Below the pieces are notes generated by a model. It saw only the letters and a list, made by a program, of their open reading frames with translations. It had not been told where the DNA came from and ran no database searches. This document shows positions 1 to 64,000 of a stretch of 64,000 bases of DNA, one piece after another (positions within the stretch are counted from its first letter, which is position 1; each line of letters opens with the position of its first letter). The translations under genes were made by a program, and so were the position numbers. This DNA comes from Candidatus Poribacteria bacterium (GTDB lineage Bacteria > Poribacteria > WGA-4E > JAJDTR01), in contig CBDCTK010000002.1 in the NCBI GenBank assembly GCA_965222225.1, positions 1,600,001-1,664,000 of the forward strand. Direction: 5' to 3'.

Positions 1-760
1 TCAACATTCCCAAAATAGTCTGCCACTTCAAGTCGTCAAATTCAAGCAATCCGAACTCAATTGCTCCCACATCCTCACGTCGGCGGAACGTACACGCCAA
101 TCGATCCCAAAACGAAAAAACACTCGAGTAGTTAGAATCCGTTTCAAATTGAATTCGAGAGTGGTGCACCCGGTGCATGTTGGGAGACACAATGATTGCT
201 CTCAGCAACCGATCCCATCTTTCAGGCAAATTGACGTTGCTGTGATGAAATTGAATTACTGGTAGCAACATCACTTCGTACAGAACCAACTGCCACAATT
301 CAAGGCCTAACAAAGGGATTACCCCAAGTCTCAATATTGACGAAAAAATCAGTTCGCCGGTGTGAAATCGCGTGGCTGACGTGACATCCATCTCACGGTC
401 ACTATGATGCATGCGGTGAAATCGCCAGAGAAACGGAATCTTGTGATTGGCGCGGTGCCAAAGATACATCCAACCGTCGAACAAAAGGAGCGCTATCCCT
501 GTTTCTATTGTCGGTGGCAAATCCAGAAGATTCAAGAGTCCAATTTTCTGGTTATTATCCCAAGGGGCAACCACCGCCATGATTCCATATAACATCAAGG
601 CAATGACCGTCGTGTTGAATAGCGCAATGACTATGTTTCTACCAGCGTGCTTCAGGCGATTCCCATGACGTTCGCGGTATAAAGGTAGCCATGTTTCTAA
701 ACACCAGAGAAACGCCAAAACAGCAATTGCCAGCACTGTTTTAAGAGTGATGTCCATCAT
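1..760 (-). CDS. Sterol desaturase / fatty-acid hydroxylase family membrane protein (3' end runs off window)
   Basis: Manual translation from ATG at 760 (MMDITLKTVLAIAVLAFLWCLE...). It shows His-box motifs WHRANH, FHRMHHSD, FHHSN and MHRVHHS. Not in the ORF track because it is truncated. Confidence 0.85.
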   Translation of the reverse strand, partial: MMDITLKTVLAIAVLAFLWCLETWLPLYRERHGNRLKHAGRNIVIALFNTTVIALMLYGIMAVVAPWDNNQKIGLLNLLDLPPTIETGIALLLFDGWMYLWHRANHKIPFLWRFHRMHHSDREMDVTSATRFHTGELIFSSILRLGVIPLLGLELWQLVLYEVMLLPVIQFHHSNVNLPERWDRLLRAIIVSPNMHRVHHSRIQFETDSNYSSVFSFWDRLACTFRRREDVGAIEFGLLEFDDLKWQTILGML

Positions 761-876
761 TGTCTGCCTTCACGACAATCATCTAGGTTGAGGCATACAA
801 AATCCCGAATCAACCTGCGCCGCGATTAGTTAGCCGTGTTGTTTCAGCGCCGGAGTGTCGCTCTCGCCGTTAATAC

Positions 877-1803
877 TTAGCCGAGATTCGTTTCCATGAG
901 GTTACTTACAATGTCATCGATCGATGCGAACAAAGAGAGGTCTACCCACTCAATCCGAGGATCGCCACGGAACCATGTCAACTGACGCTTTGCAAACTGG
1001 CGGGTGTTCTGTTTAAGCAGTGCAACTGCTTCAAACAACGTTAGTTGCCCGTCAAGGTAGTCGATAATCTCTTTATATCCAAAACTACGCAAGGCAACGC
1101 AATCGGGCGGGTAACCCGCATCGAGAATCCTTTTGACCTCCTCAACCAAACCGACCTCCATCATTCGGTCGGCACGGGCTTCGATCCGATTATAAAGTTT
1201 CCCCCGAGGTATGTCCAAACCGAAAGCACGAAATTCATAGCGCGCGTCAGTGTTTTTCCACTGCACTTGAAGCTCCGAAATTGGCTTGCCTGTTAGTTCG
1301 TAAACTTCTAGCGCCCGAATGATTCGAACCATGTCATTGGGATGGATACGCGCAGCGGAGTCGGGATCGCACTGGTGCAATCGTTCATGCAATGTAAAAG
1401 CACCGTTCTCAGCCGCCTCCCGCCGAAGCTGTTCACGAGTCGTGAGATCGGCGCCAGGGCCGGGAAAAAGACCATCAACCAAAACGCGAAAGTATAAACC
1501 CGCACCGCCTACAACCAGTGCCGGTCGGTGCTGCTCTCGGATATCCGCAAGCGCTGCGTCACCGAGCCGTTGATAATCCGCAACGGAAAAAGGCTGATCG
1601 ATGTCGGCACAATCAATTAAATGGTGTGGTATTGCCTGCTGTTGTGCCGGCGTTGGCTTTGCAGTGCCGATGTTCATTTGGCGGTAAAGTTGTCGCGAAT
1701 CGAGAGAAACAATCTCGGCATTAATCCGCTGCGCGAGTCGGATAGCGATTTCGGTTTTTCCAATGGCGGTGGGACCAAGGATGAATATCAACGGAGAGTT
1801 CAT
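877..1803 (-). CDS. miaA: tRNA dimethylallyltransferase
   Basis: GPTAIGKT P-loop, DSRQLYRQMNIGTAKP, RIIRALEV and TRQFAKRQLTWF motifs. Confidence 0.97.
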   Translation of the reverse strand: MNSPLIFILGPTAIGKTEIAIRLAQRINAEIVSLDSRQLYRQMNIGTAKPTPAQQQAIPHHLIDCADIDQPFSVADYQRLGDAALADIREQHRPALVVGGAGLYFRVLVDGLFPGPGADLTTREQLRREAAENGAFTLHERLHQCDPDSAARIHPNDMVRIIRALEVYELTGKPISELQVQWKNTDARYEFRAFGLDIPRGKLYNRIEARADRMMEVGLVEEVKRILDAGYPPDCVALRSFGYKEIIDYLDGQLTLFEAVALLKQNTRQFAKRQLTWFRGDPRIEWVDLSLFASIDDIVSNLMETNLG

Positions 1804-1833
1804 AGAAATGGGATTGCGCCAAGAACTAGTTTC

Positions 1834-2550
1834 CTATTCTTCGGTTCGCTCGATCGTCATCGCGCAACGGAATCCAAAATCGCTAAACTGTTTCTCAGGT
1901 GCAAGGCTACTTCGAGCCGCGCACCGTGCGAATCTCACACGGTGACGCCAGGAACCTCCTCGCGCCACACGGCGCTTGCCATGTCCTGGTCCTTTTGGAT
2001 TACGACACGGCGAAGTCTCATAATATCGTGCATCGTATGCGTCTGCGCACCACTCATGGACGCCCTCCGACATGTTGTACAAACCGTAGCCGTTCGGTCC
2101 CTCTGTCCCAACCGGTGCAAGTAGTGAATTTTGTCCGCCGAGCGAATCGGCTGGCAGTTCATTTCCCCAAGGATATTCCTGTCCTTCCAGTCTGCCGCGC
2201 GCGGCCTTCTCACGTTCCGCCTCCGTTGGCAGGCGAAACAGTTTGCCAGTCAGGCCTCGAATCCATTCACAATAAGCAATTGCGTCATACCAACTTGGCC
2301 CGACCACGGGTTGGTCAGGGTGTCGAAACTTTGAGCTACCCCAAACCGGAGGGGGACGGCGCCCAGATGCCTGCATGAATAAGGAATATTCTTTATTAGT
2401 AATTGGCAGCGTTGCCAATGCGAAACTGTCAATCCATACACGATGTACCGGTGCCTCGTTAGCCGCGCCGATTTTACTTCCCATCAGAAATTCGCCCTCA
2501 GGAATAACAACCGTCTTCGGTTCGACAAATTCATGGGTTGGTAACAGCAT
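1834..2550 (-). CDS. Formylglycine-generating enzyme (FGE-sulfatase / SUMF1) domain protein
   Basis: FLMGS, RLPTEAE(R)EKAARG, NGYGLYNM, EWCAD, RGGSW and GFRC motifs. Confidence 0.9.
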   Translation of the reverse strand: MLLPTHEFVEPKTVVIPEGEFLMGSKIGAANEAPVHRVWIDSFALATLPITNKEYSLFMQASGRRPPPVWGSSKFRHPDQPVVGPSWYDAIAYCEWIRGLTGKLFRLPTEAEREKAARGRLEGQEYPWGNELPADSLGGQNSLLAPVGTEGPNGYGLYNMSEGVHEWCADAYDARYYETSPCRNPKGPGHGKRRVARGGSWRHRVRFARCAARSSLAPEKQFSDFGFRCAMTIERTEE

Positions 2551-2553
2551 ACT

Positions 2554-3894
2554 TCACTCCATTGCATAACCCTTCAACCTGTATTGCAACGCCCGTAGAC
2601 TTATACCCAAGATTTCTGCCGTTCTCGTGCGGTTGCCACTCATGCGCTCAAGTGTTTTAAGAATAAGCTCCTTCTCCATCTCTTTCATTGTCATGCCGAT
2701 AGGTATGTCGTTGTAGGTTCGCTTCTTCAAGGATTGAATTTCATCGGGAAGATGCTTCGGCAAGACAACTTCTCCCTCTGCAAAAAGAACTGCTCGCAAA
2801 ATTGAGTATTCCAATTCGCGTACATTGCCAGGCCAATCATAATGCATCAGAAGATTTCTCGCTTTCTGATTGATAAACCGAACTGGTTGACTATGAGTTT
2901 CACTGTGTTTTCGCAAAAAATATTCGGACAGAATTTCAATGTCTTGCCGTCGCTCTCGCAGCGGGAGGAGTTGAATTGGTATCATATTTAATCGATAGTA
3001 GAGATCTTGACGGAATAATCCATCTTCAATTGCTTGACGCAAATCGTGATTAGTAGCCGCAATAATTCGAACCTTCACACGAATAACATGCGTTCCACCG
3101 ACACGCTCAATTTCCTGCTCCTGAGTCGCACGAAGCAACTTAGCTTGCAGTGCCACTGGCATGTCTCCTATCTCGTCGAGAAAAAGCGAACTTCCATTGG
3201 CCCGTTCAAATTTCCCCATTTTTTGGTAAATAGCCCCTGTAAATGCTCCTCGCTCGTGGCCAAAAAGTTCGCTTTCCAAAAGATTAGCCGGGATGGCAGC
3301 GCAGTTCACAACAACCATCTCTTTATCTGCATAAGCGCTATTTTGGTGAAGCGCACGTGCGACGAGCTCCTTGCCTGTGCCGCTTTCCCCATGAATGAGC
3401 ACGGTAGAATCTGTGCCAGCCACTTTCTCGATGACCTTCAAAACCTCCACAATCTGTGGACTTTCTCCAATTATCTCCTCATAACTATGGATAAGTTCAT
3501 CTCTTTCGCTCTGTTTCGTCGCACGGTGGTGTTCAAGCGCCTTGTCGACCTTCGCCTTAATAAGTTCCGACTTGAACGGTTTTTCCAGAAAATCATATGC
3601 TCCAAGTTTAGTGGCCTCAACCGCCCGCTGAATTGAGCCGTGTGCGGTCAACATCGTCACCAGTAGTCCGGGATATCTCCGGTGAATTTGTGCCAGCGTT
3701 TCCAAGCCGTCCATACCTGGCATTTGGATGTCTAATAATACTAGATCCGGCAGATCTCGATCGATCTGTTCCAGAGCAGCGTTCCCACTGGACGCAGTAA
3801 TCACTTCGTAGTGGTCCATTTCTAGCCGATCTCGTAAGATCGTAACTGTGTCGGGTTCGTCATCAACGATGAGTATTTTCTCGAGTTGATCCAT
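2554..3894 (-). CDS. Sigma-54-dependent response regulator (NtrC family)
   Basis: Receiver domain (IVDDE, LDIQMP), AAA+ domain (GESGTGKE, GAFTGA, WPGNVREL) and a C-terminal Fis-type HTH. Confidence 0.95.
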   Translation of the reverse strand: MDQLEKILIVDDEPDTVTILRDRLEMDHYEVITASSGNAALEQIDRDLPDLVLLDIQMPGMDGLETLAQIHRRYPGLLVTMLTAHGSIQRAVEATKLGAYDFLEKPFKSELIKAKVDKALEHHRATKQSERDELIHSYEEIIGESPQIVEVLKVIEKVAGTDSTVLIHGESGTGKELVARALHQNSAYADKEMVVVNCAAIPANLLESELFGHERGAFTGAIYQKMGKFERANGSSLFLDEIGDMPVALQAKLLRATQEQEIERVGGTHVIRVKVRIIAATNHDLRQAIEDGLFRQDLYYRLNMIPIQLLPLRERRQDIEILSEYFLRKHSETHSQPVRFINQKARNLLMHYDWPGNVRELEYSILRAVLFAEGEVVLPKHLPDEIQSLKKRTYNDIPIGMTMKEMEKELILKTLERMSGNRTRTAEILGISLRALQYRLKGYAME

Positions 3895-4040
3895 CGATTA
3901 CCAGCCATCTGATTAGTAATTTGGTACGTAGGCTGAACTTACCCCCATCCTTTAGACAGCTATGAAGGAGATTTAAGTAATAAAATCCGACTAATTGTGG
4001 TCCGATTTCAACGCCTGAAGTTATTGGAAATACACCTCGT

Positions 4041-4078
4041 GGGTATCTCTACCGCACTCGCTATCCGCTCGCTTGCTG
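4041..4078 (-). repeat. Mini-element unit inserted in IS3 orfB C-terminus
   Basis: Reverse complement CAGCAAGCGAGCGGATAGCGAGTGCGGTAGAGATACCC matches the family consensus. Replacing it with 3 nt restores ...YRTP-HEVYFQ*. Confidence 0.8.
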
Positions 4079-4344
4079 GTGTACGGTAGTCGAGCGATTG
4101 ATGGAGTCGCTCTTGGTTATAAAAGTTGAAATAGTCTCTCAATCGACGATGAGTTGTGTTCATTGAGTCATAGTCGTTGAGATAGACCTCCTCGTACTTG
4201 ACGCTGCGCCAAAGCCGCTCAATGAAGATGTTGTCAAAATAGCTGCCTCTGCCGTCCCAACTGATGGCAATGTTATAGGCTTCAAGTCTACCAGTAAACG
4301 CGTCAGAAGTAAATTGACTTCCTTGGTCGTTGTTGAATATCAAC

Positions 4345-4381
4345 GATCAAGTGACCGAATAGCGAGCGCGATAGAGATCCG
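4345..4381 (+). repeat. Mini-element unit inserted in IS3 orfB
   Basis: GATCAAGTGACCGAATAGCGAGCGCGATAGAGATCCG. A net +34 nt explains the frameshift between ORFs 4303..4776 and 4008..4343. Confidence 0.85.
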
Positions 4382-5548
4382 CTTGATTGACTAAGGGCTC
4401 GTTCCAGAGCCGACAGACAAAAGAATACGTCAAGTGAGTTGGAAAGTTCCCATGACAACACGTAACGGGAAAACCAATCCATTACTGCTACCAGATAAAC
4501 GTAACCATTGCTCAAGTGAATATAGGTTATATCAGTTGCCCAGACGTGATTCGGTCTGTTGATACTTAATTCCGTCAGCAGATAAGGGTACATTTTCGAC
4601 GGTTTGCCCATACCGGAGGTCTTGGGCTTGGGATAGATGGCAGCTAATCCCATCTTTCGCATTAATCTTGCTACCCGTTTCGGATTGACGACATATCCTT
4701 GGGAACGAAGCCATTTCGTTAATTTAGGCAGCCCGTAGAACGGTGTCTTGGTGTACTGCTCATCTAACAGACTCATATAGAGCAGGTTTTGTGGCTACTC
4801 TGTTGCAGGACGATAATAGTATGAGGCTCTGGACAAGCCTAAAAGCTCGCATTGTCTCACAACCGACAATGAACGGCACTCCTGTTCAACAAGCTGCCGT
4901 TTGTGTTCAACGGAGGCGTTGAGGTTTTTTTTGAAGCCAGTCCAGTTCTACCTTCAACTGATCAATCTGGCGATAGAGATCTGCCACTAACTCGTCATTG
5001 TCAGAGACCATTTTTGAGCGCCCGTTGGTAAACAGTTGAGGTAATTCCTCAAGAACCTGTTTTTTTCATAGGCTGACTTGCGCTGGATTAACACCGTATT
5101 CACTGGCAATCTGAGCGGTAGTTTGCTGATTCTTAATGGCTTCAAGAGCCACTTGTGCTTTGAATCGGCCATCGTGCTGTTTTCTGTGGGACATGGTGGA
5201 GAAACTCCTTTCTTTTTCTTGGCGTTTCCGAGCCATATTTTCGCCCAGATGATGACCATTTTGCCAGTCGGAATGATCTCTTATTCAACTGTCTAGTTTT
5301 TGGGGGTAATTGCACCTTGCATGCGGAGCAGCGAGTTTGAGTTTAAAACGCCAGCGCATGATGTCCGACAATTAAGCTGCTTCAGCACATTCAAAGGTTC
5401 CTAGCGGAGCAATCCCTTATACGGATTCTTTGCTCCGCGAAGATAATCTTCAATTTGTAATCAAAGATTGCTGTCACAAGCTAGGTTGGTAAGGTCCTTT
5501 ATGGTTTCCGATTGAAATACTCAGCCATTTTTAGTAGGCTTATATTCC

Positions 5549-6040
5549 TTACGATAATCTGTTGCCGGGGTCGGTTGACTCAGATGTGCGCAACGGGAGA
5601 GACTCATCTTCCCGCTCTTCTCTAACAAGGGAGGCCCGATTTGCAAGCGTCAGCAAAAACCATCCAAGTAGTCCCGCACTAGCTCCAGCGATGGCGGCTA
5701 TCCATGCGCCTTTTGCCGTTGTAATTTTATTGAGAGTTTTCTGATCGACCTCGAACGAAATGTCCTTAGGATTGCGCACCGCGAACCGTCTCCGATCACC
5801 TTGTTGGCGGTATTCGATGGTAGGTGCGGTATCGCCGCCAATTTCAATTTTACCTTTCCAGGCTGGTGCATTGACTTTAAGCGCGCTTTCGCCTGATTTG
5901 CCCTTCCAGACAGCTTTAGCTCCCTTGGTACCACTTTCATCCTCAATCTCTTCAACCTGGGTCCGTGCCAGCAAACAATCCGAGATTTTCAGTGCTGCCT
6001 GTTTATAATTTGATAGCGACAACACCCAATTTTCTAACAT
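5549..6040 (-). CDS. Hypothetical protein with one C-proximal transmembrane helix
   Basis: 163-aa ORF with GGAGG RBS and hydrophobic stretch AWIAAIAGASAGLLGWFLLTL. Confidence 0.7.
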   Translation of the reverse strand: MLENWVLSLSNYKQAALKISDCLLARTQVEEIEDESGTKGAKAVWKGKSGESALKVNAPAWKGKIEIGGDTAPTIEYRQQGDRRRFAVRNPKDISFEVDQKTLNKITTAKGAWIAAIAGASAGLLGWFLLTLANRASLVREEREDESLPLRTSESTDPGNRLS

Positions 6041-6173
6041 GATAATCGTTCCTCCACGGTTTGAGGTAAGGTAGTATCTAGCGCCGTTATAACGGCTACT
6101 AGCTTAAGAGTACGTCGGAAACTGTCTAGTCAGTAAAGTCTGTCCACATCTTGGGTTGATTGGAAAGTTTCTG

Positions 6174-6202
6174 TTGACACTTGTACTATCGTGTGCTAGA
6201 CT
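6174..6202 (+). promoter_or_regulatory. Putative sigma70 promoter
   Basis: TTGACA-17 nt-TAGACT with extended -10 TG, about 50 nt upstream of the 6251 ATG. Confidence 0.55.
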
Positions 6203-6250
6203 TGAGACTGCCATCATAGATGTATTGTCTTTGGCGCAAGGAATTGTCCA

Positions 6251-6907
6251 ATGAACATTGATTCAATCGAAGTCCCGTCGGAACAGGAATTGCCGCTTTT
6301 CCCACTGCATGCCGTCCTTTTCCCCGGTGGCATCTTGCCGTTGCACATCTTTGAAGAACGGTATCAGTTGATGATTCAACTGTGCTTGGAGCATGAATCA
6401 CCTTTTGGCGTTGTTCTTATTAAAGAGGGAACAGAAACCGGCGAACCTGCCAAACCACATCTTGTTGGGACAGCCGTGCAGATTCTTGAGGTAAATCGAT
6501 TGGACGGCGGTCGGATGAACCTCATGACATCCGGGCAGTACCGATTTGAGATTCTAGAAAATCAGTACAATCTTCCCTACCTAGTAGGCCGTGTTCGAAT
6601 TCCAAACGTGCTGGATCTAGACGTAAATGATGATTTTGAGCCGATTGCATCGGAAACACGAGAACTATATCGGGATTACGAAGCCTTGTTAAGACAACTG
6701 TTTTTCGAGTGGGAACCTCCGAAGGTAATTCCTGAAAATCCGCGCCATTTGGCATATCAAATTGGTGTTAGGCTGCACATTTCCCTTGAAGAGAAACAGC
6801 AACTGCTGGAAACCTTCCCGCTAAATCAGCTTCTTGCCGGAGAGGCCACGCTCCTAAAAAGAGAAAATCAGCGATTGAGAGCGCGGGTTATCGCTCAAAA
6901 TAATTGA
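6251..6907 (+). CDS. LON peptidase substrate-binding domain protein
   Basis: LPLFPLHAVLFPGGILPLHIFEERY and EKQQLLE motifs. Confidence 0.9.
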   Translation: MNIDSIEVPSEQELPLFPLHAVLFPGGILPLHIFEERYQLMIQLCLEHESPFGVVLIKEGTETGEPAKPHLVGTAVQILEVNRLDGGRMNLMTSGQYRFEILENQYNLPYLVGRVRIPNVLDLDVNDDFEPIASETRELYRDYEALLRQLFFEWEPPKVIPENPRHLAYQIGVRLHISLEEKQQLLETFPLNQLLAGEATLLKRENQRLRARVIAQNN

Positions 6908-7217
6908 AAGATTCAAAGTTGCGCTGGTACGCAGTGTTCAATTAAGATGTTCTCTGTCTGAGTGAATCACGTCTCGAAGGATACACACCAAACGCGACGT
7001 TATTGTTCGTGGCACGAAAGTTGCCGACGATAAGCCACTTATCTGGCTTCATTCGTGTCTTCCTAATATCATCAATCCATTAAATGGCACTTGCGCATCG
7101 GCATTCTAGCGCGTTCGAGAGAATGCCGTGCTGGTTTGACGTTGCAGTTTGCCCTCCCAAATATTACCTGGATAGCGCTTGTCGCGCACCAATCTTTTCT
7201 AGCACAAACTGAGTACC

Positions 7218-7832
7218 ATGCGACTTCATTCATCTCTACATCAGTTAGCGCAAAACACGGGAGTGCAGATTGTTAGGCGAGATTTCGTCTATGTCAGTAA
7301 TTTGCTGTCTTTGACTAGACTTGCTCTAGCACCTTTCATTTTTCTTAACATCGTTCATTATGAGCGGGCTATCGCGTTGACATTAGGCGGTCTAGCCGTG
7401 TTGTCTGATCTGCTTGATGGTCACATGGCTCGGAGGTTGAAGTTGCCCTCTGATTTGGGAAAAATCCTCGATCCTATAGCAGACAAGATCGTGATCGGTG
7501 CCGCGCTTTCCGGACTCGTCTACTCAAAGCATTACGATTTTCCCCTGTGGGTATTTGTGATCGTTGTCATAAGAGATGTTTTTATAGTCGTCGGTAGTAT
7601 CTATCTCGCATATCAAATCCGTTTCGTCACGCGGTCCAATCGATGGGGAAAGTGCGCTACTGTATTCCTTTCAATTGCTTTGATTCTTTACATTCTAGAT
7701 CTTGTCGGAACAATTTCGTTCTATGTACTCTGCGTTGGGATTGCTTTCATCGGTATATCAAGTTGGAGCTACTCCCGGCGGCTAATTAGACTTCTTCAAG
7801 CCGATGTTCCTCAGCAAAGGAAATTGGTGTAA
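7218..7832 (+). CDS. CDP-alcohol phosphatidyltransferase (PgsA-like)
   Basis: NLLSLTR and the DLLDGHMARR...GKILDPIADK signature. Confidence 0.9.
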   Translation: MRLHSSLHQLAQNTGVQIVRRDFVYVSNLLSLTRLALAPFIFLNIVHYERAIALTLGGLAVLSDLLDGHMARRLKLPSDLGKILDPIADKIVIGAALSGLVYSKHYDFPLWVFVIVVIRDVFIVVGSIYLAYQIRFVTRSNRWGKCATVFLSIALILYILDLVGTISFYVLCVGIAFIGISSWSYSRRLIRLLQADVPQQRKLV

Positions 7833-7939
7833 TCCACAAAATTTCGAGTCACCGTTTTGACTTTACCGTAGCGCGAGTCACAGACCGTGATGCACAGGTC
7901 AACCTAGTGATTGATGCATCTGATTCAGGAGAATTGAGC

Positions 7940-8458
7940 ATGCCACAACGGCTAAGTGTACCCGACATCGCTAGCATCATTGGTGTTGAGGAGGATATCA
8001 TAACGAACGCATTGGCCCGCGAAGATGACGATCTCAAACCTTACTTGTATATTGAACCGGTGATAGCATCCCAAGGTGACGAGTCGCTTGAAGCACTATT
8101 TGGCGGAGAGAAAAAGGAGGCAGAAGAACCCCATACTGCGTTCATGCTAAGTATCGATGGGTTATCCATTCTTATCACAAAACTTGCCTTCAATATTCCA
8201 ACGTCAGACCTAATTGAGAACTTAGCTTGCCAAGTGCTGCATCTCGCCGTTTTGCAGGAAGATATCGCCGAATTAAAACGCGAGAATCAGGAGCTTCAAT
8301 TTCAGAATGAAGAACTTCAACGGAGTATCAAAGAGGTCCAGACTGAAACTCTGAAACTAAAATCAGAAGTCGCAGAAGCGGCTAAAACTCAATCACGCGG
8401 ATGGTTTAGTGGTTTGTTCGGAGACGAGAAATCGCGATCGCAATCAAGCAAGGATTAG
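7940..8458 (+). CDS. Hypothetical coiled-coil protein
   Basis: ORF with AGGAG RBS, heptad-rich C-terminal half and a terminal GWFSGLFG amphipathic motif. Confidence 0.7.
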   Translation: MPQRLSVPDIASIIGVEEDIITNALAREDDDLKPYLYIEPVIASQGDESLEALFGGEKKEAEEPHTAFMLSIDGLSILITKLAFNIPTSDLIENLACQVLHLAVLQEDIAELKRENQELQFQNEELQRSIKEVQTETLKLKSEVAEAAKTQSRGWFSGLFGDEKSRSQSSKD

Positions 8459-8473
8459 AGGAGGTGCTGTTGC

Positions 8474-9244
8474 TTATGCGCTCTGCTCCGGATGAATCCT
8501 TTCCAATGCTTCGATAGTTTGAACGCCCTGACGTCCATCAGTTCTAGGCGTTTCTCGGTTGTTAACACAAGCGAGAAAATGCCTGCACTCAACCATCAAC
8601 ATATCTTCCTGATTTTCAGGGGCGAGAAAGTCCCATAGTAGGGAGTGAAGTTGACCGTCGGGTGTTCTTGTTTGGAGCTCGAAAGTCCTTTGATTGACCG
8701 TTGCTTCCGAGGAGGCGTCAAGTTTGAACTGAATCATGGGCACTTTCAGGGCAATTGCCAATGCAACGCAGTGCACCCCCATATCCCAGTAGGCGTTAAG
8801 ATACTTCTCAGGTGTCGTTGTTTTCAGGAATTTTCCGTGTGCGGAAACTGTTTCACCGGGCAACGCGCTAAGTTTGGTAAAACCGGTTGAGTAGCAAAGG
8901 ACATGACCAACCATCAAGACACAATCGGAATCTTCCGCCAACTGCGTGAGGTGGTGTGCTTCCTTTGACGAAAGCGCCATGGGTTTCTCAAGAAACAAAT
9001 CTTTCTTTGCCTGTAACACCCGTTCTCCGACTTCTGCGTGTGTCTCCGAAGGGGTGGCGACGACGACAGCATCACTCTCCTCTATTAACTGATCGATGTC
9101 CTCAGCAAAACGCAAATTAAGCTGTTGAAGTACATCGCGATTCTGATGTCCATAGACGAGGTGGAGTCCACCAAGATGATGGAATTTGTGCAGTAGGGTT
9201 TTACCCCACCGTCCGGTGCCAATCATTGAGATTCTTGGCTTCAT
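8474..9244 (-). CDS. Gfo/Idh/MocA oxidoreductase
   Basis: IGTGRWG, ATPSETH, LEKPM and MVGH motifs. Confidence 0.9.
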   Translation of the reverse strand: MKPRISMIGTGRWGKTLLHKFHHLGGLHLVYGHQNRDVLQQLNLRFAEDIDQLIEESDAVVVATPSETHAEVGERVLQAKKDLFLEKPMALSSKEAHHLTQLAEDSDCVLMVGHVLCYSTGFTKLSALPGETVSAHGKFLKTTTPEKYLNAYWDMGVHCVALAIALKVPMIQFKLDASSEATVNQRTFELQTRTPDGQLHSLLWDFLAPENQEDMLMVECRHFLACVNNRETPRTDGRQGVQTIEALERIHPEQSA

Positions 9245-9458
9245 CAGTCTCCTCCCACGTTCTCTTCAAATCGAATTACTGTGCTGATTATAGCATAGCA
9301 AACAGTGCTTTATCCACTCTTTTGGTCGTTGGTACGACACATCCGCACGGGAGCAACGGCCAAAACTTTATTGAAATATACGCCTTGGCTGTGAACAAAC
9401 CATGCATGGCTGAGAAGCAATTCCATAACACCTAAACCTATACCTAACTTTCGTTGAT

Positions 9459-10043
9459 ATGCCAAAGCGTTCTCGCCACCAGATTATCGCCATTATAACG
9501 TTCGTTTTTGGGCTTGGATTTCTGTATCAGCCCAATTCTGTATTACTCAAGGGTATTGCCTTACCGCTTTTGACCATTACATCGATTTTATCAGCAAGTT
9601 GTTTTTCTGCCAAGTGGGTCGTGGAGATTATTGCAGGTCTTGGGCTAATTACTGGAATGGGGTTCCTGTTTGTGAATGTTCCAGGTGCTCTTCGCGGTTC
9701 CGCTTTCCACCTAATCTATGCTAGCGCAATCGCTTTTAGCATGACAACACGCTGGCGAAAGCAGATGGCAATTCTCGGCGGAACTATCCTAGTCATCGGC
9801 TTTGTTTTCCTCTATCAGCCTCTTAGTTTTCTGCGGAGCACAGCTCTCTATCTTATCCTATTAGGTATGACTTTGTTTGCAATTCTTGCGAGGCGAAAAT
9901 GGTGGGTGGAACGGATTTCCATCAGTACGATTGCATGCGGTCTTATCTTTCTCTGTCAACCGTTTCAGGAGATACTTTACCAGACAGGTTTTCAAATCCT
10001 ACTCGGCGGTTTAACTGGATTTGTTATTGTTGCCCATCGATAG
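9459..10043 (+). CDS. Hypothetical integral membrane protein
   Basis: Multiple hydrophobic helices; recurring FLYQP/FLCQP motif suggests internal repetition. Confidence 0.75.
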   Translation: MPKRSRHQIIAIITFVFGLGFLYQPNSVLLKGIALPLLTITSILSASCFSAKWVVEIIAGLGLITGMGFLFVNVPGALRGSAFHLIYASAIAFSMTTRWRKQMAILGGTILVIGFVFLYQPLSFLRSTALYLILLGMTLFAILARRKWWVERISISTIACGLIFLCQPFQEILYQTGFQILLGGLTGFVIVAHR

Positions 10044-10059
10044 AGAAAGTCTCTATGTT

Positions 10060-11223
10060 CTAAATTTCCTCAATTTGCTTTTGCCTTAACCAGATACTCG
10101 TTTCCACTACGCTACAAACGCCAATCACCACGGCACAAAGAATGTACGGACTGTTAACTCCTAGTCCTGAATCCGCCAATACCCCACCGAAAAATGGTCC
10201 AAGCAATAAGCCACTTCCCAGAACAGCTTCGTGGCCACCACTCTTGTTGCCCTTATCCGGCTGTGCATGCAAACTATAATACATGCTGCTGAAGTAAGTA
10301 ACAGCTCCAGATAGACCAATTACCGCGAAGGCACACGTCCAATAAAATCCATGTGGCATAAGTCCGATTGCCAAGAAGGCGATTATTGCGAGTAACTGGG
10401 CGCCAATCAACGGGGACAATCGATAATGCCACCGTGCGGCTTGATTTGTGCCTAACCATAGGAAGCCAATCAGTTGTGTTGCTCCCAACACCAGTATTAA
10501 ATTTCCATAAGCTATTGCGGGAATGCCGGCCTCGACTGTCAGTTTCGGCGCGATATGTCGAACGATTCCGAGCGAAAACCATGAAGCAAAGTTAGCAATC
10601 CGCGCTATTTTTAGATGGATGTGGTGTGCAGTATGAGGAGGCGCTTCAATTAAAACAGGGTGTTCCGGCGAACGTAGGTCTTTACGATTTGCGATTATTT
10701 GAGATTCAAGAGTAATCCAATTGATTAGACTAAATCCGCCCGCGAAATAGAAAGCAAGGACTGGGCTGGTTCCTTGATAAAGATAACTGGAAATCATCGG
10801 ACCAATTGTAATCCCAACGGTCCAGAACAGATTAAAGGTCGTAATGCGTCCAATCAAATCTCCTGCACCTTCTCGTTCAGCTAGCCACGCTTCATAGGTG
10901 GGCCAAAAAAGTGCCATACCGATACCACTGCACGGAAAAACTATCATGAGATATAGCTTGCGCGTACAGAATGGGAGCAGAATACTTACGGCGGCGAGTG
11001 TAAGGCAGGCAATGGTGAGGACGCGAAGTCGTCCAACCCTATCTGAAAGACGGCCAAACGGAATTGCTAGTAGCACGAAGACGCCCGTGCTGATTGCGGT
11101 CAGAATGCCTAGAAACGTAGAAGAAAAGTGGAGGTAGTTTATGAAAAAAGCGGCGTTCGTAAGGATACTACTGATGCTAGCATCCATTAGAAGCGCAGGG
11201 AGATATGCACCGTACTTGCGCAT
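10060..11223 (-). CDS. MFS transporter
   Basis: GRLSDRVGR motif A and about 12 TM segments. Confidence 0.9.
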   Translation of the reverse strand: MRKYGAYLPALLMDASISSILTNAAFFINYLHFSSTFLGILTAISTGVFVLLAIPFGRLSDRVGRLRVLTIACLTLAAVSILLPFCTRKLYLMIVFPCSGIGMALFWPTYEAWLAEREGAGDLIGRITTFNLFWTVGITIGPMISSYLYQGTSPVLAFYFAGGFSLINWITLESQIIANRKDLRSPEHPVLIEAPPHTAHHIHLKIARIANFASWFSLGIVRHIAPKLTVEAGIPAIAYGNLILVLGATQLIGFLWLGTNQAARWHYRLSPLIGAQLLAIIAFLAIGLMPHGFYWTCAFAVIGLSGAVTYFSSMYYSLHAQPDKGNKSGGHEAVLGSGLLLGPFFGGVLADSGLGVNSPYILCAVVIGVCSVVETSIWLRQKQIEEI

Positions 11224-11526
11224 GAATGTTTGTTATCTTCGCATGAGATAGGTCCGGCCGCCAATCACACCCCATCTGGGGATTCCCATTAGCTCGATTC
11301 TGTGCTTTTAAGACGAATAACAGGCGGTGAAAATCGAACGTTAAAGATTAGCAGGTGAGATTTTGATTATCCAGTTTTCTTGATTGACCATTGAAGAAGT
11401 TGCCGAACGTTTATGACCGGTTGGAGAGAGTTGGAATAGGCTTTGCAATATGTCAAGAAATCGCTAGTCATTAAGCGGGTATGCTTCCCTATAGGCCAGT
11501 AATGTACAAAGTCAAGCCTAGTCACT

Positions 11527-12198
11527 CTAATCTTCCACATGGCGAAGCGCCAGCGTAATGATTTTAACGGCCCGATCTATCGGTATTAAGCTAGTATTAA
11601 TGACGAGGTGATATAGTGTCGCATCCGTCCAGGCAGCGTCGTGGTGATGCTTTAGATAATGTGCACGTCCTTTGTCGATGGATAGAATCTTCTTCGCGGC
11701 TTCAACATGGGTTAGAGAATCTGCTGCCATTACCTGTTTGCAACGATCTTGAATTGTCCCAACGAAGCGAACGTGAAGCGTTTGCTCTTTTGAAGCAAGG
11801 ATCCTTTGACTACCTCGACCAACAATCACAACATCGTCCCGCCTCCAGAGTTCTTCGACAACTTGATGAAAAAACGCCGTCACACTTTCAGGATCTAATC
11901 TTGGTTCGTTTTCAATAGGTCCGATTGACCAATCAAGTGGCATAGTCGGCGGATAATAGTACGGAAACTCGGCAACGACCAAAGGTTGTGCGACAAACAG
12001 CTTTTTCAAGAAGGTGTGCAGTCCGTGTTCATCCTTTTCATCGTATTGACGGATTTCGTCTTCAGTCGTATTGGCAATACGCGCGACATCGGCGAGGATG
12101 TCTTTATCAAAATAACTATAACCGAGTTCTTTCGCTACTTCTTGAGTAATCTCTTCACCACGACTTCCGTATTCTCGCGAAACGGTGATTACCGCCAT
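11527..12198 (-). CDS. Cytidylate kinase-like family protein
   Basis: VITVSREYGSRG, VIVGRG and YHLVINTS motifs. Confidence 0.85.
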   Translation of the reverse strand: MAVITVSREYGSRGEEITQEVAKELGYSYFDKDILADVARIANTTEDEIRQYDEKDEHGLHTFLKKLFVAQPLVVAEFPYYYPPTMPLDWSIGPIENEPRLDPESVTAFFHQVVEELWRRDDVVIVGRGSQRILASKEQTLHVRFVGTIQDRCKQVMAADSLTHVEAAKKILSIDKGRAHYLKHHHDAAWTDATLYHLVINTSLIPIDRAVKIITLALRHVED

Positions 12199-12342
12199 GG
12201 GAGTTTTCTCCTTCGCAATATCGGTTAATAGGTTCTTGAGTTATGCACCTCATTTGTTAATAACGACATCGAATGTATTACGTATTATGCGGTTGACTTA
12301 TTCTTTATGGCGTGGCAATTCTAATCCTGGTCGAATTAGGAC

Positions 12343-13356
12343 CTACTTGGAAGTCCAAAGTTCCACAATTTCGTTGCGTCTCGCAGATTCGGAAAGAACG
12401 TCACAGACGTGCATCGTGTCGGTTGCATCCTTGATGAATTTAGGTTCAAGCTTCCCGGACTGCACGATTCTCGAGAACCGTTCAATCATGTTTACCTCTT
12501 GGATTGTGCTTTCGACTTTGTGTTCGGCAACTTTTCCTGTCGCATTGTGTATCCAGAATCTTGCAGATTCTGCTTTCCAAGGAATGACAAAATCGTCGCA
12601 TATCAGCGAGGCATTGGTCCCTGCTATTTCGAACCATTTTCTGCTACCGGTGTCAAACGCGCAATCAAATGATGCCATCCGTTCGCCTTCAAACCAAAGT
12701 AGCCCCGAAAAATTCAAGTCGACGCCAACTTCGTAACGTGCGGTTGCGAAAACTTGGGCCGGGAGATCGCCGAATGCCCAAAGAATAGCGCGAACACAAT
12801 AATATCCTAAATCGCTGAGACTACCACCCGCAAGTTCTTTCTTAGCGCGAATGTTGTCATAAGGAATTGTGTCCCAGTTAAATGAAAACCCCGAGGTCAC
12901 TCGACGTAACTTTCCTAATGTCCCATCCTCTATGATTCGCCTCATTTGAGGTGTACGATCATGATGTACCCACATGACGCCATCCATCAATTGTACGCTA
13001 TTCTCTTGACATGCCTTCGCCATCGCCATGCATTCTTCCACGTTTGCCGCCAACGGCTTCTCACACAACACATGTTTGCCACATTCAGCGGCTTTGATTG
13101 TCCATTCGGCATGAAGTGTTGGTGGGGTGGGGAGATAGATTGCATCAATTGACTCATCTTCCAAAAGCTGTTCATAGCTGCCGTATGCCCGCTCAACATC
13201 ATGCGCAGATGCCCAATTCTCTGCTCGCTCTTTTGTTCGACTAGCGATTGCCACAAGTTCGGCGTTACTAGCAAGTTTTATAGCGCGGCATACTTTGGTG
13301 GCGATTTTTGCAGTGCCCAGAATTCCCCAACGTACATTTTTTTTCGGTTCTGTCAT
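12343..13356 (-). CDS. Gfo/Idh/MocA oxidoreductase
   Basis: WGILGTAKIA, GKHVLCEKP and GGSLSDLGYY motifs; start chosen at MTEPKK. Confidence 0.9.
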   Translation of the reverse strand: MTEPKKNVRWGILGTAKIATKVCRAIKLASNAELVAIASRTKERAENWASAHDVERAYGSYEQLLEDESIDAIYLPTPPTLHAEWTIKAAECGKHVLCEKPLAANVEECMAMAKACQENSVQLMDGVMWVHHDRTPQMRRIIEDGTLGKLRRVTSGFSFNWDTIPYDNIRAKKELAGGSLSDLGYYCVRAILWAFGDLPAQVFATARYEVGVDLNFSGLLWFEGERMASFDCAFDTGSRKWFEIAGTNASLICDDFVIPWKAESARFWIHNATGKVAEHKVESTIQEVNMIERFSRIVQSGKLEPKFIKDATDTMHVCDVLSESARRNEIVELWTSK

Positions 13357-14114
13357 TTTATTAAGCTTTTTCCGCAATCGACATCCGAAGATCCAAGCTA
13401 TGGGTTTGATTACCATGATATTTCATTGTACTGGCACTAGCGCGCGCCGATGTTACACCAAACTGTGCAATTAGTCAAGCAAATTACCGTCCAAATTTCC
13501 AACTTGATTCGTCGTGAAGTATCAACAGAAATGCCGGCAACCCAATCTGTCTCTTGCATAACCTGCTTAGAAATAGCACAACGTCCGATGTCCATCTATC
13601 TTGTCCCCACTTGTCTGCGGATTGTGTACTATCAAAAAAGTCTGTACTGAAGTTTAGGTACTTTGTTTGTGCCTGGACGTATCTCTGCTATAAAGAGATA
13701 ACAATGGAGGTTTCCACTCTTCATCGCAATCCAGACCCATCAGGCACCGAGAAATTCCGCTCTCTGACATTCCCACTGAACTAAAACTGAACTAATCAAG
13801 AAGAAGCGTTCGACTGCGAATTCCTAATCCTAGGATTCCAGCATTAGCCTCAATGGGTTCCCATCAATGGTACAATGGAAATTTCAAACAGATGACTTGT
13901 CGAATTTAAACGGTTGCTGTCCACGTAATAGTTGGCAACCTATGCAAAATCTGCACCCTCCACCTAGGATTTGCACCTTTAATTTTCGCAATTATGACAA
14001 TGTTTGCCCTTGACTGCTCGTCCACTAGCGGCTTCACGAATCCAATTCTCACTGGTATGTTTCTTGCTCGTCTTGCTAGTAGAGACGCATTTTACCAGAG
14101 AAAGGAAGAAAGGT

Positions 14115-14681
14115 ATGCCACTAGAATTGCGGCGGAAAAGCGTTCATCTGATTGGCCTCATCGTGCCGATTTTCTACATATTCATTGAAAGATATCAAGC
14201 TGTAATTGCTGTCGGCATCCTTGTGTTCATTGCGCTTCTGATTGAGTTGTTTAAAACTCTATGGCCCTCGTTCAGGGTTGTGTTCTACCAAGTCTTCACA
14301 CCGCTGCTCCGTTCACACGAACGAAGTGGCGACATTACAGGTGCGACGTATTTTCTTATCGGTGTTTTCCTACCCATTCTTCTCTTCCCTAAAAACCTCG
14401 CTATTGTCTGTATTTTCTTCATGATCTTTGGCGACATGGCTGCCGCGCTAATCGGAAAGAAATGGGGGCGGACAACGTTATTTTCTCGAAAGAGTCTAGA
14501 AGGTAGCCTCGCCTGTTTTCTTGTATGTATTCTGATTGCGCTTGTCAAGTTCAATCCAGCGGTGGCAATCATCGGGGCCTTAGTAGCAACGGTGGTTGAG
14601 GTTATCCCAACTAAGCTTGATGACAATTTGACAATGCCATTGCTCTCTGGCTTGGCGATGTATCTTGTTCTCAGCAGTTGA
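14115..14681 (+). CDS. SEC59/DGK1/VTE5 family (polyprenol/diacylglycerol kinase-like) membrane protein
   Basis: RKSVH, GDMAAALIGKKWG, KSLEGS and DDNL motifs. Confidence 0.85.
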   Translation: MPLELRRKSVHLIGLIVPIFYIFIERYQAVIAVGILVFIALLIELFKTLWPSFRVVFYQVFTPLLRSHERSGDITGATYFLIGVFLPILLFPKNLAIVCIFFMIFGDMAAALIGKKWGRTTLFSRKSLEGSLACFLVCILIALVKFNPAVAIIGALVATVVEVIPTKLDDNLTMPLLSGLAMYLVLSS

Positions 14682-14923
14682 GGCGGATATCCACATTTTT
14701 GCTAATCTGTTCTAATAACCCACCTCGGTTCTTCGTTTTCCTATTTGTCCAGCCTTCAGCTACACACGGGACGTAATACCCCCTTAATAATTCCTTCCTT
14801 TTCCATTATCATTTTTCGAAATCGTGTGCTAGAATATGCATTTATCGTTGAAGGATATCTTACATCAACGCTGATGATACCTATATTTTGTTGATGGTAC
14901 AGTCCGTAGTTTCTTAAAATTCT

Positions 14924-16042
14924 ATGGCAGCAATTGAACTAAGAAATATCACCAAACGCTTCGGAGATGTTATAGCCGTTGATGACCTAAGCCTAGAAAT
15001 TCAAGATCGAGAGTTCTTAGTTTTCTTGGGCCCCTCCGGCTGTGGAAAGACAACAACACTGCGATCAATTGCTGGCCTTGAACAGCCCGAAACAGGGGAC
15101 ATCCTAATTGATGGAATACGGACAAATCACTTACGCCCGGCAGACCGAGATGTCGCCTTTGTGTTTCAGTTTTATGCACTCTATCCGCATCTGACAGTTT
15201 TGGATAATATTGCATTTCCACTCAAGGCAGTGAAGTTAGGCCAATCTGAAGTTCGCAGACGGGTACGGGAAGTTGCCCATCTCTTACAAATTGATACGTT
15301 GTTGGACCGAAAACCCACGCACCTGAGCGGCGGAGAGATGCAACGGGTGGCGCTTGGAAGGGCGATGGTGCGCCGTCCGAAAGCGTTTTTGATGGATGAG
15401 CCGATGGCGAACCTTGATGCCAAACTCCGCGTCGACATGAGATCTGAACTTAAACGTTTACAATACGAACTTGGCACAACGACAATTTTTGTCACGCACG
15501 ATCAGGTTGAAGCAATGTCAATGGCGGATCGGATTGCGATAATGCACATAGGGATACTCCAACAAATTGGCTCCCCTCAAGAGGTCTACAACAAACCACA
15601 GAGCTTATTCGTTGCCGGGTTCATGGGTAGCCCATCAATGAATTTAATCCGTGGTACTATTCAGTCGGCTGGTAGTAGAACCTTGATGCGACTAAATCAT
15701 ACAGATTTCTCGTGGGAACTTTCCGACGAGCAGGTTGCGAACCTCGGCAGCGAACTTCCAGACAACGAACTGGTTTTTGGAATTCGACCAGAGCATATCG
15801 TGGTTTCCAAAGAATCTGTCGAAGGAAGAATCAAGGCAGTCGTACATTTGGTGGAGTTGCTTGGCTCCGTGAATATCATTGATATTTTCCTTGGCGAAGA
15901 TTCGGAGACAACAAATCTCATTACGCTCAGAGTCCGAACACACCCAGCATTCCATGTTGAGGCAGGACAACCCGTTTGGATGGATTTCGACGAGGAACAT
16001 GTTCATTTCTTTAATCCCAAAACGGGACGAGCTATTTGTTGA
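14924..16042 (+). CDS. Sugar ABC transporter ATP-binding protein (MalK/UgpC-like)
   Basis: GPSGCGKTT, LSGGE, MDEP and VTHDQVEAM motifs with a TOBE-type C-terminus. Confidence 0.92.
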   Translation: MAAIELRNITKRFGDVIAVDDLSLEIQDREFLVFLGPSGCGKTTTLRSIAGLEQPETGDILIDGIRTNHLRPADRDVAFVFQFYALYPHLTVLDNIAFPLKAVKLGQSEVRRRVREVAHLLQIDTLLDRKPTHLSGGEMQRVALGRAMVRRPKAFLMDEPMANLDAKLRVDMRSELKRLQYELGTTTIFVTHDQVEAMSMADRIAIMHIGILQQIGSPQEVYNKPQSLFVAGFMGSPSMNLIRGTIQSAGSRTLMRLNHTDFSWELSDEQVANLGSELPDNELVFGIRPEHIVVSKESVEGRIKAVVHLVELLGSVNIIDIFLGEDSETTNLITLRVRTHPAFHVEAGQPVWMDFDEEHVHFFNPKTGRAIC

Positions 16043-16093
16043 TTTATGGGTGGAGATTGGAGGAACTCTTCTAGAGGTGAAAGGAAACAGGGA

Positions 16094-16942
16094 ATGACCA
16101 AGATTCCATGCCGAATGGCAGCACTAGACCTAGATGGAACACTTCTCAATAGTAACCACGTCGTTACTAACCGAAACTGCTCAGCGTTGCGAGAACTGTC
16201 GAAGGAAGGGGTTGTCGTCGTGTTAGTTTCCGGAAGGATGCATCAATCGATTCTACCAATTAGTAATCAGATTGGATTGGAAAACCCGATTATTTCATAC
16301 AATGGAGGGATGGTAAAACACGCGAAAACCGGGGAAGTATTTCATCACACACCCATTGCGAGTGCGACGGCAATGGATTTGGTTGACTACTGCGATGAAA
16401 GAGACCTACATCTCAATTTTTGTCTGGAAGATCAACTCTATATTAAGATGGAAAATCCTTGGAGCGAACTTTATGAGAATCGGACAGGGGTGCGTGCTAC
16501 CGCGGTTGGAGACCTTCGAAAATTAACGGGCGGGGAACCAACAAAGATGCAAATACTCGACACACCTGAAAACGTTGAGCACTTACTCATTGACTTTCAA
16601 AGAGATTTTGGAGATCGGTTTTACATTACCCGCACGCAAATCGAATACATTGAATTCATGAATCCGCAGGTTTCCAAGGGGCCGGCGTTGAAGGCCTTAG
16701 CGACTCAGGCAGGTATTTCTATGGACGTCGTTGTCGCTTTTGGCGATGGATATAATGACGAGAGTATGATGGCTGCCGCAGGTTTCAGTATTGCTATGGG
16801 AAATTCTGTTGATGAATTGAAAGAATGTGCGGATTATATTGCCGAGTCAAACGACAATGACGGCGTCGCTCAAGCAGTTGAGCGTCTACTGATCGGCGGG
16901 AGCACGGCGTTTCATGGCTTTGATGGGGATACTCGCGGTTAG
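16094..16942 (+). CDS. Cof-type HAD-IIB hydrolase
   Basis: DLDGTLL, SGR, SKG and FGDGYND motifs. Confidence 0.92.
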   Translation: MTKIPCRMAALDLDGTLLNSNHVVTNRNCSALRELSKEGVVVVLVSGRMHQSILPISNQIGLENPIISYNGGMVKHAKTGEVFHHTPIASATAMDLVDYCDERDLHLNFCLEDQLYIKMENPWSELYENRTGVRATAVGDLRKLTGGEPTKMQILDTPENVEHLLIDFQRDFGDRFYITRTQIEYIEFMNPQVSKGPALKALATQAGISMDVVVAFGDGYNDESMMAAAGFSIAMGNSVDELKECADYIAESNDNDGVAQAVERLLIGGSTAFHGFDGDTRG

Positions 16943-17161
16943 CGCCATTGATGTTCCGTCACGTTGAAGTTCAATATCAATGTCTTCCGAGGGGAATTCA
17001 AAATACTCCGCAAGGAGTTGTGTGAGTTTCGCCTGCAAATCACTCATAATAGCCTCGTCTGCACCGACCCTATCTTGAATTAAGATCAACTGCAAGCGAT
17101 TCTTGGCGACCTCCTTACTCCCACGCTCCTGATGTAATAGTCGCATCAGTTTTCGAAACAT
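16886..17161 (-). CDS. minE: Cell division topological specificity factor MinE
   Basis: SKEVAKNRLQLILIQDR motif; directly downstream of minD. Confidence 0.92.
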   Translation of the reverse strand: MFRKLMRLLHQERGSKEVAKNRLQLILIQDRVGADEAIMSDLQAKLTQLLAEYFEFPSEDIDIELQRDGTSMALTASIPIKAMKRRAPADQ

Positions 17162-17175
17162 GTCGGATTCTCCTG

Positions 17176-17970
17176 CTAGCTGCGGCCGATAAGCTTGTTC
17201 ATTAGTTGACCAAACCAGTTTTCCGACTTGAATTCTGGTATCGGTATATCCTCACCTTCGAGCCGCTTTGCAATACGATTGTAGGCTTCACCTGCGTATG
17301 AGGCATGACTATATGCCAAAGGCAATCCGTGGTTAGTTGAAACGATTACCTCCGGATCCTCCGGGATGACGCCGATCAAGTCTATTGACAGGATGTCAAT
17401 GATATCCTGTGGATCCATCATGTTTCCTGCTTTCACCATCTGTGGAGAGAGCCGGTTGATGACCAAATTCATTTCTTCAATGTGCATGTTCTGCAGCAGG
17501 CCGATTATTCGATCTGCATCTCGAACTGCCGAGATCTCGGGAGTGGTGATAATCAACGCCTCGTCTGCACCGACCGCGGCATTTTGGAAGCCCTGCTCAA
17601 TTCCTGCCGGGGAATCGATGAGAACATAATCAAAATCCTCTTTTAGCTCCTTACCGATTTTTATCATCTGCTCGGGCAAGATGTCCATTTTGTTATTCTT
17701 TTGGGATGCCGGCAAGAGATTTAATGCTTTAACGCGTCGGTCTTTGACTAATGCCTTTTCAATGCTGCATGTACCATCAATCACGTCCATTGACGTGTAA
17801 ACAACTCGGGCTTCCAAGCCCATAATTACATCAAGATTCCTAAGCCCCACATCACCGTCAACCAAAACGACCTTTTTGCCTAACATTGCGAGTGCTGTTC
17901 CCAGATTAGCTGTGGAAGTGCTTTTGCCCACTCCTCCTTTCCCGGAGGTTAATACAATCACTCTTCCCAT
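17176..17970 (-). CDS. minD: Septum site-determining ATPase MinD
   Basis: SGKGGVGKST, DVGLRNLD, DSPAGIE and SAVRDADR motifs plus a C-terminal amphipathic helix. Confidence 0.96.
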   Translation of the reverse strand: MGRVIVLTSGKGGVGKSTSTANLGTALAMLGKKVVLVDGDVGLRNLDVIMGLEARVVYTSMDVIDGTCSIEKALVKDRRVKALNLLPASQKNNKMDILPEQMIKIGKELKEDFDYVLIDSPAGIEQGFQNAAVGADEALIITTPEISAVRDADRIIGLLQNMHIEEMNLVINRLSPQMVKAGNMMDPQDIIDILSIDLIGVIPEDPEVIVSTNHGLPLAYSHASYAGEAYNRIAKRLEGEDIPIPEFKSENWFGQLMNKLIGRS

Positions 17971-18021
17971 GCTTTCACAGCCCTCCTTCTCTGCTTGCCG
18001 GATGTATTCTAGATACCATGT

Positions 18022-18804
18022 TCATTCTAAATGCGATTGTGAAAAAGCGACAGAACTTCGCTGCCCCACTTGGGCTAGATGATTAAAATCGGTGAATTCT
18101 TCAACAACCACAGCGACATTATCCCGTATCCGTGCGAACTCAACTTTATTTCCTTGTGTTCGCTGATTTGAAGGTGGACGGGAAATGAAGCGTGCGATTC
18201 TCAACTGCGTGGGTACGAGACTTAGAGCAATAATCACAGATGAAATGTCGCCCAAAGCGCCAGCATGTGCAATGCCGCGCAGGGTTCCGAGGACAATAAT
18301 ATCCCTAGCTGCAATAATCTCCGCTCCTGGATTTACGTCTCCAAGAATGACGACATTGCCCTCAAGGAAGCGTTCGACCTGTCCTGAGCGCAATGTTTGT
18401 CGGATGAATAGTGTTTTCTCCTCTTCCGCTGGCAAAAAATATCCACCGCTCTGAGGGGTTGCCTTGTGCAGAGCCGGGGTGCCCACAATCGGTGAGTCTT
18501 CCTGCGTCCAAGGCATATCATTGGATTTACCTATTAGTTGTTTGATTTCAAGGCCGTAGGTATCCTGAAGCAATCGTTCCAATCGGCGTAACCCCTGAGT
18601 GTCCATCGATCCACCACCGAGATTGATAGTTACTCCTGTTCCGGCAAGCGAATCGCCCAATTTCTCCATCCGTTTTTCAATGCGTGGGATAATTTCCTCT
18701 ATATTAGCTTCCGGATCAACAAACAGGTGCAAGCCATCGCGAAAACCTTTGAGTTCGACAATCGGTCGTGGAATATCTTTCATTTTCGCCTTATGTGAAA
18801 TCAA
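18022..18804 (-). CDS. minC: Septum site-determining protein MinC
   Basis: TLRSGQ, GDVNPGAEIIA and LRGIAHAG motifs; an alternative start at 18783 is possible. Confidence 0.93.
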   Translation of the reverse strand: MISHKAKMKDIPRPIVELKGFRDGLHLFVDPEANIEEIIPRIEKRMEKLGDSLAGTGVTINLGGGSMDTQGLRRLERLLQDTYGLEIKQLIGKSNDMPWTQEDSPIVGTPALHKATPQSGGYFLPAEEEKTLFIRQTLRSGQVERFLEGNVVILGDVNPGAEIIAARDIIVLGTLRGIAHAGALGDISSVIIALSLVPTQLRIARFISRPPSNQRTQGNKVEFARIRDNVAVVVEEFTDFNHLAQVGQRSSVAFSQSHLE

Positions 18805-20096
18805 TTGATTGCCTCAATATAGGGCTTTTCAACTTTCGCTAGCACATAAGGGCCTTCGGGTATTACAGCAATCTGAGCGTCATTTCCATGTTTGGCAAAC
18901 ACTTGATCGACTCCTTCTTTGAGACGCTGAAGCGGTTGCACGAAAAGGTGCTGTTGTTGTTCAAGGGGGATGCCCTCTGTGTAGAAGTAGATATCAGCTT
19001 TTCTTGCAACCTTCGCTAGTTCCTCAAGTTGCCACTGATCAATCACGAAATTTTCTGGCTGGTAGATGTCCTGAATAAATTCGTCGAGATTTTGCGTTTC
19101 AAAAATCAGATTGGTAAACGGCTTGCTACCGATACCTTGACTACATTCGGCCATTAGGATAATACTCCCGTTTGGCTTTACAACTTCTGCAGCCGTCAAT
19201 AATCCTTTAATTGCTTGATAGAAAGTGGTGTCGAGCGGGTACCCGGCACTTGAAACAATTACCAGATCTGCGGGGTAAGGCAACGTTGCAGTTACTTGCT
19301 TCTCTACGAATTCACAGCCTGCCCTATGCGATTCAACCAACTCACCAGCAAATACCCCCGTAATCTGTCGTTTATTATCTATCGCAACATTAAGGTTAAA
19401 GTCAACTCCTGCCATGAGCGCGATTTCGGTTGCTTCGATATGGAACGGGTTATCATCCAAGACTCCTACAGATGCGCTCGGATGTTCAAGGATTTGGGGA
19501 CCGTGCATTACTTTCATCGTTTCTACTGAAGTAATACCGGGACAAATTGCTTTACGTCCTCCCGAATATCCCGCCATCAAATGCGGTTCAATTAACCCTG
19601 TGGTAATCTTTACGTCGGACTCTAGGTACGTCTTATCAATATGGACAGGCGTTCCATTCCTCGTTAATCCTAAATATTTATGAGTCTCTGGTTCGTCAGA
19701 CAGGTGATTGACAATCCGATAGTTGCTCATGATGCCAACCCCGACCATTTCTTCCAATTCTTTCTCAGTGCTCGGGCGGTGAATACCTGTCGCGACTAAG
19801 ATAACAATCTTCTCTCGCGGGATGCCTTGCTGTTCAAAGGTTTTCAATATCGGCGGTAGAATTACCTGATTGGGGACAGGGCGTGTGATATCGGAAATGA
19901 TGATACATGCGGAAGATCGATCTTCTACCAACTGGGCTAAGGGTAATGAATTGATTGGCGATTCTACAACTTCGCGGACCGCAGCCTCTGGATTTCGAAG
20001 TGGATTTTCATGTTGGATAGTAAGAATCCCAGCTAGATTCTCGTCTGGGACGTCAACATCCAAGAATCCGCGTCCATATCTCATACCAATTCGCAT
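18801..20096 (-). CDS. larA: Nickel-pincer-dependent lactate racemase family protein
   Basis: ISDITRPVP, ATGIHR, EPHLMAGYSGGRK, YQAIKG and DQWQ motifs. Confidence 0.9.
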   Translation of the reverse strand: MRIGMRYGRGFLDVDVPDENLAGILTIQHENPLRNPEAAVREVVESPINSLPLAQLVEDRSSACIIISDITRPVPNQVILPPILKTFEQQGIPREKIVILVATGIHRPSTEKELEEMVGVGIMSNYRIVNHLSDEPETHKYLGLTRNGTPVHIDKTYLESDVKITTGLIEPHLMAGYSGGRKAICPGITSVETMKVMHGPQILEHPSASVGVLDDNPFHIEATEIALMAGVDFNLNVAIDNKRQITGVFAGELVESHRAGCEFVEKQVTATLPYPADLVIVSSAGYPLDTTFYQAIKGLLTAAEVVKPNGSIILMAECSQGIGSKPFTNLIFETQNLDEFIQDIYQPENFVIDQWQLEELAKVARKADIYFYTEGIPLEQQQHLFVQPLQRLKEGVDQVFAKHGNDAQIAVIPEGPYVLAKVEKPYIEAIN

Positions 20097-20331
20097 CGTT
20101 AGCTTCTCCGTAGAACCTCCAAGCCGAAACCTTATATCATAGTCCCTATCATTATAAACAAAATCATTAACTCATGGCAACACTTTTTTGTGGAAGATGC
20201 AGGAGAATCGCATCGGATTTCAATTGTAAATCCATTTCCACGTCGACTTAGACCGAGAGTGGAACGAAAAGAGAGGAGCGGAGGGAAAATCGGCGATGGT
20301 GCGGAAGGCCTTATCACTTAAGAAAAACGTC

Positions 20332-20360
20332 TTGACAAAACGAATGGAATAGGTCAGAAT
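20332..20360 (+). promoter_or_regulatory. Putative sigma70 promoter
   Basis: TTGACA-17 nt-CAGAAT upstream of the 20434 ORF. Confidence 0.45.
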
Positions 20361-20433
20361 CAAAGAAGTTGTGCGATACGTGCAGAAAATCCTTTCGATT
20401 CAGATTCTCAATTCGCAGAGAGGGAGCAAAGTC

Positions 20434-20820
20434 ATGCAACGAATTGAAATCACCACGAAACCAAACGGCGCAGGACGCAATTGGTTGGAAGTAGGTTGTT
20501 TTGAGACCGATGGATTCGGACGGAAGGAATGGGTCAAAAAGGATGTGCCACACCAGGATCGGCGTTTGAAAGCGGACCGTCGTTATTCTGACCGAGCCGA
20601 GACTATCGATTGGATATTGTTGGTGCCAGACAATTATCCATTAACGATTATTAAAATGAACTACGATCGTTTAAGCCCTAGAAAGGTTGATGTAATCTGG
20701 GAACCAAAAGCCACGTCTCAAGAAGAACTAAATAGCGAAGATGAAATCAAGCGCATTTTCGAGCTTGCCCAGGGGAATGACGAACTGCTGGTACTACTGA
20801 AAAAGGTGCTCAATCGGTAA
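20434..20820 (+). CDS. Hypothetical protein
   Basis: 128-aa ORF with GGGAG RBS and an upstream promoter-like motif; family not recognised. Confidence 0.7.
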   Translation: MQRIEITTKPNGAGRNWLEVGCFETDGFGRKEWVKKDVPHQDRRLKADRRYSDRAETIDWILLVPDNYPLTIIKMNYDRLSPRKVDVIWEPKATSQEELNSEDEIKRIFELAQGNDELLVLLKKVLNR

Positions 20821-20904
20821 ACAGATATGAAATGATACCAAGCATGGGACGCAAAATGCAATGCTTGAAAACGAGTGGAGATGATGAATCCAACCCATCT
20901 TGTC

Positions 20905-21909
20905 ATGAAATATGCCGATCTTTGTGAAAGAATTGCCCGAATTCCACAGGTCGATCTCGGACACTTTCCGACGCCGTTGGAAGATTGTCCGCGTCTATCT
21001 GAAAGATTGGGCGGTCCCCGTATCTTGATTAAACGAGAAGACTGTTCAGGTCTCGCGCTTGGTGGAAACAAGGTTCGACAGTTAACTTTCACAATAGGCG
21101 AGGCTGTACATCAGGGGGCGGACACAATAGTGCATGGAGCAGCATCGCAATCCAACCATTGCCGTCAAGCTGCGGCGGCATGTGCTCGACTCGGTCTGAA
21201 ATGTTATCTTCGCCTTGCACGCGATCATAAGAGTGTTGTACAGGGCAACCTACTGCTAGACCATCTCGCAGGAGCTAATGTTGAAATAGTTGATGTTCCA
21301 TTCGGCGATGAATTGCATGCAGTCAAGGAGGCGTTAGCGGAAGAATTGAAAGCCGAAGGATTGAAACCCTATGTTGTCGGTGGGCCGCATGCCGCGGCGC
21401 TGGCCGCAGTCGGTTTCACGTGGTGCATGACCGAAATCTACCAACAACAGAAAGCCTTGGGAATAGAGGCGGATTGGATTTACGCGGCCTCGGCAGGTGG
21501 TACACAGGCAGGGCTAGTCCTCGGGTCTAAAGCGTTAGGAATGAAAATAAAACCCTTTGGCGTTGCTCCACTTAGTTGGGATAACCGGATTGAGCGTATT
21601 CAACAAGCAGCGAACGCCGCTGCCGCGATTCTGGACCTGGATGTAGTTATTGGCGATGATGAAGTGAGAAACACCGATGCCTTCGTAGGACAAGGTTACG
21701 GTATGTTAACACCTGAATGCGCTGAAGCAATCAGATTGGTTGCACAAACGGAAGGCATCTTTTTGGATCCGGTATATTCGGGCAAGGCGATGGCCGGGTT
21801 AATTGACCACGTTGTGCGTGGACAACTCACCTCTGATGACACCGTGATTTTCCTTCACACGGGAGGCACGCCTCAACTGTTTGTCTACAATGAGGAATTA
21901 TGTGCTTGA
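20905..21909 (+). CDS. D-cysteine desulfhydrase / ACC deaminase family PLP enzyme
   Basis: PTPL, KREDCSGLALGGNKVR, QSNH, LDPVYSGKA and FLHTGG motifs. Confidence 0.92.
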   Translation: MKYADLCERIARIPQVDLGHFPTPLEDCPRLSERLGGPRILIKREDCSGLALGGNKVRQLTFTIGEAVHQGADTIVHGAASQSNHCRQAAAACARLGLKCYLRLARDHKSVVQGNLLLDHLAGANVEIVDVPFGDELHAVKEALAEELKAEGLKPYVVGGPHAAALAAVGFTWCMTEIYQQQKALGIEADWIYAASAGGTQAGLVLGSKALGMKIKPFGVAPLSWDNRIERIQQAANAAAAILDLDVVIGDDEVRNTDAFVGQGYGMLTPECAEAIRLVAQTEGIFLDPVYSGKAMAGLIDHVVRGQLTSDDTVIFLHTGGTPQLFVYNEELCA

Positions 21910-21935
21910 AGTTTAACTGACACGAGGAATAATAG

Positions 21936-23318
21936 ATGAAGAGAATAATCTTAGTCTTAGTTGCATTTCTTGCCGTGCAGAATTCCGCTTACGTTAATGG
22001 CAATACGCCACCAAGTTTTGAATCAATCCAATTTACGCCTATAGAACCGGCGCCGGCACGTGAGGCGAGTGTACTGACCGCTACCCCTGCAGGCTGGAAG
22101 GACGTGGACGGAGACGCCGAACAGTATCTGTATACTTGGTATAATCAGAATGGTCCGTTACGAGGGACGGTTGATTTCTCGAATGAGCAAAAGGAACAGT
22201 ATCCGGGCATTACTCCAGTGGATTTTTCATCACCACTGCCGCTACCTCGCGATCTAGAATTAACGGTGCGGGTTGCAGGAGTACAGAAAGGCACAGTAAA
22301 ATTTACCAGTCCGAGCGGAGTCGAGACGGTACGTAGTATTCCCGAAGATGAAGGGAGCAACATCAATGACAATTTCACTGTCAGTCTGGAGGAAGTCGGA
22401 GAGTACACAGTTACGGAGACTCTTCAGGCGATAATTCGATCGAAAGAAGGGCTGTTACCGTTCGAGCTGCAAGCAGGGGAACGCCAATTCAGTTGGACTT
22501 ATCTCAATCCTGTTCCCGGCGAAAGGCTCTATCGTTACATGACGCGGGTGCATCAAATCACTTTGACGGCTACCGGCGATTTGGCGGCTGACCTCGACAT
22601 TGCCAACCCCGGCGCAGTAGTTGTGGTTAACCTAGTCACCCAACGGGTAATTCTTCCCGGCTCAACGCTGAAAATCGACATTGATTACCAACTGGCATTT
22701 TCCAAGTATTCCTCTCTCACTCTGGCAGATACATCCGTCACCGAACGTAGCCTCTCAGGCGCCAACTTTGATGCCGGTGACGAGGTATATGTCATAATTA
22801 CCCCATATGATGGGAAGGATCGTGGTAATTCTGTTGAGAGCGACCGGATTCAAATCTTTAACACCCCGCCAACATTGAGCGGCGTTGAGGTTACCACGGA
22901 TGTGGAGCCGTCTGCAATACCAAACATTCTCACCGCTCTAGCGCGTGGATGGTCTGATGATGATGAAGATGCGGAACAAATTAGGTATCAATGGCACAAA
23001 CAAGATGATCCCATACTAAATGCGACGGAGGCAATCCTAACACGAAAATTTAGCGAGGGAGAGGTATTGTTCGTTGAAGCCACTCCTTTTGATGGTGTAG
23101 AAGACGGGGAAACTGTCAGGAGTACTAGTATCATTATTCCAAGTGGAGCTAAGTCCACAGACATAAACGGAGATGGCGTGGTCAACATTCTGGATTTGGT
23201 CTTCGTTGCGAATAACTTAGGAATGCAGGTCGTAGAGGGAACCAATTCTAGTGCCGACGTGAACAAAGACGGTGTGGTAAACATCCTAGATTTGGTGGCT
23301 GTCGCTGCTGATTTTTGA
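21936..23318 (+). CDS. Secreted protein with two NTPP-initiated Ig-like repeats and a C-terminal dockerin-like domain
   Basis: Signal peptide, repeated NTPP...D.D.DAEQ..Y.W...TP.DG pattern, and paired DxNxDGVVNILDLV motifs. Confidence 0.8.
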   Translation: MKRIILVLVAFLAVQNSAYVNGNTPPSFESIQFTPIEPAPAREASVLTATPAGWKDVDGDAEQYLYTWYNQNGPLRGTVDFSNEQKEQYPGITPVDFSSPLPLPRDLELTVRVAGVQKGTVKFTSPSGVETVRSIPEDEGSNINDNFTVSLEEVGEYTVTETLQAIIRSKEGLLPFELQAGERQFSWTYLNPVPGERLYRYMTRVHQITLTATGDLAADLDIANPGAVVVVNLVTQRVILPGSTLKIDIDYQLAFSKYSSLTLADTSVTERSLSGANFDAGDEVYVIITPYDGKDRGNSVESDRIQIFNTPPTLSGVEVTTDVEPSAIPNILTALARGWSDDDEDAEQIRYQWHKQDDPILNATEAILTRKFSEGEVLFVEATPFDGVEDGETVRSTSIIIPSGAKSTDINGDGVVNILDLVFVANNLGMQVVEGTNSSADVNKDGVVNILDLVAVAADF

Positions 23319-23406
23319 GAGAGCATATATTCGTCAATGAATCGTGTTACACGGCGCACCGCTCCCGCGGATTGACAGTCCCATCGGTCAAAACTTGAAT
23401 TCTGGC

Positions 23407-24483
23407 TCACTGGCTTTTGGGATGATGCCACCGGCGTAATGAATCTGATGCCGACAACCCGGCTTCTTGTCCCAACGCAAAAGCTGTTGCGATAAGATTG
23501 CGCTCTCCCGACACAATGTCACCTGCAGCGAACAGCCCAGGAATCGGATTGCCGTGAGAATCAAGTAGTTGTGCATCATCGTTGGTGATAATTAGCCCGT
23601 CCTCGTCTTTTTGATAATCCCAACCTTCAAGAAATTCCGTATTCGGGATTAACCCTTCATCGACAAGAAAACCGTCAAAATACGCCTCACTTCCGTCTCC
23701 CAATTCAAACCCCATCAGATTCGTCTTCTCGCCAATGTGTCTGAGAATCTTCGTCTCAATGATGTTGATGCCCCGCTCTTCGGTTTGCCTTAGGACTTCG
23801 GGTGACATTCCATGGGGACGACCATTCGTCAGAATTGTAATCTTATCGGTGAAATCTTGTGATCCGAACGCTACATCATATATGTAGTCACCAACACCGA
23901 CGATGGCGAGATGTTCACCAACGTGCAAATGCCCATCGCATCGGATGCACACGTGCCATCCCTTCCGATTGCCAGCGTAACGAAATACAGCAACATACTG
24001 TTGGTACAGTCGTTCAGCCTCGGGTTGGAACTCGATATCGGGCCAGCGATCATCAAAACCCGATGCAACCACCACAGTTCGAGATTTAAAGTGTTCAATC
24101 TCAGTTGACTTTCCTTTCTTACGTGCAGTGGTGGAGGCTTCAATGTCAAAACCGTCTCCTTCCCTCTTCAATTTAGTAATCAAGCCGTCGCGGATTTCAA
24201 TTCCTGTTTTGCGTTTCTCTCCGCGGATAGCGACGTCAGTCAACGGACGTCCTTCCATCCATTTCATCAATTCCTTGGCAAAATGCGGTCCGGTGACGCC
24301 TGGAAACACAGGCGCGTCCTCAATTTCGACAGACTTTGACCAGTATGCCCGCCCGCGGCTAAAACTCACTTTCCCAGCGTGAAGGACCAATACGTGTCGT
24401 GTTTGATGACTGGCGGAAATCGCCGCTTGGGCGCCCGCCGGGCCCGCGCCAATAACGGCGACGTCGTAAATAACTTCTGGCAT
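23407..24483 (-). CDS. FAD-dependent thioredoxin-reductase-like oxidoreductase
   Basis: IGAGPAG, VASG, CIRCDG (CxxC) and GLFAAGD motifs. Confidence 0.88.
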   Translation of the reverse strand: MPEVIYDVAVIGAGPAGAQAAISASHQTRHVLVLHAGKVSFSRGRAYWSKSVEIEDAPVFPGVTGPHFAKELMKWMEGRPLTDVAIRGEKRKTGIEIRDGLITKLKREGDGFDIEASTTARKKGKSTEIEHFKSRTVVVASGFDDRWPDIEFQPEAERLYQQYVAVFRYAGNRKGWHVCIRCDGHLHVGEHLAIVGVGDYIYDVAFGSQDFTDKITILTNGRPHGMSPEVLRQTEERGINIIETKILRHIGEKTNLMGFELGDGSEAYFDGFLVDEGLIPNTEFLEGWDYQKDEDGLIITNDDAQLLDSHGNPIPGLFAAGDIVSGERNLIATAFALGQEAGLSASDSLRRWHHPKSQ

Positions 24484-24606
24484 TGTGAATTAACTCCTCT
24501 TTCGAAATAGTTGCGCTGTTTGTGGAAGTTCAGATTATCGAATCTTCCAAGGGCGTCCTAAATTGGCCTCAGTGTAGCACTCGTCGACAATGTGCGCCAT
24601 CTCCGA

Positions 24607-25632
24607 CTATGCATCAAGACGGTAAACGCGAGTAGCAGTATCATGAAACATGGCGGTGCGTTCCGAGTCCGAATAACCTGTTGATAGCCGTTTGAAGGCA
24701 TTGTACATTACGTTATAAGAAAAGGATACTTTGTCAACCGGGAAATTGCTCTCGAACATGCATCGATCCGGTCCGAACTTCTCAACACAGTAATTCATAT
24801 AAGGGCTCATCAATTCGGCAAGTTCTTCCGAGCCGATTGGCTTTGCACGCGTATGCCAATCAAAGCCAACTTGTGGCATCCCCATACCACCAAGTTTTAC
24901 GTTGATGTTAGGGCATTCGGCTACGGCTTCGATGCCGGTGCGCCAAGTGGCAAGCACCTCAGCCTTCCGATTAGCGTACGGGCCGACGCCTAACACTCCT
25001 CCAATGTGATTTAGAATAATCGTCAAATTTGGAACTGCCTTAGCAAAATCGACCAACTCTAGGAGTTGTGGAAAATACAACCAGGCCTCCAAAGATATCC
25101 CCATACGCGCTAGTATCCGGGCCCCGGTGCGATAGGCGCTCGACTCCAACTGACCTTTAATATTGGAACGTGCCCTATTTGCGAACTCCGGATGAGGATC
25201 CCACGTAACAGAGTGACGAACACCTCGGAACCTGTTCGGACTAGCCGATTGTAATGCCTCGAGCACCGGCTCAACTCGATCGCCCAGATTCAAGTCTGCA
25301 CTGCCAACAATACCGGCAGCAACTCGACTAGAGCCGTACAATCCACTTGCACTGGCAGCGGCGAGTCCTTGTACGAATTCAACCTCCCCGACGGGACGCA
25401 TTTCCTGCGGTCCGTCTGCACGGTACATTGCACCCGCCTCAACAAACACAGTGGAACGCACGTTATGGCCGCTGTTAATATCGGCGATAAGTTCGTGAAG
25501 AAGATATCGATGATAGGGAATACGGTCAGTGCGAAAGTCCCAGTTGTGGTGGTGGGGATCGCAGATGGGGAGCTCAGGTTCCAAAGTCGGTTCTTGTGTT
25601 AAAGCAAGCCAATTATTATCTCCGAATGGCAA
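24607..25632 (-). CDS. Amidohydrolase family protein (Amidohydro_2 type)
   Basis: DPHHH, ILNHIGG and CMFESNFPVD motifs; TTG start with GGAGG RBS. Confidence 0.9.
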   Translation of the reverse strand: MPFGDNNWLALTQEPTLEPELPICDPHHHNWDFRTDRIPYHRYLLHELIADINSGHNVRSTVFVEAGAMYRADGPQEMRPVGEVEFVQGLAAASASGLYGSSRVAAGIVGSADLNLGDRVEPVLEALQSASPNRFRGVRHSVTWDPHPEFANRARSNIKGQLESSAYRTGARILARMGISLEAWLYFPQLLELVDFAKAVPNLTIILNHIGGVLGVGPYANRKAEVLATWRTGIEAVAECPNINVKLGGMGMPQVGFDWHTRAKPIGSEELAELMSPYMNYCVEKFGPDRCMFESNFPVDKVSFSYNVMYNAFKRLSTGYSDSERTAMFHDTATRVYRLDA

Positions 25633-25832
25633 GTTGCACCTCCATTTCCGTAGTCGGTAGTCACATCATATCACCACCGATTAGGTAATACACTTAATAA
25701 ATGACCGCCACTGCCGTCGATAGCAATACTGTGGGCGGGTGAGTTTTCTTAATCAAGAGTGAACATCCACTGAAATGTATTGTTGGTTGTCCTTTGTTAT
25801 AATGAGATTGCTGCTTATTGGTCTATGATGTG

Positions 25833-28004
25833 TTACGGAACGACTTCTGCAAGGTGAGCTGCAATCAAGACAAGATCGAGAATATTGATAATCCCATCAC
25901 CGTTGGCATCCGAGTTCGAATTTGACGGTTTTCCGAGTTGGGCGGCGACTGCGACCAAATCAAGCAGGTTGACAATCTTATCTCCATTCACATCGTAGAT
26001 TGCTGATCGATCAATAGTCACGAACCCATCGCTATAGACTTCAACAGTAGAATTTCTGAAGTCTCTAACGCTCGCGCCAAGATAGTATTTGCCTTCTTCA
26101 ACTGCGCTTGTGTCCCAGTTCCAACTAGAAAGGCCCGATGAAATCTGTGATTGAATCTCCACAGAATCGCCCAAGATCTGATCGGTGTCATAGAATAGGC
26201 CAATCGTAAAATCGTCCCCATTCAGATCAAATGCATTCCACGTAATCTCAAAGGTATCGCCTGCTACGGCGCCCTCGTTGGTAGGAGAAGTAAATTGAAA
26301 CGTAGGGGGGAAGTTTGGGCGAGAGAGCGTATGATGATTTGCGTAGATTTCCTCCAGTTCCTTTAACATCGGAAGATTCCGTTGGCGCCACGCCATTGCA
26401 ACGTCTGTGATGTTTTGCGGAGTATCATTCACAAAGATTTCCCAGAATGAATCTAACGCATCGCTGATGTTGTCATCGTCAACATCTGGGGCGAGATCGA
26501 TTGAGTCTAGTGTGTCAAATATATCCCACAGAATACTCGCGATAGTTCCTTCAACTATCTCGCCTCTGACATTCCGACCTGCTCCATTTACGTGTCCTGT
26601 CCACCACTGATTGGATTCAATATTCGGGGAATCTCTATCCCGAAATCCCGTAACGTTCAGGGCGTTATTGTCCACTGCGGCTTCCACAAATTCTGCCCAA
26701 CCTTCGTAGAATGCAAAACCTAAATTCGACACGGTCTCCACACGGTGCACACCAGGGTAATTATCTAGTGGCAAGACATCAAAATTGTAGCCATACGCAG
26801 CGGTCATCACCGCATGGGCATATTCGTGGAACATTATAATGCGTAGCCATTGGTGTTCCCCAAAAGCAATAGCAATCTGTTCCCGCATCGTTTGTTTCCT
26901 GCCATCGTCCATATAATCGAAATTGTAGTAAGAGATACTATATGGGCCGGGCCATACAACCTGTATGGGTCTGTCTCGTTCCCAACCCAATCGGTTGTAA
27001 AGAAAGGCGTGTGCATCTTGGATCGTGTTGAAAATGTGTCCAATCCCGCGATCTAAATGGGAATCATCAATGACTAGATTGATGACGGTTTCACCATCTG
27101 GGACATCGCTAACCGTTTCAGATTGCAAGGTGTACGTTTGGTTCATGTCATTCGATATTGAGAGCACGGAATTGTCAAATTTTAGAACAACATAGAGATT
27201 ACGGGGGCTACCATCGAGAAGGGATGGATGATTCAGACTATCGAAGTTGTACTTGCCTTGTTCATCGCCAAAGGTGCGACCGATAAGAGTGCTGCCAATA
27301 GTTTGATTCTCTAGGTACAATTGGATTTGGGGCCTTTGAACAGGCAATTCAATGAGCTCGTTATCGTCAAAATAGGAAATCGATCCTCGAATTATCAGGG
27401 TGTTATCAATCTGAGCGGATATGGATGGTAATTGGACGTGGGTTTGTAGCGGTAAGCTTCTGACTTCTTCATTGAAAGGCTCGGATCCAATTTCCGCACG
27501 GTTTGGAGTCACGAGAAGATACGTATAAAAATGTTGTACGATTCTTTTGCCATCAGCGGATGTGGTATAGATTGATGCTTGAAGTGGATAATTCCCAGGC
27601 GCTTTTATTCGCAGGCGTACACTGTATCGTTGTTCTGCCTCCTTGGACGGGAAATAAACATCGTCAAATTGATTCGGTGACTCCGTGACAATACCCCGTG
27701 GCGGACGAAACAGAATTCGGGCATGGACGGATTCGACGAGATTGGAGTGGATTGAGAGAACAAGGGTCGCACTGCCCCCAATTCGAGGCGCTCTCGTCAA
27801 ATACAACCTGCCATCAAATGATTTGAGACGGTGCCTTTCATGGGCGTTTCCAAAGGGGGAGGTGTGTTCACACAACAGGATGGCAAGGATCAAGAAATGA
27901 ACTAGCCGAGGGAAAATGGGAGATGTTGTGAGATGCCCAGAACTTAACAGGGATTCGGCGTCGAAATGCTTATGTTCTTTCACCGATACTTCATTGATGC
28001 CCAT
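25833..28004 (-). CDS. Secreted HEXXH metallopeptidase-like protein with C-terminal dockerin-like domain
   Basis: FHEYAH followed by AFYEGWAEF, and two DxNGDxxxNxLDLV repeats; start uncertain. Confidence 0.75.
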   Translation of the reverse strand: MGINEVSVKEHKHFDAESLLSSGHLTTSPIFPRLVHFLILAILLCEHTSPFGNAHERHRLKSFDGRLYLTRAPRIGGSATLVLSIHSNLVESVHARILFRPPRGIVTESPNQFDDVYFPSKEAEQRYSVRLRIKAPGNYPLQASIYTTSADGKRIVQHFYTYLLVTPNRAEIGSEPFNEEVRSLPLQTHVQLPSISAQIDNTLIIRGSISYFDDNELIELPVQRPQIQLYLENQTIGSTLIGRTFGDEQGKYNFDSLNHPSLLDGSPRNLYVVLKFDNSVLSISNDMNQTYTLQSETVSDVPDGETVINLVIDDSHLDRGIGHIFNTIQDAHAFLYNRLGWERDRPIQVVWPGPYSISYYNFDYMDDGRKQTMREQIAIAFGEHQWLRIIMFHEYAHAVMTAAYGYNFDVLPLDNYPGVHRVETVSNLGFAFYEGWAEFVEAAVDNNALNVTGFRDRDSPNIESNQWWTGHVNGAGRNVRGEIVEGTIASILWDIFDTLDSIDLAPDVDDDNISDALDSFWEIFVNDTPQNITDVAMAWRQRNLPMLKELEEIYANHHTLSRPNFPPTFQFTSPTNEGAVAGDTFEITWNAFDLNGDDFTIGLFYDTDQILGDSVEIQSQISSGLSSWNWDTSAVEEGKYYLGASVRDFRNSTVEVYSDGFVTIDRSAIYDVNGDKIVNLLDLVAVAAQLGKPSNSNSDANGDGIINILDLVLIAAHLAEVVP

Positions 28005-28705
28005 GTTGTTGCTAGTTTACCAATCGGTTGCACCGCGGTTTGAGGCCCGCTTTCAGCGATATCAAAATCTATCAGTTCGAAGATGACACCACTCGAATCG
28101 GTTGCTTTAACTAAGCCGATATCCGGAGCTAACCACATAGAGTTGGTCAATTCCAAATCTGCAATCGGTAGATTTAAGGTGATGTTCTGTTTAATATTCA
28201 AACAATTCTGGAAAGTACCTGCGGGCGTAGCCACATCCTCAATTGCGACAACCTCCGCCCGATTCGTCGATCGTACCTTCCCCACGACGGCAATCTCAGC
28301 GTCGCTTTGAACCGTCCAAGTCGAACCGAGATCTGCCGGAATTGGGAGAAAAACCTGTGGCGGTGAGTAATCAAATGTCACTTCCCCTATGATGGCGATG
28401 GCGACAACAGATCGGAAGAGTTTTATTCCGTCGGCTTCCGATTTCACCAAAAGTTTGTTGATGTTGCCATTTGTGTCTTCTTCAATAAGTCTAAGTTCTT
28501 CGCCATTGATTATCTCCGGACCTTTGATTGTAACAGTCCTTAGGTTCATTTTGTCAAGGCTCTGCAAGGTCCACTGGTTTCCGATGTCATCTGGATAAAA
28601 GTTCCGGCTATAACCCGTTGTGCTGAACCAAAGTGCCAGTGCGAGTGTGAACAGAAAATAGAACTGTATCCGGTGTCGGTATAATGTCAGGAACGGTGAG
28701 TTCAT
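27980..28705 (-). CDS. Secreted protein with C-terminal AVQPIGKLATTWASMK motif
   Basis: Signal-like hydrophobic N-terminus, TPAGTFQNC and WLAPDIGLVK motifs, GGAG RBS. Confidence 0.8.
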   Translation of the reverse strand: MNSPFLTLYRHRIQFYFLFTLALALWFSTTGYSRNFYPDDIGNQWTLQSLDKMNLRTVTIKGPEIINGEELRLIEEDTNGNINKLLVKSEADGIKLFRSVVAIAIIGEVTFDYSPPQVFLPIPADLGSTWTVQSDAEIAVVGKVRSTNRAEVVAIEDVATPAGTFQNCLNIKQNITLNLPIADLELTNSMWLAPDIGLVKATDSSGVIFELIDFDIAESGPQTAVQPIGKLATTWASMKYR

Positions 28706-28788
28706 GATTTTTCTCCAATTGTACCTGCTGCACAGTTTGCAACGAAGATTAATAGTAGGAATTAAGCACATCGCGAGTCTCCACAGTT

Positions 28789-29304
28789 CTAGCTTGCAAA
28801 CCAATATCCTAGCAGAATACCAACGCTAACTAACACGGCAGTAGCTCCGAATACTCCTAGTACAAGTTTCCATCTACGCGGTCTTTCAAGCTCTTCCTGT
28901 CGAGGTGGGTTCCAAAATTTTCCTACTTTGCCAGCTGTATCTCGCCATCGCCGGCGTTGACGCGAACGTGTGGCGGAATTACCCTCCCAGATTTCTTCTC
29001 TCTGACTCCGAATTTTTTGAATCATCTGCTGCGAGTTACTATAATTATTTGCTGAAACTGTGTTCCCACTATTTTTGCGTGCAATACCTTTCGCATTCAA
29101 CCGTGTTTGCTCAGATGGCCCCACACTCGCTTGTGAAGAAACCGTAGTCGGTTGGTTCTCATCCAAGCTGTCCGAATTGTCCGGCACTTTTTCCAAACTC
29201 TCCTCTGGTGCGGCACTTGGAGGACGCTTTCCTGCCCACATAGCCCGACGCTGTTCTTTGTATTTTTCTTCAAGTTTCTTTCTTTCCTCTTCGGTAAACT
29301 CCAT
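28789..29304 (-). CDS. Hypothetical tail-anchored membrane protein
   Basis: Charged, disordered body with a repeated QR..(M/I)W.G motif and a single C-terminal TM helix. Confidence 0.7.
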   Translation of the reverse strand: MEFTEEERKKLEEKYKEQRRAMWAGKRPPSAAPEESLEKVPDNSDSLDENQPTTVSSQASVGPSEQTRLNAKGIARKNSGNTVSANNYSNSQQMIQKIRSQREEIWEGNSATRSRQRRRWRDTAGKVGKFWNPPRQEELERPRRWKLVLGVFGATAVLVSVGILLGYWFAS

Positions 29305-29307
29305 ATA

Positions 29308-29691
29308 TTATCTCCGATCGATTTGCTCTAGTGTTACTATCTCCTCGTTCTTGACTTGCTTGAAGTTTGTCGCGTCTCCGAGGAGTTTACCGACAACGTT
29401 AACGGCGCTCGCTGGTCGGATCTCGTTCCCCCGACTCATTGGCGTGGGCCCGAAGAAGATACAGAATGCTTTACCGGGGGGCCAATACGCAATGTCGCCA
29501 AGTTCCACGATGTCTTGTTCGTTCTCGAGTTCTGCGTCCACCGGGATAGAGAAGTAAATCTCGTCTTCCCACGCGTTCCCTGCGGCAGTGATTGGCAATG
29601 CCTCCCATATCTGCGCCGCCGTACGTGAGTTATTAAGTTCAGCGTCCATCACGATGGATTCAGTCGTAATTCGCACCGTCTGTTGCGCCAT
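29308..29691 (-). CDS. Cyclophilin-like fold protein (DUF369-like)
   Basis: IWEALPI, WEDEIYF and GDIAYWPPGKAFCIFFGPTP motifs. Confidence 0.88.
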   Translation of the reverse strand: MAQQTVRITTESIVMDAELNNSRTAAQIWEALPITAAGNAWEDEIYFSIPVDAELENEQDIVELGDIAYWPPGKAFCIFFGPTPMSRGNEIRPASAVNVVGKLLGDATNFKQVKNEEIVTLEQIDRR

Positions 29692-30070
29692 GTGAAAGAC
29701 CTCCTATTAACTCGCCACGTATGTGGGACAACGCTGTTTCTTAGTTCTTCCTCAACCAAAATGCCCCGGTTTTGACATTGACTTTTCATCGTCATCTTGC
29801 AATAATATATGGTGTTATTCTATCATACACATCAGGTATTCTCAATATAGAAACAGTATTCGCACCATGGCCTACGGCCTTGTTGTCCGTCAATGTCTAG
29901 ATGTCGCACAACAGTCGTGGAAGAGCAAGCGCCAAAGTGAACATCAGCTGCAAACACGTCCGTGTTTTTGATTTTTTTAAGACAAAAGAGTATTTGACTT
30001 GAGCAATCGCTCGGTGCGATAAACTTACATGGAGTGATACTCATAGGAAATGGCTTAACTGAGGTTTGTT

Positions 30071-31078
30071 ATGGAATATAAATCGCTGGGACGAGCGGGA
30101 GTCAAGGTCTCCGAGATTTGTTTGGGAACGATGATGTTTGGCGGTCCAACGGATGAATCAGATTCGGTTCGAATGATTCATCGCGCACTTGATGCAGGTA
30201 TTAATTTCCTCGACACTGCAAATGTGTACAATGATGGTGAATCGGAGAGGATTGTGGGCAAAGCAATTCATTCGGTACGTGACGAGGTGGTAATTGCCAC
30301 CAAGGTGTGTGGTCCCGTGGCGGACGGTCCCAACCAGTCCGGATTAAGTCGCTATCACATAATGTTTCAGGTTGAGGAAAGCCTGCGGCGACTTGGTACG
30401 GATCGAATCGATGTGTACTATCTGCATCGCCCCGATCCAACTACGCCGATTGAAGAATCGCTGCGAGCATTGGACGACTGTGTAAGACAAGGCAAGGTGC
30501 GTTACATCGCTTGCTCAAATTTCGATGCGTGGCGAGTTTGCGAAGGCCTATCAGTTAGTGAACGAATGAACCTAGAACGCTTTGCGTGTGTACAACCCCT
30601 TTATAACATTGTGAATCGAGACGTAGAAGTGGAATTGTTACCGCTGTGTCAGCAGCGCGGTTTGGGCGTTGTTCCGTACAGCCCACTGGCGCGTGGCGTG
30701 CTGTCTGGAAAGTATCGTCCGGGGCAGTCGCCTCCAGACGGATCGCGAGCTGCCCGACGCGACCTTCGTATCCTACAGACTGAACTTCGTGAAGAAACCT
30801 ATGAGGTGGCACAACAGCTCATCCCGTTGGCAGAAGCACACAACAAAACGCTGACCCAGTTTGCATTGGCATGGGTGCTGGCGAACCCCATCGTTACCTC
30901 CGTCATCATAGGTCCAAGGACGATGCAACAACTTGATGATAATCTCGAGTGTTTAGACTGTGTCTTGAGTGACTCGGATGAAGACGCGATTAACCAACTC
31001 GTCCCTCAAGGCGAGCATACTGGTAAAGGGTATAATGACCCGGCGTACCCCGTGCTGGGGCGGCCGATTAGAGCATAA
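30071..31078 (+). CDS. Aldo/keto reductase
   Basis: CLGTMMFG, DTANVY, GKVRYIACSN and PYSPLARG motifs. Confidence 0.95.
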   Translation: MEYKSLGRAGVKVSEICLGTMMFGGPTDESDSVRMIHRALDAGINFLDTANVYNDGESERIVGKAIHSVRDEVVIATKVCGPVADGPNQSGLSRYHIMFQVEESLRRLGTDRIDVYYLHRPDPTTPIEESLRALDDCVRQGKVRYIACSNFDAWRVCEGLSVSERMNLERFACVQPLYNIVNRDVEVELLPLCQQRGLGVVPYSPLARGVLSGKYRPGQSPPDGSRAARRDLRILQTELREETYEVAQQLIPLAEAHNKTLTQFALAWVLANPIVTSVIIGPRTMQQLDDNLECLDCVLSDSDEDAINQLVPQGEHTGKGYNDPAYPVLGRPIRA

Positions 31079-31147
31079 GTCCAAATTCTGCCACGTGGAC
31101 GAACAGCAATCAAATCGGAACAACGCTCGATACAAAATGGGGATCCA

Positions 31148-32477
31148 ATGTTAGAAAAATTATTCCGTTTACAAGAAGCAGGAACCACACTGAAACGTGA
31201 TATCGTAGCAGGCTGTACGACATTCGCGACACTCTCGTATATTATCTTTGTCCAACCGGCAGTGTTATCCGCGGCAGGAATGGATCCCGGCGCAGTAATG
31301 ACCGCGACATGTATCACTAGCGCATTTGCAATGGTGTTGATGGCGTTCCTCGCCAATTATCCAATTGCTCTTGCACCGGGAATGGGACACAACGTCTTTT
31401 TCACCTACACCGTTTGTGTTGCCTTGCAAGTCCCGTGGCAAACTGCACTTGGCGCTGTTTTCATTGCCGGGGCATTCTTTATTCTGTTTGCGTTTGTCGG
31501 TTTGCGGGAAAAGGTAATGGACATTCTGCCAGTTTCGTTCAGGAATGCCATTCCTGCCGGAATTGGATTACTCATCGCACTTGTGGGCTTGGAATGGTCG
31601 GGACTCATCGTTCAACACCCGGCAACCTATGTCACCCTCGGCAATCTGAAATCGCCACAGGTGCTACTATCGCTGGTCGGTATCGGCATTATGGCGGTCC
31701 TGTTTGCCTTGAACGTGCGAGGTGCTATCTTGATCGGAATTCTCGCCTCAACGGTTGTTGGACTCATTACCGGAATGGTGACATTTCAAGGCGTTGTCTC
31801 TGCTCCGCCCTCTATGGCACCGACCTTCTTCAAGCTGCAGATTCCGAACATTTTCGTACAACCTGAGCTAATCTCAATAATCGTCATATTTATCTTCCTC
31901 GATTTATTCGATACCGTTGGAACATTGATTGGGGTTACCCAACAGGCGGGGTTAATGGTCGATGGCAAGCTGCCGAAGGCACGACAAGCGCTGCTATCTG
32001 ATGCGGTTGCTACCAGTAGCGGTGCCCTGCTTGGCACATCAACGGTTACCAGCTACATTGAAAGCGCATCAGGAATTTCTGCGGGCGGCCGCACGGGTTT
32101 GACTAACATAGTAACGGCAGCCTTGATGCTGCTCGCGCTCTTCTTCCATCCGCTGATTAAAATGGTCGGAGCAGGTTATGCTGTCGGTGAAGGTACGTTC
32201 CTGTATCCTAATTATTGCTCCGGCGTTGATTATCATCGGAAGCCTTATGCTTAAGAACGTCGTCCACATCAAATGGGACGACATTACAGAGTCTCTTCCG
32301 GCATTCTTGATGTTACTGATGATGCCGCTCGCCTTCAGCATTACGGAAGGGTTTGCCTTTGGTTTTATTTCTTATGCCTTCCTGAAGTTGGTAACCGGTA
32401 AAGGGAAACAGGTACATTGGTTAATTTATCTATTCGCCATACTTTTTGTGATTCGGTATATTTGGCTGGTCGGATGA
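31148..32477 (+). pseudogene. NCS2/AzgA-type purine permease with one +1 frameshift near 32210 (possible sequencing error)
   Basis: LAPGMG and TSYIESASG..GGRTG motifs. ORFs 31148..32254 and 32178..32477 join as YP-IIAPAL if one A is removed. Confidence 0.85.
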
Positions 32478-32619
32478 TTAATAGGTTTCTCCACAGTCTC
32501 AGATGGTCGAATGAAAACAGACAGTGACCGGAATGGAGACCAGTCGTATTTCGGAAAGGCGTTGTGTAAATGAACGGGAAAAAAAGTTTCGTTAGCGCTG
32601 CCAGATTCTTAATTGGATC

Positions 32620-34338
32620 ATGAACGACAGCATCGAAGTAGCATTGCGTCGAGGCACATCTTTCTTGATGACGCAATCGCATCACGCCGGTTATTTTGAA
32701 GGTAAACTTTCCTCAAGCACGTTTCCAACGTGTGCCTACGCTTGGGTGCAATTTGCGCTGGAAAAGTTGCCGGACGCAGCGCTGATTGAGTGGTTGCTGC
32801 GTAACCAGAACCAAAATGGCACGTGGGGTCTTGATGTATCGAATCAGCCGAACCGAGAAGCAACCCTGTTTGCCAAGCTCATCTTACAACAGATTGCTGA
32901 ACGACAGCCGACGCCACAGGTTGAAACGGCATTCGCACGTATTCCTGACTACCCACTCGAATTGGCGTTAATTAAATTGGCTTACGCAGCATTCGGGCAG
33001 TCCGAATGGACTGAACTGACAATCTCCAAAAACATGCTTCCAGTGTTAACGTTAGTGCAGAAGATATCCGCTCTGTTTCCACGGCTCCGTGCTGTTTTCA
33101 ACCCGCCAACCAATGTTCTCCCGCCTGTAGACCTTTTCACCACCCCGATGTTTCAAAAACTTTTTATTGCGGAACAACACACACTTGCAGCAATTTTTCT
33201 GATGGTTGAACTCAATACAACAAAACGTGTTGAGATTGTCGATTGTCTTTTCGACTGGCTGAAAGCGCACATACTTACTGACGGCAGTTGGTTTCGTGTT
33301 AACTATATCACTGCCTTATCAAGCCTGGCGCTTATTGAGCTTCGCAAAAAGGGAGTTAGAAAAAGTGTTGAACTTGATAGGATGATTGATGAGGGCCTAT
33401 CTTGGCTAGCTTGTACTCAGAATCCCGATGGCGGGTGCCGGGAGGCACTAAATCTCAATGTATGGGACACCGCGATAAGTATCATCACGCTCATAGATGT
33501 TAATGCCACGGAGGGCGCGGATAAGCTTCGGTCCGCCGCCGGCTGGTTAGCCCAAAACCAGAATGCCGATGGAGGCTGGGCGTTTTCTGGGCTGCCCGGC
33601 GGCAACTTACCTAGTGATGCCGACGATACAGCGTTGGCATCGCTTGCCCTTCTGAAGTTGAAGCTAGCTGATTCCGATACCGCGATTCATCGAGGACTCC
33701 GCTGGCTCCGTGCCCATCAAGGACGCGATGGGAGTTGGAGTACTTATCTTCCGGGCCAAGGCGATGTTGGCTGTGTTAGCATCACTGTCCACGCAATCGA
33801 AGCGCTTATTGAAGCTGGAGGACGGGATACAGACGTTGACCGTGCCTGTAAATGGCTCAAGCGCCAAATAGCCCCGGAGGGGCGTTGGAGCGACCTCTGG
33901 CTTGCGAAGAACACCTACGGTACAGCAAATGCGATTGCGGCGCTGATTCAAGCGGGTGAACGACATTGTGAAGAGGTACACCGAGGTGTTCAATGGTTGG
34001 AAAGCGTACAAAACCACGACGGCGGATGGGGCGAAGATATGTTCGGCAACCGTACGGAAAGCACCGTAGAACAAACAGCTTGGTCTGCGGATGCCCTATT
34101 GCTTGCTAATCCTCAAAATGAGTCCGGATGGAAGGGAATAAAGTTTTTGCTTAGTCATCAGAGACTTGATGGTTCATGGAATGATAGTTGTGTCGGAATC
34201 TATTGGGAGGTAATCGGGGGATACGCAGATCCAATCAATGCGTCGGTGTTTCCGCTACGCGCATTGTATCAAGCCAAATGCGCGATGCAACATGCGAAGA
34301 GCGTTAATCTTTTTGTTGAATCAAACGAGACGGCTTGA
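32620..34338 (+). CDS. Squalene-hopene-cyclase-like class II terpene cyclase / prenyltransferase-repeat protein
   Basis: VWDTA, DADDTA catalytic-type motif and QW repeats (QNQNGTW, QNADGGW, QGRDGSW, QNHDGGWGE, QRLDGSW). Confidence 0.85.
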   Translation: MNDSIEVALRRGTSFLMTQSHHAGYFEGKLSSSTFPTCAYAWVQFALEKLPDAALIEWLLRNQNQNGTWGLDVSNQPNREATLFAKLILQQIAERQPTPQVETAFARIPDYPLELALIKLAYAAFGQSEWTELTISKNMLPVLTLVQKISALFPRLRAVFNPPTNVLPPVDLFTTPMFQKLFIAEQHTLAAIFLMVELNTTKRVEIVDCLFDWLKAHILTDGSWFRVNYITALSSLALIELRKKGVRKSVELDRMIDEGLSWLACTQNPDGGCREALNLNVWDTAISIITLIDVNATEGADKLRSAAGWLAQNQNADGGWAFSGLPGGNLPSDADDTALASLALLKLKLADSDTAIHRGLRWLRAHQGRDGSWSTYLPGQGDVGCVSITVHAIEALIEAGGRDTDVDRACKWLKRQIAPEGRWSDLWLAKNTYGTANAIAALIQAGERHCEEVHRGVQWLESVQNHDGGWGEDMFGNRTESTVEQTAWSADALLLANPQNESGWKGIKFLLSHQRLDGSWNDSCVGIYWEVIGGYADPINASVFPLRALYQAKCAMQHAKSVNLFVESNETA

Positions 34339-34357
34339 CGTTATCTCAAATGAAGAA

Positions 34358-35029
34358 ATGATCTCAGTTGTCATTCCTACCCTTAACGAAGCAGCTATCC
34401 TAGATTCTACTTTGCCTCAACTGGCAGGGCAACTTGAAGGACACGAGCTACTTGTCGTTGATGGTGGAAGCACTGATTGCACACGGAAAATTGCGAGAAG
34501 ATATGGCGAGATAATCTCTTCTAAGCGTGGGCGAGCACGCCAAATGAACACAGGCGCGGCCGCAGCCTCAGGGGCGACGCTCCTCTTCCTACATGCAGAT
34601 GTGTGGCTTGAACCGGGCGCAATTCAAGGAGTTGAAGCTGCGATTGCCGCCGGTTATGTTGGGGGGGCGTTCAAGCAGCGAATTGATGGCACACACCCCT
34701 TGTATCGCGTCATCGAATTCGCGGCGAATTTTAGGGCGCAGCGCCTGAAAGTGTTTTATGGTGACGGGGGAATCTTCGTCAGTCGCTCTCATTTTCAACA
34801 AATAGGCGGGTTTCCAAATCTCCCTCTCATGGAAGAAATCGGGTTTTCTCGTAAACTCCATCAGATCGGACGAACCACGCTTGTAAAGCCGTGCATTCAC
34901 ATATCGCCCCGAAGATGGGAACAGACTGGTATCGTGCGGACAACACTGATTAACTGGATGATTACATTCCTCTTTTGCTGCGGCGTTTCCCCATCGCGAC
35001 TTGCGAAAATGTACCGACAGATACGATAA
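34358..35029 (+). CDS. GT2 glycosyltransferase, TIGR04283-like
   Basis: SVVIPTLNE, VDGGSTD, GRARQMNTGA, LLFLHAD and SPRRW motifs. Confidence 0.88.
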   Translation: MISVVIPTLNEAAILDSTLPQLAGQLEGHELLVVDGGSTDCTRKIARRYGEIISSKRGRARQMNTGAAAASGATLLFLHADVWLEPGAIQGVEAAIAAGYVGGAFKQRIDGTHPLYRVIEFAANFRAQRLKVFYGDGGIFVSRSHFQQIGGFPNLPLMEEIGFSRKLHQIGRTTLVKPCIHISPRRWEQTGIVRTTLINWMITFLFCCGVSPSRLAKMYRQIR

Positions 35030-35079
35030 TAGTCGAGTCGGATTCTATAAGTCATTGCAACTAAGAATTATACATTTAC

Positions 35080-36326
35080 GGAATTAGTAGCTTGTAGCTT
35101 TTAGACTGACGACAAACATAAAACTTGGTACCCTGTCGTAAATCTTTTCGTCACACGTAGATGTCCATAGTGACTATTCTTCTCGTAGGAGTTTGCTATG
35201 GACATTTTGAATCTTATGAAAGAGTTTCCAAATCAAGAATCTTGTCTCAGATTTATAGAGGAAAAACGTTGGAAGGACGGTGTTTGCTGTATCCACTGTG
35301 GCAGTGAAAAAGTTGGACGCAAGAACAAAAACGACATTACTACTGGTTGGAATTGCTACGATTGTGAATCTAGCTTTTCGGCTACAGCAGGAACCATCTT
35401 CCATGGTACCAAGATACCTCTCCAGAAATGGTTTTTGGCTATCTCAATTCTTTCCAATGCCAAGAAAAGCATATCGAGTTGTCAGCTTGCTCGTGACTTG
35501 GACATGAATCAAAAGTCCGCTTGGTATATGGCAATGCGCCTCCGTGAGAAAATGAGTGATAGTGATGAATTGCTGAAAGGGATAGTTGAAGCGGACGAAA
35601 CCTATGTCGGCGGCAAACCCAGAGCAAAATCTAAGAGAGGTAGAGGCACAAATAAATCTCCCGTCATCGGCGTAGTCGAGAGAGGCGGTCGGGTGGTTGC
35701 TAAATTCATGAAGGTTCTATCTGGTGAAAATATCAGAGAATTCATCCTTAGCAATGTCTCACCCGATGAGTCTATTCTTATGACTGATGAATTTCGCTCT
35801 TACAATAGTCTGGACGAAGATATCGAAAGACATGTTATCCATCACCAAGAGAGATATGTTTCTGAGGACGGCGTAACTCACACCAACACCATCGAGTCGT
35901 TTTGGGCTTGTGTCAAGAGGTCATTCTACGGAACGCATCATCACTACAGCAAGAAGTGGCTGCCACTGTATATCATGGAGTCTTGCTGGAAATATAATCG
36001 CAGAAAAGATGATGAGATTTTCATAAGATTTTTTGATGAATGCTTCACCTGAGCCACATGAATTGTTTGGCTATCGGTATATTCTGTCAACGACAACATC
36101 ATGGTGTGCTGAAAATCCCATAGTGTTGGAAATTAAAATCCCGCAGATAACCCGCAATGCTCCCGCGAGCATGTACAAACGCTTGGTCAACATGATATGC
36201 CTCCATTTCTCTCTTATAGAGATGTATTTTAGTGTGAATCAAGATTCCGAACACTGTCTAAAGTTATTGTACATTAAGAAGAGAAAAGCAAGCAAATCGA
36301 CCAAAAAGCAGTTAACTACTAAGTCC
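35080..36326 (+). mobile_element. IS1595-family insertion sequence (ends tentative)
   Basis: Imperfect IR: GGAATTAGTAGCTTGTAGCTTTT versus reverse complement GGACTTAGTAGTTAACTGCTTTT around the transposase. No clear target duplication. Confidence 0.55.
35198..36052 (+). CDS. IS1595-family transposase
   Basis: Zn ribbon (CIHC, CYDC), GTIFHGTK, VEADETYVGG, MTDE and HTNTIESFW motifs. Confidence 0.93.
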   Translation: MDILNLMKEFPNQESCLRFIEEKRWKDGVCCIHCGSEKVGRKNKNDITTGWNCYDCESSFSATAGTIFHGTKIPLQKWFLAISILSNAKKSISSCQLARDLDMNQKSAWYMAMRLREKMSDSDELLKGIVEADETYVGGKPRAKSKRGRGTNKSPVIGVVERGGRVVAKFMKVLSGENIREFILSNVSPDESILMTDEFRSYNSLDEDIERHVIHHQERYVSEDGVTHTNTIESFWACVKRSFYGTHHHYSKKWLPLYIMESCWKYNRRKDDEIFIRFFDECFT

Positions 36327-36393
36327 CAATCATTATCTTCCCCGCGGCGAAACTGAAGAAGATCTTGAGATTAGAGAGGCATTTCAAATTAGC

Positions 36394-38564
36394 TTGGACG
36401 TGCCGCTCGTCGGTGAATACGACGAATTAAACAAGGTGTGGGAGGAACGGTTGAGGCCAAACTTACCTAAAATCGCGCAGCGGTTGCTTGAGCGGGTAAT
36501 CAGGTGTCTGGAGAATCAGTATTTCTTTCATCGCACATTTGGACGGGCCACTCGCTTGTTAGAGCGTGCTAGTACACTACGCTCTGCCATCGAATCTCAC
36601 GACCAAAATGTAAGGGCCACGACACCGATGTGGTGATTGATGTTGCACGTGAGTGCCTGGACTGGTTGGCGACGCATGAACCAAACGTAGCGGCGCAGTG
36701 GTGTAATCGGCTTGCGAAATCCGACTCACCCTTGCAACGACGGTTGGCAGTACATAGCTTGTCCAAACGCAAAGACCTCACCCCAGACAAAAAGATCCAA
36801 TGGTTGCTAGAAAATATTGATTTGCACGAATACTCTATTCACCACGAAGTATATCAGGCCGTACGACACGCCTATCCTAGAGCTAGTGTGGACTGTCGAA
36901 TGGCTCTCATTGAAAGGGTGCAATCTTACCAATTTCCACACGCAGAACACCCGGACAATAGGGAACTTACGGCAAAAGAACAATTCGACTGGTTTCATTG
37001 GCTACACATCGCAAAACTCGATTGTTCATTTGCCAAACAAGCTATGGACGAAGTATTGATGGAGTACCCGAACTTCACAACAAGAGGACTTAGAGAATAT
37101 CCCGAATTTACATCTTACATCCAATCAGGCCATGTGGATATACCTAGCCCCTTGACCCTGGAGGACCTTCCGGCAACTCCTACTGCCGATTCGATAACCC
37201 AGTTTTCGCCGCGCGAAGGTGCAACACTCAGGGAAGAAATTGAGAATCTCAAGGAAAGGATAAAACAAGATTTTGACGAGGGGCTGAATGTAGCGAACAC
37301 GTTGGCTGAAGCGGGGCAATGGGACGGTTACCAATGGCGTGTTTTGATTAACACTTGGACAGAAATGGAATTGGACTTAAATAAACACAGACAAGTGCTA
37401 AAGTGGTTTGCAAAGACGGAGTTGTATTCAAAATATAGTTACGAAATAGCCGACTGGCTTTACGCACTTGTGAAGGATGGTGGACTTTCCTATGCGTTTG
37501 GCCTGCTGCCCGAAGCTAACGCAATCGCTGTAGCACTATGGCAAAACCTTGACCGAACTGTCTCTATTGACGCAAAACAAGGTTGGCACAATCAGAGTGT
37601 CCAATATCCGGTATGGGGACTGACCCATTTTTGGCTCGCCTCAGCTTCGCTCTGGCGGCAGCAACAGGATCCGAAACCGCCAACCCTTAGTGAAGATTAT
37701 CGCCGCTTTTTGCTAGAAATCATCAGAGATTCGTCGCCGATCGGTGGCTTAGGAAAGTCTATTCTAGCGAGTCGATTAGCCTTTCTCTTGGCAGTCGATG
37801 AAGAATGGACGCGAGAACACCTCCTCCCGCTTTTTGACCTAGACAATGCAGACTTCCAGGCAGCGTGGGATGGCTTCGTAACGGAGGGACGCATTTCACC
37901 ACCCGCCGCCGAAGCACTGGAGCAACTGTTTCTCAAGGCAGTTACTCGGATTAGCACCCAGCTATACAATCAACGCTATGAGTTCGTTGAATGCTATATC
38001 GTCATGCTCATATATGTCGTCGATGAGGTCCTCAGTAAATGGATTCCCCAACTTTTCGAGCACGACCAACCCCTGCCTGTAAATAGTGAACGTACGCTCC
38101 TACGCGGTGACGATCACACGATTCCGGAGATTATTGCTTTGAAACTCACGAAATGTCTAAAGCACATGGATGACAGCGAAAAGCAAGAATTGTGGCAACG
38201 CTGGCTTAAAGATTATTGGCAGGATCGGTTAAACGGGAAACCCGCGCCGCTTACACCCGACGAAGCTAACCTCATGCTCGACTGGTTGCCAGAGTTGAAC
38301 ACAAAATTCCCAGAAGCCGTGGATCTTGCTATCAACATGCCGCCGCCTTCGTTGAAACATGCGAGGATTTTTGCTTGTCTCGTCACAAATGAAACTTGGC
38401 AGAATCACCCAGAAGCTGTAGCAAAGCTGTTGCTTTATTTGTGGGATTGCAATATACCGAACCACCGTCACAGTGCAGTGCTGACGATTATTGTTGCGCT
38501 CCTAGAGTTGAATATCTCGTCAGAACTTAAACAAAAATTAGAGGAGATAAAAATCCAGCTCTAG
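36394..38564 (+). pseudogene. N-terminally truncated, frameshifted large protein resembling SIR2/DUF4020-type proteins
   Basis: Two ORFs join by a frameshift near 36615. The C-terminus WQRWLKDYWQDRLNGKPAPL...MLDWLPEL...FPEAV resembles DUF4020 from recall. The 5' part is missing next to the IS. Confidence 0.6.
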
Positions 38565-38609
38565 CGACCAATGGGTACAGTCTCAACCTGAGTTATAACC
38601 ATTCTTCAA

Positions 38610-38650
38610 AAAGAACGCCGACAAGCTATCAAGACCTGCCGGCGTTCTTT
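38610..38650. terminator. Hairpin, probable intrinsic terminator
   Basis: AAAGAACGCCG...CGGCGTTCTTT inverted repeat just after the 38564 stop. Confidence 0.55.
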
Positions 38651-38776
38651 CCTAGCATTCGGGCATGGAGGAAACCGGTCGCCAAGCGCTTAGAACCGAA
38701 AAGACAATATCGTGTCTAGTTGGTTACACCAAGCGATAGGATCGATTCCTACAATGAACTGTCGCACGCCACGTCG

Positions 38777-39085
38777 TTATACGCCGCCAGAGCCGAAAAT
38801 CTCCAAAACCCCGTCCTTGACCATCAGCACGACCGGCTCATAAAGCGCCTCGCCGTTGGGATCGAAAGAGAATAGCCCCAAATTGGTATCTAGGTTTCCC
38901 ACCGTCGCCAAAGCGTCAAGTAGGATTGAGCAGCCCACGGGTCCGGTTCGATGCCGTATGCCCCTCGTTAACGTTCAACGAAGACTTGATTTAACGGATT
39001 GTCCGACGTGCTAGACCAACTCACAAAGGTAATCGCCCCTTCCGCTGCCTCACCCGCTAGTTGCACTTCATTCATAGATATTTCA
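38777..39085 (-). pseudogene. C-terminal remnant of a branched-chain amino-acid ABC substrate-binding (LivJ-like) protein
   Basis: AGEAAEGAITF, FVER*RGAYG..PDPWAAQSY and LGLFSFDPNGEA...VKDG fragments with a stop and a deletion. Confidence 0.7.
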
Positions 39086-39275
39086 GGAATGCCATATAGT
39101 GCTGCAATTCGGATTGAGACCGAGATTCGAAAGTCGACAAGCCACGGATTGTTCCTTATCGACAATTGCAGATGGTCGGTTGGGTTTTACCCGTCAACCC
39201 TACCTACGAATCCGCGCCTGTCTTTAAGATTGGAGAATTCCCTTCCAATCTTCCCTCCCTTCCATCCTTCCATTC

Positions 39276-40334
39276 CTAAGTCTTCGACTGCTCCGGGAAT
39301 GCTCTGCGAATATCGTAACGTCCCTCTTCGAGCACCGGGAGTGTGCCATCTTCAATCATCAACTCGAGAGGAGATTCTTTGGTCTCCAGCGGCATGGTGA
39401 TCACATTTTTGATACGCAGCGACTCGTAAATTGCCATCATGATTTCCATGGTATACCGCGCCTGTCGTCCGCTACTTCGGTGGTCAGCAGTCTTTCCCTC
39501 CATCCAATCGATTAATGCTTGGAACTGATTAGTTTCCTCGGCACGTGGTTCTATCTCCGTCCATCCGCTGGCTTTGTCAGTTTGAAGCAAAGTGACACCA
39601 CCTTCCCCGCTTCTTATTTGCCCGGTAGTGCCGTAAATGGCAGATCCGGGGATAGCGGGTTCGGGCAAATCGCTCTCGTATATTGCCCTTGCACCACCTT
39701 CAAAGCAGATAAGCCCCATGCACAAATCTTCACAACGGGTGCGCCGTTCCCACTTGTCGGTCGTGCGCGATGTTTGCCCAATGACCCACAGCGTTTCCGG
39801 GTCTGATAATTGGTAACGAGTGCAATCAATGTAGTGCGTACCGATATTAAGCAGCCCAGCGCTAGGCTTAGAGCGTCCATGAAACAAAGTTGGTTCTCCG
39901 ATAGCACCGTCTTGGATAAGCCTTCGGATTTCGGTGTTTTTCGCCGAGTAACGGCTTTGATGCCCGATGGCAAGTTTGGCATCATGCTTTTCGCACGCTT
40001 CAATCATGGCATCGGCTTCGCCTAGGCATGCCGCCATCGGTTTTTCGCCTAAAATCCCTTTTACACCCGATTCTGCGGCAGCTATGGTAATCTCGGCGCG
40101 CACGCCTTGCCAAGTTGCAATGCTCACAATGTCCAAGTCTTCCTTTTCCAGCAGTTCGTTGTAGTCGGTATAAACTGCCGGTATGGAGAATTATTGGGAC
40201 AGCTTGGCAGCCGATTCCCTACTGATGTCCATGGCTGCAACGAGTGTTGTTGCCGGGTTTTGGGCATAAGCCTTTGCGTGATTTCTGCTCATACCTCCGC
40301 AACCGATGATCCCAACACGATATGGTTTAGTCAT
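39276..40334 (-). pseudogene. Gfo/Idh/MocA oxidoreductase with premature TAA at 40191-40193
   Basis: MTKPYRVGIIGCGGMS...SQ*FSIP is in frame with the 39276..40136 ORF (GEKPM). Confidence 0.85.
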
Positions 40335-40517
40335 GAGACTAGCCTTTCTTTTTAACCTTGTAATAAGTGTGCTGCCGCCAGCCTGCGGCGCATTTTGCGA
40401 CAGTGCACCGGCACGGCAGCGGCTTCAGCATTGGGGCTGTTATTCAAAACTTTGCCCTAGACGGTTTTCCCAGGCTATGCTACAATGTCGGCATATTAGT
40501 AACCTAGGGGGAAGACA

Positions 40518-41276
40518 ATGAAACTTGGTTTAGTGACATATAATATGGCGAAAGAGTGGGATATTCCAACAATCATCGAACACTGCGAAGCTACCGGTTT
40601 TCAGGGCGTGGAATTGCGAACCACTCATGCGCACAATGTCGAGGTTAACCTTTCTGCAGCGGAACGCCGCGATGTGCGCAAACAGTTTGAAGATAGCTCA
40701 ATTGAACTTGCCGGCTTGGGCAGCGCTTTTGAATACCACTCACCTGATAGCGACGAACTCCGACAAAATATTGAGGGAACCAAGGTGTATTCCCAACTTG
40801 CGGCGGATGTCGGAGCGCCCGGTGTAAAGGTGCGCCCGAACGGTTTACCCGACAGCGTACCAGAGCAAACCATGTTGGAGCAGATTGGGTACTCTCTACG
40901 CGAGTGCGGGGAATTCGCGAAAAACATTGGCGTACAAATACGCCTTGAAGTACACGGCAGGCAAACCTCTCATCTCCCGCATATCCGTACAATTATGGAG
41001 ATTGCCGACCGCGACAATGTATCCGTTTGTTGGAATTCCAACCCTGGCGAAGTTGCAAACGGCTCGGTCAAGAGCAACTTTGATTTGGTTAAGAACTGGA
41101 TTCGGTTAGTCCACATCAATGAGTTGCATCGCAGAGAATATCCGTGGCGTGAACTATTTTCGATGCTAAAAGATTCAAGCTATGATGGCTACTGTCTAGC
41201 CGAAATTCCGGGTAGCCCTGATCCTGAACGTGTCATGAATTACTATCGCGCACTATGGACAGCTTTGTGCGAATGA
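40518..41276 (+). CDS. Sugar phosphate isomerase/epimerase (xylose-isomerase-like TIM barrel)
   Basis: GFQGVELR, LEVHG and VHINE motifs. Confidence 0.85.
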   Translation: MKLGLVTYNMAKEWDIPTIIEHCEATGFQGVELRTTHAHNVEVNLSAAERRDVRKQFEDSSIELAGLGSAFEYHSPDSDELRQNIEGTKVYSQLAADVGAPGVKVRPNGLPDSVPEQTMLEQIGYSLRECGEFAKNIGVQIRLEVHGRQTSHLPHIRTIMEIADRDNVSVCWNSNPGEVANGSVKSNFDLVKNWIRLVHINELHRREYPWRELFSMLKDSSYDGYCLAEIPGSPDPERVMNYYRALWTALCE

Positions 41277-42576
41277 ACTAAGGAGCAATTCGTCCCTCAT
41301 GACGGTCGCCCCGAGCCCCGTACTGAGTTAACCACCAGGCTGCATGTCTCGTTAGAACCGTACTTGCTGTCGCGATCACGCCCACCCTTGGCTTTTACCA
41401 CCGACGCGGACTTTACTAATCTTCTCAAAATAACCGCTTTTTCGATACGCCGTCAGTGGATCCGGATCCCGACCCATCTCTAACCGCACTTGTTCGAGAA
41501 GCGGACGGACATCCGTCTCGTAGGCGCGCTGCAAAACGCGTTCAGCATCAATAATCTCGCCCGCTTCTTGTGCTTGAGTTAGCTCTTCTCGGTCAACAAT
41601 CAACGCCCGCGCATACGCGGTTTGCAAATTGCAGACGGATTGTATACTCGCCTCTACTTTTGGCTTCAGATTGTGACTCTGATCGATCATGTAAGCAATA
41701 TCGGTATTTGTATCCGGATCCAGTTCCGCCGCCACCAGTTCCGTATAAATGAGAAAAAGTTCTTGTGGATTTACAGATCCGACAGTGAGATCGTCGTCGG
41801 CAAATTTTCGACAGTTAAAGTGGAATCCACCGAGCTTGCCCTCGTCAATCAGGTACGCAACGATGAACTCAATATTTGTTCCCTGCGGATGATGCCCGAG
41901 GTCGATTAATACTTGCGCCTTAGGGCCTAGCTTCGTTGCCATAACGTACGCCGTACCCCAGTCAGCAAGGTCGGTGTGGTAAAACGCCGGCTCAAAGAAC
42001 TTATACTCGATAAGCATACGCCCATCTTCAGGTAGAGCCTCGTAAACTTCACGGAAGGACTCATACAACCAACGTTTGCGTTTTCGAAAGTCTGCTTGAC
42101 CGGGGAAATTGGTACCGTCGGCAAGCCAGAGACTCAACAACTTTGAGTCCAGATTCTTCATGATTTCGACACAGTATAGCATATGGTCTGTTGCTAACCG
42201 GCGGATAGCTGAATCATGATGGCAGACGCTTCCCAGCTTATACTCTTGTGCTTGAAAGACATTCGGATTAATTGCCCCGATACCGATACCGAGTTCGCTC
42301 GCATACTGTTTCATTCCATCCCAGTCATCCGTTTCATCCCATGGAATATGTAGGGCAACCGTCGGTGCAATTCCGGTGAATCGATGGACAGTCGCGGCAT
42401 CCTCTAGACGTTCATGCACATTAGGCGCCGCCCCGAGCTGCTGGAAAACACCGAATCGCGTTCCCGAATTTCCATATCCCCACGACGGTGTTTCAATATG
42501 TTGCTGCTTGAGTAAATCTTTGACCGCTTCAATCCGAACGCCCTGTTTGTCCAAATCTTCCGCCAATAGATTGTAT

Positions 42577-43620
42577 TAGGAGTTACGCAGTTGGCTGAAG
42601 CGTATAAAGAGGTTGTGCCAAATAAGCCCGTACCGCATCTCTGACAATAGAGAGTTTTGCATCAAACCAACTGATACCGGTATGATAGCAATAGTGCTCA
42701 ATTCTCAGAAAGGCTCTCAGCGCTAAACCGATATGATTTCTTTGAGTGCGAGCAGAGCGCACTTGTGCGCGTTCAATGCCAACAAATTGCTTAATCCCGC
42801 GATGATATTCTTCTATTGTCCAAGACCATTCGGCATATTTGAGACGCGTCAATTCGTCCATCTGTAAATCATTCGTTGCCCAATATTCAATGTCACCTTC
42901 TGGAGTGTCAACCTTAAATACTCGAATCAATCCATAGCCTTTGAGATGGACAATTGTACCTGTTGATTCACTCGGAAGCGTACTCACCGGACGGTTACCG
43001 GAATAATCTTTACTGACAAGTCGGTTGGCAGCTAGACGAGTAAGCCACTTCCAACCATGACCTCGCACCGCTTTTAGATTCTTTAGACTGGCATACCAAC
43101 TATCAAAACACACACATTCAGGAGCAAAACCGCGTGTTTTCGCTTCTTCAAGCATGGCGCGGAAATGCTCATTCTTCGTCAAGCCGTCTTTGGCTTTATC
43201 ATAGATTCGATAATCACACGGAATATGTCTATCGCCATCCGTCCGGAGCAAAGTGACCAAGTTAATCCCATTCACAACTCGGTGGTGTTTCCCTGACCAG
43301 TGTTTTGTCACGAGTTCAATCTTTTGTGAATAAGGTTTATCCAGAGTCGAGTCATCTATAACTAAAATTCCGGATTCTAATTTCACCTGATTTCTCGATT
43401 CTTGCCACAGTTTGCCAGTATCGGGTTCCTCTCGATGCAAGAGCCGTGTTATCGAATCGTGAGCCGGAGGATTATCAGCTTGGGGTTGAACTTTTTCCGA
43501 TTCAAGACAACTGTAACTTTTCTGAGCGGCTACCAAGAAATCAATATAGTCAGTGTCAGTATATTTAGGGGGATTCATACTCAAATTATAACCTATTTTC
43601 ACTCAACTGCGTAACTCCTA
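42577..43620 (-). mobile_element. IS701-family insertion sequence, apparently intact
   Basis: Perfect 17-bp IR TAGGAGTTACGCAGTTG and 5-bp direct repeat TGTAT at 42572-42576 and 43621-43625. Confidence 0.93.
42583..43578 (-). CDS. IS701-family DDE transposase
   Basis: LVIDDSTLDK, FDSWYAS and WTIEEYHRGIKQ motifs; uninterrupted ORF. Confidence 0.92.
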   Translation of the reverse strand: MNPPKYTDTDYIDFLVAAQKSYSCLESEKVQPQADNPPAHDSITRLLHREEPDTGKLWQESRNQVKLESGILVIDDSTLDKPYSQKIELVTKHWSGKHHRVVNGINLVTLLRTDGDRHIPCDYRIYDKAKDGLTKNEHFRAMLEEAKTRGFAPECVCFDSWYASLKNLKAVRGHGWKWLTRLAANRLVSKDYSGNRPVSTLPSESTGTIVHLKGYGLIRVFKVDTPEGDIEYWATNDLQMDELTRLKYAEWSWTIEEYHRGIKQFVGIERAQVRSARTQRNHIGLALRAFLRIEHYCYHTGISWFDAKLSIVRDAVRAYLAQPLYTLQPTA

Positions 43621-43698
43621 TGTATTTCGGATCGCTCATTCTGTTCCTCCCTTGAAAACCTGCGGACAAATTGTCGCCGGCAAGAATGCTGTGGGGCG

Positions 43699-44805
43699 TT
43701 AATCTTTGATTCTCAGACGTACCCAACGGGTGTGCGTGACTCCCGCAGAGGTGCACCAGAAATAGGTCATTAGGTCGCCATCGGGTAACAAGACACCGCC
43801 AGGTTTACCGAAACCGATAAGCAGATGTTCAGCCAGAAAGTTCTCGCTCTCAGGTGTGCCGAGTGAAGCTTCCGCCCCGGCGTCAAAGACTACCAGTTCG
43901 TTCTCTACGTCATACGTCTCCAGATCATCAGTCAATGCGATGCGGATGCCTTGGGGATCGTGTCGGAAATTATAAATGGCGGCCACCCGCCCGTCCGACA
44001 ACGCGATGGGACAGCACACCTGACCACGCAAATTCGTGGGGCGAGGATGCGACCATGTGCGCCCGGCATCTTTTGAAATTATCCAATGGTTGTTCGCATC
44101 TTCAGAGGTGCCGTATTTGTGCACCCAGAACATGCCGTAGATGCTGCTGTCCGGACGAATGGTGCACGTCAGATCCCACCACAAGAGTGCCCCGGAGGGA
44201 TCATCCGCGATGACGGTGAATTCTCCCCATGTCCGCCCGCCATCCGCGGAAAACACCGCCGCGGCTTTTTGATCAGGAGCACCTGTGTATCCTTCCGGTT
44301 TCCAGGTCTCCAGTGGGTACATCCACCGATCCGGTGCAAGTTGCTCGACCCCACTGGTGCCGTTGCAGGTATATTTCTCGGGCGGCAAATTCACGGGAAC
44401 TGCCTGCGGCGCCGACCAAGTATGTCCTTGGTCTTCCGACCAAAATAGGAGCATCTCCGGACGCTGAAGGATTTCCGACTCCGGGTCAAATAGTTGCTTG
44501 TTGTTTGCCTCGAACCGAGTTGCAGCCATCATCAGTCTGCCATCAGGGGCAACACTTATCTTCGGTGCTCGGTAACTCCAGTTGTCGCCGGGATGCCCAT
44601 CGCCATGGATGCTGCCTTCGTTAACCCACGTCCCGCCACCATCACTGGAACGAAGCACTTCAATGTAGTTGTCCTCTGACGCCAAGGCGGCGCCCACGTG
44701 TTGACAGGCAATGAGCGTTCCGTCCGGCAACGGAGTGATAACCGGCATATAGGCGCCGCGTCCCGGCTCGCGTGAAATAATGCCCTCGTCGACAATTTCT
44801 AGCAT
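43699..44805 (-). CDS. Sialidase-like BNR/Asp-box beta-propeller protein
   Basis: Four Asp-boxes (SSDGGGTW, SEDQGHTW, SADGGRTW, SKDAGRTW) and an AGGAGG RBS. Confidence 0.85.
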   Translation of the reverse strand: MLEIVDEGIISREPGRGAYMPVITPLPDGTLIACQHVGAALASEDNYIEVLRSSDGGGTWVNEGSIHGDGHPGDNWSYRAPKISVAPDGRLMMAATRFEANNKQLFDPESEILQRPEMLLFWSEDQGHTWSAPQAVPVNLPPEKYTCNGTSGVEQLAPDRWMYPLETWKPEGYTGAPDQKAAAVFSADGGRTWGEFTVIADDPSGALLWWDLTCTIRPDSSIYGMFWVHKYGTSEDANNHWIISKDAGRTWSHPRPTNLRGQVCCPIALSDGRVAAIYNFRHDPQGIRIALTDDLETYDVENELVVFDAGAEASLGTPESENFLAEHLLIGFGKPGGVLLPDGDLMTYFWCTSAGVTHTRWVRLRIKD

Positions 44806-44873
44806 CAATGTCCTCCTAAACAATTGACCTCAGGCACACAGTTGACTGCCTCATATGCGTCCCGTTGGATAGT

Positions 44874-46169
44874 CTATGTCTGCTCGCTTGGTGAGGGCCC
44901 ATTTCTTCTGTTAATTACTGCTCCGGTTAGCGGATGAATGCCATCATTTAGGAAAGGATCTCTCCTTGCTTCCATCCATCCTCCCAAGCGTTCCCTCATT
45001 GCCGTCAAGATTTCTTGGCGGGTGGCATCTTTAGCTAGGCTGTTGGTTTCGTTTGGATCGAACACCAAATCGAACAGCGATTCCTCCGGTACAGGTTGAT
45101 CCTTCCAGCCATAATCTAACCATAGGGATTTGCTCTCGCCATCGTCACAGTTGCGAAGAACCGGAGTGCAATGCTCGTCGAAACGCTTAATATACTTCCA
45201 TCGATCCGTGCGCACAGCTCTCACAGCCTCATAAGCGGCATGGTCGTTGAGCTCAAAGAATAGTTCGTCATGCAACCTTGTAACCTCTGTGCGAACCAGA
45301 GGCAGAAGCGATTTACCTCGCAGCCAAGGCGGGGGTTCAATTTGGAGAAGGTCGCAAACCGTGGGGAAAATGTCGAGATGGCTGGTCATGCAATCGATAA
45401 CCTTGCCTGCGGCGAAGCCGCCCGGGCCGCGCATAATGAGCATGGTGCCAATGCCGGAATCATGCAGATTACATTTCATACGAGGAAAGGCAATCCCGTG
45501 GTCGGTCGTACAAATGACCAAGGTGTTATCCGCCGAGCCGCTTCGCTCCAACGCATCAAGTACAACCCCCATTTTTCGATCCAATTCTCGGGCACTAGCC
45601 TTGTATCTCGCCATGTCTTCCCGTGTTTCGGGTGTATCCGGAAGGGGTGAAGGAGGGAGACAGTAGTTTGGGTTCTCGGCTGAGTCTTGGAGAGCGGGGA
45701 ATTTCCTGTGAGTTTCATGAAAACCAACAGAGAGAAAGAAAGGGGTTTTGGGGGGTCGCTCTAGGAATGAAGCCGCCCGCTGCTCGTATTGGTCGCCTTC
45801 CAGACATGTGTCATAACCGATAATCTGCCACGCTTCTTCTTCGGCTGTACGGCTGGCAATATGCTGGACACCCGCTAACACTGATACATAGCCCTCTCGA
45901 TGTAGTGTATGAATGATGTGCTGTCTGTAGTCATTGAGCGAATATCCACGATGCGCCAGTCCTGTCATCCCATTTTCATGAGGGTAACACCCGGTCAACA
46001 GTGCCGCCCGGCTTGGACTACATGTAGGACTGACACTGAAATTCTGGCGGAACAAAACTCCTTCTTCGGCTAACTTCTGGAGACATGGCGTGGCAACAGT
46101 ATGGCCATAGGGTTGAATATACCGCCCCGTATCATGTGAATGGAGGTAAAGGATGTTTGGTCTATCCAT
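44874..46169 (-). CDS. Sulfatase (formylglycine-dependent, sulfamidase-like)
   Basis: PNIL..HSHD, CSPSRAALLTG and TTDHG motifs. Confidence 0.92.
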   Translation of the reverse strand: MDRPNILYLHSHDTGRYIQPYGHTVATPCLQKLAEEGVLFRQNFSVSPTCSPSRAALLTGCYPHENGMTGLAHRGYSLNDYRQHIIHTLHREGYVSVLAGVQHIASRTAEEEAWQIIGYDTCLEGDQYEQRAASFLERPPKTPFFLSVGFHETHRKFPALQDSAENPNYCLPPSPLPDTPETREDMARYKASARELDRKMGVVLDALERSGSADNTLVICTTDHGIAFPRMKCNLHDSGIGTMLIMRGPGGFAAGKVIDCMTSHLDIFPTVCDLLQIEPPPWLRGKSLLPLVRTEVTRLHDELFFELNDHAAYEAVRAVRTDRWKYIKRFDEHCTPVLRNCDDGESKSLWLDYGWKDQPVPEESLFDLVFDPNETNSLAKDATRQEILTAMRERLGGWMEARRDPFLNDGIHPLTGAVINRRNGPSPSEQT

Positions 46170-46318
46170 AAGCGCTTTTATCGTTGAAGCCCACAATCCC
46201 CTGGGTACGATGATATCAGCGTTGTCGCGGGCGTGATTCCATATCGTCCGCTGTTTTCACTCAACATCTTGGATATGAGTAGAATGCGGCAATTCTAATC
46301 TCGCAAATGGTTTGATTC

Positions 46319-46633
46319 TTAATCAATGTGGAAAACTTCGTTCAACTCCTTAGAACAGGGGCTATTGTCCGGGTTGGATGGCATAATATCGCACATGTAC
46401 GCCCACCATTTTTTACAAACCTCGGTCTCTGCGATACTTTGCCAGCGAGATTCGTCCTCAATCTCGACATACGCAAATAGTTGGTTAGTTTCCGAATGAA
46501 GGAAGATTGAATAGTTGTGCACACCGTGCGCTTTCAGCACAACTTGAAGCTCTTCCCAGATTGGATTGTGCCTTCGGCAATATTCCTCATGCTTGTCAGG
46601 GTCTACCTGCATGACCAGCGCTTTTCTAATCAT
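46319..46633 (-). CDS. rhaM: L-rhamnose mutarotase
   Basis: [23 protein letters not shown] and EVFH motifs. Confidence 0.93.
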
Positions 46634-46861
46634 AAACCCTCCTTTAGAGAGCCGTCAAGCCAAAAAAGTAGAGACTGAAAGTGCGAAAATGTCTCAACAA
46701 CTTCTGAACCGGGTTCACAACAGGATACGACTGAAGTACTACCCCTCGTGCGCTGAGGCAGTATACGCAAACTAGACTGGGACTACATCCTGTTTCACAA
46801 CACGATGAATATAACGAAATCAGAATCCATTAGGTCGATACGTACTGATAGGCATAAGGCG

Positions 46862-47632
46862 TTAAGGAGCTACATCGCGAACGCATCGAAAACCTGCGTC
46901 GTCAAACGCGAAATCGGGAGAGAACCAGTTACGATTCGCACAGCGCAGGTAAGAATGATCCGTAGTACACCATGAACCCCCACGCAACACGCGCTCACCT
47001 CCAGAATCATGTCCTTTAGAATTTTGCCGAGGGCTTCGACTGTAGTCACTGCCATACCAATCTGCGCACCATTCCCAGACATTGGCTGCCATATTCATGA
47101 CGCCGTAAGGGCTGGGTCCGTCGGGAAAACTGGCCGCGGGAGCGGTATGTTGGTACCCATCGCTGCCGATATTAGAATTGCATTTTAAGCTATCCCACTT
47201 GTTCCCCCAAGGATATTCCCTGCCATCGGTGCCGCGCGCAGCCTTTTCCCATTCAGCTTCGGTGGGAATACGCTTCCCAGCCCATTTGGCGTAAGCATTA
47301 GCATCATACCAGGTAACGCCAACTACCGGCTGCTTCGGATGGTTATATTCTCCATCGTCCCAATACATCGGCGCTTTGTGTCCGGTTGCATCCATGAACT
47401 GCTGGTACTGCGCGTTGGATACTTCACACCTGTCGATATAGAAAGCGTCCAGAAACACCGTAATTTGTGGGTTCTCATCGTTGTACCCTTCGCCTTCCGT
47501 ACTACCCATAATGAACTCGCCGGCAGGTATAAGAATCATCTGTGCATCCTCCTGCCCGATGAAAGTAGGCGTACCGACCTTAGCACCTTCCGATTCGTCC
47601 AAACCGCTCGGCACAACTTGCCCGCGTCTCAT
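46862..47632 (-). CDS. FGE-sulfatase domain protein
   Basis: FIMGS, RIPTEAEWEKAARG, NVWEWC, RGGSW and GFRC motifs. Confidence 0.88.
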   Translation of the reverse strand: MRRGQVVPSGLDESEGAKVGTPTFIGQEDAQMILIPAGEFIMGSTEGEGYNDENPQITVFLDAFYIDRCEVSNAQYQQFMDATGHKAPMYWDDGEYNHPKQPVVGVTWYDANAYAKWAGKRIPTEAEWEKAARGTDGREYPWGNKWDSLKCNSNIGSDGYQHTAPAASFPDGPSPYGVMNMAANVWEWCADWYGSDYSRSPRQNSKGHDSGGERVLRGGSWCTTDHSYLRCANRNWFSPDFAFDDAGFRCVRDVAP

Positions 47633-47820
47633 CTTGTATGCTCCTTTGTCCTATTCCCGTTCGTTGGAAGGAGTGCTAAACTGTACAATAGATCCCGCAA
47701 GTCCGACTCGCTCCGAATTTCCAAATCCACAGCGCTCCATTGAACGATAGCTTGGATCTGGCAATCATCTTGCTGGAAAGACTGAGCATAAGTATATGGT
47801 ACACCAGATGTTGTTCCCAA

Positions 47821-49793
47821 TTAAATCCAAAAGATCGAGTTTCCCTTTTGTCCTGTCAATAGATCAATCAAGATCCAGAAACCGTTACACGTGAACTGCC
47901 CCAGGATCAAACCGAGAAACAAGGGACGTGCTCTTCGATAACCACCAAGACCTGCATATTTGAGGATACACGCCTTGATTAACCACGCGAGAAAAACGGT
48001 AAACCAGAGTCGATCCATCAGCCAAATTGGACCAATGACAAATCCGATCGGGTGGAGGGGCCACCAGAGAAACTGCGAGCGCAAGAACATCAGCAACCCC
48101 ATAATCGTCCCACCGATTCCCTGAATCCACCAGCCGAGCCAATTTACGTCCGGTGGCGACATGAGTAGTGTAACAATGTAGTTATATGGCGCCTTCGCGC
48201 CGCCGCCGAAAAACCATCCATTACCGTTAAGCCCACCATGCTTATACGACAACCAAAGCAACACACAGATTGACGAAATCATGCTAACAATTATGGATAG
48301 CATTATCGCCCAGAACAACGGGCGTTTGTTTCGGTCTGAATCGTCAACTACTTTCAATCCGTTTGCAGCAGATGCCATCACGAATATCCGCACATCGGCT
48401 GACCACACGTAAGTAAGCGCCATGCCGGCAACACCGGTGGCTCCCAATCGATTCGCCCCAAAACCCGAGATGACAAAGGAAGATCCTATTGTTGAAGCAA
48501 CTGCGACCGCCATTCCGCTTTCGACGACAATCCGCGTCAACCCAATGAAAATTACAAATACAGCAAACAGGAAAACCGCGACCATCAGAGCGGGGATGCC
48601 GCTGGCGTTTAACCAGATCCCCATAAAAACCAGTCCAAGAAGCATACCCCAGACAGATGCGCGGTAGGAAAGTATTTCGTCGGAATCATTGATGGTTTGC
48701 TTATTAAACAGCGCTTTACGCACAACCGCTTTTAGGTGGGCTTTTGCCGACCAAACCCCGCTACAACGAGCACAATCATGGCGCCCATCCCCAGGTGTTT
48801 GAAAAGCGGGGAAGGTGAACCGTAGATGCCCAAATTTTCAGTTACTCGATACCCGAAATACGCCATGCCGCCGCGTACCATCAAGCTGAGCAGATTAAAG
48901 AACCACATGCTGAAGGCGACATCCGGGTTCACCAGATAGCAAAAACCGAGCATGGGAAAACTGAATCGGAAGAACAGCGTCTCGGTGTTCTTGAAGATTG
49001 GGATGCTTTGTTCTAACTCTAAATGCGGGATGGCGGGATTGTAGAAGTGAAATCCTTTCAGGCTGGCTATAAGAAAAGCGATGCCGAAACCCAACCACAT
49101 GATTCGGTTTTTGAACAGGGGACTAAACACTGACTGTCCCCTTGGCGCTGCCATCTCCATCGGCAGTTGCGCAAGTGGATAGACAAGCCTCTCATGTTCC
49201 ATCCACTGTCGGCGCAGGATGACCATCATAGAGATCATCACCAAGTAAAGTGCCATGGCGAAACTTCCCCATACCAGCAGTGGCTTAATCCAGATCACCC
49301 AAGGAATTCCGTCTTCCCAACTCGGGAGCCCTTCGTAGAAGTATTTGATGCCTAGATTACTTTGTGGTGTCAGCCACGGTTTGATGTGTGGCTGGATCAA
49401 TTCCGCCCAGTTGTTTTCAGGCGTGGCAAAGTAGAATGGTGCGGTTATGATTGGCAGCAATTGTGCGCTGTAGCCCATCGTCGGAATGGCGCAGGCGACA
49501 ACCAGCATCATATAAACCCCTCTTAATTCCGTAACTGAGAGTGCGAAGCGGGAGTTCACGCGCCCAACGACAGCATTGATGATAAAAGTCAGGACAAAGA
49601 AAACAAAGATTGCCGCCGCAGTGCTGAAATCAATCGCCATGTAGGAGCCGTGAATCACCATAATGTTATAGGTAGTTCCGACACCGACAACCAATGAACC
49701 GACTACACCAACAGTGACGGCGCGGAATGTGCACGGGTTAGGGTCATGAGATAATTCAGAAGAGGGAACAGCAGGTTGGGGCGGCTTGTTCAT
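47821..49793 (-). pseudogene. Large polytopic membrane protein (DUF6785/DUF6784-like) split by a frameshift near 48755
   Basis: RRQWMEHERLVYPL, WWPLHPIG and KYAG...FLGLILG motifs. ORFs 48732..49832 and 47821..48723 join as ...WSAKAHLKAVVRKA with one added base. Confidence 0.75.
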
Positions 49794-50182
49794 GGCGATA
49801 CTGAGCGTAGCACAAATCGTAACTCCTGTCAAGATGCCAAAATCCTATACAATCCTTCTGTTTCTGTGAAATCTGTCAGAACCCCACGCCAACCAAATGC
49901 ATGGGATCGACCCATGAGAAAACCAAAGAATCGGGTAGGTGTTCGGCTCTTTAGAAGGTGTTGCACAAACATGTCCCAATCTCCTCTCAAGCCAAGCTCA
50001 AGATTCGAAGGCGATTCCCCTGTATAACCGATAGAATTTGCTTGTGCTTCTATAGCGAATGGGTTATCATCTCCCTAAGATGTAAAGTTGATTATCCGGA
50101 ATGAATCGCTGCAATTTCTGAGTAACTGTTTCTCCCAATTTTGGCACAAAAAACTTACATTCCCCATTAAGGAACCAAGGCT

Positions 50183-50968
50183 ATGTCTGAGTCTCAGAAA
50201 CTTACCGTCTTGGGTATTGGCGCCCATCCATTCAGATGCTTTTCCTAGGATAGGCGGAACTTTAGCAAAACATGCCAAGAGAGGCGATAACGTAATACTG
50301 TTATCGGTAACCTACGGCATCCATGTTCATACGGAGCAACTTCGTGACAAAAGTGTCGAGGAAATGAAGGATATTGTGCGCGAGAAGAGCACCGAGGCTG
50401 CGAAAATCCTTGGAGTTAAGGATTACCGGTTTTGGATTTCGACGACTCTCCCCTTGTTGCGACCAAGGAAACACTCATAGAGGTGGGTAAAGTTATTCAA
50501 GACTCCCGACCGGATATTGTCATCAGCGTACATTACCCGTTTAAAGAAGCTCAGCGGCGTCATGATCATGGTGAAACAGCCAGGATGATAGATCGCGCGC
50601 CGGTTTGGCGTCATCCCGATGTAGAAGCTCCTCACCGAGCAAAGACGATATACTACTCTACAATGGATTTCATTGGCAGCTTGAATTATCCGAAGCCCAC
50701 GCCGCCCGACATATACGTGGACATCACCGACACCAAGGAGCAGAAGATTGAGGACTGCATTGCATCGTGGGGAAGTGTAGCAGAGGGGTTTGACCCTGAA
50801 GAATATGCCGAGGATTCACGGATAGAGCACAGATTTATCGGACGTATTGTCGGTGTCGAATATGCAAATCGTTTTGATTCTCTGCGCGGCAAGAGAGTGA
50901 TTGAATACCTCACCCCCCGAAAACGGCGGACACGTTTTGGCAGTAGTGGCGGATTTTCTTCAGTTTGA
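50183..50968 (+). pseudogene. PIG-L / LmbE family deacetylase with two frameshifts (near 50231 and 50430)
   Basis: VLGIGAHP/SD, GGTLAKH, AAKILGV, RPDIV, HDH and YVDITD motifs spread over shifted frames. Confidence 0.8.
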
Positions 50969-51033
50969 GACTCACGATTGAAGAACCCCGTCTAATCTCA
51001 CATAATGCCTACTCGGAAAGGGACAAAAAAGCT

Positions 51034-51921
51034 ATGAATGTTAGAATTGGTAGTGCACCAGATAGCTGGGGTGTCTGGTTTCCAGACGATCCAAAACAGA
51101 CGCCATGGCACCGATTTCTGGATGAGATCGCCGAAGCTGGCTATCAATGGACTGAACTGGGCCCCTACGGTTATCTCCCTACCAATCTGTCTACGCTCCA
51201 ATCGGAACTGGACAAGCGTGACTTGAAAGTGTCCGGAACAGTTGCCATGGATCATCTTGAGGATCCGGCGTCATGGACATCATTGGAAGAACAGGTACTG
51301 GGTGCGGGCGAATCCTTGGCATTCCTTGGCGCTGAATACCTTGTGCTCATTGACGATGTCTATACCAACCTCTTCACAGGAGAACCGCAGAGGCCAAATC
51401 GTCTTAATGAAAGCGAGTGGAAACAATTAATTGATACTACGCACAAAGTAGCCGATATCGCGCGCGATCAATTTAGGCTCCAGTTGGTCTTCCATCATCA
51501 TGCTGATTCACATGTTGATTATAGTGATCAGATTGAGGCGTTCTTGGAACAAACTGATTCCAGCCGTGTGTCGCTGTGTTATGACACCGGTCATCATGCC
51601 TATCGCGGTGGCGATCCGGTGGACTTTATGCGCCGACATCACGAGCGGATTCCCTATTTGCATCTCAAGAGTATTGACGAGAAAATACGGCAAAAGGTCG
51701 AAACCGAAAATATTCCATTCGCTACCGCTGTTAGTATGGATATGTTCGTTGAGCCATCCGAAGGTGCGGTCGATTTTCTCGCATTCCGGGATGTGCTGCA
51801 TGACATCAATTACAATGGCTTTGCAATTGTTGAACAAGACATGTATCCGGCGCCGTTTGACAAACCATTACCCATTGCGAAGCGCACGCGCGCCTATCTA
51901 CGCGAGATTGGTATCGGCTAA
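51034..51921 (+). CDS. IolE-like TIM-barrel dehydratase/isomerase
   Basis: APDSWGVWF, ELGPYGY, DTGH, HLK and IVEQDMYP motifs. Confidence 0.85.
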   Translation: MNVRIGSAPDSWGVWFPDDPKQTPWHRFLDEIAEAGYQWTELGPYGYLPTNLSTLQSELDKRDLKVSGTVAMDHLEDPASWTSLEEQVLGAGESLAFLGAEYLVLIDDVYTNLFTGEPQRPNRLNESEWKQLIDTTHKVADIARDQFRLQLVFHHHADSHVDYSDQIEAFLEQTDSSRVSLCYDTGHHAYRGGDPVDFMRRHHERIPYLHLKSIDEKIRQKVETENIPFATAVSMDMFVEPSEGAVDFLAFRDVLHDINYNGFAIVEQDMYPAPFDKPLPIAKRTRAYLREIGIG

Positions 51922-52128
51922 TTTCCCTACAACGAGCAATCACAATCCAACCTTGGTTGTTCGCCAATCACGGTTAGTCAAGTGCCAAGGAAAATGCGAT
52001 TTTTCAATTGATGCAACATCTGAATTCTCCTTTCTACCTCATCAATTTAGTGTAGTAATCCGAAGTAAATCATGTCAATGTAATTCAGGACTGGTCAACC
52101 GGATTCCACCAAGGCGCGGCACTACTCG

Positions 52129-52515
52129 ATGTTGAAGTACCCGAATGGTGAGGTACTTGCCTGGGGGCTGACATTGCTGCGGCTAAAGTCCACGGGTGTT
52201 TACCATACGGAGCCGCTTCCGGTAATGACTAGATCAATCGAAGAATCTACGCTTGTGGAATCAATCATCGGAGTAATGTGGTTGATCGGCGAGTTCAGAG
52301 GCGAAGACGGCAGTTCTTACATGATGGTGGTGAATAGGAATTTCATCGAACTCGCGGTGTTGCAGTTGAAGTTTCGCAACACTCCTGAGGAACTTCTCGA
52401 GGTTTCTAAGCAGACTGGAAACCAGCAGTCTACTACGGGATATTCCCGGATGACAGGCAAACTTACACGAGAGTTTGCTGCTGGACACGGTTTACTGTTT
52501 TGCATTAAGGAGTGA
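52129..52515 (+). pseudogene. Probable C-terminal fragment of a larger protein
   Basis: Protein-like ORF (LKSTGVYHT, YMMVVNRN, AGHGLLF) with no RBS or clear N-terminus. Confidence 0.45.
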
Positions 52516-52610
52516 CTCGGTGCAGACAGGGCCTCGTGCCACAGGTCTGAACGAGGAGGCGCAACTCTTGTCAAGGCCCCCATTCATTGATAATACGCCG
52601 GGAATCCTAT

Positions 52611-53672
52611 CTATACTTCACCATCCCAATAACTCAGATCGTCTGACTTTCGGAAAATGCGTCCTGCCACATAGGGGAATATCTTGTCAGAATCCGGATA
52701 TTCGCTGACATCGTGCGTCAACTGAATTCCCACTGCAAGTAGCGTGCACGATACCTGGCCCTCGTTCACGAACTTGTGCGCTCCCGCCTGTCCGGGAGGA
52801 AATGCAATGAAATCTTCCTGTGTGACCGCGAGATTGCCGCGCGGGGTTTTCAACGTACATTTGCCCTCCATGACGTAAAACATCTCTTCGCCAAAATTGT
52901 GCAAGTGCATCGGATAACTCGCGTTGCCAGGCTCTAACCGTATGAGTCGATAGCCTAGATTCCGCGCCCCGATAAGGGGATCGATATCCTTATCCATGAA
53001 GTCGTACGGAGGAGGCACCTCTCTTTTTTTCCACTCAATCTCGTTGACATTCATTCGGTTGATATAGATATCTTTACGCCGCTCTAGACATTCTACCAAC
53101 TGTCGCCTTCCATCCTGAAGAACGGAATGCCCGTCACCAACAAGAATCGTGTCAAACGAGAGAGCAAGGAGCTTGCGGATTTCTAATGCCGCTTTTGCCG
53201 GATTTGCCAATTTGTCGTCCGCCAGCAACGAGAGATTTCCCATTGGTGCACCGACAATCAAATCCCCAGCCAACACGATTCCCTGTTCGGAGAAATAAAG
53301 TGCGATTTCTCCGTCACTCTTTCCGTACCTCAGATGAATCGCAGTTAAACCGGGCACAATCTCCTCCTGATCGGCCAGTGACCGATTAACCTTCGTAGAG
53401 AGCGCACCCTGGTCAGCTTCGTGAACGGCAATCTGCGCACCCGTAAGCTTGCGAAATTCCTCAGCTTGCCGTTCATGGTCGCAATTTGTAATGACAATCA
53501 ACTTTGCACCGCCAAGGGCAGTCAATTGGTTTAGATCCGAATCGATCATTGGAACGGGATCGATGAGGATATTGCCCTCCGGACGAACCCATAGATGTCC
53601 ATTAAAGTCAACTTGCCGCATTTCGCTAAATATTGACCAACTATAGATGTCGGAATACATTAGTTGCTTCAT
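52611..53672 (-). CDS. MBL-fold plus cupin domain fusion protein
   Basis: LIDP, TNCDHER, LAGD and VGDG in the N-half; HLHNFGEEMFYVMEG...AHKF cupin motifs in the C-half. Confidence 0.85.
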   Translation of the reverse strand: MKQLMYSDIYSWSIFSEMRQVDFNGHLWVRPEGNILIDPVPMIDSDLNQLTALGGAKLIVITNCDHERQAEEFRKLTGAQIAVHEADQGALSTKVNRSLADQEEIVPGLTAIHLRYGKSDGEIALYFSEQGIVLAGDLIVGAPMGNLSLLADDKLANPAKAALEIRKLLALSFDTILVGDGHSVLQDGRRQLVECLERRKDIYINRMNVNEIEWKKREVPPPYDFMDKDIDPLIGARNLGYRLIRLEPGNASYPMHLHNFGEEMFYVMEGKCTLKTPRGNLAVTQEDFIAFPPGQAGAHKFVNEGQVSCTLLAVGIQLTHDVSEYPDSDKIFPYVAGRIFRKSDDLSYWDGEV

Positions 53673-53788
53673 GAGAAACTCCCCTGTCAATTGACACTTT
53701 TAAGATGAAAAATTCAGCCGCTTCTGATACAATTCCCATTACGTTATTCTACCATCGCCCCGGTAACCTTCAGCGGACGGAGACAGCT

Positions 53789-54034
53789 ATGGATGAGTTA
53801 TTTTATCTAATAAATTCCGAGAAAGAGGAAGAAATCGGTTTAATCACGGACGGTCAGGTTCAATTCTTAATTGATAACTTGGCAGAGGAAGGAGTCGAAG
53901 ACCAGGAGTTCTACATTGATGAAGGCACATTGGAGTTTCTTGCCGAGAATGGCTGCGACGAAGAGTTGCTTTCGCTATTCGCCGAAGCATTGGAGGGCAG
54001 ACCGGATCTTGCTGTTTATTACGAAGTGCATTAA
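53789..54034 (+). CDS. Small acidic hypothetical protein
   Basis: 81-aa ORF with GGAG RBS and IGLITDGQVQFLIDNL..E...D..FYID pattern. Confidence 0.75.
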   Translation: MDELFYLINSEKEEEIGLITDGQVQFLIDNLAEEGVEDQEFYIDEGTLEFLAENGCDEELLSLFAEALEGRPDLAVYYEVH

Positions 54035-54098
54035 AGCAAAGTGACAAGAGATGGCACCAACAGTCAAGCGTCTGACGGCAAAACCTCCCCCGTTCTAG

Positions 54099-54566
54099 TC
54101 ACCGAGGGAGTCGCCGCACCCATAGCGCCAACGCCAAATTCATCCCGCCGACGAACCCGAAAACATACGATTGAAACCCCGCCAAGATGCCGTAGGTTTG
54201 CCGAATCATTAATCCAAAGAGTATCGGCATACCGAGTGCGAGCATCACAAAAATGGTTGTACCTTTCGCCCCCCTCGCATCCCAAAATGTAATCTCTCGT
54301 GCCAAGACTCGCATGTAATCTCGTTCCCACATTCGTGTCGTCCATTTTCCCTGTATGAAACCGAGAACCACCCCCGCGGCGAAGCCGACGCCACACCAAC
54401 TCGTGTCGACGCGACTTAGATTGACGGCGGCAGTCCATGCAATCTGACCTACCACCGAAACCACGATGAAGGAGACCAAAATCGGAAGTTGCATGTAAAA
54501 GGGTAGGTGGCGGCGGTGAAGTTTTTCTGGTTGATTTGCCGCTTTTTTCCTTAACGAGAGTTCCAC
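54099..54566 (-). CDS. Hypothetical four-TM membrane protein
   Basis: GTG start with AAAGGA RBS and four hydrophobic segments. Confidence 0.7.
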   Translation of the reverse strand: MELSLRKKAANQPEKLHRRHLPFYMQLPILVSFIVVSVVGQIAWTAAVNLSRVDTSWCGVGFAAGVVLGFIQGKWTTRMWERDYMRVLAREITFWDARGAKGTTIFVMLALGMPILFGLMIRQTYGILAGFQSYVFGFVGGMNLALALWVRRLPR

Positions 54567-54685
54567 TTTCCGTCCTTTCACAAGACAGAGGGAAATGATG
54601 CGTAATGCGTGAAATGTGAAAAATGTGTAGTGGTCAAGTAGAATACAGCAGACCACTCGAAACTCTTGGCTTTTGCGCTCCGGAG

Positions 54686-54842
54686 GATTAAAGGAGCGAA
54701 CGGATCAAGCGAGATCAAATGAGCGAATAGCGATCAACTGAGTGGATAGCGAAAGAGCAACTGACCGATAGGGAAGGCGGTAGAGATCCCATAGCAAATC
54801 CCATAGTGAGGGCGATAGTAAATCCCGTCCGATAGAGATCCC
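54686..54842 (+). repeat. Nested cluster of mini-element units
   Basis: Left ends at 54703, 54713, 54732 and 54755 (degenerate one at 54686); right ends ..ATCCC at 54790, 54802, 54826 and 54842. Confidence 0.85.
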
Positions 54843-55078
54843 GACATGAATCGGGAGAAGCAAGTTGGTAATGGTCAATAGATAACGCAAACCCGCCTTG
54901 AAACCGATTCTTTATTGATAGGCGCTGTCGGTCCGCAGTACCGGCACAATGTGTCAACCATCTCCTTGACTAATACAGAAGTGCGAAAAGAGGCTAGCTT
55001 CGGAAAGGAAATAGCGTGTGCTATTTCAAGCCGGAACACGTAGTCGTTTGAGATTTGCAAGTCTATCAACCCTCAGTC

Positions 55079-55864
55079 CTACGAAAAGTTTTGCTGAACG
55101 AAAGCAACAGCATTCTGAAAAATGTCAAATCCGTCCCCTTTCTCGGGGAGATTTTCGCGTGTCCAGTGCGGATGGTTTAGCCGTGTGAGAAAACGTTCCG
55201 GGTGAGGCATCATACCAAAGATTCGACCAGTGGGGTCGCAGATGCCAGCGATTTGAAGATCGGATCCATTTGGATTATCGGGATACAAAGGGGACTCTCC
55301 ATCCGGAGCCACATAGCGAAACACCACTTGCCGATTAGATTCAAGCCGATCTAGAATCTGATTAGGTGCTGTGAAACGTCCTTCGGCATGAGCAATTGGG
55401 AGATAAATCCTGCGCTTTAGCCCATGCGTGAAAGCACAGGAAGTTTCCTGTGTTTCCAAGTACACCCATCGGCATTCAAACTTAGCGGAGGTATTCAAAG
55501 CTAAAGTTGCTTCTTGTTCGATTTGCGCGTTGAGTCCCGGAAGTAGACCAGCCCGGACCAACACTTGAAATCCGTTGCAGATTCCGATGATTAGTTTCCC
55601 CGAATCAACGAAATCTCTTAGGACATTCCCGAGTTTGTGTTTTATCTCATTCGCCAGCAGTATCCCCGCCGCGACATCGTCGCCGTAAGAGAATCCGCCA
55701 GGGATGGCGAGGATGTGATACCCGTTCAGATCTGTACGACCTGAAATTAGTCGATTGATGTGAATCAGCGCTGTCTCCGCGCCAGCAAGTTGAAAGGCGT
55801 ATTCGGTTTCGTAATCGCAGTTAGTGCCTGCCGTGCGAAGGACTAAAACTTTTCGTGCCAACAT
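55079..55864 (-). CDS. purQ: FGAM synthase glutaminase subunit PurQ
   Basis: GTNCD, PGGFSYGD, GICNGFQ and MMPHPER motifs. Confidence 0.96.
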   Translation of the reverse strand: MLARKVLVLRTAGTNCDYETEYAFQLAGAETALIHINRLISGRTDLNGYHILAIPGGFSYGDDVAAGILLANEIKHKLGNVLRDFVDSGKLIIGICNGFQVLVRAGLLPGLNAQIEQEATLALNTSAKFECRWVYLETQETSCAFTHGLKRRIYLPIAHAEGRFTAPNQILDRLESNRQVVFRYVAPDGESPLYPDNPNGSDLQIAGICDPTGRIFGMMPHPERFLTRLNHPHWTRENLPEKGDGFDIFQNAVAFVQQNFS

Positions 55865-55885
55865 ACCTCCGTATGCATTTACGTA

Positions 55886-58315
55886 TTATCCACTCTCGCG
55901 GAAGGTGTTCTGCCAAGCCTCTTTCAGTTGGTGAATCTGCGTCTCCACAACTGTTTCCCCGCCGATGCCCTTGATGACGAAATCCGATTGTTCGATAATC
56001 CTTCCAATACAACGACACGGCACGCCCTCCATGCGTTCTTCGAATGCGGCGCGATTCTCACGCGGGACTTCGACGATGAATCGGCTGTTAGATTCAGCAA
56101 AAAGGAGAACATCATCAGTTGTAACCTTTGAATCACGCGGCACGCTCGTCAGATCGAGTTCCATCCCGAATCCTCCGGAGAACGCCATTTCCGCGGCGGC
56201 AACACCGATGCCCCCTTCGGAGCAATCGTGGCAGGAGTTAATCAACCGCTCCTCAGCCGTGCGACTCAACGCCGTCATCGTGTGCTTCCCTTCATCTGGT
56301 CGAACAATCGGAACACTGTTCCCGACGAATCCGTGTATATCGTAATAGTGCGAGCCCCCGAGTTCGCGATAGGTTTTCCCGAGGACATAAATCAGGCTCC
56401 CCGGTGATTTGGCGTCCATCGTGATTGCCCTCGTCACATCAGGAATAACACAGCAAGCCGAGATTAACAGCGTTGACGGAATAGCGAGTTGTTTGCCTGT
56501 GGTGGTATCGCGGTATTCGTTGTAGAGACTGTCCTTTCCAGAAATGAAAGGGGTCCCGTAGGCGGTCGCGATGTCGTAGCAGGCCTTTGCCGCACGCACA
56601 AGCCCGCCGAGGCGGTCAGGTTTGTCGGGGTTCCCCCAACTAAAGTTATCAAGCAGTGCCGTATATTCAAGCTTCCCACCGACAGCAATGATATTGCGAA
56701 GCGCTTCATCAATTGCGGCAGCCGCGCTGTGATATGGGTCTATCTCGCTGTATTTGGGATTGATCCCGTTCGAGACGATAATCCCCTTACGTGAGCCGAG
56801 GACAGGTGTAACGATACAGGCATCGCTTGGCCCGTCGTTCTCTACGCCAACAAGCGGTTTGAGGACAACCCCTCCCTGTACCTCGTGATCGTACTGTCGG
56901 ATGACCCATTCCTTGCTTGCAATATTGGGGCTCCCAAGAATTGTGCAGAGATCTCGTGTAAAATCTGCAACCTTGCTGGCACCTGACACTCTATTTTCAC
57001 CGGTGACGACCGTCGCATCGGGCGGCTCTGGAAAACATGGCATCTCCCAGACTGCCTTCTTGGTAGGTGTTGGCAGCCCTTCATGCAAGAAGTGCATATC
57101 CAACTCTGCGGCAAGTTTCCCGTCATAGGACACACGCAACTTTTGGCTATCCGTAAACTCTCCAAGCACTGTGGCTTCAACCAATTCAGCTTCGCACAAC
57201 TCCATCATTGCTGCAACGTTCTCCGGGGGCAGTGCCAACACCATCCGTTCTTGTGCCTCCGAAAGCCAGATTTCCCACGGAGCGAGTCCTTCGTATTTCA
57301 ACCGCACGTTTTCTAGGTGAACCTCTGCTCCGGTGTCTTTTCCCATCTCGCCGACAGCTGATGAGAATCCGCCAGCGCCGCAGTCGGTAATCGATCGATA
57401 AAGTCCCCGGTCGCGCGCCTCCATCAAAACGTCGACAATCTTCTTCTCCATAATCGGGTTACCAATCTGTACAACACTGCCTAGGCTCTCGGAGGCGTCA
57501 TCCAGTTCCAGAGAGGAGAACGTTGCCCCATGGATGCCATCACGCCCTGTGCGGCCTCCGACCGCGAGAATCAGATCGCCGGGATGTACGGATTTCTCGC
57601 ACCGATCTCTTGGAATCAATCCGACATTGCCGCAGAAGACCAGTGGATTGCCTGTAAACCGTGAGTCGAACAGAATTGCGCCGTTCGCAGTAGGGATGCC
57701 CATGCGATTGCCGTAATCCCGTACTCCGGCGACAACACCTTTGAAGACACGCCTAGGGTGGAGGCATCCTGTGGGAAGTTGGTTATAAGCTAAATCCAAC
57801 GGACCGAAGCAAAACACGTCGGTGTTCAGAATCGGTTTTGCGCCGAGGCCCGTGCCAAGAGAATCCCGAATGACGCCTCCGATTCCTGTACCGGCGCCGC
57901 CATAAGGCTCGATTGCGGAGGGATGATTGTGGGTTTCGACCTTGAACGTAATGTTATAATCATCGTCAAATTCTATGATTCCCGCATTGTCAACAAAGAC
58001 TGAAACACACCAGTCCTTGTTGATTTCCTCTGTTGCGCGGCGAATGAATGAATTGAACAGTCCGTCAATGATTTCAACTGTCCCGCCGTTCTCCGTGTAC
58101 TCAATTCGACTTTTGAAGGTTTTGTGAACGCAGTGCTCCGACCAAGTTTGCGCGATTGTCTCTATTTCAACGTCCGTTGGTTCTCGACCTTGTCGGGCGA
58201 AATAACTCTGAATCGCTTTCATTTCGGGGTGGTTGAGCGACAACAGGCCTTCGCGACTAATTCGAATCAATTCCGCCTCGTCGACTTTTCGAATGGGAAT
58301 GTGCTTAACGTCCAT
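55886..58315 (-). CDS. purL: FGAM synthase subunit PurL
   Basis: WSEHCVHK, KVETHNHPS, GRDGIHGA and SEAQERM motifs. Confidence 0.97.
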   Translation of the reverse strand: MDVKHIPIRKVDEAELIRISREGLLSLNHPEMKAIQSYFARQGREPTDVEIETIAQTWSEHCVHKTFKSRIEYTENGGTVEIIDGLFNSFIRRATEEINKDWCVSVFVDNAGIIEFDDDYNITFKVETHNHPSAIEPYGGAGTGIGGVIRDSLGTGLGAKPILNTDVFCFGPLDLAYNQLPTGCLHPRRVFKGVVAGVRDYGNRMGIPTANGAILFDSRFTGNPLVFCGNVGLIPRDRCEKSVHPGDLILAVGGRTGRDGIHGATFSSLELDDASESLGSVVQIGNPIMEKKIVDVLMEARDRGLYRSITDCGAGGFSSAVGEMGKDTGAEVHLENVRLKYEGLAPWEIWLSEAQERMVLALPPENVAAMMELCEAELVEATVLGEFTDSQKLRVSYDGKLAAELDMHFLHEGLPTPTKKAVWEMPCFPEPPDATVVTGENRVSGASKVADFTRDLCTILGSPNIASKEWVIRQYDHEVQGGVVLKPLVGVENDGPSDACIVTPVLGSRKGIIVSNGINPKYSEIDPYHSAAAAIDEALRNIIAVGGKLEYTALLDNFSWGNPDKPDRLGGLVRAAKACYDIATAYGTPFISGKDSLYNEYRDTTTGKQLAIPSTLLISACCVIPDVTRAITMDAKSPGSLIYVLGKTYRELGGSHYYDIHGFVGNSVPIVRPDEGKHTMTALSRTAEERLINSCHDCSEGGIGVAAAEMAFSGGFGMELDLTSVPRDSKVTTDDVLLFAESNSRFIVEVPRENRAAFEERMEGVPCRCIGRIIEQSDFVIKGIGGETVVETQIHQLKEAWQNTFRESG

Positions 58316-58519
58316 ACAGTTCCTTTAGCGGAGACACACAGGAAACAGGGGTAACGGGTTGGCTGGATCGAAACATAAAGGCGCAAAAACACCACACAGT
58401 GTTATAGCAGCATGACACTCCTCATGAAACGGAGTCTCTAGTGACAGCATCAGGTTACACCTGACGCATTTGTAAGACTAAAATCTGCCAACTACCGATT
58501 GTCATTGACATACGCGTTT

Positions 58520-58548
58520 AGTATAACAGATAACCTATTCCAGATCAA
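58520..58548 (-). promoter_or_regulatory. Putative purLQ promoter
   Basis: Minus strand TTGATC-17 nt-TATACT with extended -10 TG. Confidence 0.5.
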
Positions 58549-58621
58549 TCCAAAGTCTGCCGGGCAACGGCCCATCACTTCGCCATATTTTTGGCAATCT
58601 TGCTTGTCTGCAATCTCTACC

Positions 58622-58648
58622 AACAATGTCCAATTTTTGGACATTGTT
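58622..58648. repeat. Perfect 12-bp inverted repeat
   Basis: AACAATGTCCAA-TTT-TTGGACATTGTT. Confidence 0.8.
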
Positions 58649-58653
58649 TACAT

Positions 58654-58699
58654 AAAAAAAGCACCATGCAAAGTCGCAGGAGCGTCTTCAACATGGTGC
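58654..58699 (-). terminator. Probable intrinsic terminator of the 58761..58997 ORF
   Basis: GCACCATG...CATGGTGC stem followed by T7 on the minus strand. Confidence 0.6.
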
Positions 58700-58760
58700 C
58701 TGTTCTGAATTTCCGGTTAGATGTTCTTGTTTTTCTTGATTGTTCTTGTTTTTCTTGGTC

Positions 58761-58997
58761 TCAAACAGTTGCGTTCGGCGCCGTTTCCAGCCGCGCAATG
58801 GCACGGTGGACCTCGGCCTTAGGATCTAACGATTGACCATTGCTCAATTGTACTTTCAGATTCGACAGAGCAGCTTTCGCAGCCTCCAGGCGGAAAAGAG
58901 CATTCTCGCGCCGACATCCCTTGAGCGTGTTAGTGACAATTCTCCGGCGATCCGAGGAAATTCTTGAAACCAATTCCTGATATTTTTGAAGTCTCAT
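58761..58997 (-). CDS. Small basic hypothetical protein (78 aa)
   Basis: AAGGAGGA RBS and downstream terminator; family not recognised. Confidence 0.6.
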   Translation of the reverse strand: MRLQKYQELVSRISSDRRRIVTNTLKGCRRENALFRLEAAKAALSNLKVQLSNGQSLDPKAEVHRAIARLETAPNATV

Positions 58998-59138
58998 GGT
59001 TGATTTCCTCCTTATTGTACTCAAGTTGTTGAATAGTATTGCATGAATTATGCCAATCTTTCTTGTCACATTTTAGAGCCAGTTTGATTACTAGGTAGCA
59101 AAGCGGATCATGGAAGAATGCAAGAACGGAAGTGCATG

Positions 59139-59225
59139 GAGAAACCGAACGGATAGTGAGAGATCGAGCGACTGTAAAAGGAGAGCGATAATGTCCCATA
59201 GAAATTCCCGTGCGATAGAGACCCA
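59139..59225 (+). repeat. Degenerate nested cluster of mini-element units
   Basis: Inner unit 59162-59197 sits inside host halves 59139-59161 and 59198-59209; an extra right half lies at 59210-59225. Confidence 0.7.
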
Positions 59226-59497
59226 CTCCGAATCTCGCCCACCCGTTGCTGCGTAAGTCCCATTGAAACAAAAACCGTTTCTAATAAAATAGTAAGCCCG
59301 GAAATTATGCAAACCCATTTGCGCGTCATGATAGTATTTCGTTCAATCGTTAAATATTTGAATTGAGCCGAACCACGGGAAAATCCCGACCGAGTATGGG
59401 GTAAGGCAAGAATCTTCGCCTTCCATCGGTTAGACAAATGACGAGAAGAAAAGTTCGCACTGCCCAATAGGGAAATAACCAAGGACTTCGTTTAATA

Positions 59498-60490
59498 ACC
59501 AATGGTGCTAGTTTGAAATTTGGAGGTTAATAAGCATAACATTCCCTTTTGGCTTTGCTTTAACGCGAAAGGTATCAGGGCATGAGACGATTTCCTCGAT
59601 TCTACCGTTAATTTGAGTATCGGTAGCTATCAAATAACGGGAGGAAATCTAGACTCATGACCATAGTAGATTTTATCACAGAACTGTTTTGTTGTGTTGA
59701 TGATAAACTCTCACAGCACGGTAAAAACCATAAGCATAGCCAAGCCAAACTTTATCCGTCTGAAGTGGTTACCATTGCCATGCTCTTTGCGCTCAAGGGT
59801 GTGGGTAATCGAGCCTCCTATCGCTGGATAGCGAACAATTTCAAATCCTTATTTCCGATGTTACCCGAGCGTACCCGATTGTTCCGCTTATTCGACGGGC
59901 ATCAACATCTCATTGACGTTTTTATGGCGAATCCTTCGCTTATCGGTGGAATTGACACGTACGGTATTGAATTGATTCACCCGCGCCGAGAAGGGCGCTC
60001 TAAACGTCAAATCGGACGCAAAGGCATTTCCAACCAACGATGGATTGTAGGTGGAAAACTTTGCTTGCTACACAATCATCTCGGACTGATTGTCAACTGG
60101 GACTGCGACACTGCCAATGTACATGATGGGAGTGCCTTCCAACATCTCGTTGATGGGGTCAGTGACCAGATGGTTGTTTTGCCGATGTAAATTTCGCCAA
60201 AGCGGATTGGTTCCCTTCCAACTTGCGTCTGTGCCGACGTGGCGAGTGGAATTCTCGGATGCTGCGAGTGGAATTCTCGGATGCTGGTAGAAACGATTTT
60301 GTCCATGTTGACGCTAGTGTGCCATTTTAAGAAAGTCATGCACCGTCGTTGGAGTTACTTCAAAACGCGAGTCGGCTTTACAATGGCTTTGGTCAATCTC
60401 TTGGTACAGTGGAATGGATTGTCGATTGACGACGATGGCTTTGTGCCTCTGTCAATAGCTCAATTCAGTCTCTAAACTAGCACCAAAGGT
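59498..60490 (+). mobile_element. IS982-like insertion sequence
   Basis: IR ACCAATGGTGCTAGTTT versus reverse complement ACCTTTGGTGCTAGTTT, 5-bp direct repeat TAATA, 993 bp long. Confidence 0.8.
59657..60475 (+). pseudogene. IS982-like DDE transposase pseudogene
   Basis: LFCCVDD, KLYPSEVVT, IDT, ANVHD and VET motifs; -1 frameshift near 60180 and a 22-bp tandem duplication at 60242-60285. Confidence 0.8.
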
Positions 60491-61047
60491 TAATATGATT
60501 ACTCTAGAGCTTGATTGGAAATCCATCTTTTGTAGCATCATTCGCCTCAAGACCAAGTTTTTCTTCGGCACTCGACAAGATGGCGCAGGAATTCTATCTT
60601 TATTTGATTATTGAAGATCCCTACTCATTTGCAATCAGGGGAAACTAACATGCCTCATGTTTCTCTCAGTATTACATGATTACATGTTGCATAGAGTCAA
60701 GCCAAGAGGGGAAACCCACGAGTTGATGAACACCGATTGGTTTGATGATTGTCGATTGTGTGCGATAAACGTCGAGTTTCACTCGAATTACGTTACTCTT
60801 GACGGAATGAAACCTCGAAAGCTCTCCTTCCGCGTGAGACTTCTCAGAGATTTCCGTCAACCCAACCTACGTACTCACGTTTTCTCGTTTTCGCATTGTG
60901 TGCGCGTCCGGTCCACAGCGCGGTAGAGGATGACTCTACAACCATAAATTAGACGCGGTTGCCCTGCTCTATATCCCTTTTTCGGTGGTGCAATGCGGTG
61001 TTTCGTGTTACACTAATTTTTTATCATATCTTAGGAGAATATGCACA

Positions 61048-61869
61048 ATGGCTTATGAACTTGAGGACGAATTTGGTGACATTATCGGTAAAGCGCGTCG
61101 TGGAAATGGATTGAGCCTGAGCCACGTCGCTAACCAAGCAGGTGTAACAGATGCCCAACTCTCCCAATTGGAGGATTATACGCTTAAACCAACTGAAGGC
61201 CAGGTCCACAAGATCGCGGAGGTACTTGGTCTTGATGGGGCTAAGCTGGCTGACATTGCCATGGAACACTGGGCGCCGGCTCCCCCGGAACTTGATGAAA
61301 AGCTGGATGTTGAGCGAATCTCCGGGGACGTCGGCGGATACCCGGTGAACGCGTACCTGTTAATTTGCAAAACAACCAAGCAAGCGGCTGTTATTGACAC
61401 CGCTGCCCACCCGAATCTTATCCTTAAACGGATAAAGGAGATTGACGTTAAACCGACTGTCATTCTACTGACGCATGCGCATAGCGATCACTCTGATGGT
61501 TTGCCAGAACTGGAAAAGGCGACAAATTGCCCGACATATATTCATGCGAACGAGCCCACGCCTCGCAGCTCTCAACAGTTCCGCACACTCCATCACGGCG
61601 ATGAAGTGTCGGTCGGCGAACTTACGGTAAAGACGCTTGATACGCCGGGACACACGCCGGGCGGGTGTAGCTTCTACGCAGGTACAATTGCGGCAGTGGG
61701 CGATGCGATTTTTGCGGGGTCGGTCGGCGGACCAAAAATCTCCTATGAAGACGAGATTACGAGTGTTCGGAATCACCTGCTCTCGCTTCCGGATGAGGTG
61801 AGACTTTTCCCCGGACACGGTCCATCGACCACAGTTGGTGAAGAGAAGGCGCACAACCCCTTCTTTTGA
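61048..61869 (+). CDS. XRE-type HTH plus MBL-fold metallo-hydrolase fusion
   Basis: KARRGNGLSLSHVA...LSQLE HTH, then THAHSDH, PGHTPG and PGHG motifs. Confidence 0.9.
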   Translation: MAYELEDEFGDIIGKARRGNGLSLSHVANQAGVTDAQLSQLEDYTLKPTEGQVHKIAEVLGLDGAKLADIAMEHWAPAPPELDEKLDVERISGDVGGYPVNAYLLICKTTKQAAVIDTAAHPNLILKRIKEIDVKPTVILLTHAHSDHSDGLPELEKATNCPTYIHANEPTPRSSQQFRTLHHGDEVSVGELTVKTLDTPGHTPGGCSFYAGTIAAVGDAIFAGSVGGPKISYEDEITSVRNHLLSLPDEVRLFPGHGPSTTVGEEKAHNPFF

Positions 61870-61887
61870 ATGCCGACATCGCGACGC

Positions 61888-62117
61888 GTCGGCAATTGGA
61901 GTTCCCCCTCACGGTAGGAGCGATCTCCGAATCGCGACTTGTCGCAAATTGGAATTTCCTCCTACGGTAGGTGCGATCAAGCGAACGATCAACTGAGTGG
62001 ATAGCGAAGGCGATAGCAAATCCCATAGTGACGGGATCGAGCGACTGAATAACGACCGCGATAGAGATCTCAAGGCGATGGAGATCCCATAGAGAATCCA
62101 TTTCTAACCGCACCTAC
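61888..62117. repeat. Cluster of GTAG-type REP-like sequences, the last interrupted by mini-elements
   Basis: Alternating copies at 61888-61912 (-), 61914-61938 (+) and 61941-61965 (-), plus GTAGGTGC[...]AACCGCACCTAC at 61967-62117. Confidence 0.75.
61975..62100 (+). repeat. Nested cluster of mini-element units
   Basis: Complete units at 61987-62024 and 62035-62071 within an outer unit; extra right half at 62072-62088. Confidence 0.85.
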
Positions 62118-62181
62118 ACCCAACACTTACCATATTCTCTTAGAAAATGAACCACTAAATTATCAATTGAAAGGCAGAATT

Positions 62182-63048
62182 ATGAGCGTAAATAGAGCAA
62201 TCGAACTGCTTCAAGAGGGACAACCAATCTATTATACAGGACTGAACTCACTGAGTTACGAAGCTGGCGTCAAAGCCTCACAAACATGGGCAGATTACCT
62301 CATGGTTGAGATGGAACACGGGCTTTACAATGTGCCCGGGCTTCATCAGTTTATGCACGGTCTCGTAGAAGGCGGCCCCACGCGGAGCGGTCATCGCACG
62401 CCGACAGTGATTACGACGCTGCCGGCGGAAGGCACGAATGAAAGCGTGATGCGCGCAAATGCTTGGATGGTTAAACAGGTGCTCGCCTGCGGCGTACACG
62501 GCGTCCTGCTCTGCCATGCCGAAGACCCCGGGGCGGTCAGAGCATTTGTCGAGGCAGCTCGCTATCCGTTCCAGTCTGTTGGTGTGGGAAATGGACTGGA
62601 ACAAGGGCGACGCGGCAACGGCGGACAGGGAAACGCCGCCGCCATTTGGGGAGTGTCGGGGCAGGAATATCTGACCAAAGCCGATGTCTGGCCGCTCAAC
62701 CCGGAAGGTGAACTTATGCTCGGACTAAAGATTGAAAATAGACGTGCACTTGAAAATTCGGAAGCCAGTGCGAGTATTCCCGGCATAGCCTTCGCAGAAT
62801 GGGGCCCCGGGGACATGGGATTTTCGTTCGGTCTGCCTGACGCTCATGACCCGCCTTACACGGAGGAGATGGCGGGAGCGCAGGCGCGAGTGAAAAACGC
62901 TTGTGAATCGGTAAACGTTGCGTTTCTTGACGGGGCTAACCCGGAGAATGTCGCCCGGAGGATTGACGAGGGAGTCAAGATATTGTCCGCCGGTGAGGAA
63001 GCGGCAGAAGTTGGGCGAAAGCACACGAATCGAACGATGCCGTGGTAA
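62182..63048 (+). CDS. HpcH/HpaI aldolase / citrate lyase family protein
   Basis: EMEHG, VKQVLACG, ARYP, KIE and WGPGDMG motifs. Confidence 0.88.
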   Translation: MSVNRAIELLQEGQPIYYTGLNSLSYEAGVKASQTWADYLMVEMEHGLYNVPGLHQFMHGLVEGGPTRSGHRTPTVITTLPAEGTNESVMRANAWMVKQVLACGVHGVLLCHAEDPGAVRAFVEAARYPFQSVGVGNGLEQGRRGNGGQGNAAAIWGVSGQEYLTKADVWPLNPEGELMLGLKIENRRALENSEASASIPGIAFAEWGPGDMGFSFGLPDAHDPPYTEEMAGAQARVKNACESVNVAFLDGANPENVARRIDEGVKILSAGEEAAEVGRKHTNRTMPW

Positions 63049-63078
63049 ATCCTCCGGTTATGATTTCTCGGTAGGAGC

Positions 63079-63149
63079 GATCAAGCGAGCGAATAGATCA
63101 AGTGACCGAACAGGGAACGCGATAGAGATCCCAGTGCGATAGAGATCTC
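63079..63149 (+). repeat. Two nested mini-element units inside a REP-like hairpin
   Basis: Inner unit at 63096-63132; outer halves at 63079-63095 and 63133-63149; flanks GTAGGAGC and CTTGCCCCGCC. Confidence 0.85.
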
Positions 63150-63730
63150 CTTGCCCCGCCGTACTACACCAAAATTCATGTGAAACCCAACACGTCATCT
63201 GCGTGGTACTGGAAACCGCCAGCGACTTTTTTCACAGGTCAACCAAAAAGACCAGATAGTTAAAATCTCCCCCGCTTTTCTTCAACGCTTGATTGACACC
63301 GTTTGTTATGCCGCTTAAATGTACAAAGTCGAGCTAATTATTGGAGTGCGAAACCGGTTGGCTACAGTTATCTAGGCATCAACGATGACATCGTTTGGGA
63401 CATCATCCAAACAGATATTCCGGTCCTGTTGCCTGCCTTAAGAAACCTACTAAGCACAATCAACAAGGAATCCCCATAACAATAGGAGAGGATACCAATG
63501 GCATTATTACCACCAAAATACCTCAACGCAGTAGTTGCAATAGGCATAGAATCCACTCCAGAGGAAATAGAATCAACTGGGCAGCCGAAGCACCGTTTGC
63601 ACCGTGCCCCGAACTGAGCGATAGACGTCCCAATACCCCGGGCGCGCCATAAAGCCTCCTAGTTATACCGTGAACTCCCGATGATCGACCTTCGCTTCGA
63701 TAGAGCGCCCGTCGACCGGGGCAACCGGGT

Positions 63731-64000
63731 TCACCTCGGTATAGCAGGAAAGCCGATAACGATCACCGGACTCCCCCCGTCGCTGTCGATGACCGACCGA
63801 GTGTTCGACCAGTGCTTATCGCCCTCGATGTCCTCATGGCTGTAGCTCTGAGCTACCGGAACGGTAAAGCCGCCGTTTTCACCACCCGGGGCGTCAGGTT
63901 TGGTGTCCTCGCCAACCTTGACCGAATCGTAACCGTTCCATTTTTCGAGGTAATGCTTATACTCCATCGTCAATTCGATCTCGTCGTCGTCGTCGTAGTT
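63731..64000 (-). CDS. 3' end of an unidentified acidic protein (runs in from beyond the window)
   Basis: Open frame from the window edge to TGA at 63731; GC-rich coding-like composition. Confidence 0.5.
   Translation of the reverse strand, partial: NYDDDDEIELTMEYKHYLEKWNGYDSVKVGEDTKPDAPGGENGGFTVPVAQSYSHEDIEGDKHWSNTRSVIDSDGGSPVIVIGFPAIPR

Follow-up and report, generated by a model that had tools for sequence, protein, structure and literature searches.

A 37-base folded DNA repeat of sponge-symbiont Poribacteria that inserts into REP hairpins and into its own copies

Described short repeats and the Poribacteria unit

The closest analogue of the element analysed here is found among the small dispersed repeats (SDR1-8) of Nostocaceae cyanobacteria, as an earlier note on this DNA had proposed. 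They were reportedly described (Elhai et al. 2008, Genome Res 18:1484) as dispersed repeats of 21-27 nt that nest within their own family and land in short repeats of other kinds, hairpins backed by compensatory changes being reported for some families. Compared by description only, SDRs and the Poribacteria unit are both ultra-small, far below MITE size, and devoid of coding capacity; both nest in their own family and both have compensated hairpins (in some families, for SDRs). The analogy stands on nesting and on the hairpin and fails on length, the unit being 37-38 nt long with a 30-nt core. It also comes from a different phylum, and its fold is built on tandem G·A mismatches. For SDRs, we know of no report that 1-5 target bases, the first of them a G, are lost, nor of a strand bias following GC skew.

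MITEs have terminal inverted repeats and produce a target-site duplication; the unit does not belong with them, as its two ends are not complementary to each other and its empty sites show loss, not duplication. In integron attC sites, as in the units, the structure is conserved and the sequence free; one specific DNA strand folds, and unpaired bases serve as recognition marks; in chromosomal integrons the folding attC strand lies on the leading-strand template. Unlike the units, attC sites are recombination sites on gene cassettes and not self-propagating dispersed repeats. The earlier statement that the units are not CRISPR repeats was borne out by a k-mer spacing scan, which found no array: they form 38-nt tandem runs without spacers, and their variable part is a paired stem. 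IS200/IS605 elements and their miniature derivatives share with the units the lack of terminal inverted repeats and of target duplication, as well as a hairpin read on one strand and an orientation tied to replication. They differ in having two subterminal hairpins instead of one and a fixed 5′ tetra- or pentanucleotide, and in that the units lose target bases.

REP and REPIN-RAYT systems are described in PMC3116915, PMC3733652, PMC6006769 and PMC2817692. REPs are, as the units are, imperfect palindromes of 20-40 nt that occur between genes in many copies and are mobilised in trans, with folded single-stranded DNA as the presumed substrate of both; the terminal tag of REPs is GTAG or CGTC (PMC3733652). 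With more than 100 copies (869), mostly intergenic, the units resemble REPs in size and copy number. Neither tag was found in the conserved unit, whose conserved ends are GATCAA and GCGATAG. Further differences from REPs are the lack of a cognate RAYT, whether flanking or co-occurring, the systematic nesting, the use of REP hairpins as targets and the replacement of target bases. The units are mostly singlets; REPINs replicate as inverted doublets, and tail-to-tail doublets of the unit occur in one genus. REP hairpins are also preferred landing sites of IS1397 and other REP/BIME-targeting insertion sequences (cited in PMC3116915), which are kilobase-sized, autonomous and equipped with transposase genes, in contrast to the 37-nt invader of Poribacteria. 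Among HIP1-rich cyanobacteria, PMC5861425 reports no SDR-like repeat outside the Nostocaceae.

Copy number, anatomy and fold of the unit

A sponge-symbiont Candidatus Poribacteria MAG of 5.7 Mb carries about a thousand copies of this 37-base structured DNA element. We started from one stretch of it, 64,000 nucleotides long (the window), in which the seven uninterrupted units claimed in the earlier note were all found at the positions given there; a profile built from them returned seven full units and one partial head. The 14-nt tail motif, allowing 3 mismatches or fewer, was seen 15 times in the window for 5.2 expected (0 of 100 shuffles reached 15), and the 21-nt head 4 times for 0 expected. 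Features of the window are collected in Table 1. Scanning the whole genome and related ones, as that note proposed, gave 869 uninterrupted units here (skeleton regex) and placed the family in two genera. Genome-wide, nhmmer reported 1234 matches at E≤1, 939 of them near full length, and the exact 14-mer of the tail motif occurred 146 times. Copies are full length, and the numbers of heads and tails are in balance (1103 vs 1080). Only 60 of 867 chromosomal units lay inside crude ORFs, coding DNA making up 79%. No Rfam family was matched by the unit, and viral contigs gave 0 matches.

Table 1. Units, nests and host structures in the window (positions counted from its first nucleotide).
Feature	Position	Strand	Context
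Diverged full unit	4041..4079	-	3′ end of IS3-family transposase reading frame
Full unit	4345..4381	+	Interrupts IS3-family transposase between ...ALSQS and LIFNNDQGSQFTS
Nest	54703..54842	+	Stacked heads 54703, 54713, 54732; inner unit 54755-54790; stacked tails to 54842
Nest	59141..59225	+	Degenerate host head, inner unit 59162-59198, two host tails
5′ arm (GGTAGGTGC) of GTAG-type REP hairpin	61966..61974	+	Hosts 61975..62099 nest
Nest in REP loop	61975..62099	+	Outer head 61975-61986; units 61987-62024, 62035-62071; partial tails to 62099
Loop remainder and 3′ arm (TTTCTAACCGCACCTAC) of REP hairpin hosting 61975..62099 nest	62101..62117	+	
Host unit with guest	63079..63149	+	Head 63079-63095, guest 63096-63132, tail 63133-63149

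The core reads G-ATC-AA-NN-GA-NN-GRATA-NN-GA-NN-GC-GAT-AG and is followed by a 3′ tail of 7-8 nt which differs between genera. The GATC-like ends announced for the unit were recovered at the 5′ side, where base frequencies are G.92, A.99, T.99 and C.96; they did not hold at the 3′ side, where AGATCCC, present in 125 of 869 units, is one variant among many, and the second genus has no 3′ GATC. As 37 nt leave no room for a gene, the unit is indeed non-autonomous.

The units had been described as not being hairpins, and this proved wrong. The unit is a structured hairpin rather than an unstructured purine-rich stretch: an irregular stem in which two covarying 2-bp helices are parted by an invariant tandem G·A mismatch. 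The four stem pairs are Watson-Crick or G:T in 829, 821, 839 and 843 of the 869 units, with 3-4 pair types each. Covariation was measured on 145 distinct units, taken from 12 further genome records besides the window: 95.0% of their cells are paired, compared to 61.8±1.4% in shuffles (0 of 500 reached 95.0%). Double changes amounted to 257, for 50.6±7.9 in shuffles, and slid controls paired in just 24-59%. At the two helix ends, G:T or T:G was counted 204 and 115 times among the 869 units, and A:C or C:A only 5 and 13 times. This excess of G:T over A:C identifies the purine-rich strand as the one that folds. For 4 of 5 units, minimum free energy folding of this strand with RNA parameters reproduced the helices that covary, and predicted in addition an invariant helix A2T3C4:G26A27T28. 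The one complementary strand folded with RNA parameters did not give the hairpin of the purine strand, DNA parameters did not recover the hairpin, and fold energies under either parameter set were no better than those of shuffles.

Every genome of two genera carries the family (10 of 10 in one genus, 4 of 4 in the other), making 14 of 176 Poribacteria genomes, and it is essentially absent from the other 162; the reversed-pattern control of this species-genome scan gave 0. In the two unit-bearing genera, which belong to two families, a genome holds anywhere from hundreds of copies up to about 1,500, and 20 genomes of a neighbouring genus are almost without units.

Insertion sites, nesting and orientation

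That units insert without target duplication, replacing a few bases, was claimed in the earlier note and is confirmed by the empty paralogues. A clean single-gap empty paralogue exists for 189 of the 869 units, and the host segment replaced measured 1 or 3 nt in 63 cases each, 2 nt in 42, 4 nt in 19 and 5 nt in 2; because a fixed 37-nt unit was used for scoring, 38-nt tail variants lower some of these values by one. The first base of the replaced segment is nearly always G (at least 134 of the 189 cases). At its 5′ end the unit is joined to the host exactly, with G1 as the first base in 92% of units, and the 3′ junction is variable. At solo sites, the base just before the unit was C or G in 92% of 182 cases, with G at 60% one position further upstream and nothing more: no conserved tetra- or pentanucleotide was present in the 5′ flanks, and microhomology between the flanks did not go beyond one G. 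Stems of at least 4 bp closing the insertion site were modestly enriched (18% vs 11% at solo sites).

Units land preferentially in REP hairpins and in other units, and now and then in genes. One gene hit in this way is the IS3 gene at 4345, which reads through again only when the host is taken to have lost 2 mod 3 nt; no intact paralogue was found across this junction. The diverged unit nearby was matched by nhmmer at 4042-4077(-), with E 1.2e-06. At 63.1k, the guest replaces GCG of the host unit, for which 11 paralogous empty hosts exist (e.g. C2:2303921), and the empty paralogous host of the 59.1k nest lies at C2:2869957-2869999.

Empty alleles were also found in orthologous loci, where the earlier note had advised to look for them. 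A REP site is empty in G023 and G024 and filled in G000, G022 and G026: at the place of 61966-62117, G023 and G024 keep an intact hairpin with GG where the nest sits. The 63.1k host unit, free of insertions in G027 and G020, contains a guest in G000, and occupancy of orthologous sites differs strongly among sister species. Identical 30-nt cores also recur in many unrelated contexts: one, for example, has 16 copies in 15-16 contexts, and another has 14 copies, whose left flanks all differ and whose right flanks are of 12 kinds. Mobility is shown by these paralogous and orthologous empty sites together with the identical cores in different contexts, which supports the proposal of a very small non-autonomous element moved in trans.

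Self-nesting was likewise confirmed: remnants of a host unit flank 401 of the 869 units, in the same orientation for 362, opposite for 33, and both for 6. Almost all of the 33 opposite nestings are at CTATC|GC, which is also the commonest site of same-orientation nesting. A GTAG lies 14 nt or less upstream of 198 of the 869 units, and belongs to host REPs. Only 33 of 151 multi-unit clusters of G000 are of mixed orientation; in one record of the second genus, REPIN-like tail-to-tail doublets are separated by a 19-nt spacer.

Among 623 single-orientation clusters, the purine strand was on the negative-skew strand in 425 and on the other in 198 (Fisher p=1.5e-19). Units between co-directional genes were with the genes 289 times and against them 261 times. 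The skew bias was the same in unit-free REP families (OR 0.13-0.40), and it was also present for solo units without a nearby GTAG (OR 0.34, p=3e-4). Unit orientation is shown to track local GC skew rather than transcription, and the ordinary GTAG-type REPs of the genome behave in exactly the same way. The folded strand is the C-rich strand, which we take to be the leading-strand template. In IS608, the active strand is on the lagging-strand template according to PMC6006769, i.e. on the opposite replicative strand to the one that folds in the Poribacteria units.

Candidate enzymes and explanations

The earlier note had placed the mobilising enzyme outside the window, and no enzyme gene was found close to the units; genes between them are ordinary and diverse. 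It had also advised to look for a co-occurring HUH/RAYT, recombinase or reverse transcriptase gene; none of the HUH Y1/RAYT subtypes searched tracks the units. Unit-bearing genomes do hold several bona fide GTAG-REP families, which share the strand bias of the units, together with RAYT or IS200-type genes: an IS200/IS605 transposase in G000 (65.8 bits, cut-off 55) and a RAYT in the second genus (201.6 bits, cut-off 80). IS200-type Y1 genes are present in 110 of the 176 Poribacteria genomes, most of them without units, and were not found (E≤1e-5) in the unit-bearing single-contig genomes G032 and G034. A 247-aa Y1 occurs in 5 of 176 genomes, and among the other Y1 subtypes searched in the second genus none is in all four genomes. 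No Y1/RAYT subtype searched has a distribution that coincides with that of the units. The repeats flanking the Y1 genes are REP families of their own, not the unit as such, and units occupy the loops of these flanking REPs.

Our leading, still tentative reading is a non-autonomous single-strand DNA mini-element of the REP/SDR kind, moved in trans, most likely by an HUH Y1 enzyme. The unit would be recognised as folded single-stranded DNA, then cut and joined at replication by a structure-specific nuclease or transferase, the best candidate being a Y1 (IS200-type TnpA or RAYT) carried with its own REP families in the same genomes. With an enzyme borrowed from these families, the unit would behave as a parasite of the REP system. 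An enzyme that reads the shape and the invariant unpaired bases would leave the stem pairs free to vary, and propagation of fold-keeping copies only would explain the 87 fully paired stem types counted. Against this reading stand the lack of a Y1 subtype that tracks the family, the flanking of Y1 genes by REPs of their own, a folded strand opposite to that of IS608, the missing 5′ tetra- or pentanucleotide and REP tags, the fold energies no better than those of shuffles, the failure of DNA parameters to recover the hairpin, and the modest enrichment of stems closing the insertion site. Y1 transposition is also not known to end in the loss of a few target bases.

Rather unlikely, in our view, is a dedicated enzyme other than a Y1, such as a structure-specific nuclease/ligase, a recombinase common to both genera, or a hijacked host replication or repair activity. 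The absence of co-occurring Y1 subtypes would fit it, as would the target-base loss and variable 3′ junction, which to our knowledge match no textbook transposase chemistry; the patchy distribution over two genera of two families, with a nearly empty neighbour, suggests something specifically transferred or retained. However, no candidate gene was found, genes between the units are ordinary and diverse, and no viral contig carries the unit.

It is unlikely that no dedicated enzyme is involved. Template switching during replication, or capture of single-stranded pieces that form hairpins, where forks stall or at Okazaki junctions, would yield imprecise 3′ junctions and small target losses, and both were seen; the folded strand is on the presumed nascent lagging strand, heads have slipped in the 54.7k nest of another sample (a contig of X5, where 10 nt missing at 54711 merge two heads into one), and one orthologous nest has 1 head and 4 tails. 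Nevertheless, the exact 5′ junction, the full-length copies and the near lack of microhomology argue against it, and specific recognition is indicated both by the covariation and by the strict conservation of the bases left unpaired.

Two further possibilities are improbable. In the first, the purine-rich strand would be transcribed, folded as RNA, reverse-transcribed and integrated. RNA parameters predict the covarying fold, G:U pairs and tandem G·A mismatches are typical RNA motifs, and nests are covered by metatranscriptome contigs, possibly through DNA carry-over. Orientation is nevertheless nearly independent of gene direction, no Rfam family matches, and a precise 5′ end is the reverse of what target-primed reverse transcription gives. 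The genome has a single weak RVT_1 match (27.5 bits alone, 29.9 with in-frame neighbours, cut-off 29.6), in a 670-aa protein, perhaps of defence type. The second, marginally less probable still, is a host motif (protein-binding, fork or topology signal) held in place by selection. A structure kept while sequence is free, an almost exclusively intergenic location and an orientation following replication-related asymmetry would suit it. Yet units insert into and destroy each other, REPs and an IS3 gene, orthologous units decay without compensation (e.g. G:T vs G:G at the 63.1k host unit), sister species differ in occupancy, and most of the phylum lacks units. Lastly, although short-read contigs end inside nests, an assembly, adapter or amplification artefact is refuted by 13 independent public records from different assemblers and read types, by the 14 species genomes with their null control, by a short-read contig of run X1 that spans 58898-59522 over the 59.1k nest with 0 differences, and by covariation and orthologous conservation, which adapters cannot yield.

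A bolder reading, which we hold possible though doubtful, is that the units make up a separate class of mobile DNA: 30-nt folded single-strand "hairpin parasites" with no terminal repeats, target duplication or cognate flanking transposase, which colonise REP hairpins and their own copies through replication-coupled integration. If so, integration would excise a few target bases after an unpaired G, by a chemistry and an enzyme yet undescribed, the SDRs of cyanobacteria would represent the class a second time, independently, and the units of Poribacteria would be the parasite of a parasite.

Copy number and distribution of the units

The seven units that the earlier note had picked out are all present where it had placed them, and a profile built from them returned seven full units and one partial head (the 5′ part of a split unit) in the window. 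There, allowing up to 3 mismatches, the 14-nt tail occurred 15 times against 5.2 expected, a number reached by none of 100 shuffles, and the 21-nt head 4 times against 0 expected. Directional replacement, read from such a surplus of tails over heads, was rejected because genome-wide no such surplus exists: heads numbered 1103 (reversed control 13) and 3′ arms with tail 1080 (control 52). The genome amounts to 5.70 Mb in two contigs, the window lying on the larger one, C2, at positions 1,600,001-1,664,000. It contains 146 occurrences of the exact 14-mer and 1234 profile matches at E≤1, 939 of them near full length, while a skeleton pattern leaving the variable positions unconstrained recovered 869 uninterrupted units.

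Scanning one genome per prokaryotic species gave at least 101 stretches in 13 records, and among the matches listed all were from Candidatus Poribacteria. The phylum was then surveyed over 176 genomes with the exact 30-position pattern, whose reversed control gave 0 in every genome. Counts were 281-768 per genome in 10 of 10 genomes of the window's genus (496 in the genome holding the window), 108-128 in 4 of 4 genomes of one genus belonging to another family (the second genus hereafter), at most 13 in another five, and 0 in the remaining 157. When up to 3 mismatches were allowed, the same genomes yielded 776-1548, 245-280, and for the rest 21, 7 and at most 4 (control at most 2). The split is sharp, with 14 genomes carrying units and 162, many closed genomes being included, with none or few. 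In the four low-count MAGs examined, which are fragmented, matches were confined to a few short contigs (see the table), and these are most simply mis-binned, originating from co-occurring species of the unit-rich genus; low-copy genomes as seed states were rejected on this ground. A phage vector was rejected as well, as the pattern had 0 matches among viral contigs.

No Rfam family reached its gathering score over the 64 kb, and a permissive scan of one nest (units inserted in units) gave only two snoRNA matches, with E values of 1.3 and 6, at chance level. CRISPR was rejected, in line with the earlier note: a k-mer spacing scan found no arrays, its two regular runs being a long array on C2, with a 22-nt unit (CTTAACCACTCTGCACTGC-like) in tandem, and a repeat within coding sequence that, by its look, we take to be leucine-rich.

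Sequence anatomy and fold

Per-position composition gave the consensus G-A-T-C-A-A-x1x2-G-A-x3x4-G-R-A-T-A-x5x6-G-A-x7x8-G-C-G-A-T-A-G, followed by a looser tail, which is AGATCCC in 125 of the 869 units and otherwise exists in many variants, some one base longer. The same note had held that the units are not hairpins, which proved wrong: x1 pairs with x8, x2 with x7, x3 with x6 and x4 with x5 (Watson-Crick or G:T in 829, 821, 839 and 843 of 869 units, respectively), with 3-4 pair types each, and the pairs covary. Covariation was measured on 145 distinct units, taken from the window and other species and selected by a pattern leaving the stem columns free. Paired cells amounted to 95.0%, compared to 61.8+-1.4 in shuffles (0 of 500 reached 95.0%), and double-sided changes to 257 cells, compared to 50.6+-7.9; sliding the partner by 1-3 columns dropped pairing to 24-59%. 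The same behaviour was found in 233 units from loci of other species.

The two 2-bp helices flank an invariant GA opposite GA, where a duplex palindrome would have TC. At the helix ends, G:T was found 204 and 115 times, and its complement-strand equivalent, A:C, 5 and 13 times. This means that selection acts on the fold of the purine-rich strand, in single-stranded form; the unit carries a folded single-strand signal. The G:T class does not reflect decay, because the other cytosines of the unit remain 96-99% C. With RNA parameters, folding of the purine strand returned exactly the covarying helices in 4 of 5 units, and added an invariant helix, A2T3C4:G26A27T28; the purine-strand fold was not obtained from the single complementary strand that was folded. 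DNA parameters did not recover the hairpin, and fold-energy z-scores were non-significant with both parameter sets. As folding energies give no support, the case for structure rests on covariation.

The 869 units comprise 740 different 37-mers, 466 cores and 193 stem types; outer helices are of eight types and inner ones of six, in nearly free combination. Fully paired units number 743, in 87 types. The units are mobile in trans, and identical cores were found in unrelated surroundings: one occurs as 16 copies in 15-16 contexts, and another has 14 copies, among which 14 left and 12 right flanks were distinguished. The commonest core, present in 45 copies, is in part carried along by a larger repeat, 16 copies sharing one left context.

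In the second genus the core is unchanged and the tail is T-rich (TCTTCTC, TTTTCAA and similar), so that the conserved element is the 30-nt core. A cassette cut and ligated at GATC was rejected, since nested targets are not GATC and the 3′ GATC belongs to one tail variant only, missing in the second genus. The minority tail TCTTGTAG, which is also the 5′ flank of the GTAGGTTGGGT family of REPs (ordinary GTAG-type hairpin repeats), forms head-to-tail unit runs with a 38-nt period, the paired stem differing from copy to copy. One locus of the second genus contains tail-to-tail inverted doublets whose 19-nt spacer occurs in both orientations, a REPIN-like arrangement.

Insertion sites and their history

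To look for empty sites, the two flanks of each unit were joined and searched against the genome. Junction-spanning matches were obtained for 268 units, 189 of which gave a clean, single-gap empty paralogue. Duplication was never seen between empty and filled paralogues. Host bases were replaced, 1 in 63 cases, 2 in 42, 3 in 63, 4 in 19 and 5 in 2, lengths scored with a fixed 37-nt unit, so that 38-nt tails make some of them one too low. The commonest replaced strings were G, GC, GCA, GCG, A, C, GGC, GA and GCAT; a leading G was present in at least 134 of the 189. The 5′ junction is exact, before G1 of the unit, and the 3′ junction is loose. Within host units, those interrupted by another, the left junction fell after position 23 (119), 19 (45), 12 (39), 17 (29), 18 (19) or 10 (14), the host sequence resuming at position 27, 21 or 14; the junction is mostly the first unpaired G past a helix. 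Nearly all of 33 opposite-orientation nestings examined were at CTATC|GC, the very spot of the commonest same-orientation nesting, again with a replaced string starting with G. At 182 solo (non-nested) sites the preceding base was C or G in 92%, and the next one out was G in 60%. A few target bases are lost, after C/G|G.

Units prefer REPs and their own copies. Their targets include at least four hairpin-repeat families, namely GTAG-tagged REPs and an untagged hairpin flanking the IS200-type gene; on the unit's own strand, the 14 nt upstream contained GTAG for 198 units and CTAC for 19. Stems of at least 4 bp closing the site were modestly enriched at solo sites (18% versus 11%), and those of at least 5 bp near GTAG reached 16% versus 5%. 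With so weak an enrichment, hairpin-loop targeting was rejected as a general rule, and is a preference. Crude ORFs, which cover 79% of the DNA, contain 60 of 867 chromosomal units. One coding sequence hit in the window is an IS3-family transposase (rve-like motifs, DQGSQFTS etc.), split by a unit at 4345 and ending, on the 3′ side, in another unit that has diverged; its frame requires a lost segment of 2 mod 3, and no intact copy was found elsewhere in the genome.

Orthologous loci were compared in nine other species of the genus around one gene, presumably an aldolase. Upstream, a REP hairpin is intact (…GGTAGGTGC-GG-TTTCCAACCGCACCTAC) in two species (G023, G024), and the same point is filled with nests in the window's genome, G022 and G026; their insides differ, one of the units in G026 being inverted. 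On the downstream side, G027 and G020 have an uninterrupted host unit, and an extra guest is present in it in the window's genome only. A tree built from the two flanking genes places filled states on three separate branches with empty ones nested among them, which means that either one hot spot was hit repeatedly or loss occurred. A rare outer tail common to the window's genome and G022 favours an old origin for part of the nest. Decay of nests by slippage was also seen. A contig from another sample lacks 10 nt at 54711, fusing two heads, and the G022 nest upstream of the same gene (L121) consists of a complete unit and, behind it, three tails without heads (1 head, 4 tails), which fits a deletion between direct head repeats. 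Short-read contigs of public runs, which break inside nests, showed no clean empty allele in the parts covered. In the same data, one window segment had about 10 times its neighbours' contig depth in four of four runs, and the contig from the other sample joins 59491 straight to 60490; the segment looks like a multi-copy insertion sequence missing at this site in another strain.

Location of features (window positions count from the window's start; C2, larger contig of the window's genome, G000)
Feature	Location	Remark
IS3-family transposase gene	window 4008-4776 (-)	interrupted
Segment of raised depth	window 59468-60683	
Gene of the orthologue comparison	window 62183-63050	
38-nt-period run	C2:1578328-1578606	tail TCTTGTAG
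38-nt-period run	C2:1538286-1538420	tail TCTTGTAG
38-nt-period run	C2:1550867-1550905	tail TCTTGTAG
22-nt tandem array	C2:1547440-1547810	
Y1 HUH locus	C2:3080258-3080728	IS200-type
Y1 HUH locus	C2:3088874-3089344	RAYT-like, one stop
Y1 HUH locus	C2:1545636-1545947	RAYT remnant
Y1 HUH locus	C2:3727664-3727972	weak RAYT-like
Y1 HUH locus	C2:2563965-2564705	weak RAYT-like
670-aa protein with RVT_1 match	C2:4499560-4501572 (-)	
Inverted doublets, second genus	OZ240245.1, 656001-664000	locus L048
Matches in low-count MAG G041	C72, C83, C91, C116	
Matches in low-count MAG G124	C353	
Matches in low-count MAG G146	C61, C362	
Matches in low-count MAG G018	C30, C38, C42, C43	

Strand bias, candidate enzymes and significance

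Between co-directional genes, 289 units lie with the gene direction and 261 against it. GC skew was taken locally, in 100 kb windows. Among 623 single-orientation clusters, 425 had the purine strand on the negative-skew strand, compared to 198 with it on the positive-skew one (Fisher p=1.5e-19), the fraction changing monotonically over skew bins from 0.80 to 0.31. The skew profile is a patchwork that mostly agrees with gene-strand excess, and it represents the historical identity of the strands. Along the 5.6 Mb of C2 its sign switches at least 8 times, not two, and unit density there is very uneven (8-68 per 250 kb, short last bin excluded), which suggests many inversions or a mosaic assembly. 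The units' strand bias is REP-like: unit-free ordinary REP families gave odds ratios of 0.13, 0.15, 0.40 and 0.21, and solo units without nearby GTAG 0.34 (p=3e-4). Being common to both, it points to a replication-linked single-strand process shared by units and REPs. Alternatively, there may be purging of copies whose folding strand is on the lagging-strand template. The folded strand's side is opposite to that predicted by the IS608 rule, as given in PMC6006769.

Five Y1 (HUH-type enzyme domain) matches were found in the window's genome. Its IS200/IS605 transposase scores 65.8 bits (cut-off 55), and the gene has its own hairpin repeat on either side, in inverted copies, one of them struck by a unit. 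Two proteins are weakly RAYT-like, one with its own GTAG-REP, and the two further matches are fragments. The second genus has a bona fide RAYT (201.6 bits, cut-off 80), whose GTAG-REPs hold units in their loops. At least three such genes thus have hairpin families of their own, which means that several hairpin-repeat systems exist side by side in one genome. No enzyme emerged by co-occurrence, as none of three Y1 queries tracked the units: 110 of 176 genomes have the IS200-type gene, which was not found at E≤1e-5 in two closed unit-bearing genomes, a 247-aa Y1 protein is in 5 of 176, and no other Y1 subtype common to all four second-genus genomes was found. Adjacency was likewise rejected, the 197 short intervals between unit clusters holding ordinary, diverse ORFs.

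Our leading reading, held tentatively and at slightly less than even confidence, is that the unit would be recognised as folded single-stranded DNA, then cut and joined in trans during replication, most plausibly by one of the resident HUH Y1 enzymes; the unit would then be a parasite of the REP system. Movement by a dedicated enzyme, of a type other than those queried here, is a possible though clearly less probable competitor. The sharp 14 versus 162 presence/absence makes the enzyme behind the units, of whichever type, findable by phyletic profiling. Enzyme-free spread, through template switching or fragment capture, seems to us unlikely. An RNA intermediate is improbable; RVT_1 gave one weak match only in the window's genome, in a 670-aa protein that we guess to be a defence-type RT. 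We give a similarly low place to a motif selected by the host: orthologous units show uncompensated substitutions between species, and the structure is therefore maintained by propagation rather than locus by locus. An artefact is hardly worth considering.

The unit family works like SDRs and REP/REPINs, the closest described systems, and fits the definition of neither. Compared to cyanobacterial SDRs, whose features are used here as reportedly described by Elhai in 2008, the units are longer and reside in another phylum. To our knowledge, these SDRs (2008) are the only described parallel, still without a mechanism. The units lack the GTAG/CGTC tag and cognate RAYT of REP/REPINs, the terminal repeats and duplication of MITEs, and the fixed target of IS200/IS605 derivatives. 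The comparison with SDRs also draws on PMC5861425. The main texts covered, a part of the literature, gave no account of elements of this kind in Poribacteria or of REPs invaded by mini-elements. That the units form a separate class, hairpin mini-elements whose integration chemistry is not yet described, is conceivable but rather doubtful.

Elements this small lie under the size range where transposition is understood. The unit family offers a much better handle than SDRs, with a defined 30-nt fold, 87 natural compensatory variants, hundreds of exact empty/filled site pairs, a target rule that can be measured and the strand bias that REPs have too. It also shows that a smaller element can settle in REP hairpins, which are selfish or domesticated elements in their own right, and the units account for a large share of intergenic variability among these sponge-symbiont species.

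Follow-up and report, generated by a model that had tools for sequence, protein, structure and literature searches.

The DNA analysed here is a window of 64,000 nt from contig CBDCTK010000002.1 of a Candidatus Poribacteria bacterium, and all position numbers refer to this whole window. Between purQ (55079-55864) and a gene for a hypothetical protein (54099-54566) whose named homologues come from Ca. Poribacteria, both on the minus strand, lies a nested stack of 37-38 nt repeat units (54686-54842). The stack consists of five left ends, followed by four right ends, around an intact 36-nt unit at 54755-54790. This arrangement had been described in a first-pass annotation of the sequence, and all of its coordinates were verified. 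In the layer directly around the innermost unit, positions 54732-54754 correspond, with one substitution, to the first 23 nt of a copy at 61987-62024, and positions 54791-54802 are identical to its last 12 nt (62013-62024). The GCG that the host carried between these two halves has been exchanged for the 36-nt unit, again as annotated. The two copies, which had been presented as an empty-versus-filled pair, are of the same unit type; however, they are paralogues and do not represent two states of a single locus, and another unit, inside a GTAG REP, is host to the "intact" copy. A strict pattern for the unit matches three times in the window, versus 0.00 in 100 shuffles, and its left half-motif is present 8 times and its right half-motif 9 times, versus 0.33 each in 30 triplet shuffles. 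With its five left ends, the cluster ranks among the top 4 of 371 clusters by this count.

A scan of GTDB genomes, using a pattern in which the stems and the loop are free, detects the unit at at least 121 loci in at least 10 genomes. All 121 loci among the matches listed belong to Ca. Poribacteria (10 genomes); phage and plasmid collections yield only chance matches. Together, the listed loci and the window provide 177 strict copies (three from the window; 110 distinct) and a relaxed set of 324 intact units (256 distinct), for which reversed-sequence controls gave 0. Counted with the final base, 317 of the 324 relaxed units are 37 or 38 nt long. A unit has a fixed head (GATC followed by two purines), a hairpin in which two pairs, a tandem G.A and two further pairs are capped by a G-N-R-N-A loop, and a fixed tail that ends in CCC. 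The GATC is present in 269 of the 324 units, and a 2-nt spacer separates it from the hairpin. Columns 7-23, 8-22, 11-19 and 12-18 of the unit pair in 103, 100, 104 and 106 of the 110 distinct copies, respectively, whereas shuffles reach at most 80, 77, 70 and 99. G and A close the loop in 108 of the 110, and its third base is a purine in 159 of 175. The letters of the stem vary freely provided that pairing is kept: in an alignment of 73 copies, made up of 70 of 122 distinct stems pre-filtered for pairing plus the three from the window, 94% of stem cells pair, versus 23-55% with slid partners. The tandem G.A was fixed by the search pattern, and its conservation is no independent result. Because G.T wobbles are common and A.C rare, the purine-rich strand must be the one that folds.

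Standard energy models, which score a tandem G.A poorly, fail to predict this hairpin, and Rfam 15 gives 0 matches at the gathering threshold in the window, with only chance-level similarity in 54600-54950. Two additional helices, one closing the unit between its two GATC motifs and the other a second hairpin at columns 24-28/33-37, display no two-sided change and are unproven; a 3' end templated by the upstream flank was also considered, and no covariation was seen. Some units begin with AATC instead of GATC (at L038, L069, L012, L022 and other listed loci), as do 10 of 27 units counted in one genome and 5 of 14 in a second. The tetranucleotide GATC as such is under-represented, with an observed/expected ratio of 0.57 in the window and 0.66 in the listed loci, which is possibly an effect of methylation or restriction. 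A subfamily with an AGC head and a G at column 27 includes the units at 4042-4078 and 54755-54790 as well as copies at L002, L021, L058, L085 and L099.

With these columns, the focal stack can be read layer by layer on the plus strand. At its left edge, positions 54675-54685 are the left remnant of a host, a small CTCC-loop-GGAG palindrome of a REP-like family that often serves as unit host in the listed loci; it is cut at the start of the first unit. The left halves that follow belong to unit 1 (columns 1-17, 54686-54702), unit 2 (columns 1-10, 54703-54712), unit 3 (columns 1-19, 54713-54731) and the split unit described above, which is unit 5 of a six-unit parse (columns 1-23, 54732-54754; the single mismatch is to 61987-62009). 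Insertion after columns 17, 10 and 19 recurs in 16, 3 and 5, respectively, of 85 nests, each of the five column-19 nests having lost 2 nt. Downstream of the innermost unit, a 36-nt variant with a 4-nt loop (54755-54790), are the right half of the split unit (54791-54802), a segment comprising columns 15-38 (54803-54826) and a right half that begins at column 22 (54827-54842). At 24 of 24 positions the segment at 54803-54826 agrees with the 3' portion of an intact unit type found in L038 and L066; at these two loci, from two other genomes, that type has split its host at column 18 or 19. In the preferred parse it is the right part of unit 4, which has lost a 12-nt left part, and the predicted 12-nt prefix precedes the same inner unit type in L041. 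The last right half resumes at the same point as all five column-19 nests; both of its surviving arm pairs fit unit 3 (A-T and T.G), while one of two fits unit 1. If 54803-54826 is instead assigned to unit 2 and 54827-54842 to unit 1, one of the two arm pairs is broken in each. Joining 54713-54731 to 54827-54842 is the better parse because both arm pairs hold and the join matches five of five column-19 nests.

Judged from its paralogues, as the listed loci include no ortholog of it, the stack most likely held six units originally. Slippage between two direct repeats of 7 nt probably removed the 12-nt prefix of unit 4, and units 1 and 2 would have lost their right halves together with the rest of the host REP. 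The first-pass annotation counted four to five elements and allowed that one left half may lack its right half. The nesting and the incomplete outer layers stand; however, six units, from which two right halves and one left half are gone, give the better parse. (Nests were scored by prefix and suffix, and a greedy automatic parser misplaced the outer layers of this cluster.) At both 54675-54855 and 63071-63165, the left and right flanks look like different REP-like families, which suggests that neighbouring repeats become fused by deletions with an endpoint at a unit.

Six clusters of the unit lie in the window. Two single units, inserted independently and in opposite orientations, break an IS3-family transposase gene (4021-4776, minus strand). 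One, at 4345-4380 on the plus strand, adds a net 34 nt, and the other, a variant with a 5' CAGC near the end of the gene (4042-4078, minus strand), adds a net 35 nt; each shifts the reading frame. Thus, single unit insertions can knock out genes. The search by its design yields intact homologues; of the 38 best, 35 have an uninterrupted first site (the pattern did not locate it in the other 3), and the closest homologues also read through the second. With net gains of 34 and 35 nt, and with a proline codon at the first site that is not recoverable, bases must have been replaced. A 31-nt element flanked by a GATC target-site duplication was rejected, since the IS3 homologues require net gains of 34 and 35 nt and no empty twin of a unit (see below) reveals a duplication. 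The remaining clusters are on the plus strand. A degenerate nest at 59139-59224 has a host split at column 23, an inner unit at 59162-59197 and one extra right half. Positions 61914-61938 are an empty GTAG REP of one host family, a REP that also flanks a Y1 transposase gene in L061. At 61967-62114 a GTAG REP contains a four-unit cluster, with the host split at columns 12 and 23, inner units at 61987-62024 and 62035-62071, and one left half lost. At 63071-63149, the foot of a GTAG REP is followed by a clean two-layer nest, split at host column 17, whose inner unit (63096-63132) is a typical 37-nt copy. The window also contains other transposase genes, of the IS1595 family and two of the DDE_Tnp_1 type (35198-36052, 42583-43602 and 59657-60475, the last seemingly in pieces), a DUF6785/DUF6784 gene present as two ORFs (47821-49832) where the homologue in L067 is one ORF of 643 aa, and another dispersed repeat, an inverted pair of 111 nt (11288-11398 and 63228-63338) that is 75% complementary across 52 kb. 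No tRNA or tmRNA was found in it.

Nesting is common throughout the family. Both host halves of another unit surround 85 of the 324 intact units; a right part alone adjoins 37, a left part alone 20, and neither is present at 182. The nests lie after host column 10 (3), 12 (5), 17 (16), 18 (6), 19 (5) or 23 (45). Units are also targeted before column 1 and at one antisense site, where 20 units sit in the opposite strand of other units, all at one G. Two or three host bases were lost in 68 of the 85 nests, and 11 others give negative values, where extra layers confuse the score. The arms of the split host pair across the insert in 63 of 69 cells from 32 informative nests (mean 42 and maximum 53 in 5000 shuffles). 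Of 29 right remnants compared, 20 are a better fit to the outer left arm and 3 to the inner unit. Thus, the annotated nested insertion is borne out. At host column 23, in many loci, the usual loss is 2 host bases for 38-nt units and 3 for 37-nt units; all five column-19 inserts are 38-nt units. The letters of the stem were considered as a guide to the target, but their associations are mostly explicable by loss of nests with alike partners, a residue outside nests remaining.

Units cover only 6.3% of the non-coding bases in the listed loci, so self-targeting is several-fold enriched, in loci that were chosen for holding a unit. The proposal that the element is its own preferred target holds to the extent that 142 of the 324 intact units adjoin half of another unit, but REP palindromes host as many or more. 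Of 539 unit starts, a number that includes some false half-matches, 124 + 78 lie in REP palindromes, versus 147 in units. REP palindromes are therefore hit at least as often as the unit itself; within them most insertions are on the GTAG strand, 0-5 nt downstream of this tetranucleotide. In two palindromes whose two strands offer matching local contexts, the GTAG strand has 16 filled to 45 empty sites in one and 10 to 36 in the other, versus 1 to 45 in each on the opposite strand (pooled p 3e-6, from REP copies that are not fully independent, as blocks duplicate). In the same filled-to-empty terms, a third context gives 12 to 33 versus 2 to 25 (p 0.065) and a fourth no bias (2 to 17 versus 2 to 21); a fifth comparison, in a GCGGG context, was dropped because its control pattern matched another repeat family. 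The strand bias could be a plain sequence preference for the upstream TAG.

These palindromes are regarded as true REPs because the same families flank Y1 transposase genes. The listed loci (~1.3 Mb) contain five Y1-type candidate genes, four of which match Pfam PF01797, and two carry the motifs given for subclass 2.2 in PMC6006769. These RAYT-like genes (L005:9191-9700, L023:15228-15800, L023:17805-18281, L061:11530-12000 and L077:4605-5180) are of at least three kinds, each with its own REP family, and the literature searched holds no earlier report of such kinds in Poribacteria. Further repeat families, some of them hosts and some free of units, occur at L044, L056, L026, L066 and other loci; they include sites that end in GAAACC and a repeat that begins TTGTCTGAAC.

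An empty paralogue, or twin, is available for 83 of the 177 strict copies and reveals what each insertion replaced. The replaced stretch measures 1 nt in 2 cases, 2 nt in 17, 3 nt in 48, 4 nt in 10, 5 nt in 5 and 9 nt in 1. It starts with G in 79 of the 83, in 55 of the 56 with at most two flank mismatches, and in 43 of 49 distinct junction classes, compared with a background of 0.40. The base after the junction G is C in 50 of 85. A target duplication is absent in 83 of 83 twins; a rerun that admitted wider overlaps gave an apparent overlap of 7-8 nt in 2 of 85. The last base of the unit is T in 17 of 20 units that precede GA (6 genomes, several hosts) and in 54 of 227 that precede bases other than GA or CA. 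None of 247 empty REP copies bears an excision scar; 4 of them lack one base. Tandem blocks in L079, though nearly identical, show two differences of one whole unit, the first within a REP and the second within another unit. Whole-unit length polymorphism is therefore present, and the refuting condition set in the annotation, clusters better explained by slippage or tandem duplication and lacking such polymorphism, fails. Between genomes (16 alignments, 84-91% identity), shared clusters are conserved and entire REP blocks are gained or lost; a clean indel of a single unit is not seen there, as the blocks turn over as wholes. Orientation relative to flanking genes is unbiased (75 sense, 86 antisense), and GC skew was too noisy to assess a replichore bias. 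Thus, it is highly probable that the unit is a mobile, non-autonomous element that replaces 1-5 target bases, starting from a G, without duplication. At 37 bases, it is among the smallest mobile elements seen.

After insertion, stacks are edited. Agreement between the inner and the outer unit at columns 7-8 is found in 6 of 80 nests, compared with 19.7 expected, and lone halves are common beside the 324 intact units (20 prefix-only, 37 suffix-only). Adjacent head-to-tail units are identical in 9 of 28 pairs, versus 2.7% by chance, with runs of identical units at L030 (three), L044 (five), L076 (three) and L079 (three) and repeated right halves in L023. The depletion of like-like nests, together with the identical runs and the repeated halves, indicates that slippage prunes and expands stacks without creating them. 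It might be argued from the same runs and halves that slippage or tandem duplication of one local repeat makes the stacks by itself, without insertion. However, inner and outer units usually differ, right remnants fit the outer left arm better than the inner unit, and single units interrupt the IS3 gene and REPs. As the sole cause slippage is refuted, with hardly any probability left to it, and it remains a secondary process. The annotated view that the arrays record insertion order from the outside in holds only with a reservation: a stack is an edited record. A separate case is L025, where three tandem 330-nt blocks (minus strand, ~9670-10370) each carry a unit whose site and junctions agree between blocks. 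The stems in one block are different and compensated, and either independent re-insertion or conversion would account for the difference.

How the unit spreads is less certain than that it does. The preferred reading, which as a whole statement that includes the helper falls a little short of an even chance, is that a non-autonomous element of 37-38 nt copies itself to new sites, with its folded purine-rich strand as the moving intermediate. A protein encoded elsewhere would recognise the unit by its shape, and it would have to select the fold in each round because stems vary freely while pairing stays. The likeliest helper would be a REP-associated HUH (Y1) nuclease acting on single-stranded DNA. 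Host repair would then trim the target at the second junction. Stacks grow through repeated insertion, and slippage at the direct repeats that this creates later removes or multiplies halves. The REP-like anatomy of the unit (tetranucleotide, 2-nt spacer, mismatched hairpin) and its preference for the GTAG strand point to this class of nuclease, and the host REPs do flank Y1 transposase genes. TnpA-REP works on single strands, with the tetranucleotide determining where it cuts, and one such enzyme was redirected to G-initial sites by a guide with a terminal C (as outlined in PMC8266576); models of strand transfer and amplification are given in PMC3333891. Several observations stand against such a helper. 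None of the five Y1-type genes in ~1.3 Mb is directly flanked by units; they are flanked by other REPs, some of which carry units. Neither junction has the CT or CA site of known TnpA-REP enzymes, and C follows the junction G where the guide rule predicts A or T. HUH strand transfer is not known to involve a loss of target bases, whereas here 1-5 of them are lost; in addition, the 247 empty REPs lack scars. The 2+2 bp stem is far below the 7-20 bp described for REP stems (PMC6006769). A more specific version, for which the probability is low, sees the REP/RAYT system as parasitised by the unit. As a single-stranded substrate of 37 nt that brings its own guide, GATC, the unit would hijack the HUH nucleases associated with REPs and enter the feet of REPs through a so far undescribed replace-and-insert reaction. 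The GATC guide would also pair with the downstream target, which would explain the final T before GA, as TGA is complementary to unit columns 3-5. If true, the unit would be the smallest defined substrate for the spread of REP-type repeats and a natural tool for short insertions.

Rather doubtful, but the more serious of the other routes, is that a folded 37-nt RNA is copied by a reverse transcriptase at a nick (target-primed), in which case an offset second cut would account for the lost target bases and a one-base microhomology for the shared G of the 5' junction. Wobbles of the G.U type, a tandem G.A and a GNRA-like pentaloop are typical features of RNA, and all are found in the unit. Copying also fits the high stem diversity (256 distinct among 324), variation concentrated at the 3' end and the lack of excision scars, and an RNA route was reportedly proposed for the SDR repeats of Nostoc. 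On the other hand, a motif search by regular expression of the 1089 ORFs of the listed loci (~1.3 Mb of 10 genomes) found no reverse transcriptase, Rfam holds no match to the unit, orientation to flanking genes is unbiased, and RNA copying by itself leaves the GTAG-strand bias unexplained. Alternatively, no dedicated enzyme may be needed if a host polymerase stalls at hairpins, switches template to another unit and returns a few bases downstream, while gene conversion between units refreshes stems in place. A one-base microhomology and a small target loss, as at the unit junctions, are typical of template switching; the two stem types at one site in the L025 blocks and the dependence of the final base on the next target bases agree with it as well. 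Nevertheless, this route is improbable: the copies run their full length from a fixed start, it is the structure and not the sequence that is conserved, a sign that a protein selects the units in each round, and symmetrical palindromes are used strand-specifically. Very improbable is movement of the unit as a minimal module of a REP-targeting IS110-family recombinase or another transposase. IS110 elements do insert into REPs and can move small non-coding modules (according to PMC12288879), but 37 bp would be too short for a double-stranded circle, the target bases appear to be lost rather than recombined at a fixed core, and 66 locus proteins that were scanned include no IS110 match.

Whatever its helper, the unit is a test case for how repeats of less than 50 nt spread in bacterial genomes, since its ends are exact, its fold is proven by covariation, its insertion follows a strand rule and leaves a junction signature (a G and the loss of 2-3 bases without duplication), and the same genomes encode candidate enzymes. 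Its stacks, in addition, hold an internal chronology of insertions and slippage. The REP literature consulted terms the pathway of spread poorly understood.

Among known systems, the unit resembles GTAG REPs, REPINs and BIMEs, which are associated with TnpA-REP (RAYT), in its tetranucleotide, 2-nt spacer and hairpin, its single-strand polarity, its high copy number and its clusters; insertion of REPINs into REPINs has been noted (PMC3116915). However, a GTAG REP has a GT[AG]G tetranucleotide 0-2 nt before the hairpin and a fully paired basal stem of 7-20 nt (PMC6006769), whereas the unit has a GATC head, a stem of 2+2 bp around the tandem G.A and a fixed 14-nt tail. Unlike REPINs, it forms no inverted doublets. 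A cognate flanked transposase was not found in ~1.3 Mb, and here the REP is the target. With non-autonomous derivatives of IS200/IS605 it shares a guide-like tetranucleotide 5' of a hairpin, strand specificity and the absence of a target duplication, but it has one hairpin, no fixed 4-5 nt target (only the G is shared), a loss of 1-5 target bases and no excision scars. Recombination of IS110 elements takes place at a defined core. Like the REP-targeting elements of this family and their modules (ISPpu9, ssr9), the unit inserts into REPs, and IS110 elements have small non-coding passengers; however, they are much longer and use circular double-stranded intermediates (PMC12288879). Bacterial MITEs such as RUP, NEMIS, ERIC and Nezha are likewise non-autonomous, small and intergenic. 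They measure 70-300 bp, have terminal inverted repeats of 15-30 bp (PMC3733652) and duplicate their target site, in contrast to a unit of 37-38 nt with only the 4-nt GATC near each end and no duplication in any of 83 twins. Thus, by the features tested, the unit is not a REP, a MITE or an IS200/IS605 derivative, and the literature searched, which lacked most subscription journals, contains no description of the family.

The closest likeness is to the SDR1-8 repeats of Nostocaceae, said to have been described by Elhai and colleagues in 2008, which reportedly measure 21-27 nt, keep their structure through compensatory changes and are nested in their own copies and in other small repeats. The Poribacteria unit, too, is tiny, non-coding and dispersed, has a compensatory structure and is nested in its own copies and in other repeats. 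It differs in length (37-38 versus 21-27 nt), in phylum (Poribacteria for 121 of 121 listed loci) and in its strand-specific use of REPs, a comparison made with SDR repeats by description and not by sequence. SDR5 inserts precisely into HIP1, whereas the Poribacteria unit replaces target bases; SDR-like elements are reported only in Nostocaceae (PMC4390886, PMC5861425). The unit extends SDR-like nested mini-elements to a second phylum.
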